NCBI RefSeq assembly: GCF_963921235.1 | Contig: NC_086107.1 | Coordinates: forward strand, 106,518,001-106,582,000 | DNA length: 64,000 bases | From: Mobula hypostoma | Lineage: Eukaryota | Direction: 5' to 3' | In this document: positions 1-64,000 of the stretch, piece after piece | How the letters are laid out: each line of letters starts with the position of its first letter | Position numbering within the stretch: the first letter of the stretch is position 1 | The notes under the pieces: generated by a model | What the model was told of the DNA's origin: nothing | Databases searched by the model: none | Seen by the model: only the letters and a program-made list of their open reading frames with translations | Position numbers and translations under genes: made by a program

Positions 1-1800
1 GTACCTCCCTGCTCCTGTACTCGAATCCTCTTGCTATGAATGCCAGCATACCATTTGCCTTTTTCACCGCCTGCTGTACTTGCATGCCCACTTTCAATGA
101 CTGGTGTATAATGACACCCAGGTCTCGTTGCACCTCCCCTTTTCCTAATTGGCCACCATTCAGATAATATTCTGTTTTCCTGTTTTTGCCACCAAAGTGG
201 ATAACCTCACACTTATCCACATTAAATTGCATCTGCCATGAATATGCCCACTCACCCAACCTATCCAAGTCACCCTGCATCCCCTTAGCATCCTCCTCAC
301 AGCTAACACTGCCACCCAGCTTCGTGTCATCCGCAAACTTGGAGATGCTGCATTTAATTCCCTCATCTGAGTCATTAATATATATTGTAAACAACTGGGG
401 TCCCAGCACTGAGCCTTGCGGTACCCCACTAGTCACTGCCTGCCATTCTGAAAAGGTCCCGTTTATTCCCACTCTTTGCTTCCTGTCTGCCAACCAACTC
501 TCCACCCACACCAATACCTTACCCCCAATACCGTGTGCTTTAAGTTTGCACACTAATCTCCTGTGTGGGACCTTGTCAAAAGCCTTTTGAAAATCCAAAT
601 ATACCACATCCACTGGTTCTCCCCTATCCACTCTACTAGTTACATCCTCAAAAAATTCTATGAGATTCGTCAGACATGATTTTCCTTTCACAAATCCATG
701 CTGACTTTGTCCGATGATTTCACCGCTTTCCAAATGTGCTGTTATCACATCTTTGATAACTGACTCCAGCAGTTTCCCCACCACCGACGTTAGGCTAACT
801 GGTCTATAATTCCCCGGTTTCTCTCTCCCTCCTTTTTTAAAAAGTGGGGTTACATTAGCCACCCTCCAATCCTCAGGAACTAGTCCAGAATCTAAAGGGT
901 TTTGAAAAATTATCACTAATGCATCCACTATATCTTGGGCTACTTCCTTAAGCACTCTGGGATGCAGACCATCTGGCCCTGGGGATTTATCTGCCTTTAA
1001 TCCCTTCAATTTACCTAACACCACTTCCCTACTAACATATATTTCCCTCAGTTCCTCCATCTCACTGGACCCTCTGTCCCTTACTATTTCTGGAAGATTA
1101 TTTATGTCCTCCTGAGTGAAGACAGAACCAAAGTAGTTATTCAATTGGTCTGCCATGTCCTTGCTCCCCATAATCAATTCACCTGTTTCTGTCTGTAGGG
1201 GACCTACATTTATCTTAACCAATCTTTTTCTTTTCACATATCTATAAAAGCTTTTACAGTCAGTTTTTATGTTCCCTGCCAGTTTTCTCTCATAATCTTT
1301 TTTCCCCTTCCTAATTAAGCTCTTTGTCCTCCTCTGCTGGACTCTGAATTTCTCCCAGTCCTCAGGTGAGCCACTTTTTCTGGCTAATTTGTATGCTTCT
1401 TCTTTGGAATTGATACTATCCCTGATTTCCCTTGTCAGCCACGGGTGCACTACCTTCCCTGATTTATTCTTTTGCCAAACTGGGATGAACAATTGTTGTA
1501 GTTCATCCATGTGATCTTTAAATGCTTGCCATTGCATATCCACCATCAACACTTTAAGTGTCATTTGCCAGTCTATCTTAGCTAATAAACGTCTCATACC
1601 TTCAAAGTTACCCTTCTTTAAGTTCAGAACCTTTGTTTCTGAATTAACTATGTCACTCTCCATCTTAATGAAGAATTCCACCATATTATGGTCACTCTTA
1701 CCCAAGGGGACTCTCACGACAAGATTGCTAATTAACCCTTCCTCATTGCTCAATACCCAGTCTAGAATAGCCTGCTCTCTAGTTGGTTCCTCGACATGTT
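1..1800 (-). mobile_element. CR1-clade LINE ORF2 (end of APE endonuclease plus RT), 5'-truncated, runs off the window edge
   Basis: Hand translation of 1798->2 is stop-free for 599 codons and includes SDHN, KSPGPDGLHP, NYRPVSLTS, YLDFQKAFDKV, SGVPQGSVLGP and FADDTK. Confidence 0.95.
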
Positions 1801-2202
1801 AGAAGAGGAGAGTGGACTATAGGGAAAAGGGAAGGACGAGGGGACTCAGAGGGGAAGTAATAGGTAGGTGAGAAGTAGTAAAATGTTAGAGTGGGGAATA
1901 GAGGAAGGAGGAGCTAGGGGAATTTTGTTCAAAGGAAGGAGAAATCAGCATTCATACCATCAGGTTGGAGGGTACCCAGATGGAATATAAGGTGTTATCC
2001 CTCCACTCTGAGTGTGGCATCATCTTGGCACAAGAGGAGGCCATGGATCAACACATTGGAACAGGAATGAGAATTGGAATTAAAATATTTGGCCACCGGG
2101 AAGTCCCACTTGTGGCAGATGTCACGGAGGTGCTCAACAAAGCTGTCCCCCAATTTACAATGGGTCTCACCAATGTAGAGGAGGCCACATCGGGAGCACC
2201 CT
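1801..2202 (-). mobile_element. Penelope-like element fragment
   Basis: Shares sequence with 15622-16270 (caggttggag...gatggaatat, ggccac.gggaa.tccc) and has a purine-rich 3' part. Confidence 0.6.
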
Positions 2203-4035
2203 AAGAAATTACTGCAGTGACAGGTGGTTAAATGGCTGAAACAGTCAGCAGAAACAACCTGCTGAGTTCTACATACTAAACTTACAGACCAAAGTGTTTG
2301 TTAAAACATATTTCCTGGGAGTGCCCACCAAATCATTTGGTGGTTGAGGAGGTGGCGGAGGCAGTGAGGAAAGAGGGAAGAAACTGCATTCAGCATCTAT
2401 TTCATCTGGTGATGTACATTCAATTGGTGTACTGTCAGCAGAACTTGAAGTGTTATATTTATTTTATTTAGAGATATGGCCATTCCAGTCCTTCGAACCA
2501 CACTGTCCAGTAACCCCAATTTAACCCTAACCTAAACAAGTTATCTGTCACCCAAACTTACTAATCTACAACATTTGTCAGTGATAATAACCCCACTTCT
2601 GATTCAAAGTTCAAATTAAACTTATTACCAAAGTGTGTAATTTTCTTGCAGGTATTCACAGTAGAACGGAGAAATACAATAGAATCAATGAAAAACGACA
2701 CTGATTCTAATGTACTCTGAGAGTCCAAGCCCAAGAGGGTGTGGTAACCAACAATTCACTGACAGTGTAAGCTGACAATTTGCTGTTAAAGATGAGAACC
2801 CTTCACACAAAGCTGAAATGTCAAAACCTGTTTCTCATACAAGTTATCAATGAATAGCTGAGACTGTAACCGATTACTGCTTAGTCACATCCTGTCCATC
2901 AGAGTTTCCGGCCACTGACCCTGTTCTCTGTTCACCACAGTTCAAGCAATTTCTTAACTGGACTATCGAAAAAAATACTATAGAAAATAAGTCAGGCTCT
3001 TCAGCCCACCATATCTATGTGGAGCCGATGCCAATCAAAATTAATCCTCTTTGCTTGCACACTCTCCATATTCCCTACCCGTTTGTGCACCTGTCTAAAT
3101 GCCTATCAAACCTGCTCCCAGCACCTCCCCAGGCAATATGATCCAGGCTTTTACCACTCTCTGTGTAGAAAAGTTGCCTAGCAAATCTTCTGTAAACTTT
3201 CCCCCTCTCACTTTAAACCTGCACCCCGTATTTGAATGGGTTTTGCTGCCTGCTCGCTCTGTGGAACATACTCTCTCCTTGGCACTACAGGGGTCACAAG
3301 GAGAAGAGCCATCAGGACCATCAGAGGGTGCTGAGCGAACCTCCAGATAGCTATGGGTCAAGAGATTTGACCTGTAGACCAATGCTGCTGGGCCTCAAGC
3401 CTGGCTGGGTCGCCTGGCTGAGGGTATTTGATGTTGAAAGACCTGAAGCACATGACGACCCCAGGATACATCACTAATGTGTCCCAGCACATCCCAGGAT
3501 GTCTCAGCAACCCCCTGATAATGAATCCTGTCTATGTATCTCTTACATATTGTATTTTAGGTCGTTCCTCAGCCTCAGACGCTCCAAAGAAAACAATCCA
3601 AGTTTGTTCAACTTCTTATAGGTAGTACACTGCAAACCTGGTGAACCTCTTTTGCACCATCTCCAAAGCATCCATATGCTTCCTGTAATGTGGCAACCAG
3701 AAGTGCACACAATGCTCCAAATGTGGCCCAACCAAAGTTTTATACAGTTGCAGTATGACTTCCCAACTTTCAGACTCAATGCCACAAAGCAGCATGTTTT
3801 ATGCCTTCTTTAGCACTTTGTCCACTGCCATTTTCAAGGAGCTATGGACTTGAATCCCAAGATGCCTCTGTACATCAAAGCTCCTAAGAGTCCTTCCTCT
3901 TGCGTTTGACCTCCCATGGAGACAATACCTACTGCCTGCCTCATCAATTATCTTCATCTCTTCCTCAAAGAACTCATTAAATTTTGAGAGATAGCCCTTC
4001 TCCCAAACCAAACCAAGTACAATTAAATCCTCAAG

Positions 4036-4271
4036 GGGAAGGGGAGGCGACGTCAACTCAGACCATGAGAGGTCCGCGTCGGGCATTTTCATGCCTTACA
4101 AGGCACAGATTGGAAGTCTGTGTGGGACGCCACTCCTCGCACAGACTAGAGCAATGTGTGGTTAAGTGCCTTGCTCAAGGGCACAAACATGCTGCCACAG
4201 CTGAGGCTCGAACTAGAGACCTTCATTATCACTAGACAAGCACCTTAACCACTTGGCCACGTGCCCAACAC
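4036..4271 (-). mobile_element. tRNA-derived SINE with 11-bp TSD; a partial copy lies at about 30970-31140 (+)
   Basis: A box TGGCCAAGTGG and B box GTTCGAGCC on the minus strand; AAATCCTCAAG duplicated at 4025-4035 and 4272-4282. Confidence 0.8.
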
Positions 4272-7200
4272 AAATCCTCAAGAATCTCCTCTAATAACTT
4301 CTTTACGAATCAACCTATAATTTTCTGGTTTATCCCCAATGTCCTTCTTAAAGAAGGGAACAACATTAACTATTTACTGGCACCTCGCCAATGACTAAAG
4401 ATCTCTGACGAGCCTCCAGCAATTTCCTCAGTGTCCCAGGATAAACCCCATCACTCTCTGGTGGCTGACTGATCAATTAATTAATTAATTAATTACAGCC
4501 TGGTAACAGGCCTTTCCAGCCCAACAAGCCCACCTCACCCAATTAACCCAGTTATACCAATGTGACCAATTAACCTACTAACCTGTACGTCTTTGGAGTG
4601 TGGGAGGAAACTGGAACACCCAGAGGAAACCCACATGGTAATAGTGAGAATGCACAGACTCCTTTTAGACAGTGGCGGAAATGAACTGGGTCGTTAGTGC
4701 TGTAAAAGTGCTATGTTAACTGCTATAGCGTCCAAATGTTTTTTATCCACTTACCCATCTTAATGTTTCTCAAGACACCCAGTAACCCTACTTAACATTC
4801 ACAAACCTACAATATCAATATATCCCTAATCTCATCATCATTCATCTCCTTCTCTTTGGTGAGTACTAATGTGAAGTACTCATAAAGGACCTCACCCACC
4901 TCTTCTGGCTCCACGCATAAATTTCATCTTTCATCCTTGAGAGGACCTACTGTTTCCCTAGTTATCCTCTTGCTCCTAATATAGGTATAAAATGCCATGG
5001 ATTCTCCTTTCTTCTACTTGTCAAGGACATTTCATGGCCCCTTAAGCCTCCTAATTTCTTGGTTAATTCTGGTCTGCTTTGTTTACATTATTCAAGAGCC
5101 TTGTCTAGGTAGGAAGAGAAATGAGGCCCTAAACTGAGAATTTGAAGAATTAGGTAGAAAGTTAAAATGCATTAAAAATACATTCCAAAGACATACAGGT
5201 TCGGGTTAGTAGACTGTGGGCTTGCTACGTTGGCCGGAAGCATAGTGACACTTGCAGGGTGCTGCTCAGCACATAGTTGGATTGTCGTTGACATAAATGA
5301 TGCATTTCATAGTATGCTTTGGTTTCAGTGTACATGTGGCAAATAAAACTAAACTATCTGACAAAGTTTCTTGGGGGGGGGGAAGCATTTTGGGAAGCAG
5401 GATCTCTAAGGCTATAATCTCGGATCATTCTGTATGCTGGTGAGTTCGGAAGTAGATAGGCAGCAGTTGAACGCATGGCCGAAGAGCTGTTTCAATACCT
5501 GGATTACTTCTAGGGATCGCAGCAGTGATCTGAACAAGGACAGGCTACACCTAAACTGATGGGACGTTTGCTAATGATGTTTCGGATGGTTTAAACTAGC
5601 GTGGCAGAGGGGTGTGTGAAATAGCAAGTAGGTCAGCAGGTGGCTGAGGAGAAGGTAGAGATTAAGTCAAGTAACTCTAATAGGCAGGGCCAGGATAATG
5701 AACATTGCAGGAATGATGATCTGAAATGTGTTTATTTTCAGAGTATAATGGGTAATGCTAACAATCTTAGAGCCTGGATTTGCGAGGACAAACCAGCGTA
5801 GGGCTTACATGGTGAGCAGTAGGGCACTGAGGAGTGTGGTAGAACAGAGGGGTCTGGGAATACAGATCCATAATTCTTTGAAAGGGGAGGCCAGGTAGGT
5901 GGGGTTGAAAAGAAAGTGGCATCACAGGCAGATTGGGTGTAAAGAAAGCTTTTGGCACATTGGCCTTCATAAATCACACTTCTGGTGCTAACACAGCATG
6001 CCCACAACTCACTAACCCTAACCTGCACGTCTCTGGAACATGGGAGGAGACCAGAGCACACGGCAGAAACCCACGCGATGATGGGAAGAACATGCAAACT
6101 CCTTACAGGCAGAAGGGAAAGTTGAACCCCAACTGGCGATTGCAGATGCTGTACAGTGGTGCATTAACTGCAATGCTACCATGCCGTACTGAAGAACTCA
6201 GTATGAAACACTGAGTGTTGATATCCACTCAGTATTAAACACTGAGCAGAAGGAAGTATGCATTAGAATGTAGCCCAAAGACGCTGTAGAGTACAAATAC
6301 TAGCATCTTCTCATCTGGAGACTATTCATTACAATGCCAAATAACTACATTTACATTATTGCTGGTAGTGGTGTCAGGGTAGGAACTTTATATGGGCAAC
6401 ACTTTTTTTCCTGTTTTCCATGGGTAAAGAGAATACAGCTGCTTCATTTTATGGAGTATCCCAAAATGTTTTATAGAATAACAATACTTTCAAAGAATCA
6501 CACCCAGCCAAAATGATTGGGTCTTGTCTCTCAGTCTGCAAGAATTCAAAGTGACTCAATCAGGCCCCCATCTGTTTACTGCCAATCATTAGTAAGACGA
6601 TGTATTGACGACACCTACTCACTGGTGTGTTTCACCCAGACCACTCCGCACCAGATCTTATCACAGCCCTGGTGCAAACACCTATTCCCCAGAAGAGAGA
6701 TGAGAGGAACTGCCTTGTGGAAAAACTCTCCAGTGATTGAAGTCAATCCTTGCACAACAGAAGGTAGTTGTGAGTAGTGGAAGTCATCAGTACATCACAG
6801 GAACCAGCCTCCCCTCTAGGGGCTCTGTCTGTACTTCTCGCTGTCTCAGTAAAGCTGCCAGCAGAATCAATGACCTCACCCACCCACATATTCTTTCTTC
6901 TACATCCTCCCATCAGGCAGAAGATACAAAAGCCTGAAAGCATTGTATCCCACTGTTAACAGACTCTTAAATGGACTTCCTGGATGAAAAGATGGATTCT
7001 TACCTCATAATCTACCTTGTTATGAAATTACACTTTATCATTTACCTGCATTTTTTCCTATAACTTTTACACTTTATTCTGCATTGTTATTGTTTTACCT
7101 TATTCTAGCTCCATATGCACTGCATAATGATTTGATCTGTACAAACAGTATGCAGGACAAGCTCTTCACTGTATCTAGGTACACATGTCAATAATAAACC

Positions 7201-7530
7201 AATACCATTCTGAGCCCCAGAATATCACTATAGGTGTTATGTGCTGGTCCAACTATTTTCAGCTGCTTTGACAATCACTTTTCTTCCATCTCAAGAATCA
7301 TTTTCTGATGATTGTACATTGATCATTTCTATTACAATCCTCAATAAATGAAACAGGCCATGCCTACATACCTCAAGACCTAGAATTCAGGTATGAGTTG
7401 ATAAATGGCAAGCAATACTCATGCCACAAAAACCACCAGACAATCACTAGCACCATCAAGACAATCGAATGATCTACCCTTGATGGAGAGTTCCCACTTG
7501 CCAACAACACTTAAGAAACTCAATACCATC

Positions 7531-8029
7531 TGTAGATGCCATGCAGCTATTTTCTGTCTGTATTGTATTTTGTGGTGCATTTATTACGGTCACCTGTCAC
7601 GTGGGTTGGGGCATTGTAGAAGCAAATAAGTATAGTGACGTATTCATGCTTTGTTTAGTTTAGTCGAGTTGACATGAGAGGGTAAGCAACAGAAGGCTAT
7701 TATTTTTTGTTGATCACTAACTTAGTTCGACTGCTTAGTTACACTAATTGGGACATTATTGGAACGCTAACTAGATCGCTAACTTCACTTAAATACATTA
7801 GTTCGACTACAAATTTTGTTAATTCGCTAATTGGAATGCTATATTGCTAATTTAGTTCAGTTAGTTTTATATCACCACAAAATTGTTTGTCTTTGCTGGT
7901 TTCGCAATAAAGGATCGGACGTACCCTTCTCGAATTTGGAACTTTGTTATTTTGGAAGTGCGCCATACAGTGTCGATCTCCTGGCTTAATCTCCCAGCAG
8001 TTTCGGTTTGTTTTAAAGTAACTGCTACA
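7531..8029 (+). mobile_element. Solo LTR (499 bp)
   Basis: TGTAG...CTACA termini, perfect 5-bp TSD CCATC (7526-7530, 8030-8034), AATAAA near 7906. The flanks rejoin into an older LINE-like fragment. Confidence 0.8.
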
Positions 8030-8876
8030 CCATCCAGGACAAATCAGCTTGCTCACAAATTGTACCCCATCCACAACCGTAAACATTCAATCTTGGCGTA
8101 ATCAAAACGTTGGAGAGTTATGTGCAATTCAGGTAGCCCCAATACATGAAGGGTGTGGAAGCTTTTGAAAGGGTGCTGCCTGGTTTAGCAGACATGAGGT
8201 TGCACAAACTTGGGTTGTTTTCTCTGGAGCATCAGAAGCTGAGGGAAGACCTGATTGAAGTATGTAAAATTATGAGAGGCAGTCAGTCAGAATCCTTCTC
8301 ACAAGGTAGAAATGTCAAATATTAGAGAACATGCATTTAAGGTGAGAGGGGGAAACGGATATGTGCAGGACAAGCTGTTTTTTTTTAAAAACGCGTAGAA
8401 TGGTCGGTGCATGAAACGGGCTAGCAGGAGTAGTAGTGGAAATAGATATGATAGTGATGTTTAAGAGGCTTTTAGATAGACATATAATTGTGCAGAGAAT
8501 ATAGGGGTATTGATCATTTGTAGGCAGAAGAGATTTAGTTTCATTTGGTGTCGAGTTCAGCACAGACATTGTGGGCTGCAGGATCTGGGCTCCACTCTTC
8601 TATGTGACTGTGGCGCATACAATAACTAAATGCTTTGCAGTTACTTGCCAAAGCCCTTCCCAACTCACATTCTCCATCAGCAAGGACAAAGGTAGCTGAT
8701 GCATGGGAATAACATCATCTGCAAGTTCTTCTCCAAGTCACATAATACCTTAACTTGAAACAGATCACTGGTCTGTGTCACATGCCCTAAAACCTAGAAA
8801 TGCCTGCTCATTAGAGGACCTATTCAAAGGAACTCCAGGATTTTAAGGCGGCAATTTACCACCGCCTTCTCAAGGA

Positions 8877-9238
8877 CCATTATTACGTGCTGTGTCGTAT
8901 GACATGGGCGATCATGATCCATGACCATGATTGTTCTTGGCAATTTTTTCTACAGAAGTGGTTTCTCATTGTCTTCTGGGCAGTGTCTTTACAAGAGGGG
9001 CAACCCCAGCCAGTTTCAATACTTTTCAGAGATTGCTTGCCTGGTCACAAAACCAGGACTTGTGATATGCATCAGCTGCTCACACGACCATCCATCACCC
9101 ACTCCCACAGCTTCACGTGACCCTGATCGGGAGGCTAAGCAGGCGTACACCCTGCCCAAGGGTCACCTGCAAGCTAGCGGAGTGAAGGAGTGCCTTACAC
9201 CTCCTTTGGTAGGGACGTGTCTCCGCCATGCCACCTGA
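8877..9238 (-). mobile_element. SINE with an RTE/Bov-B-like 3' end and a GC-rich structured 5' end
   Basis: Minus-strand 3' part AGAAGACAATGAGAAACCACTTCTGTAG...TTGCCAAGAA resembles Bov-B tails; TTCTCAAGGA duplicated at 8867-8876 and 9239-9248. Confidence 0.65.
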
Positions 9239-9887
9239 TTCTCAAGGATAGCAGGGATAAACAATAAATGCTGGTCTTGTCAATGATGTCTAGATTCTGC
9301 ATAACAAATAAATAAGTAAAAAAAAAACAGATCTTCCTTCACAACCTCTGAATATTTACAGTGTTTTAAAGATAATGAAATATCATATGGAATGTGGTAA
9401 TACAGGATACACACCATTCAGTTTATACACAATGAGCTCCCACAAACAGCCATTTGCTGACAGCCAGAAAGATTTGGGTGAGGGACAAATACTGATCAGC
9501 CACTTGGAATCGCTCCCACAGTTTTCAAAATCAGAATCACCAAAGTTCACAATTGAACCAAAATTGCCTGAGTGATAAGAAGCAGAGGGTAGTGGTGATA
9601 GTAAGTTTATCTGATTGGAAGTCTGTGACTGGTGGTGTACCACAGGAATTGGTGCTGTTTGTGATACAAATTAATGACAGATGTGACTATAGGAGGCATG
9701 TTTAGTAAGCTTGCATATGACACAAAAATTGATGGTACTGGATAGTGGGGAAGGTAGCCTAGGACTACAGTAGGATATCTATCAGTTGGAAATTTAGACG
9801 GACAAATGACAGACGAAATTTAATTCTGACAAGTGTAAGGTGATGCATTTTGGGAAGTCAAATACAGGCAGTCTCTGGGTTACAAAA

Positions 9888-12800
9888 CAGTTGCCGACTA
9901 CAGCCCCGGCACGATGCAGGAACGGCAGGGATACAAGGAGATCCGCACTAAGCTTCGACAGAAGGGGATCGACTCGTTCCTCATATACCCGGCAATTTTG
10001 AGAGTGAATATCAAGGGCATGAAGATGTTGTTTAACTCAGCAGAGGAAGCGAAAGATGCTCTGAAATCATCGCTGCTGGGAGGTATGGAAGAAGACCCTG
10101 GGAGAAGAACTTGCAGATGAAGTCCACACACCCCTCGGGAGGAGATGGAACTGCATTAAGAGCTCGGACCAGCCTGTATGCACACTCTAACAGTCATGGG
10201 CAAGTTAATGTCCTAGGTGTGACGTTTTCTGGTTATTCTTTTATTGGAAAGTCATTCGATGCACTTTTGTATTTAGCTAATTAAGGGGCCAATTTATTTC
10301 TGAGTATTGCAGGTCAGAGTTTTAAGGTAATGGCTCAGTTAACTTGTTAGTACAAGGATAACATGCTAAGGTGATACAAGTCTGCCTAGAATATACATTT
10401 TATCTTTTACTTTCTAAAGTGATATTCAATATACCCAAATGTCATACATCATCAAGAATGAAGCTGAAAAATAGCAGTTTGTTCTGAATAACTTTAGTTG
10501 TACATGTTCATTTCGGGTTATGTCTCCAGTCGACTTGTTTACATTCCCGGGCGCCAGATGTCACTGGTGCCACCGCTAAGAGACGGTCTATTACAGCTAC
10601 AGTCCCTCACAAGAGAGCTGTTGCAGTGTTGATTGTGTGTTATATTTGAGACGGGAATGGTTTTAATTATATAGGTTAACAGGTTTGACCAGTTTTTTTT
10701 TCTTGTCTCTTTGATATGATTGTCTATGAGAACTGCTTTGCCTTTCTAATTTGTTGTGCTAGAAGGGGGCGGTTATTGTCCAGTGTCTGACATTGCTAAG
10801 TGACACTCACAAATGTTACAAAGTAAAGGGTTGAATGGGAGGAGGAGTGGGGGGGGTGGTTAGGGGGTAACTCAGGGCTCCACCACCAACTTACAACAAC
10901 AGATCCAGGGGAAGATGAGCAATACAGATAAATTAGAAAATCTTACTATGTTATCATTTAATATTAGAGGATTAAACTCTCCCTACAAGTGTTCAAAGGT
11001 TTTAGATTTCTTACGCAGAAAGAAAATAGATATAGCGCTGCTACAGGAAACACATCTTGAACCTAATGACATTCCCAGGGTTCAAAACCACTTTTATAAA
11101 CCCATTGTGGCATCAGCTGATGGTACTCGTACGAAAGAAGTTATGATATTAATGAGCTGTAGTATTAATGTATCAACTGAAAGGACTGGCGCCGATAATA
11201 AAGGACACCTAGGTAAAAAAAAGTTGCATTCATTAGCCTATATGCCCCAACTATATTCGAGGTTGAGTTTTTTTCCCTCAATTACCTCACAATTACTGAA
11301 GTTAAGTGACTACCAACTATATGTTCGTTCGGACATGAATGCTTTGGTAAACATTAACCTTGGTAAATTTTCCTCAACTATATCAAGCTCTCAAGAATCT
11401 GCTTCCAAAGCATTTAACCTCTTTCTAATGGATTTAAATTTAACTGATGCGTGGAGGGTGTATAATCCATCTGCTAAAGACTATATCTTCTTCTTCACAA
11501 GACATAAAACTCTCTCTCGGATAGATTACATTCTTCTATCCTCCGGTCTGCTGCCTTTGGTACACTCAATAGAATTTATGCCCAGACATCTATCTGATCA
11601 CAGCCCAGTCATATCTATTTTAATTATGGCAAAATTAAAAATAAGGCTACTAGGTGGAGGTTTAACTCCACTCTTCCAAAAAACGACCAATTTCTAACAA
11701 AACTGACGGAATTTATAAATTTAAATAAAAAGTATTTCGGATGTGACAGTGATTTGGGCCTCCATCAAGGGTTTCTTACGAAATAATGCTATATAGTTCA
11801 GTTCCCATCAACATAAAAGCCGGCTTCAAAAGATTTCCAGCCTAGAAGAAGAATGTAAGGTTTTGGAGAATGATCTCAAAAGGAGATACACCATAACAAA
11901 AGAAAATGAGCTCAAAACAAAACAAGCAGAATTAAATGATTTATTAAGAAGCAGGGCAGAATATATGATCCATATAACCAAACAAAAGTATTATGCAGAA
12001 GGCAGCAGACCGAGCCATCTTTTGGCACTAACGCTCAAACAACAGGAAGCTATAAGGTCTATACCAGCGATTATGATGTGCTAAACGTGGGGAAGTATCT
12101 TCAACAGAGGAAATAAATGAGACATTCAAGAATTACTTTAAAGAACTGTATACAAGTGGCTCAGTTCCTTCTGAGAATGACTTCACAGATTTTTTTAGTG
12201 GATTATACTTCCCTATGTTGTCATTGGAGGACACCAAAACTCTAGACTCTCCTATTACACTGGATGAGCTACTTAAAGCAGTCAAAGCTACAAATAAGGG
12301 CTGTACGCCAGGTATAGATGGTGCAAAAACACTAAATTATGCTTTTGGAAATGGTGCTTTCCATAGAGATCTAAGCACAGCCCTGATCACAGTTATACCT
12401 AAGCCCAGTAAGGACCCCTTGGAGTGTGCCAATTACCGTCCAATCTCCTTGATAAATGCCAACCTCAAGATATTTTCCACAGTCTTAGCCAGTAGACTTG
12501 AGACAGTAGTTGGGAAAATAATTAGCCCAGATCAAACGTGCTTTATCAGGGGATGTCATGTATCTGATAATATTCGCCCGCTCTTACACATACTGAGTGC
12601 AACACAAAAAATCCCACTTGCCTGTGGCCTGCTATTTCTAGATGCTGAAAAAGCGTTCGATCTCCTTGAATGGGAATCTTTGGAGCATTCTAAAAAAATT
12701 TAAGTTTGGCGATAAATTTATCAATATGATTCAAAGGTGTTTCTCCCTCCCCAGATTAAGGTTACAATGAGGTCCTCTACTTGGATATTAAAGTTAATAC

Positions 12801-14890
12801 TTCCCTATCGTCTGATGCCAAAACAAATTACTGTTTAATTTTGAAAAAATAGATATTAATAGATGGAGACACCTGCCAGCATCAGTCCCAGCCCGTATAT
12901 CGGTCATTAAAATGAACATCTTACCCTGCATTAATTTTATCAGCTCAATGATCCCACTTGCACCTCCAGCAGGATATTGGCAAAAACTGGACTCCTTACT
13001 ATGATGCTGTGTTTGGAACAGTAAACGACCCAATATAAAGTGGTCAGTTCTACAACTCAAAAAGTCGGATTGGGAATGGCATGCCCAAATTTTAAATTGT
13101 ATCACTGGGCATTTGTATTAAAAAGTCTTAGCTATTGGATGGAGGAGGATAAAGTTTCGTCATGGAAAAATATAGAACAAGAGCTAATAGCACCAATAAG
13201 GTTGAAGGACTGTCTCCTTATAGGTATGTCTACCAAAAAATGTGATTTGTATTACGGTCCAATTTTACCCCATATGCTACAAGTGTTTAGAGCAGCAGAA
13301 AAATTCCTAAAACTTAAAACCATATGGTGCAAATCATCTTCATTATGGAACAATAATCATCTTCTACCTGGGGGGAAACCATTCACTAACAGAACTTGGG
13401 AGGATAAAGGTACTTAATACTGTATTGTCGCCAAACAATTGGTACTAGAACGCACAATCATCACAGCAATATTTGATTCTGCGCTTCACACTCCCTGGAT
13501 TACAAATATTAAATATTAAAAATAGTAAATATTAAAAATTTAAATTATAAATCATAAATAGAAAATAGAAAAATGGAAAGTAAGGTAGTGCAAAAAAACC
13601 GAGAGGCAGGTCCGGATATTTGGAGGGTACGGCCCAGATCCGAGTCAGGATCCGTTCAGCAGTCTTATCACAGTTGGAAAGAAGTTGTTCCCAAATCTGG
13701 CCGTACGAATCTTCAAGCTCCTGAGTCTTCTCCCGGAGGGAAGAGGGACACAAAGTCTGTCGGCTGGGTGGGTCGTGTCCTTGATTATCCTGGCAGCACT
13801 GGTATTACTACTCTTCAAGATATTAATGGGGCAAGTACTACCCTTACCTTTCAAGAACTGGTATCTCAATATAATATTGATAAACACTCTCTTTTCTTCT
13901 ACTTTAGAGTAAGATCAGCTTGTAAAGCCTATGGGGTTCCCTGGGGGTCAGATTTAAAGGGCCATCCCATTTGAAGTTGGATACAGAGTGCTCCAGGAAA
14001 GATAGTGTCATATACCTATGATAAATTAAACTCCCAGAAATATATGTTCACATCAGGAATGAAAGCCTGGGATAGGGACATATATGAATTGGGACAAGAC
14101 TTAGACTGGGATGCGATTTGGGATAATGTTGCCGGTGCTTTGAAAAATCCAAATCATCGGTATATACACTTGAAATTTTGTCATACAGCATATCTAACAC
14201 TGAGAATTAGACATCAAATGGGACTGGTTCCTGACCCATATTGATCATTTTGCCCCCACGGAACTGTTGGTTCTTTTATACATGTTGTATGGGAATGTCC
14301 AGGGGTTTTAGGTTTGTGGGGGAAGGTTATCAGTACTCTTACAGAACTAACGGGGGTACAATTACTAATGGACCCCACTGTACATCTTCTAAATGATGAC
14401 TCCCACCTTTCCCTTACGGAAAAAATACGCAAAGTCTGGCTGGCAGGCCTGACTGCAGCTAAGAAGATTGTAGTTCAGGGTGGGAAACCCCCCCATGATA
14501 TTTCAAATACTCACTGGCTTCGGAGCTTTTTGGACATTTCTTACCTGGAACTTTCATCAGCAAGAGTAAATGATGCATGACCAAACACAACCTTAATATG
14601 GACAAATTTGATATCTAACTTAAAATTAACCTCTGTTAAAATAGGAATGCTCTGTCTGTGTATGCACTACTATTCAGTTGGTTGGTGGAGGGGAGAGGGC
14701 TGGGGGGGAGAGAGGGGTGGGGGGAGAGAGGGGTGGAGAGGGGGTGGGGATGAGGAAGAGGATGAGGGGTGGAGGAGGGGATGGTGATGAAGGTTGGGGG
14801 GTGGCTGGGTTAAACAGTCAAAATGCAATCAGCAACTGGTTGTATTGAATGTAATTTGTTGGTGTTGCAATAAAAAACTAGTGATTAAAA
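9888..14890 (+). mobile_element. Degenerate L1-clade LINE: ORF1 C-terminus, long spacer, ORF2 (APE, RT with internal deletion, Cys-rich end), G-rich 3'UTR and A tail
   Basis: ORF1-type KLRQKGIDSFLIYPAILRV; APE SFNIRGLN, LLQETHL, SRIDY, LSDH; RT YRPISLIN and LDAEKAFD; C-terminal IHVVWEC; AATAAA near 14869; candidate TSD ACAAAA at 9882-9887 and 14891-14896. Many stops and frameshifts. Confidence 0.92.
13413..13800 (-). mobile_element. Rex1/Babar-like LINE 3' fragment nested in the L1 ORF2
   Basis: Minus translation IIKDTTHPADRLCVPLPSGRRLRSLKIRTARFGNNFFPTVIRLLN. Removing it rejoins L1 WEDKG|ITTLQDI; GGTA flanks both sides. Confidence 0.85.
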
Positions 14891-15621
14891 ACAAAAGGGT
14901 TTCATTTCCGAGAACTATTCACAACCAAAATTTTTCTAGTTGGCAAGGTCCTGCATGGCAGGCTAGTCTGGAAGGTTAGATCTCATGGGATCCAGGGGAG
15001 CTAGACAATTGGATACAAAATTGGCTTAGTGGAAGAAGCCAGAGATGACAGCGGAGGATTGCTTTTCAGACTGGAGGCTGTGACCAGTGGTGTGGCACAA
15101 GATCAGTGCTGGATGAGAATGTTATTAACAAAGATAATAAGTTTATTTATTTATCATTGATTGAAATTCAGCGTAGAATAGGCCTTCCGGCCCTTCAAGC
15201 CACGCTGCCGAGCAACCCCCAATTTAATCCTAGCCTAATCGCTGGACAATTTATAATGATCAATTAACCCACTAACCGGTATGTCTTTGGGCTACAGGAG
15301 AAAACTGGAGCACCTGGAGGAAACCCACAAGGTCACAGGGAGAATGTACAAGCTCCTTACAGACAACATGATCTGGATGAACTTGGAAGTGGGTCTAAGA
15401 ATGGTAGATTGGATAAGTTTGAGGTTTTGCATTTTATCAAATTGAAGCAAGCCTGGAGTTGCATAGTAAATGGCAGGGATCTAGACAGAGAATTAACGGA
15501 TACATAATTCTTGAAAATGGCAACACAAGCAGATAGTGGTGAAAGTGTCTGATATGCTTGCCTTCATCTGTCAAGGCATTCAGTACAGGAGCTGGGATGT
15601 CATGTTGAAACTCTACAAGTC

Positions 15622-16270
15622 AGAAACACAAAAGATTCTACAGATGCTGAAAATTTGGAGGAACGTGCACAAAATGCTGGAGGAACTCAGTAGGTCAGGC
15701 AGAATCTATAAGCGAGGAATAAACAGTTGACATTTCATCGGGATTGGAAGGGAAGGAGGAAGAAGCCAGAAAAAGGTGGAGGGAGGGGAAGGAGTAAAAG
15801 CTGGCAGGTGATAGGTGAAACTGGGTTCATGGGTGGGGATATGAAGTGAGAAGCTGGGAGGTGATATGTGGAAGAGGTAATGGGCTGAAGGAGGAGGAGG
15901 CTGATAGAGGACAGTGGACCACGGGAGAAAAGGAAGGAGGAAGGATAACAGAAAGAAGTGATAGGTAGGTAAAGTGTAAGGAAGTAGTAAGAGGGGAGCC
16001 AGAATGGGGAACGGAAAAAGAGAGAAGGGGGTGGGAATGAGAAATGACCAGAAATCAGTGTTCATGTCATCAGGTTGGAGGCTAGCCAGATGGAATATTG
16101 GGTGTCGCTCCTCCAACCTGAGAGTGGCTTCGTCACAACTGTAGAGGAGGCTGTGAACTGACATGTCTAACTGAGTAGAATTAAAATGGTTGGCCACTGG
16201 GAAATCCCGTCTTTGTGGTGGATGGGGTGAAGGTGCCCGACGACAAGGACCCCAATCTATGTCAGGTCTT
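15622..16270 (-). mobile_element. Penelope-like element 3' part (endonuclease C-terminal remnant plus terminal repeat)
   Basis: DFPVANHFNST...DMSVHSLLYSCDEATLRLEERHPIFHLASLQPDDMN resembles the PLE C-terminus; it ends in the cacaaaatgctggaggaactcag repeat seen many times here. Confidence 0.75.
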
Positions 16271-16597
16271 GCCAATGTACAAGTCTTTGATGAAACCACA
16301 ATTGGAGTATTTTGCACAGTTCTGATTGCCAAGCTGTAGGTAGGATGTTATTAAGATAAAAAAAATGCAGCAAAGATTCACAAGGAAGTTAATAGGATTT
16401 GTGGACTTGAGGTACAAAGTCAGACTGGATTCTGGGTGCTTTTTATTTCCCTGGAGCATAGGAGGCTGAGGATTGACATTATAGAGCTATATACAGTATA
16501 AGGTAGATGGTTATAGCCTTTTTTCCCCCAAGTGGGGGAGTTGGTGGAGTCTAAAGTAGAGGACATGGATTTAAGGCTAAAATGGAAAGACCTAAAG

Positions 16598-16677
16598 TAC
16601 GGGTTCCCAACCTGGGATCCATGGACCCCTTGCTTAATGGTATTGGTCCATAGCATAAAAAAGGTTGGGAACCCCTG
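16598..16677. mobile_element. 80-bp hAT-type MITE
   Basis: Terminal inverted repeats (TIRs) GGGTTCCCAACC / GGTTGGGAACCCCTG; 8-bp TSD ACCTAAAG / ATCTAAAG. Related copies at about 26930-26982 and 39023-39103. Confidence 0.8.
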
Positions 16678-17787
16678 ATCTAAAGGAATGCGTGGGGAAA
16701 TGTTTTTATACAGAGTGCAGCAGAATGAGCTGCCAGAAGCAGCTGTAGAAGCAGGCAAAATTAACATACGGAAAACACATTTCAACATGTACATGGCATA
16801 AAGGGATATGGTTCAAACTCAGGCAAAGGGGACTAAACCAGATAAACAACTGGTTGGCATGGGTGAGTTGGGCCAAAGAGTCCATCTGTGTGCTGTATAA
16901 CTCTACAACTCTATGCCATCTTTATGCAGGGAAATTTTACTTTGCATCCCATAGTCGACAGTGCATGATGCCACTGAAAAACTGAAGTATTTCCACAGTC
17001 AGCTTTCCTCAGCCCCATAGTTCACACAATGGAAAGTTACAGTTAGCCACTTGCCCAGGGTGCGCATATTTTAACATGCAGCATATACACAATACAAGAG
17101 TAGAAGTCAAGCTTTTGATTCCAGACTAAAACCTCACCAAAATAATGACAAGAAAGAAGACTGTCCATTTTTATGAATGTTGCAAGGTTTTACAATGTAG
17201 GACACTACAGCACAGTGCAGGCAGGCCCTTTGGCACATGATGTTGTGCCGACCTTTTAACCTACTCTAAGATCAATCTAACCCTTCCTTCCTACATCGCC
17301 CTCACTTTTCTGTCATCCATTTGCCTATTTAAGGGTTTGTTTAATTCCCCTAAATGTTTCTGCCTCTACCAACACCCCTGGCAGGATGTTCGACACACCC
17401 ATTACAGTATGTGTGAAGAACTTACCTTATACTTTTCTTCAATCACCTTAAAATTATGCCCCCCCCCCCATATTATCCATTTCTGCCCTTGGAAGAAATC
17501 TCTGGGTGTCCATTCTGTCTATCTGTACCATACTTTTAATTATGTTGTTATTTTGGTGTAGCTACATATAAGTTCAACCATCAGAGACACAAAATAAATA
17601 GTACAATTAAAATCAAGAGACTTCTGAGCTGTGGTTGATGGTGTTTGGGGTAGAAACTCTGCTTATCAGAGTATGCAAGCTGGTTTTAGGTTGCAACTCA
17701 GAAATATCAAAATCATGCACATTAAAAGCAGGTGACCTTCAACTTTGAAATTAACCATTCTGTCCTATCAGTCCTAAGTGATCCTAC

Positions 17788-17853
17788 CTGTGCAGTCAAG
17801 GTCGTCACAGTGTTTCTTGATTGGCTGCCAGCTGTTGTGGCACATTTGAAAAT
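17788..17853 (-). CDS. Candidate 66-nt in-frame cassette exon of the epsin gene (IFKCATTAGSQSRNTVTTLTAQ)
   Basis: Acceptor atttttttccttacccatctag|, donor CAG|GTAGGA, 22 codons with no stop, phase 0/0 matching the preceding exon. No recognisable homology. Confidence 0.35.
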
Positions 17854-19340
17854 CTAGATGGGTAAGGAAAAAAATATTTAGAATGTCGCAGAATATTAAA
17901 TACTGTAATAAAACAGTGCAGGCTTCTTTGTAGCTTGTACAATTTCTCTGTAACTTGTGCAATTCAGGAAATAGCTCAGCTGCTCACTGCGGTGAAGTGC
18001 ATGAAGTGCATGCATTAGGCATCTAAAAGGTCTCAAAGGGAAGTTCAGCATTGCTTTTATTCTTTTACACTCATTGGAGTGGCCGAAAATACTCCATCAT
18101 GTATAATTACTGTACTGTATATCAGACTGATTGTGAGAAAGTGGCAGGTGTGCATGAAGCCAATTGATCGCGCAGTGAATCGATTGGGCCTTTCCTTTGG
18201 CGCAGGCTTTAGAGAGTGCACGATTATTGACTTGGCGGGCTCTGTTCATTGCTCTCACACTATAAGTTGCCCGGCGTGTGCTGTTACTAACACGACTCAG
18301 TAAAAACGTTTAATCATACAACTCCATTGTCATTCTTGCTCCGTGCATACGTAATGGTCAATGACTCCCCACCACCCAGGCCATGCTCCCTTCTCACTGC
18401 TGCCATCAGGAGCCTCAGAATTCATACCACCAGGTTCAGGAACACTTATTACCCCTCAGCCATCCATCTCTTGAACCACAGGGGGATAATTTCACTCAAC
18501 TTTACTTGCCCCATCATTGAATTGTTCCTAAAGCCTATGGATTCACTTTCAAGGACCCGTCATCTCATGTTCTTGATATTTATTGCTTATTTATTTATTA
18601 TTATTATTTTTTCTTTTGTATTTGCAGAGTTTATTGTCTTTTGCACACTGGTCTTCTGCCCTATAGGGTCTTCTATTGATTCTATTATAGTTACTGGATT
18701 TAGTGAGTATGCCCGCAAGAAAATGAATCTCAGGGTTGTATATGGTGACGCATGCACTTTGATAATAAATTTACTTTCAACTTTGAACAGTTTCATAATT
18801 TATTTTATTTTACTGGCTTGCATCTGAGTCTGAATTGAGGAACATTTGGAAAGAGCATTAGTCACACCAGCTTTTTCATGTGATGAACTGTGTATTTTTA
18901 CTTTTGCTGTTTCTGACTGACTGTTCAATTGTCCCAAATTGAACAAAGGGTATAAGGAATATTTAATTGGACTGGCATGGTTAAAAAAGATAAACCTAAG
19001 AGATTCTGCAGATGCTAGAAATCCAGAACAACACACATAAAATGCTGGAGGAATTTAGCAGATTAGGCAACATCTATAGAGGGAACAAACAGTTGACATT
19101 TCGGGCCAAGACCCTTCATCAGGACCAGAGTCTCAGCCCGAAAAGTCGACTGTGTAATACCATCCATAGATGGTTAGAAATACATCATTTGACAAAGCAA
19201 TATTTGGGGAAAAGCTAGATTGTTTCTCCAAGTTGAAAGAACCTTCCTGGGTTAAGTAATCTTCACATGCTGTATTCCCTTGGGCTAGCATCAGATTGGC
19301 TGTTATGAGTAAGTGTACAGATGTCTAGTGCTACTGTATG

Positions 19341-19606
19341 AGGGCAGCTCGGTAGCGTAGCGGTTCGCACATCGCTTTGCAGTACCAGTTACACAGGTTC
19401 AATTCCCGTTGCTGCCTGTAAGGAGTTTGTACATTCTCCCCATGATCACAGAGGTTTCCTCCCACAAGCCAAAGTCGTACCGGTAGGTAGGTTAATTGGT
19501 CATTGTAAATTGTCCTGTGATTAGGCTAGGGTTAAATCAGGGGTTGCTGGGTGGCACGGCTCGAAGGGCCAAAAGGGCTTGTTCCATGCTGTTTCTCAAT
19601 AAATAA
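19341..19606 (+). mobile_element. V-SINE (HE1-like), representative copy. Others at about 4478-4730(-), 15140-15368(-), 22240-22510(+), 23062-23302(-), 25213-25485(+), 25930-26110(-), 31212-31478(-), 35190-35390(-), 54224-54500(+), 55470-55670(-)
   Basis: tRNA-like head (GGTAGCGTAGCGG, GGTTCAATTCC) followed by the V-domain-like GGTTTCCTCCCACA..CCAAAG..GGTTAATTGG. Confidence 0.8.
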
Positions 19607-19951
19607 TTTTTTAAAAAATCAAAAATCACAGACTTGACTACTTGCAAGCAGCTGAAAGGGCAGCAATTCTATTTTCTCATTGTATAGCTTTGCTATAAAT
19701 ATCTGCTGGAAGGCCTCAATCTGAAACACCGATTATCCCTTGGCCACCACAGATGGTGTTTGTTTTTAGACTGTCAGGTTGACGTGAAGTATCAATAGAA
19801 ATACTGTACACCAGCAGACTAGGGCTGACCTTTAGGAAAGGTTGGTCACTTCAGCTTACTTGCTACCTTACAATATCAATGAGTTGGGAGTGGTGCAAGG
19901 ATCAAGCATGGATCTAGTCAGGCCGGGGGGGGGTGGGGGGAGGGGGGTGGT

Positions 19952-20320
19952 ACTCATTGAAACCTCTCAGATTTTGAAAGGTAGTATCACCAAGGAAGGG
20001 TGTTTGCTATAATGGGGGCGTCTCGGACCAGAGGGCACAGCTGCGGAATACTCTTCACGACAGAGATAACGAGGAATTTCTTTAGTCAGAGGGTGGTGAA
20101 CCTGTGGAATTCTTTGCCACAGACCGTTGTGGAGGCCAAGTCAATGGGTATATTTAAAGCAGAGGTTGATAGCTTCTTGATTAGTCAGGAAATTAAAGGT
20201 TATGGGGAGAAGGAAGGAGAATGGGGTTGAGAGGGATAATAAATCAGCCATGATGGAATGGTGGGGCAGAATCAATGGGCAGAATGGCCAAATTCTGCTC
20301 CTGTGTGTTATTGTCTTTTG
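19952..20320 (+). mobile_element. CR1 3' fragment ending next to the epsin exon 3 donor
   Basis: RNFFSQRVVNLWNSLP motif and typical 3'UTR (cagccatgatggaatgg...ggcagaatggcc aattctgctcct). Confidence 0.85.
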
Positions 20321-20324
20321 GTAC

Positions 20325-20437
20325 CTGTTCCGCCTCTTCCCGACTCATGGCCAGTGCCAACTGTAGCTGCAGCTCCTCTTCACCGCTGGTCTGAGGCCGT
20401 GTCTGCTCCAGCTCAGAGGAGATCTTCGGAGAAGTAG
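20325..20437 (-). CDS. EPN2: Epsin third coding exon containing the first ubiquitin-interacting motif (UIM)
   Basis: Acceptor gtttctctgctcacag|, phase 1 continues as STSPKISSELEQTRPQTSGEEELQLQLALAMSREEAEQ (UIM pattern EEELQLQLALAMS). Donor CAG|GTACCA at 20324; 113 nt, ends in phase 0. Confidence 0.92.
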
Positions 20438-21474
20438 CTGTGAGCAGAGAAACAAGCAACAGACAAGCAGCGTCATTGTGAGGACAGTCCAGTTTCTACA
20501 CTTGGGTAGTTACACTATCCAAGCTTCTCACCTGCAACTACAGGGCACGGTGCCAATTCGATCACAAAGAAAGGTTGCAAATTTCTGAACAATCATTTTA
20601 AACACTTCCATTAGATCAACCCTCTAATGCAATAAGGAATTCCACACCGTTTATACAGTCTTTTTTCATCATTTAATTCTTTAAACTCAGATAGATGCCA
20701 CTATCCAGATGTGAAGGCAAACTGGTGTATCCCTCAACAACAGTATATCAACAATGTCAACAATGAATTCTGCACTGAATAAGATGTCAATTTTAACCTC
20801 TTTAGAGGTACAACCGGTGAGATAAAAATTACTGTTTCTAATTATTGTGTGCCTTACTTTCTTAGTTGCCTAATAATGCTACATTGAGATATTTAAAAGT
20901 GGGCAAGAAAGAGTGAAAAGTGTACCATGGCTATTACTTGGCAAGGTAGTGTAGTGGGTCAGCGTGTTCCACACTATCAAGAAAGCTCAACACCTCTGCT
21001 TTCTGAAGTTTAAGAGAGCTGGACTATCATGACCTTCTACAGATGCGCAGTTGAGAGCATCTTCACATGCTGCATCGCTGCACAGTATGGTAACTGCACT
21101 GCACCGGACAGGAAGGCTCTATAATGGGTAGTCAAAACTGCGCAATGCATCACTGACACTAGCCTATCTGCCATCAATGACGTATACATAGAAAGGTGCC
21201 GGAAAAAGGCCTGCAATATCATGAAGGATCCCACACAGCCTGCCCATGGACTGTTTGTCCCACTCCCAGCATGGAGGAGGCTACACCAGGGCCACCACAT
21301 TCAAAACCAGTTACCTTCCCCAAGCAGTAAGGCTGATCAACACCTCCACCCAGTGACCACCCCTCCACACCCCCACCGCCATTACTTTTATTTCCTCTCA
21401 GAATCACCTTATGTACGGACACTCCTGTACCTAGCATTACTTTATGGTCATATGATCAGTCTAGTATATAACAG

Positions 21475-22110
21475 CTGTAGTGGAGCGTGTATCAAGCTTC
21501 AATTTCCTTGGTGTCCACATTTCTGAGGATCTCAGCTGGTCCCTGATCTCCTCCATCCTGAACAAAAAGGCGCAACAGCAGAGCATGAAGAAAGCTCACC
21601 TCTGTCCCAGGATACTGGTGGACTTTTACTGCTGTACCATTGAGAGCATACTCACCAACTGCATCTCAGTGTGTTATGGCAATTGTCCCGTATCGGATCG
21701 CAAAGCACTCCAGCGTGTGGTGAAAACTGCCCAGCGGATTATCGGCACCCTGGGCGGGGCGAAAAGCATTATCAAGGATGCATCTCACCCTAACCATGGA
21801 TTTTTTACTGTCTTCCCATCCGGTAGGCACTACAGGAGCCTCTGCTCCCGTACCAGCAGGCACAGGAAGAGCTTCTTCCCTGAGGCTGTGACCCTGCTGA
21901 ACCTCACATCACAGCGCTAATCAGTATTGCACCCATATTGTACTGTCTCAGTACTTTTATATTTGTGTGCTGTAGCACTTACTTTTTATTCACAGTTATT
22001 TTGTAAATAACACTATTCTTTGCATTTCTGGTCAGATGCTAACTGCATTTCATTGGCTTTGTATCTGTACTCGGCACAATGACAATAAAGTTGAATCTAA
22101 TCTAATCTAA
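21475..22110 (+). mobile_element. Rex1/Babar-like LINE 3' fragment with (TCTAA)n tail. Similar fragments at about 18360-18790, 20960-21470, 30235-31205, 31680-32300, 42230-43030, 47215-47950
   Basis: ERVSSFNFLGVHISEDLSW...IESILTNCISV...IIKDASHP...PSGRHYRS...SFFPEAVTLLN; tail aataaagttgaatctaatctaatctaa. Confidence 0.85.
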
Positions 22111-22654
22111 TTATTGTGCTTTTTATTATTATTTTCCTTATCTCATTGTGTTTTTTTGTGTTGCATCAGATCCGGAGTAACAGTTATTTCATTCTCCTTT
22201 AAACTTGTGTACTAGAAAAGACATTAAACAATCTTGAATTGCTTTACAGCACCAGTGATCACCAATGGAGCTTCAATTCCCACTGCAGTCTGTAAGGACT
22301 TTGTGTGTTCTCCCTGTGAGGCGCTTTGGTTTTCTCCCACATTCCAAATACGTACGGGTTAGTGAGTTGTGAGCATGTTATGTTGGTGCCAGATGAGTGG
22401 CGACATTTGCGGGCTGCCCCCAGCACAATCCCCGCTGACTGGTTGACACAAAACGACGCATTTCACTGTGTGTTTCGATGTTCATGTGACAAATAAAGTT
22501 GATCTTTATCTCTAGGCTAGTGGTTGTTCTGCACTGTGTTAATATGAAAAGAATTATAATATCAATGAGAGTTTAGAAAAGGGTTAAAACATTACCCATA
22601 ACAACTCTCTAATATATCCACACACACACAAAAACACAAGGCTTGGATACTTAC

Positions 22655-22891
22655 AGCCATGGTAGGAAGCAGGTGACCCACCCACTTTGCTGCACTCATC
22701 TGATTGGCTAGTAGACAGGTTTGGGTGGCTGGAACCCCGGCCGAACATAATCTGGTTGTTGCTGCCTACTCCTGTTGTCACACTTGACATCCGCTCTTTT
22801 GTCTTCAGTGCATGACTGCGCTCGACTCGAAGCCTCTCGTCATCCTTCAGTAGGGCGATGAGCTGTTTTGATTTCTCCCTCACATTGACAC
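22655..22891 (-). CDS. EPN2: Epsin second coding exon (end of ENTH plus linker)
   Basis: Acceptor ttctctcaaccag|, phase 1 joins to give GVNVREKSKQLIALLKDDERLRVERSHALKTKERM...FGRGSSHPNLSTSQSDECSKVGGSPASYHG. Donor T|GTAAGT at 22654; 237 nt. Confidence 0.93.
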
Positions 22892-25800
22892 CTGGTTGAG
22901 AGAATCGATTGGAAAAGTTCACTGAAACTAAGCAATGAGTAGAGTTAAAGGAAGTTATGTCTGAATAATCTGCTGGATTTCTCGGAGAATGTGATTAGGA
23001 GCATAGAGAATGGAGAACTATCAGATGTTATGTATTTAGATGGATTGACAACATTGCCTGTTTATTTATTTCTTTATTTATCGATACAGCAAGATAGCAG
23101 GCCCTTCATGCCCCTTGAGGCTGCATTTTCCAATTACACCCATGTGACCAATTAACCTACTAACCCGCATGTCTTTGGAATGTAGGAGGAAACCGGACAC
23201 CTGGAGGAAGCCCACGTGGTCCTGGGTAGAATGCACAAATGGTAGCAGAATTGAACTGGGTTCACCGGCGCAGTAATAGTGTTACGCTAAGCTACTATGC
23301 CACAGGCACAAAATGCTGGAGGAACTCAGCAGGTCAGGCAGCATAATTGGAAATAAGTAAACAGTCAACGTTTCAGGCCGAGACCCTTCTTTGGGACAGG
23401 ATTTGGCCTGAAACATTGACTGTTTACTCTTACATAGATATTGCCTGGCCTGCTGAGTTCATCCGGCATTTTGTGTGTGTTGCTTTGGATTTTCTCTTGT
23501 TTATGATGCTACAGTGCCACCCCAAATTATGGATTATGGAAGCCATCAGATAATGTCCCAAAGCACAGGTTGTTCAGCAATGTTTTCAAGGACATAGAAT
23601 TAGAGCTATTATAAGGATATGGATTGAGAATTAGTTATTGGACAGAAAGCATTCCTTTTAGGCAGCCATACTTCCCATATGCCTTGGTCATATTTATTAT
23701 GCATAAGTGAAAACCTTTAAAGAGAAGAATTCTAGGTACCAAGCAGCATAAGACATCATTAATAACAACATCAGACAAGTAAAAGTAATGGGTTAAAGCA
23801 TTACTGTCCTGGGCGCTGGTGAAAATTGTGGTTTATGACATCATCGTGCATCCGATTCTGCTTTTAAGATACATTTTATGTACTCGACAGTTATTGGTTC
23901 AATTAGCATGTTAAGTTATAGAAGGTGAATGATGCTTCGGTGAAGGATTTGTTGTGTATATTTCAACAGCTCGCAATTTTTGACAGACACCTCTCCATTG
24001 CTCCATCTGAATTTAGTTGTAAAGCATATTTTTTTCTCATTATACCATTATCCTGGGCCTGAAGCTATATTTTTGTTGCTAACTTTCACCTGACTCTTGG
24101 GTCCCTAAATCCTTCCATCTGAAGGGATTTTCTCTCCACATGCCTAGGCCAGCTGGATTCACGGATGGTTACTGATTATTTGGGCGACATCTATTATGAA
24201 CAGCTTCCAGACAGTTGCAGGGTTTCTAAGACATAGGAGCAGAAACGGGTTATTCGGCCCAACAAGTCTGCTCCGCCATCTGATCATAGCAGATTTATCA
24301 GAACCAGAATCAGGTTTAATATCACCAGTATTTGTTGTGATATTTGTTAACTTTGAGTGGGAGTACAATGTAGTGCAAAAACAGAAATAAAAAAGTAGTG
24401 AGGTAGAGTTCATGGTTTCAATGTCTAATCAGAAATCAGATAGCAGAAGGGAAGAAGCTGTTCCAGAATCGCTGAGTATGTGCCTTCAGGTTTCTGCACC
24501 TCCTTCCTAATAGGCACAATGAGAAAATGGCAAGTCCTGGCTGGTGGGCATCCTTAATGATGGATGCCACCTTTTTGCGGCACTGCTCCTTGAAGATGTC
24601 TTGTATAGTACATATATTATCCCTCTTAACCCCATTCTCCCCGTAACCTTTGATGCCCTTATATCAACCTCCATATTAAATATACCCATACCTTGGCCTC
24701 CACAGCCATCTGTAACAATGAACTCTACCCTAAATGATGCATAACAAATATCACGGAACTTAAACAAAACTCTTCCTTTCTTTGCTTCCACATGGTTAAT
24801 ATTCATATTCACTAATGTCAAATAATATTAGAATGACTCTATTTTACTCTTACAAACACTAACTCAAAGCTGCTACAGTCTGTGCAATATTAACCAGCCT
24901 CTTCTTATACCTGTGGTCAAAGGGTTTGTTTCCCACCACTGACATCTGAGCCACAATTCGGATGAGTTTTACTAAGTCTCAAACCACCAAAAGGCTGACT
25001 GCATTTGTGGCATTTAAAGGTTACATACTGGAGTCTTTTAATAGCAGACAGCTGGAGGGTTCAGTCCACTTATTTTGACATTTTTAAAAAAATTATTTGG
25101 CACAAAAAGAGTCTTTGATAGTGTAAATGTAACTTTTTAATGAGCTTTTTAAAATTTGGGTCAAAAGTTCTGAACTGCAACAGCTTTATCTATCAAAAGC
25201 TATCCATGTCAAGGGACGGTAGTGTAGTGGTTAGCACAAGGCTTTACAGTACAGGCGACCTGGGTTCAATTCTTGCTGTTGCCTGTAAGGAGGTTGTATG
25301 TTCTCCCCCATGATTGCGTGTGTTTCCTACGGGTGCTCCGGTTTCCTCCCACAGTCCAAAGTCCTACTGGCTGGCAAGTTAATTGGTCATTGTAAATTGT
25401 CCTGTGATTTGGCTTGGATTAAATTGGGGGACTGCCGGGCACTGTGCCTCGAAGGGCCGATTCTGTGCTGTATCTCCATAAATAACCCATCACAGAACAG
25501 TAATCAGTAAGCTTGAGAAGACATCTTCATCTGAGAGTTTTAACTAAATTCTGAGGCCTCTGTCATTCAGGATTGATCACAAGTGTTGCATCCCAGCTGT
25601 CTAGATACACAAGCCAGGGGCAGTACAATATGGAGAACAAGCTGTTTCTCATGTAACAAGCTGCCCTGCTCCACGCATCTAATGAACCCGAAGGAATGGC
25701 AGAGACCGATACACTTTGGCACCAGAAGCGTCACAGGATTTGCCAGTCAGCGTTGAACTCAACGTAGGACCGCCAGACTAAATTTTATCAGACATATATT

Positions 25801-26207
25801 AGGCAATATTGAATTCCATTGTCTGCTTAAACCCACCTGCCTCGCAACTTTGCGTACTGTGAGCAAAGGGAGCCTCTGCAGGGAATATTATAACCAAAGT
25901 GATATCGCCCCTGTTATACATTCTGAAGTTCTGGCCCAACGAGCCTGTGCTGCCCAATTACACCCAAGTGACCAATTAACCTACTGATCCGTACGTGGGA
26001 GGAAACTGGGGCACCCGGAGGAGGCACGTACAAACTTCTCACAGGCAGCACCAGGAATAAAACCCAGGTCACTGGCCCTATAAAGCATTACACTACCATG
26101 CTGCCCATGGTTTGCTGAAAGGCTTACTAGTTCCTGCAAGGCACTCTCCCACCCATCAAAATCCGTGTGTATTACTTCAACGAAATCACAATTAGATATT
26201 TTATTAC

Positions 26208-26565
26208 CCTGATCCCTTCCATCTCGATCAATGTACTGAAAGTCCTTCAGCGTCTGAATGGCAAAGATGTTTTCCTTGCACTGCTGCGCTACCCGTTCGG
26301 AGCCAGTCTTGATCAGGTAGTCCATCAGCATCAAGGCCTTGTACACGTGACGCCAATTCTTGCCGTGGTCATTGAGGCGCTTCCAGATCATGCTCATAAT
26401 CTCCGTGAAAGCCACCACGTTGTAGGTTAGGTCTGAGATTTCCGCCATCAGCGAGCTCGAGGGTCCCCATGGGTCATTTGATGTAGCCTCCCGTACCTTT
26501 ATCTCTGCTTCAGAATAATTGTTTACAATGTTTTTCATCTGTCTTCGGAGAGATGAGGACGTCAT
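26208..26565 (-). CDS. EPN2: Epsin (EPN2-like) first coding exon, most of the ENTH domain. The whole exon probably spans 26208-26741 including 5'UTR. Orthology (EPN2 vs ENTHD1 locus) is uncertain.
   Basis: Translation MTSSSLRRQMKNIVNNYSEAEIKVREATSNDPWGP...HGKNWRHVYKAL...DFQYIDRDGRDQ is a canonical epsin ENTH. Donor G|GTAAT at 26207 (358 coding nt, phase 1). Upstream acceptor tcttgttttcttgttccag| ends at 26742. Confidence 0.95.
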
Positions 26566-27547
26566 GGTTGACTGCTTTGTTTTCCTTCTGCAGGGCTCCT
26601 CTTAGAAGTCAAGTACTTACAATTTCTGCACAGGAATGTGATCCCTTTTTCAGCCTGACTGAAGCTCCATGCTTCCCGAACAGGCGCTTACTTATCAAAC
26701 TTGTTCCACTGACAGTTCCACCTCTGTCACATATCCAACACCTGGAACAAGAAAACAAGAGATTGAGTCAACATCATACTTCTGTGAATGTTCCTGGGGT
26801 TACTTGAGTTACCGTCACCTTCCTGTCAGCTTGAACCAGTCTGGCCATTCTCCTCTGACATCTCTCATTAACAGAAATGGCACTTACTAAATGTTTCTGT
26901 TTCCACACCATTCTCTGTAAACTCCAGAGCAGGGGTTCCCCACACCCTTTTAATGCCATGAACCCCAGGTTGGGAACCTCTGCCTGTTGTGTGTGACAAT
27001 CCCAGGAGATCAGCAGTTTCTGAGATTTTCAAACCACCCTGTCTGGCACCAACGGTCATTCCAGGGTCAAAGCAACTGAGATCACATTTTGTCCCCCATT
27101 CTGATGTTTGGTCTGAACAACTGAACCTCTTGATCGCATCTGCATGCTCTTATGCACTGAGTTGCCATAGTGGCTGTGGACGCCGAGTCTTTATGTATAT
27201 TTAAGGCAGGGGTTGATTCTTGATTGGTCAGGGCATGAAGGGTTACGGGGAGAAGGCAGGAGGTTGGGGCTGAGAGGCAAAAATGGATCCGCAATGATGG
27301 AATGGCGGAGCAGACTCTATGGGCATAATTCTGCTCCAATATCTTATGGTTTTATGGAGTTGCTGCCACATGATTGGCTAGTAAGATAATTGTATTAACG
27401 AGCAGGTGTACAGATTTACCTAATAAAGTGGCCACTGAATGTAGTTTGGAAAGCAATTCACTGTCTTTATCTAGAGTAGCACAATCCTCTATTCTGCAGA
27501 AAGACAGTGAATTGGGAATAGTCTATTTTATTGAAACTACGAGACCT

Positions 27548-27790
27548 GGCTGGTGGCGTAGTGGCATCAGTGCTGGACTTCGGGACGAAAGGTCCTGAGT
27601 TCGAATCCAGCCGGCTCCCTTGCACGCTTTCCATCCGTGCTGGTGATCTCTTTGGAAACTCACCCTGCAGAAGGCAATGGCAAACCACTGCTGTAACTTG
27701 CCTCATATGCAGTTCCCCACTACGTCAAAGAGGCATGAAGGGAAATGGAGGCGAACCGGAGAAACTCCGAATGCGATGTACCTTTCCTAT
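27548..27790 (+). mobile_element. tRNA-derived SINE with RTE-like tail; a related head occurs at about 60288-60660
   Basis: A box TGGCGTAGTGG, B box GTTCGAATCC, then GAAGGCAATGGCAAACCACT. Confidence 0.75.
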
Positions 27791-29140
27791 CGAAACCACA
27801 ATAAATTTGATACGACTAAGTTCTAAAAGGTCAGGGGGCTTTCCAAATATAACACGCTCAAATTAACATTTAATTATCAATTTTTATTGAAGGCCTGGTG
27901 AAGTTATTCCACTCACAGTTGGCTTAAGTACGCACTTTCACTTTTTAAACCAATTGCAAAGTACGATGACAATGGATTAAAATATAAATCACAATTCCTG
28001 CTATTTATACCAAACACATTCTTGTCTTGTGCTTCCATCTAACAAAGAATTTCAGAAAAGCTACACTGACAGTGCCAAAGACCCTTCCCACCCTTCCTGC
28101 AATCTCTCTGACCTCCTGCCATCAGGCAGAAGGTACTACAGCATAAGAACTGGTACTGTCAGGCTGGGTAGCAGCTTCCTGCAGACTGTTCGGCTTCTCA
28201 CCACCCTGCTGCCATCCAGCACACATGTACACCCTGTCTGAATGCCCTGCCCACCCCCTCTCCCCCAACTCACCCTGCACTGGTCACTCATCTTTTATTG
28301 CTGCTGTTTCACAGATTTATACAACTGCTTTCTTTATTAGAATAGTGCCAGTAACATTATACTGATTTTATCGTCTTACAGAAGCAAGCACTTCACGAGA
28401 ATCTGCCAATCTTCAGCCCATGTCACTCAGGGATAGAACTGCATTTTCTTGCCTTGAAGTGCACGATGACCTATATTCTATCTCATGTGTTGCAACATTC
28501 CAGATAACATCTGCTTTACCACAGGCACCACCACAGGACATTATTTTTAGTTGCCAAGACAGGCGCATATCTGTTACCATACTTGAAAAATAATATTTGC
28601 AGCATTAGGGAGAAAATACAAGGGTGTGGGATGAATTCAAAAGCTCCATTAGAGAAATGGCTCAGGCAAATTTGCCTTATGCTAAGCGACTTAGTTCTGG
28701 GCTGTGGCATTTTGTAAATACCGATACAAATTGAAGTTAAGTTGGAGTTTAAGATTCACTAGGCATTATTCTGTAATCAGCAATTACAATTACCTAGTTC
28801 AGCAGCAAGGAATAGAATTCCAACCAGCTAACATTAGAGCAGGATTTCCATCATTTCCACCAAGCCAAAATGTTCAGTTACAACAGATGGAATGTTGGCG
28901 CCAAGATGGTGGACATATGGTGAGCCTTATTGCCAAGTTCAGTCAATAGATGAGTTAAAAGGAAGGAGATTCACTTTGCAAAGCTTCAACGTTAAATGAT
29001 TTTTTCGAAAAAGTAAATGATTTTTGAAAGCAAATACCAATCTAATTTTGCACTGATGAATATTTCAGTCAGACTCTGTATAATAGCAACTGACATGCAG
29101 ACTGATAGCTTCAGTTCCTTTACCAAGTCATAGGGTTGTA

Positions 29141-29700
29141 CACTGAGTGGCCACTTCATTAGATACAGGCGTATACCTAATAAAGTGGCCGCAGCTGTGC
29201 TCTTCTGCTGCTGGAGCCCACCCACTTCAAGGTTCGACATATTGTGCGTTCAGAGATGCTTTTCTGCACGCCACTGTTGTAACGTGTAGTTATCTGATTT
29301 ACTGCCTCCTTCCAGTCAGCTTGAACCTGTCTGGCCATTCTCCTCTGGCCTCTCCCATTAACAAGGCGTTTTCACCCTCAGACGTCTTACTCACTGGATG
29401 TTTTTTTGTTTCTTGCACCATTCTCTGTAAACTCTAGAGACTGCTGTGTGTGAAAATCCCAGGAGATTAGCAGTTTCTGAGATAGTCAAACCAGCCGCTC
29501 TGGCACCAACAATCATTCTACAGTCAAAATCACTTAGATCACATTTCTTCCCCATTCTGATATCTGGTCTGAACAACAACTGAACCTCTTGACCATGTCT
29601 GCAGGCTTTTATGCAATTGAGATGCTGCCATGTGATTGGCTGATTAAATATTTGCATTAACGAGGTGTACGGGTATACCTGTTAAAGTGGACACTGAGAG
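29141..29700 (-). mobile_element. Non-autonomous Tc1-like transposon; a second, interrupted copy at about 26790-27443
   Basis: TA|CACTGAGTGGCCACTT left end with a degenerate matching right end; transposase HTH remnant MGKKCDLSDFDCRMIVGARAAGLTISETANLLGFSHTAVSRVYREW. Confidence 0.85.
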
Positions 29701-32700
29701 ATAATGTAAAATTATTACACAGTGGGGTAAGAATTCTGCTTTACTGTGTATACACCATAAGGTAGAATTATCGCTCCACTGCAGAGGTGAGCTTTTGTGC
29801 TGATTCCACAGGATTATACAGATCCTCTAGAAGCAGAGCTAAGCAAAGGGGAACCATGAGGAAAGAAAGAGGCAATGTTCGTCTAATGCAAAGAAAATTA
29901 GGTATCAAGAAATGTGGGCATCAATGTGGTTCCACCTGAGGCAAAGTTCCTTATCTTAACCAGATATTTGTTTGACAAGATGCATAGAAGCCAGAAAATA
30001 ACTTGCAAGCTGCAACATTAGCAGAAGATTCTGAATTAAAACCATAAAACTCAATTTCTCCTGGCCCACGGCCCTAATTAACTACACAAAAGAGGTTAGG
30101 TTGTCCAAATTTCTGATCAAACAATTCAGTTAATAACAGTGCCATAAATCTAGAGGAGAAAACTAGGTTTACCGAAGCACTGAGTCAGATTGCTGGCAGC
30201 TATCCAACATGCTCTGCTGAGAAATACTTTTCAGAATCAGAATCAGGTTTAATATCACCAGCATTTGTTGTGAAATTTGTTAACTTTGTGGCAGCAATAC
30301 AATGCAATACATGGTAAATATGGAAAAAAACTGAATTTCAGTAAATACATATATACTGTATATAATAGTTAAATAAGTAGTGCAAAAAACAGGAAATAAC
30401 AAAAAAAATGTAGTGAGGTAGAGTTCATGGGTTGAATGTTCATTCAGAAAACAGATGGCGGGGGGGAAGAAGCTGTTCCTGAATCCTCGAGTGTGTGCCT
30501 TCTGTACCTCCTCCCTGATGGTAGCAATGAGAAGGGGGCATGTCCTGGGTGGTGGGGGTCCTTAGTGACGGACGCCGCTTTTCTGAGGCACTGCTCCTTG
30601 AAGATGTCCTGAATGCTATGGAGGCTGGTGCCCATGATGGAGCCGACTGAATTTACAACCTTCTGCAGCTTATTTTGATCCTAGGCAGTGCTCCCCTGCC
30701 CCAAATACCAGACGCTGATGCAGCCAGTTAGAATGCTCTCCATGGTACACCTGTTGATATATGCGAACGTCTTTGGTTACATACCAAATCTCCTCAATCT
30801 CCTAATGAAGTATAGCCGTTGTCCTGCCTTCTTTGTAGCTGCATCGATATGTTAGGTCCAGGATAGATCCTCAGAGATATTGACACCCAGGGACTTGAAG
30901 TTACTCACTCTTGCCACTTCTGATCCCTCTATGAGCGCTGGAGTGTGTTTCCTCGCCTTACCCTTTCTGAGCCTCAGCTGTGGCAGCGTGTTTGTGCCCC
31001 ATGAGCAAGGCACTTAACCACACATTGCTCTAGTGTCTGTGCGAGGAATGGCGCCCCACACAGACTTCCAATCTGCGCCTTGTAAGGCATGAAAATGCCC
31101 AACGCGGACCTCTCATGGTCTGAGTCGACATTCCCTCCCTCCCCCACCCTTTCTGAAGTCCACAATCAGTTCTCTGGTCTTACTGACATTGAGTGCAAGG
31201 TTGTGTAAATTGATTTATTTAGAGAAACAGCGCAGAATAGGCTATTCTGGCCCTTTGAGCCGCATCACCCAGCAATACCCAACAACCCCCGATTTAACCT
31301 TAATCTAATCACGGGACAATTTACAATGACCAATTAATTGGTACATGTTTGGATTGTGAGAGGAAACTGCAGCACCTGGAGAAAACCCACACATTCCACA
31401 GGGAGGACATATGGATGACATAAGAATTGAACTCCGACACCTGAGCTGTAATAGTGTCACGGTAACCACTACGCTATGGGTAAGGTTCTGTAACTGAATG
31501 TCAATCAGTATTATTCAGAGTGCCTTTCACCAGAGAAACAATCATCAGTATTTTCAGATAAACTGTGGAATTAGCAACAAAAGAAACAATGGATGCTAGT
31601 CACAATGAAATAAATCTGTAATAATTTCTGATATAAATAAACCTCTGTTTACCACAGCAAATATGCAAGAAATAGACTTCATACGAGGGAACTCACACTA
31701 GTCCTCACAGAGGGATCAGAAGTGGAAAGAGTGAGTAATTTCAAGTTCTTGGGTGTTGATAACTCTGTCGATACGTTGGGCGCAGGGTAGATCCTCAGAG
31801 TTACGAAGCATGCATGACAGTGGCTATATTTCGTTGGAAGTTTGGGGAGATTTAGTATGTCACCAAAGACACTCGCACATTTCTACAGAAGTACCATGGA
31901 TAGCATTCTAACTGGCTGCATCACCATCTGGTATGGAGGGGTCTACTGCACAGGATTGAAATAACCTGCAGAGAGTTGTAAACTTAGTCAGTTCCCGAAT
32001 GGGCACTAGCCTCCATAATATCCAGGACATCTTCAAGGAGCGATGCCTCGGAAAGGCAGCGTCCATCATTAAAGACCCCCAATCACCCAGGTCATACCTT
32101 GTTCTCACTGCTACCATCAGGGAGGAGGAACAGCAGCCTAAAGTGATTCAGAAACAGCTTCTTCCCCTCTGCCATCCAATTTCTGAATAGATATTGAACC
32201 CATGAACACAACCTCACTACTTTTTCATTTCTATTTTTGCACCACTTATTTATTTTTAATATATATATAATATATAATTATATTTACTGTAATTCAGAAT
32301 CAGATTTAACATCCCCAGCATATGTCATGAAATTTGTTAACTTTGTGGCAGCAGTACAATGCAATACATGATAAATATAGAAAAAAACTAATTACAATAA
32401 GTATATAATGTATATTAGTTAAATTAAAATAAGCGGTGCAAAAACAGAAATTTAACAAAAAAGTATTGAGGTAGTGTTTATGGGTTCAATGTTCATTCAG
32501 AAATCAGATGTCAGAGGGGAAGAAACTGTTCCTGAGTCGCTGAGTGCGTGCTTTCAGTCTCCTGTACCTTCTTCCTGATGGTAGCAATGAAAAGAGGGCA
32601 GATCCTGGGTGATAGGGGTTGTTAATGAAGGATGCCGCCTTCTCGAGGCATCGCTCTTCGAAGATGTCCTAGATGCTGGGGAGGCTAGTGCCCATGATGG

Positions 32701-32879
32701 AGATGACTGAGTTGACAATTTTCTGCAGCTTATTTCCATCCTGTGTGGTAGCCCCCCCCCCATCATACCAGTTTTGTTTTGTATTATTCAAAACGATCAC
32801 ATTTTGTTTTCTATTATTATGTATTGCATTGTACTGCCGCCAAATACAATAAATTTCCCGACAAATGTCGGTGATGTTA

Positions 32880-33342
32880 AACCTTATATTCCCTCTGGGT
32901 AGCCTCCAACCTGATAGCATGAACATTGACTTCTCTAGCTTCCGCTAATGCCCCACCTCCTCCTCGTACCCCATCTGTTATTTATATACACACATTCTTT
33001 CTCTCTCTCTCCTTTTTCTCCCTCTGTCCCTCTGACTATACCCCCTTGCCCATCCTCTGGGTTTTCCCCCCTCCCCCTTTTCCTTCTCCCTGGGTCTCCT
33101 GTCCCATGATCCTCTCATATCCCTTTTGCCAATCACCTGTCCAGCTCTTGGCTCCATCCCGCCCCCTCCTGTCTTCTCCTATCATTTTGGATCTCCCCCT
33201 CCCCCTCCCACTTTCAAATCTCTTACTAGCTCTTTCTTCAGTTAGTCCTGATGAAGGGTCTCAGCCCGAAACATCGACTGTACCTCTTCCTAGAGATGCT
33301 GCCTGGCCTGCTGCGTTCACCAGCAACTTTGATGTGTGTTGG
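32880..33342 (+). mobile_element. Penelope-like 3' fragment carrying a hammerhead motif
   Basis: LGSLQPDSMNI-type ending, pyrimidine-rich UTR, then agtcCTGATGAagggtctcagcccGAAAcatcgact and gatgctgcctggcctgctg. Confidence 0.8.
33243..33280 (+). ncRNA. Minimal type I hammerhead ribozyme motif (Penelope-associated), best-preserved copy
   Basis: Stem I UAGUC/GACUG, core CUGAUGA (33248-33254), stem II GGG/CCC, GAAA (33268-33271), then CAUC with predicted cleavage after 33275. Other copies have CGUC here. Stem III has no loop. Confidence 0.65.
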
Positions 33343-33837
33343 ATGTTAAACCTGATTCTGATTCAATAATTGTTCTGCAATCAACCAACTCCACCAAATG
33401 GATAACTCATCTGACCATCTACCTTTTGTTTCTGGACATTACCAATATAGAATTACCTGCAGTTTCCCTGCATTGAGCCACAGTAGTCCAACCATTAATT
33501 TACTGGTGATAGTTAATCCAACACCAAGCAGTATAGAGGTAACCTGTTCATTCCTTTTACTCATCACTATCAAGTAATGAAACCCACAGCTTTGCTCACC
33601 TGAACTCAATCACACACTCACTGATTGTTTGAATTCCTATGATGCTTCCAAACCTTCACCAAGTGCCACACGGGATCTGAATGTATCGCTGGCACATTTC
33701 CCCTCACTGGGTAACCAAGTCCGCCAGCTTTGGCTGAAGTGGCAAAGACAACAAAGTGGCCTGCTATGCAACAGCAGATCTTGGGACAACAGTAGAGCAG
33801 CCTTTTGCACAAGGGTGCAGGAGTGTGCCGGCCCTCA

Positions 33838-34352
33838 AGGCTGATTTATACTTGTGCATCAAATGGACACCGTAGGTACGGTGTAGCCGCGAACCCTATG
33901 CAGAGCCTACATGGATCCCTACGCCGTAGCCTGATGCGCACCTCTCCCAAAATGTAACTATGTGTTGCGGCAACGCAGACCGCAACAACTGTGATTGGTC
34001 CGCCTGGTAGCATCGCATTTCATCCTACGCTGCAATAGCTTCCCATTGGGTGACTGAAGGGCAGGGAAGGAACTCTGGCTGCAATGCTTTCCATAAAGCT
34101 TTACAGACCTCCAAAATTACGGAGGGCACATTTCGTTTTTACGAAAAAAGACGCTCGCTTTAGACTTGTTTACCCCGAGAAAGACTACCATGACCACAAA
34201 GCCTTGCACGGGCAGGTGTGTGCGCATGCGCGATGTGCCCGAATTGCAGAGCGACGCAGACACACCAACACACAAGTATAAATGCTCACAACGTGCGTCG
34301 GTCACTTGCGTAGGTTACGGCATCGATTTAACGCAGAAGTATATATCAGCCT
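33838..34352. mobile_element. PIF/Harbinger-like MITE (515 bp), CpG-rich
   Basis: TIRs AGGCTGATTTATACTT / AAGTATATATCAGCCT; 3-bp TSD TCA at 33835-33837 and 34353-34355. Confidence 0.8.
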
Positions 34353-37092
34353 TCAGCCTGATCTTAATAAAACATACATTATGTGGAGCAACAAGGTTGG
34401 GAAATTTTAAAAATCCTTACAAGAGAAGAACAATAAAGATTCAAGAAGCAACAATATAACAGATATAATGACAAAAATGTTCTTCTATAAGAATAATGAA
34501 GTAAAATACAGGTAAATGTTGGGCCTGTTGTGGACCGAAACGTTAACCTGCAGTTGAAGGTGAAGAAATGAGTAATGTTAACCACAGGACATAGAATGGT
34601 ACAGGCTCTTCAGCCCATGATATTGTGCTGACCTTTAAACCTACAGCAAGATCTATCTAACTCTTCCTGGCCACATACCTCTCCATTTTCATTTCATCCA
34701 TTTGCTGGGCTAAGAATCTCTTAAATGTACCTAATGTATTTGCCTCTACCACCACCCCTGGTATGGCATTCCATGCTCGCACCACTGTAAAAATCTCATC
34801 TCTGACAAGCACCCCCCCCCACACTTTCCTCCAATCACGTTAAACAGAATTCCTCTGGTATTGGCCATTACTATCTTGGGAGCACTGACTGTCCACTCTA
34901 CCTGTTTTAAATAAATATTCTGCTTGGCAGAGGAAGGAGGCCAATGCTGTGATTAGGAGTGAAATATTAAGTGGGATAAGATTATAAAAATAGATAGATC
35001 TCATGGGTCAGAGGATGTTTAAAGAAGTATGGGAGGAATATTGAGAAGCTTGGCTGATTGTTTTCAATCCTTCTTGGCATCAGAAAACTGGAGAACTATG
35101 AACCTTGTGCCACTGTTTAGAAAAGGAGGAGGGGTTAAACAGAGTATTTTATTTATTGAGATACGTGAAACGGGATCTTCTGGCACTTTGAGCTGCACTA
35201 CCCATCAATTTCTGATTTAGTCCTCGCCTAATCACGGGACAATTTACAATGACCAATTAACCTACCAACCACTATGTCTTTGGACTGTGGGAGGAAGCCA
35301 GAACACCCAGAGGAAACACACGTGACCACCAGGAGAACGTACAAACTCCTTACAGACAGTGGTGGGAATTGAACCTGAGTCACTGGTACAGGAAAGAGCT
35401 ACAAACTATTTTAACTTTGGCAACGGGTAAATTATTGGAATAAATTCTCAGGGCTTGCAAACCATGAATTTGCAATGGTATAGATTAATCAAGGGCCATA
35501 TGAAAGGAAATTGACTGTGATTTTGAAAAAGTAACAAGGAGAATTTGAGAGCAATGTTATTGATGTAGTCTCACTGAATTTTAGCAAGGTTTCTGACAAG
35601 ATATTACGTCAGACTGATCAAAAAAGTTAGTCCATGGGATCCAAGAAAGTGCCAAATCAGATTCTAAATTTGTTCTGCCGCATGAAGCAAAGAGTAATGC
35701 ATGACAGGTGTTTTGTGACTGGAAAGCAGTTAGCACAGGTTCAGTACCAAGCCCTTGGTCTGAATGTTTTAAACATAGACTTAAGAAAGTGTTAGAGGAA
35801 AGGTTTACACTGCAGAACAATATTGATGGGTGGATTAGTTGTGCAGAAAAGCAAATGGAATTTACTCCATAGAAGTGTGAGGTAATGATTTGGGAGATGC
35901 AAAAAGGCTAGGGAATACATGGGTATTGAGTGTTATGGAGGAACAGACTGCATTCAACAGAACCTTTAAGGAGACATGATGGCTTGATAAGGTGGCTAAC
36001 AAGACATTCAGAATGTTAAGAGTTAGAGTACTAGCTAAGGCACAAGAAAAGGATAAATTAGTGGAGGGTGCAGGGGAAATTTATGACGATGGTGCTACAA
36101 CTGTAAATTTTTTTGCAATAAGGAAAGATTAGGTATACCAAGATTGTTTACCTTGTAAAGGTGTGGCTGAAGGGAGTTATGAATTATGTATAAAGTTATG
36201 ATGAAGTCAGACAGAATAAATAGGAAAAACCTCTTTCCCCTCAAAAAAAGGTTAAAATCCATAGGACAGAAATATAACATAATAGGCACGATTGGAAGTG
36301 AGATGACAATTTTGATTTTCACATAGAGGCCGGTATTGGTTTGGAACTCACCTGAAAGGCTGGACAGGCAAAAACTCTTAACATATTTTAAAGAGCACTT
36401 GGTTGTGTACCTACTGGGTTACCAATCTTATATAGATTAGGCTGAGTAGCTATTTTGGACTGTCATGAACCTCTTGCTGCATCACAAATTTACCTGGTTC
36501 CGAAAGTGGAGTACCATGAACGGTTCTGGCCATTTTAGGAAGGCTGTGATGGCCTTGGAGATGAGTGCAAATAAGATTTACTGGAATGGTGTGAACAAAA
36601 AAATAACTGGAAGAGCTTAATGGGTCAAACATCATCTGTGAAGTCAAGGGGACGGTTGACATTTTGGGAAATAACTCCAAATGCTTTATCAGCGCCAGAA
36701 TGCATGGCAATACTTGCCGGCTGCCCCCGGCACATCCTTGAGTGTGCTGGTTGTTAATGCAAGCGACGCACTTCACTGTAGATTTTTGAAATGTATATGT
36801 GATAAATAAATCCGAACCTAGATCAGGAACCTCTTTACTGGAACAGAGGATGAAGGATTTCAGCAACAGAGTTTGACCACAGAAGATGGAAGTGTTCCCA
36901 TTGGGGAAAAAGATTGACAGGGAAAAGATATGGGCAGGGCATCGAGAGATCTGTTTTTGGACACAATGGTGAAGATCTGGCACTTGGTGCCAATGAAGAT
37001 GGAGAAAACAATTTTCATACTAGAAGGAAATTAACATGCAGAAATTTGGAATAATTATACAGGAAAATGGGCCTGATGGGAATACTCTAAAG

Positions 37093-39014
37093 CAGCCTTT
37101 CTCAACCATTTTGCCCTGAAGGAACCCTTGAAATAATTTTCAAGTCTCAGGGAACCCCTGCGTAAAAATTATTACATCTACAGGTCACAGTATGTGAGTG
37201 TGATCAGTAAATAGGAGATGTAATAATCCAAAAATAATTGTTAATGCTCTGTTGATTACAGAATTAATTTTTAGTCAACCTTTCTTGAAAAATACAAGTA
37301 GTTAAGTTTAGTTTATCTTTCTTGAAATTAATCTCCTTTCCCTTTCATAAATTTAAAAAAATCATTAGGCAAACAATAAATTTTTGTTAAATAACAAAAC
37401 TTAAATAACAAACTTAAGCCAAAATGGGAGTTAATTTTTCTAAAGGTAGGATTGGTAGATTTAATTTAAATAAAGGTTGTAAATTGATTTTAATTAATGC
37501 TATTTACAACATGAACATTTATTGATAATGTTGAAAAATAAAGTTACTAAATACTATAAGCCAAAGCAACACAGTTCCTCCAAGATAAGACTTTTTTGTT
37601 TCCACATATGAAGACAAAACATTACATAAATCTTGGCCTTTGCTTGTTTCGGGCAGCTCTTTGCAACAGAAAAAGTTTTCTCAAATTTCACCATCATCTA
37701 CAAGCCTTACAAATGCTACAACATGATACTTATTGTGAAATCTGTTGACTTATCAACCAGGATAGAGAAGCTGTTGTTTTTCAGTTTACCACACAAAACC
37801 TCTTCAGCATCATGTGACGTGTCATCAATCCGTCAACTTATCATGCTGTTTGAGAGTGCTACATCTTGTCCTAGCATTTTACCCATTATAATTTTACATG
37901 CTGGCATTATGAGGTTCTTTTCTGGGTAATAAGTTCTGCTACTAAATAACTTGCTTCCCGAGTCCTTTTACTAACTGTGACTTTAGTAACAAAAGCTTTA
38001 CTCTGTTATTTTGAGATTCTAATAGCTGTCAATTATAATCAGCAATTTTGTGTGCCATTTGGCTGTGATTTATAGTTAAGTGTCTCTTCTATTTTGCTGA
38101 AACCATTGCTGTATTTTCTAAGTTGTTTGCCACAGACCAGGTATAATGGAATAGGACAATTTGGATCACCAGTCCATCTAAAACCCATCGATAAGTCGCT
38201 TTCATTGTAAAGACAGACTTTTTGTGTGCCTGTTGCTGCACCAGTGCAGTGAAATGACTCAGACGATTGTACTGTCAGACATGTCTGTAAAACACAGGGT
38301 TTAATAAAAATATAAAAAAGAACGGTATAATAAATAACTAAATAAGAAAACTGCAAAAAATACAAAAGCTTCACACTACAATTCACTTCTAACCCACACA
38401 ATCCACCTTTTGCAATGTTTACAACAGCAAAGTGGCAGGGCAGTAGCTGAGTCATGGTGTGTAAAAATTCCTTCTTTAGAATGAAAATTTCCCTCCAATT
38501 TTCTGTCAAGTTTGTTCACTCCCCATAAGTCAGTTGAGGGCATGTAAGGGGAAGCTGGGGGAGGTAATTCAGGAGGGAGACGCTGATATCACAGCCCAAG
38601 TTGGGCGCGTCCATTCAATGCTCAGGAAACACATTTTACACTCATCAGCCTACCATCCTCCCTTCCGTGCAATACAGCACTCACCAATTATCAGCCTGCT
38701 ATCCTCCCCTCTGTGTAATACAGCACTCACCAATTATCAGCCTACCGTCCTCTCCTTCCTGCAACGCAGCGCTCACCAATTATCAATGGCCTCCCCTATC
38801 TTGCGTCAAAAACTGTGAACGGACTCAAGCGAATAAACATGGTCCTACTGTGCACTGCCAAACAGGGCAGGGAAACCTCTAACGAGATTGCTATCAGGGC
38901 TGCTTGGTCACCGCCCACCACTGTGAGCGCTAGCGTCGTGCGCTGCACGGAGTTCAAAAATGTTATTTTTTTTTTAATCACGACCTCTTGCGGAACCCCG
39001 GTTGAGAAACCCTG
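37093..39014 (-). mobile_element. hAT (Charlie-like) DNA transposon, internally deleted
   Basis: TIRs CAGCCTTTCTCAACC / GGTTGAGAAACCCTG; perfect 8-bp TSD CTCTAAAG (37085-37092, 39015-39022); BED-finger remnant YNESDLSMGFRWTGDPNCPIPLYLVCGKQL and FSILVDKSTD; subterminal tandem repeats near 38640-38790. Confidence 0.92.
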
Positions 39015-39022
39015 CTCTAAAG

Positions 39023-39103
39023 CATGGCTTCCCAACCTTTTTCATACCATGGACTCGCTATCATTAACCGAGCAGTCCCTGAACCCTAGATCGGGATCTC
39101 CTG
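39023..39103. mobile_element. Small hAT MITE directly abutting the Charlie-like element
   Basis: Homologous to 16598-16677 in reverse; flanked by CTCTAAAG and CTCTGAAG. Confidence 0.7.
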
Positions 39104-40749
39104 CTCTGAAGGGAACAGACCCAGACTGGACAGGTCAGATTTCCCCGTGCCATTATAATTCAATACTGACAACTCAGAATCCCTCCTGCATTATGATGAT
39201 ATAAACCAGGGATTAACTCAGCCTTTTCTGCAGCTCACCTTTCACAAAACGTTCCTTTCCTGTTCAAGCCCTTTAACTTTCCAGCTGCGGATTACGCTGG
39301 GGTCAGCTGACGGATGCTGGCATCTCTTTTATGCAGCTCTGCTCACCTGTTACAAGGAGGATATGGGGGCTTTGAAGAGGGTACAAAAGAGATTCACCAG
39401 GATGCCGCCCAAATTAGAAGGTATGAACTATATGAACTTGAATAAACGTTGTCATAGGCTGAGGGTGAAAGGTGAAATATTTAAGGGGAACGACTTTACT
39501 CAGAGGGTGGTGCAAATGAAGAGTGAGCTGTCAGCAGAAGTGGTAGATGTGGTTTCAATTGTCACTGATAGAGAAGTTAGAATAGGTACTTAGAGGGAAG
39601 GGGTATGGAAGGATAAAGTCAGGGTGCAGATAGATGGGACTAGGCAGACCAGGCTGCATTTCTCTATCACTCTATGACATCAGTTCTGATAAAATAATTC
39701 TTCAACATAAGGCACAGGAGCAGATTAGGCCATTCAGCCAATCAAGTCTGCTCTGCCATTCAATCACAGCTGACTTATTTTCCCCCTCAACCACGTTCTC
39801 CTTCCTTCTTCCTGTAACCACTGATATAAGCGGTCAGCCTCTTTAAAAAAAAGCTTTTTCTTTCCATTCAGAGAGAGACACACACAGAAACCTTTGGAAC
39901 TCACTATCTCAGCGGGTAGTGGACACTGAGAATATTCATGTATAAGTTTGTTGGGTCACTGGTAAATCTCATCTTATAGAAAAAAAGCAGAAAAGTGGAG
40001 TTGAGCACAAGGTAAAAATCAGTCATGATCATATTAACTTGCACAGTAGATTCAAAGCACCAAATAACCTCCTCCTTCTTAAGGCTGATTGACTCTTTCC
40101 CCATGCACCAAACTCATTTCACCACCCCCCACGCATTATCTTCACCCCTGTGCCAATTCAAGCACGGCTCAGATAACAATCTAAAGATTATTAATGATGT
40201 GGCTCGCTCGTTACATTGCTCTCAGTTTCCTCATATTCTCTTAGGTGAACCTATTAGCTCCGTGTGCATCTAAAGTGGGCAGCTCTCCTTCACACCTCCG
40301 GGTGATACTCAGTACAGCCTTTGGAGCATCACTGTCAGCTGCGGAGAACACTGGATCTATGCCTTATTCATCACCCCTTTCGTTTCAAGTGCACAGGTCA
40401 GATTGCCTAGTCTTAGATCAGATTCTGGACCTGTCTGAAACAAACTGCAGGGCTGTGGGAACCCGTTGGCCATCACTCAAACCCAGGACCAGGTCAAGCA
40501 CGGCAGAAACCAGTGGCTTCTTACTAAACAGGGCAACTCTCTAATCTGCAGCATCTTAAAGACATAATAATTTTCACGGCCCGGGCCTCAGGGGCTCCTC
40601 TCTCCAAATAGGATCAGTGACACATTTATAAGGGGCTTTAAATGATTAATCCCCACCTCTCCTCTTGCTATCTTTTATCTCCTATAACCCCCTTAATGTC
40701 CCCAGAACCTCAATATCAAGAGCACATTCAATTGAAATGTGGTTTCCTG

Positions 40750-41500
40750 CGCAGTACGTAAATACCAGACGGTGTAATGAACGGACGGAAACAACGGCCT
40801 GGATTTCAGGTGGTCGCCGCCCTTCCTTCCACCTCCGGGCAGCCAACATCAACAGGAAAACCCGAGGCGATGGTTGGGGGCCTACGGCCGGAGAGCCGCT
40901 GCTCCATATTTGCTATGGCATCGACAGTGACAGATCCCAACCCGGCCGGCTTCTTTTTTTAAATTTACCGGCAGTGAGTCTCAGGCCCACGACCCGTTAT
41001 CCACTCACCACCTTCCCGCTCGATCCCCAGCCTGATTGCCAATCAAAGTCCCGCCCACCACCGGACCGTCCCCGAGACGCTGGGGGGAGGGCCTAAAACC
41101 TTACGGCCCAATAGTAGAGCCGCTGCTGCGCCCATTCTTGAGTGACATTCACCGTTACCAATAAACAGCAGGGTCTTAGTTCTATTGACAGCCAGAGAGG
41201 CCAATCGTTCCATTGACAGATCTGTTCCTATGGTGCGAGGAGAACACGGTAAAGTGGGCGGGGTTCTACATAGAACAGAGAAATCTACAGCACATTGCAG
41301 GCCCTTCGGCCCACAATGTTATGCTGACCATGTATCCTACTCTAGAAACTGCCTAGAGTCTCCCTAGCGCATAGCCCTCTATCTTTCTAATGAGTACTTG
41401 TTCAATAGAAATGAAGATCAGGCGCAACACATTCCAGTTGACAGTTATGTTATCCAATCAGTGGCTGGAATGAGCGGATTGACATTTCAGTCAAACAAAT
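40750..41500 (-). promoter_or_regulatory. CpG-rich promoter and probable non-coding first exon of the epsin gene
   Basis: Local CpG enrichment; CCAAT boxes near 41039, 41108, 41158, 41201 and 41454; GC boxes (CCCGCCC near 41050, GGGCGGGG near 41256); minus-strand donor candidates G|GTGAGT at 41008 and C|GTAAGG at 41104. Confidence 0.7.
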
Positions 41501-43971
41501 CTGGTTAATTAGGCTTGAAGATGCCTTCAGTTACAAGAAGGGCATCGGAATGGGGATGTTGGGAACTCTAACACTCCAGCAGGGCAGAAAAAGAATGAGA
41601 TAATTATTGGGATAAGCAATCATTCCATCGAACTAATTCGTGTCACTTTTGCATCATGCCAGAACTCTAGGGGCCAACAATGAATTTGGACCAAATTATA
41701 CATTGGGCAAGAACTTTACATTCCCATGCAATTCTGTTGGTTTTGAAGGAACACATGGAGAACTTTTAAAGGTTTTCATAATGGCAGTCAGTAGAGCTGC
41801 TGCCTCACAGCTGTGCGTTCAATCCGAATCTCTCCTACTCTCTATGCCAAAGTTGAATTTGTACATGTGCACAGGTGCAATGAAAAAATTACTTGCAGCA
41901 ACATCACAAGCAGATAGCAACAAATAAGGAGCATTTGCAAAACAAAAGCCTGAACTAAACATAAATGATAGACACATTTGACAAGAAAGAACTCAGTGTG
42001 TGATAAATGGGTGCCTCGTGTTCCAGAGGAATGATGTTTCGTTTGGTTGCATACATGTACAGTCAGGTGACAATGAAGTTGAATTTGAACAATTAGAATG
42101 AAAAGCTACAAATCCATTTTAGTGCATAGTGTTCCTATACTGACATAGTGATTAGGGTTCTGCAGGTTGCTTCAAGAATGAAGGAAAGCTGTTCTTGAAC
42201 CTGGTGATGTGGGTACTATTGGTTCTGTACCTCCTGTCAAAGTTCAAAGTTCAAAGTACATATACCCCATATACATATGTCACCATATACAACTTTGAGA
42301 TTCATTTTCCTGTGGGCAAATCTATAGATAAATAACTATAACAGGATCAATTAAAGATCAACCAGAGTGCAGAAGACAACAACTGTGTAAATGCGAACAT
42401 AAATAAGTAGCAATAAATAATGAGAACATGAGATAAAGAGTCCTTAAAAGTGAGATCATTGGTTGTGGGAGCATTTCAAAGATGGGGCAAGTCACTGTAG
42501 TTATCCCCTTTTTTTCAAGAGCATGATTGTTGAGGGCTAGTAATTGTTCTTGAACCTGCCGGTATGAGTCCTGAAGCTCTTGTATCTTCTACTTGATGGC
42601 AGCAATGAGAAAAGAGCATGGCCTGGTTGGTGGGGGATCTCTGATAATGGATGCCGCTTTCCTCCGACAGCATTTACAGCAAGAAAGAGTTAGATAGAGC
42701 TCTTAAAGATAGTGGAGTGAAGGGATATGGGGAGAAGGCAGGAAAAGGATACTGATTGTGGATGATCAGCCATGATCACAGTGAATGGTGATGCTGGCTC
42801 GAAGGGCTGAATGGCCTACTCCTACACCTATTGTCTATTGTCTATTTCATGCAGGTGTGCTCAGTGTTTGTGAGGGCTTTACCTGTGATGTACTGGCTGA
42901 ATCCACTACCTTTTGCAGGATTTTCCATTCAAAGGCATTGATGTTTCCATACCAGGCTGTGATACAGGCAGTCAATATACACTCCACGACATGTTTATAG
43001 AAGTTTGTTTAAGTTTTAAATGTCATGCCGAAGTTTTAGATAGCATGGCCTGAATGGCTTTCTCTGCGACGGTGCGGGTTTCCTATGGGTGGGGGCGGGG
43101 GCTGAGGGCTGTGCCCTTATTTCCTGTCATGTCCGAAAGAGGTAGGTAAATTAGCTGCTGTTATATTCTCCTACTTGATGGGGAAGTGGTTAAGGTCTGA
43201 TGGGGCAATTGATGGCAGTGTGGGGAGAATGTAAGAAAACGGATTTCGTGTACAATTAGTGTAGATAGATGCTTAATGATCAGCAAGGATGGTGAGAAAA
43301 AAAATCAAAGTAAATTTATTATCAAACTACATATATATCACCATATACAACCCCAAGATTCATTTCTTGTGGGCATACTCAATAAATCCAAATAGAATAA
43401 TAACCATAATAGCATCAATGAAAGGCTGCACCAATTTAGGTGTTCAACCAATGCAAAAAACAACAAACTGTGCAAATACTAAAGAAATAATACTACTAAT
43501 AATAAAAATAATAAATAAATAAGCAATAAATATTGAGAACATGAGATGTTGAGTCATTGAAAGTGAGTCCATAGGTTGTGGGAACACTGTTGGGGCAAGT
43601 GAAGTTGAGTGTTGGTTGAGGGGTAATAACTGTTCCTGAACCTGGTGGTGTGAGTCCTGAGGCTCCTGTACCTTCTTCCATGAAAAGATCTCTTTCAGAT
43701 CTGCATCTCTAGAAGACTATGATGACTACCCCACAATCATCAGACTCTTGAACAAAAGGGGATAGATAATTCACTCAATGGCCCGTCCATTGAGATGTTC
43801 CCACAACCAATGAACTCTCTCTTTCCCTTTCTCTCTCTCTCTCTCTCGTGAGACAGTGTTTGCTGCTGATTCTTGAGTTGGAAGAACTTGAAGTAAAGCA
43901 ATGCTGCAGACTGTAACATCGTAGCAGTGAGCCGTTGGTCCTTTTCACTGTGGAAGGAGTAATACCTTACT

Positions 43972-43974
43972 CAC

Positions 43975-44021
<47 letters not shown>

Positions 44022-44022
44022 T

Positions 44023-44058
<36 letters not shown>

Positions 44059-44095
44059 TAGATAGAGAGGGAGAGAAAGAGAGAGAGAGAGAGTG
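43972..44095. repeat. Compound microsatellite (TC)n-(TA)n-(GA)n forming an inverted repeat
   Basis: Direct reading; the outer CACTCTCT and AGAGAGTG are also complementary. Confidence 0.95.
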
Positions 44096-44819
44096 GGGAG
44101 GAAGGGGGAGGGAGAGGGTTGATGCTTTGCTGCTGCTTGTGTATACGAGGGGGAGGGGAGGTTTGGGGTTCTAACGTTTTTCTGTCATTCATTCTTTGGG
44201 GTTTTCTTCTGTTTTGTGGATGCTTGTGAAGAGCAAGAATGTCAGGTTGTATATTGTATACATTCTCTGATATTAAATGGAACCATTGACCAGTTGCCGA
44301 GAAAGTGCAGTGCAGGTAGACAATAAGGCGCCAGATCATGACGAGGTGACATGAGGGGTCCCTCACGGCCACTAGGGGGCAGTTCCACACATACTCACCC
44401 AGAGGTCAGTATCAAACCTGGTCTGTTGTGCCATTGCTGCGTCGGTGCAGTGTTCCACCACGACCCCTGTAATTTCATTCCAGGCCCCTAACCACTTTGC
44501 CTTTCATCCTGATTGTATGTCCCTGGTTCTGGACCCTTCTATCAAAGGCGGCAGCCTCCCTTCATCCATTCCGCCGTTACCCTGCATAATTAGAGTTACT
44601 TTCATCAGACCCCCCCCCTTTGCAACCTCCTCTGGATCCAAGGACACTGACCCCAGCTTCCCCAGTCCACCCACACACACGCTTGCAATCAGTGATACAC
44701 CACAGTGTGCATTGTCGCATGTGACAGGAAACAGAATGCACTGAAAACACAGCCTTCTACTACAAAGAAAGCCGGCTTTGAGAAGGAACGCAGATTTCCG
44801 AGTATCAGTGCTCTTGACA

Positions 44820-45120
44820 GTGGACGGAAAGTGTGCTGATTAACAAGGGACAGCCTGCCCTACTGTATATCCACTCTGCCTTGGCTTAGATTATACATTA
44901 GAGGCTTGGAGGCTGGTGCTTTGTTTGTGGGGCCAGCGAATATTGCTGCGACTTGACTCCCCTGTGCTGAAACTCAGCATTTAGATTGTGGTTTTCCTGA
45001 AACACAGGAAGGTATCGAACACAGTTTTCTTTCTTTCTGTATCATCTTTCGACGAATTGCAGCCGTGTTACTCTTACAATCTATACCCGCTGTCTTGTGG
45101 TTTGGGAGCGCTTAGGTATG
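44820..45120 (+). promoter_or_regulatory. Candidate haematopoietic-type promoter or 5'UTR exon of the GRAP2-like gene
   Basis: RUNX TGTGGTT at 44987 and 45096, ETS-type TTTCCTG at 44993 and CAGGAAG at 45005, possible donor AG|GTATGC at 45116, about 250 nt before the ATG. Confidence 0.4.
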
Positions 45121-45369
45121 CAAAGAAACCATCTGGAACCTTCGGTGGAGGCAAGATTGAGATCCCCTGTGTAGTTTCTTTTGCTGCCCCCCTTCTCTGC
45201 CCCTCCGCTCCCCCCCCACCCCACCCACAACACCACTTCCCCTCTGACCCTCTTGCTGTACTAACCGCCCCTCCGGGATCTGGTCTGTCAAAGGACCCTC
45301 CTCCTCGTTTAATGTTTGGAGTCTTTAGGTTTGCCTGAGATCAGAGAGTCTCCTCTGAGGGTGTCTTGA

Positions 45370-45447
45370 ATGGAGGCGATCGCCAAGTATGAGTTCTCTG
45401 GGGCCGGAGAGGACGAGCTGAGTTTCAGAAAGAACGACGTCCTTAAG
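45370..45447 (+). CDS. GRAP2: First coding exon of a GRB2-family SH3-SH2-SH3 adaptor, most similar to GRAP2/GADS (start of the N-terminal SH3)
   Basis: ATG at 45370 gives MEAIAKYEFSGAGEDELSFRKNDVLK (SH3 ALYDF...DELSF motif), 78 nt, donor AAG|GTAGGT. GEDELSF and DVLK match GRAP2 as I recall it. Too short for the ORF track. I found no further exons in the window. Confidence 0.82.

Positions 45448-64000: not shown

What the first reader, a model, noticed from the sequence alone, without database searches (positions are those of the whole stretch)
20325..45447. Canonical EPN2-like epsin head-to-head with a GRAP2-like gene: possible ancestral form of the ENTHD1 locus
Seen: a canonical epsin (ENTH, linker, UIM) transcribed divergently from a GRB2-family adaptor, with a phase-1 intron inside ENTH at DQ|G (after coding nt 358). 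Known, from memory: in mammals EPN2 neighbours GRAP, while the divergent ENTHD1 is head-to-head with GRAP2; human EPN2 encodes ENTH in one exon, and ENTHD1 has an intron at about this position. Against recalled human N-termini the adaptor exon matches GRAP2 at 17/26, GRB2 at 16/26 and GRAP at 13/26; GRB2 is nearly invariant in vertebrates, so it is unlikely. Inference: this could be the ENTHD1 orthologue still encoding a full UIM-bearing epsin, making ENTHD1 a degenerated fourth epsin paralogue that similarity-based annotation would label epsin-2.
Basis: partly seen in the sequence, partly recalled or inferred. Interest (0 to 1): 0.75.

Follow-up and report, generated by a model that had tools for sequence, protein, structure and literature searches.

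The report
Fourth epsin, likely ancestral ENTHD1
Sharks, rays and chimaeras carry a fourth, full-length epsin gene, which in this ray faces the adaptor gene GRAP2, the spot where humans have the poorly understood gene ENTHD1, so ENTHD1 is likely its decayed descendant.

Summary
Observation confirmed. Four minus-strand epsin exons match RefSeq 'epsin-2-like' of stingrays and devil rays at 258 of 258 residues. The full protein has ENTH, two UIM-type motifs, six DPW and three NPF. The adaptor exon opens a 400-420 aa GRAP2-type protein: its SH2 scores 141 bits against Gads and at most 105 against GRB2, and it has a long linker. The epsin occurs in 22 cartilaginous fishes; five of them also have a separate EPN2. 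In a tree it is sister to all jawed-vertebrate EPN2 (97/99), and a shark-only duplication is rejected (AU p=0.017). A published paralogon table leaves the epsin slot beside GRAP2 empty. Human ENTHD1 and GRAP2 promoters share one restriction fragment. So this is the fourth genome-duplication epsin (about 0.9) and likely the ENTHD1 orthologue (about 0.8). That last step rests on gene position: I obtained no ENTHD1 sequence, and its intron position is only recalled.

The parts
26208..26565 (-). Epsin first coding exon, coding part (residues 1-119, most of ENTH); a candidate splice acceptor puts the exon start at 26741
   Evidence: 100% to P0003
22892..26207 (-). Phase-1 GT-AG intron inside ENTH at DQ|G (after coding nt 358), 3316 nt
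   Evidence: the same intron was seen in 0 of 80 related loci
22655..22891 (-). Epsin second coding exon (end of ENTH plus EPN2-type linker), 237 nt; donor at the same place and phase as in amniote EPN2
20325..20437 (-). Epsin third coding exon with the first UIM-type motif, 113 nt
   Evidence: Pfam UIM 17.8 bits, below cut-off
17788..17853 (-). The next exon lies beyond the left end of the window
40650..41300 (.). CpG-rich stretch (observed/expected 0.76, GC 54%) with four CCAAT boxes in 41039-41205 and GC boxes; candidate promoter, with a candidate minus-strand splice donor at 41009|41008 for a non-coding first exon of the epsin (inferred, no RNA evidence)
45370..45447 (+). First coding exon of GRAP2 (Gads), 26 residues of the N-terminal SH3; candidate acceptor at 45328; later exons lie beyond 64000

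Best explanation
This is the 5' half of a fourth, full-length epsin gene of cartilaginous fishes, an ancient sister of EPN2 that faces GRAP2, and it is likely the orthologue from which ENTHD1 of bony vertebrates decayed. Shown: the exons, the motif set, the GRAP2-type partner, the separate EPN2 in relatives, and the duplication before the shark/bony-fish split. Inferred: an epsin-GRB2-family gene pair was copied in the second genome duplication to give EPN2-GRAP and this gene-GRAP2. This copy gained the DQ|G intron. Cartilaginous fishes kept it as a working clathrin adaptor, predicted to bind PI(4,5)P2 and bend membrane through ENTH, capture ubiquitinated cargo through two UIMs, and bind AP2, clathrin and EH-domain proteins through DPW, clathrin-box and NPF motifs (motif roles from established epsin biology, recalled). 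In bony vertebrates the tail would have been lost or overwritten, leaving ENTHD1.
For: Tree of 42 proteins, 577 columns: this clade 100/100, all EPN2 including shark and bony 100/98, the two together 97/99. A clade of shark EPN2 plus this gene is rejected, AU p=0.0166. Tail identity: 34% to ray EPN2 and 36% to ostrich EPN2, against 54% between ray and ostrich EPN2. Cartilaginous fishes also have named epsin-1 and epsin-3, so four epsins in all. Adaptor: SH2 region 140.7 bits and gap-free against Gads, at most 105 bits for GRB2 SH2 constructs, about 190 residues between SH2 and the last SH3 where GRB2 has under ten. Epsin and adaptor records share a contig length in 3 of 3 rays checked, with near-consecutive accessions in 2 of 3. 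PMC8040251 table S1 places GRAP2 in quad A, GRAP and EPN2 in B, GRB2 and EPN3 in C, EPN1 in D, with the epsin A slot empty; its text pairs A with B, as my tree does. Human ENTHD1 and GRAP2 promoters lie on one HindIII fragment (10.1101/2020.12.15.422932). ENTHD1 intron 2 is at chr22:39.874 Mb and GRAP2 at 39.901 Mb, and a T>C Ile-to-Val change puts ENTHD1 on the minus strand. No second ENTH exon lies between the two genes in the window. The tail search gave 23 cartilaginous-fish clusters at 309-812 bits, then a drop to 130 bits or less for the other 97 of 120 rows. The DQ|G intron looks derived: 79 of 80 loci read through it.
Against: No ENTHD1 sequence came back from any search, so ENTHD1 is in none of my trees and no shared residue was tested. 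Its intron position is recalled only. PMC3473312 treats ENTHD1 as a separate subfamily (ENTHC), not as an epsin 1-3 type protein. Neighbours beyond GRAP2 were not seen. GRAP itself was not available for comparison, and RefSeq names the Hypanus adaptor 'GRB2-related adapter protein-like' without the 2. A lamprey protein (P0305) already has an ENTH domain with no UIM or NPF, so a decayed epsin lineage could be older than jawed vertebrates. The tail search scored only 8000 word-sharing candidates of 334-1064 aa, so it is weak evidence of absence in bony vertebrates. Function is inferred from motifs; nothing was assayed and no RNA reads were laid.
Confidence: 0.8

Rival explanations
1. It is the fourth genome-duplication epsin, but ENTHD1 is a different gene (an older decayed paralogue or a later duplicate) that took the place beside GRAP2 after this gene was lost in bony vertebrates.
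For: ENTHD1 was never placed in a tree here. A tail-less ENTH protein exists in lamprey (P0305) and could not be placed (branch length 2.68). PMC3473312 files ENTHD1 as its own subfamily.
Against: It needs a loss and a replacement at the same promoter in the same orientation. No second ENTH exon lies in the window. No shark protein named ENTHD1 appeared, though those lists were truncated.
Confidence: 0.11
2. It is a duplicate of EPN2 that arose within cartilaginous fishes and came to lie beside GRAP2.
For: ENTH and linker are very close to EPN2 (86-89% over 160 residues). No bony-vertebrate orthologue of the tail was found.
Against: AU p=0.0166 against a shark-only clade. EPN2 of sharks and bony vertebrates group at 100/98 without it. 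The position is exactly the empty paralogon slot.
Confidence: 0.05
3. It is the ordinary EPN2-GRAP locus of a ray.
For: Best bony-vertebrate hits are all EPN2. EPN2 and GRAP are also neighbours. GRAP could not be compared directly.
Against: A separate, EPN2-grouping gene on a different contig in basking shark, sawfish, Mobula hypostoma and Mustelus, and a separate protein in Callorhinchus. The adaptor has the Gads SH2 and a long linker; GRAP has no such linker (recalled).
Confidence: 0.02

Closest known systems
EPN2 (epsin-2) of jawed vertebrates
   Same: ENTH 86-89% identical, same linker, same donor after the linker, two UIM-type motifs, DPW repeats, clathrin box, three NPF; sister clade; neighbour of a GRB2-family adaptor.
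   Different: Extra phase-1 intron in ENTH, extra 22-residue exon, tail only 34-36% identical, partner is GRAP2 not GRAP, different contig from EPN2 in the four species where both contig lengths are known.
ENTHD1 (ENTD1; 'ENTHC' subfamily of PMC3473312)
   Same: Promoter next to GRAP2, running away from it (GRAP2's plus strand is recalled). Recalled, not tested: its first coding exon ends at c.349 in phase 1 and its N-terminus is three residues shorter, which would put the intron at the same codon.
   Different: Function largely unknown. Recalled, not tested: ENTHD1 has a fast-evolving ENTH and no UIM, DPW or NPF tail, whereas this gene keeps all of them and its ENTH exon is 97-100% identical across cartilaginous fishes.
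GRAP2 / Gads
   Same: SH3-SH2-long linker-SH3; SH2 region about 63 of 99 residues identical to the Gads structure 1r1p with no gap (counted by eye).
   Different: The ray linker holds a tandem five-residue Met-Pro-Glu repeat of variable copy number; protein 400-420 aa.
EPN1 and EPN3
   Same: Same epsin plan; ENTH aligns without gaps to the epsin-1 structure 1h0a.
   Different: Separate clades with their own cartilaginous-fish members. Note that 'Epsin 4' is already used for CLINT1/epsinR, so that name is not free.

Membership tests
Endocytic epsins (EPN1-3 type) | N-terminal ENTH with helix 0 and lipid-binding residues | tested here: met
   Pfam ENTH 184.9 bits; gap-free to 1h0a; R7, R8, K11, R25, R63, K69, H73 invariant in 16 of 16 aligned orthologues (their role is recalled)
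Endocytic epsins (EPN1-3 type) | Ubiquitin-interacting motifs | tested here: met
   First motif identical to that of EPN2 in the alignment; second found by pattern. Pfam score 17.8 is under the cut-off of 21
Endocytic epsins (EPN1-3 type) | DPW repeats, clathrin box, three C-terminal NPF | tested here: met
   5-6 DPW, one clathrin box and 3 NPF in 6 of 7 orthologues counted; the chimaera record is cut short with 1 NPF. These motifs come from RefSeq proteins, outside the window
Endocytic epsins (EPN1-3 type) | Works in clathrin-mediated endocytosis | not testable with these tools
   Inferred from motifs only
EPN2 orthologue | Groups inside the EPN2 clade | tested here: not met
   Sister to it, not inside
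EPN2 orthologue | ENTH and linker in one exon | tested here: not met
   Split at DQ|G here; continuous in locus L001 and in 7 of 11 Logan EPN2-type frames that run through DQG and break only after the linker. Shark EPN2 exon structure was not seen
EPN2 orthologue | Neighbour is GRAP | tested here: not met
   Neighbour is GRAP2-type
ENTHD1 orthologue | Head-to-head with GRAP2 | tested here: met
   Window anatomy; human arrangement
ENTHD1 orthologue | Shared phase-1 intron at DQ|G | not testable with these tools
   Present here; ENTHD1 side recalled only; supplement and text searches found no exon table
ENTHD1 orthologue | Groups with ENTHD1 in a tree | not testable with these tools
   No ENTHD1 sequence among the listed hits
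ENTHD1 orthologue | Wider neighbours of the human 22q13 locus | not testable with these tools
   No genome held; I recognised no other host gene in the window
GRAP2 / Gads | SH2 closer to Gads than to GRB2 | tested here: met
   140.7 versus at most 104.7 bits
GRAP2 / Gads | Long proline-rich linker between SH2 and C-terminal SH3 | tested here: met
   About 190-210 residues
GRAP2 / Gads | Groups with GRAP2 rather than GRAP in a tree | not tested

The most novel reading that the evidence does not exclude
The epsin quartet from the two vertebrate genome duplications is complete in sharks and rays. The fourth member shares a promoter region with the lymphocyte adaptor Gads and is an immune-cell epsin. 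Bony vertebrates stripped its ubiquitin, AP2, clathrin and EH-binding tail to make ENTHD1, an ENTH-only competitor for the same membrane sites, and a lamprey epsin decayed the same way on its own. The ray gene is then a living ancestral form against which ENTHD1's function can be tested directly.
Probability: 0.25. Interest if true: 0.72.

Novelty: new member of a known kind. Interest (0 to 1): 0.52.

Why it matters
ENTHD1 is a human gene of largely unknown function (PMC4747093) that a family-wide study filed as its own vertebrate subfamily (PMC3473312), and a curated paralogon table lists only three epsins (PMC8040251). If this reading holds, ENTHD1 is the missing fourth epsin, and cartilaginous fishes keep its intact form under strong constraint. 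That gives an ancestral and a derived version of one gene, so one can ask which endocytic functions ENTHD1 lost and what it kept. It also corrects a database label in 22 species. The mechanism itself is ordinary epsin biology, and orthology databases that I could not search may already hold the link.

Tried and rejected
No whole genome was held, so flanking synteny was not seen. Further adaptor exons in 45448-64000: none found by motif scan or by tblastn with the full proteins. RNA: no RNA holder listed; eight runs with small shares, 0.09-0.20, none laid, so the non-coding first exons and promoter sharing stay untested. Getting an ENTHD1 sequence: none among the 120 of 5361 hits listed, the 150 of 4777 (only 20 of these were looked up by name), the 120 of 602, the PDB or the ESM Atlas rows. 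Candidates for a bony-vertebrate transitional form (P0172, P0167, P0217, P0244, P0174, P0229) are named epsin-3 or teleost epsin-2-like, and those in a tree fell with EPN3 or on unsupported long branches. ENTHD1 exon positions: no hit in 13 of 29 readable supplements of PMC6131170 (three more too large), none useful in PMC6178360, no paper for the RefSeq accession. Prior statements of the link: none seen in the listings, and no ENTHD1 hit in the supplements of PMC8040251 (cut when stored), PMC4504502 (one file), PMC10208646 (four files) or PMC3473312 (five files). Subscription papers, bioRxiv supplements, Ensembl Compara and OHNOLOGS were not searchable. The ENTH-only FastTree was too poorly supported to use. 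The 26-residue exon alone cannot tell GRAP2 from GRB2; the full protein does. No structure or complex job was sent, since the fold is known.
Full report
What is in the window. The introns between them are GT-AG, phases 1, 1, 0, and the frame is open. The first intron falls inside ENTH at DQ|G, as reported. The 258 residues are identical to RefSeq 'epsin-2-like' of Hemitrygon akajei, Hypanus sabinus and two Mobula species, so the window is from a stingray or devil ray. On the plus strand, 45370-45447 encodes 26 residues of an SH3 with a GT donor. The two ATGs point away from each other, 18.8 kb apart. Between them lies a CpG-rich stretch at 40650-41300 with four CCAAT boxes in about 165 bases, against 2.3 per kb across the window. 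It is a candidate promoter only; no RNA was laid. The rest of both genes lies outside the window.

The adaptor is GRAP2. The exon matches GRB2 at 16 of 26 residues, which does not decide. A search with the exon returned 2 proteins from 4 candidates, of 400 and 415 aa, and a cluster look-up added a 420 aa H. akajei protein; two of the three match the exon at 26 of 26. Their SH2 region scores 140.7 bits, gap-free, against the Gads structure 1r1p and at most 104.7 against GRB2 SH2 constructs. About 190-210 residues separate SH2 from the last SH3, where GRB2 has under ten. GRAP was not available for comparison; that it lacks a linker is recalled. In three rays the epsin and adaptor records share a contig length, and in two the accessions are near-consecutive.

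The epsin is not EPN2. The first exon's best hits were 23 cartilaginous-fish clusters at 97-100% among the top 24 rows, followed by EPN2 at 92-94% (120 of 5361 listed). With cluster members this covers 22 species of rays, skates, sharks and a chimaera. Basking shark, sawfish, Mobula hypostoma and Mustelus each have a separate 'epsin-2' on a contig of different length, and Callorhinchus has both proteins. I did not show EPN2 for the window's own genome. Named epsin-1 and epsin-3 also occur in cartilaginous fishes. In an IQ-TREE mixture-model tree of 42 proteins that I chose from the hits (577 of 1326 columns), this clade has support 100/100, EPN2 of sharks and bony vertebrates 100/98, and the two together 97/99. 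Holding shark EPN2 and this gene together costs 19.7 log-likelihood units, AU p=0.0166. The tree holds three long branches, none in these two clades; seven outgroup rows and three vertebrate rows were unnamed and labelled by me from their sequence. The tail is 34% identical to ray EPN2, while ray and ostrich EPN2 share 54%. The duplication is therefore older than the shark/bony-fish split.

It fills an empty slot. In the supplement of PMC8040251 (rows seen, file cut when stored), paralogon 4 has GRAP2 in quad A, GRAP and EPN2 in B, GRB2 and EPN3 in C and EPN1 in D. The epsin cell in A is empty and ENTHD1 is not listed. Passages of that paper pair A with B as the later split, which is the sister relation in my tree. 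That study used only bony vertebrates.

The link to ENTHD1. Passages of 10.1101/2020.12.15.422932 state that the human ENTHD1 and GRAP2 promoters are baited by one HindIII fragment. A supplement row of PMC11805910 puts ENTHD1 intron 2 at chr22:39.874 Mb, 27 kb from GRAP2 at 39.901 Mb. A table in PMC4747093 lists T>C as Ile493Val, which implies the minus strand. So ENTHD1 sits where this gene sits, and the window holds no second ENTH exon. A search with the tail found 23 cartilaginous-fish clusters at 309-812 bits and then nothing above 130 bits, nearly all EPN2 (120 of 602 listed, 8000 candidates scored). No bony vertebrate showed a full-length orthologue, though this search is weak for distant tails. 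What I could not do matters: no call returned an ENTHD1 sequence, so it is in no tree, and its intron at c.349 in phase 1, with a start three residues shorter, is recalled and untested.

The intron would be a good marker. Of 80 metagenome loci encoding an epsin ENTH (best 80 of 268), 79 read through DQG. The exception, L014, has a phase-0 donor one base upstream. Many loci are transcripts or near-copies: 38 look genomic by a rough rule and collapse to 12 types, 11 reading through; 16 show a separate downstream UIM exon and belong to 2 types. One is an amniote-type EPN2 with ENTH and linker in one exon (L001), as in 7 of 11 Logan EPN2-type frames. Pufferfish and sauropsid EPN3-type frames also read through. 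The intron is thus likely a gain on this branch, and finding it in ENTHD1 would be strong evidence. Teleost EPN2 frames break further on in the same exon, so gains here are not unique.

How it most likely works. The full protein has ENTH (184.9 bits; gap-free to 1h0a), two UIM-type motifs, six DPW, a clathrin box and three NPF, the same set as EPN2. The Pfam UIM score of the first motif is below cut-off, but the motif is identical to that of EPN2. Of the first 236 positions nearly all are invariant across 16 orthologues. From established epsin biology (recalled), it would bind PI(4,5)P2, bend membrane, capture ubiquitinated cargo and link to AP2, clathrin and EH proteins. This is inferred; nothing was assayed.

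Results against. PMC3473312 (passages, section 5, supplements without a hit) files human ENTD1 as a separate vertebrate subfamily of unknown function; it used no cartilaginous fish in the species list I saw. A lamprey 'epsin-2-like' of 830 aa has ENTH and a trace of the linker but no UIM or NPF and could not be placed. It may be a parallel decay, or a sign that a tail-less lineage is old, which feeds the first rival.

Novelty. The proteins are in RefSeq as 'epsin-2-like'. I saw no statement of a fourth epsin or of ENTHD1's origin in the search listings, in passages of PMC4824007, or in the supplements of PMC4504502 and PMC10208646. Orthology databases and subscription papers were not searchable and may hold the link; a database alias tying ENTHD1 to epsin-2 is recalled. 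This scan had no note with ENTHD1 or GRAP2, and none by sequence.

Verdict. A real, conserved fourth epsin (about 0.9), likely the intact form of ENTHD1 (about 0.8). A new member of a known kind; interest 0.52.

Noticed in passing
P0305 (Petromyzon marinus XP_032816805.1): 830 aa lamprey 'epsin-2-like' with ENTH, a trace of the EPN2-type linker and 2 DPW but no UIM or NPF: a decayed epsin in a jawless fish, unplaced in the tree.
   Followed up: partly
P0121, P0122, P0132 (ray GRAP2 linker): The linker holds a tandem five-residue Met-Pro-Glu repeat whose copy number differs among the three rays.
   Followed up: no
window 17788-17853 (-): The 22-residue fourth exon sits where epsin-1 and chimaera epsin-3 rows carry an extra UIM in the alignment; it may be a decayed middle UIM exon.
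   Followed up: no
P0250, P0264 (Logan, teleost-type EPN2): Frames read through DQG but break near residue 144, suggesting another intron gain in this exon.
   Followed up: partly
L014:1851-1880: An unnamed invertebrate-type epsin has a phase-0 donor after DQ, one base from the ray's phase-1 site.
   Followed up: partly
window 40650-41300: CpG-rich stretch with four CCAAT boxes and GC boxes, and a candidate minus-strand donor at 41009|41008.
   Followed up: partly
window 10864-13417 (+): Broken frames that look by eye like a LINE endonuclease and reverse transcriptase, inside the long epsin intron.
   Followed up: no
window 54900-55470 and 56660-57900: Long TATC and GT simple repeats in the first GRAP2 coding intron.
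   Followed up: no
window 1-17787 and 45448-64000: Both genes have introns over 17.7 kb and 18.5 kb that run off the window ends.
   Followed up: yes
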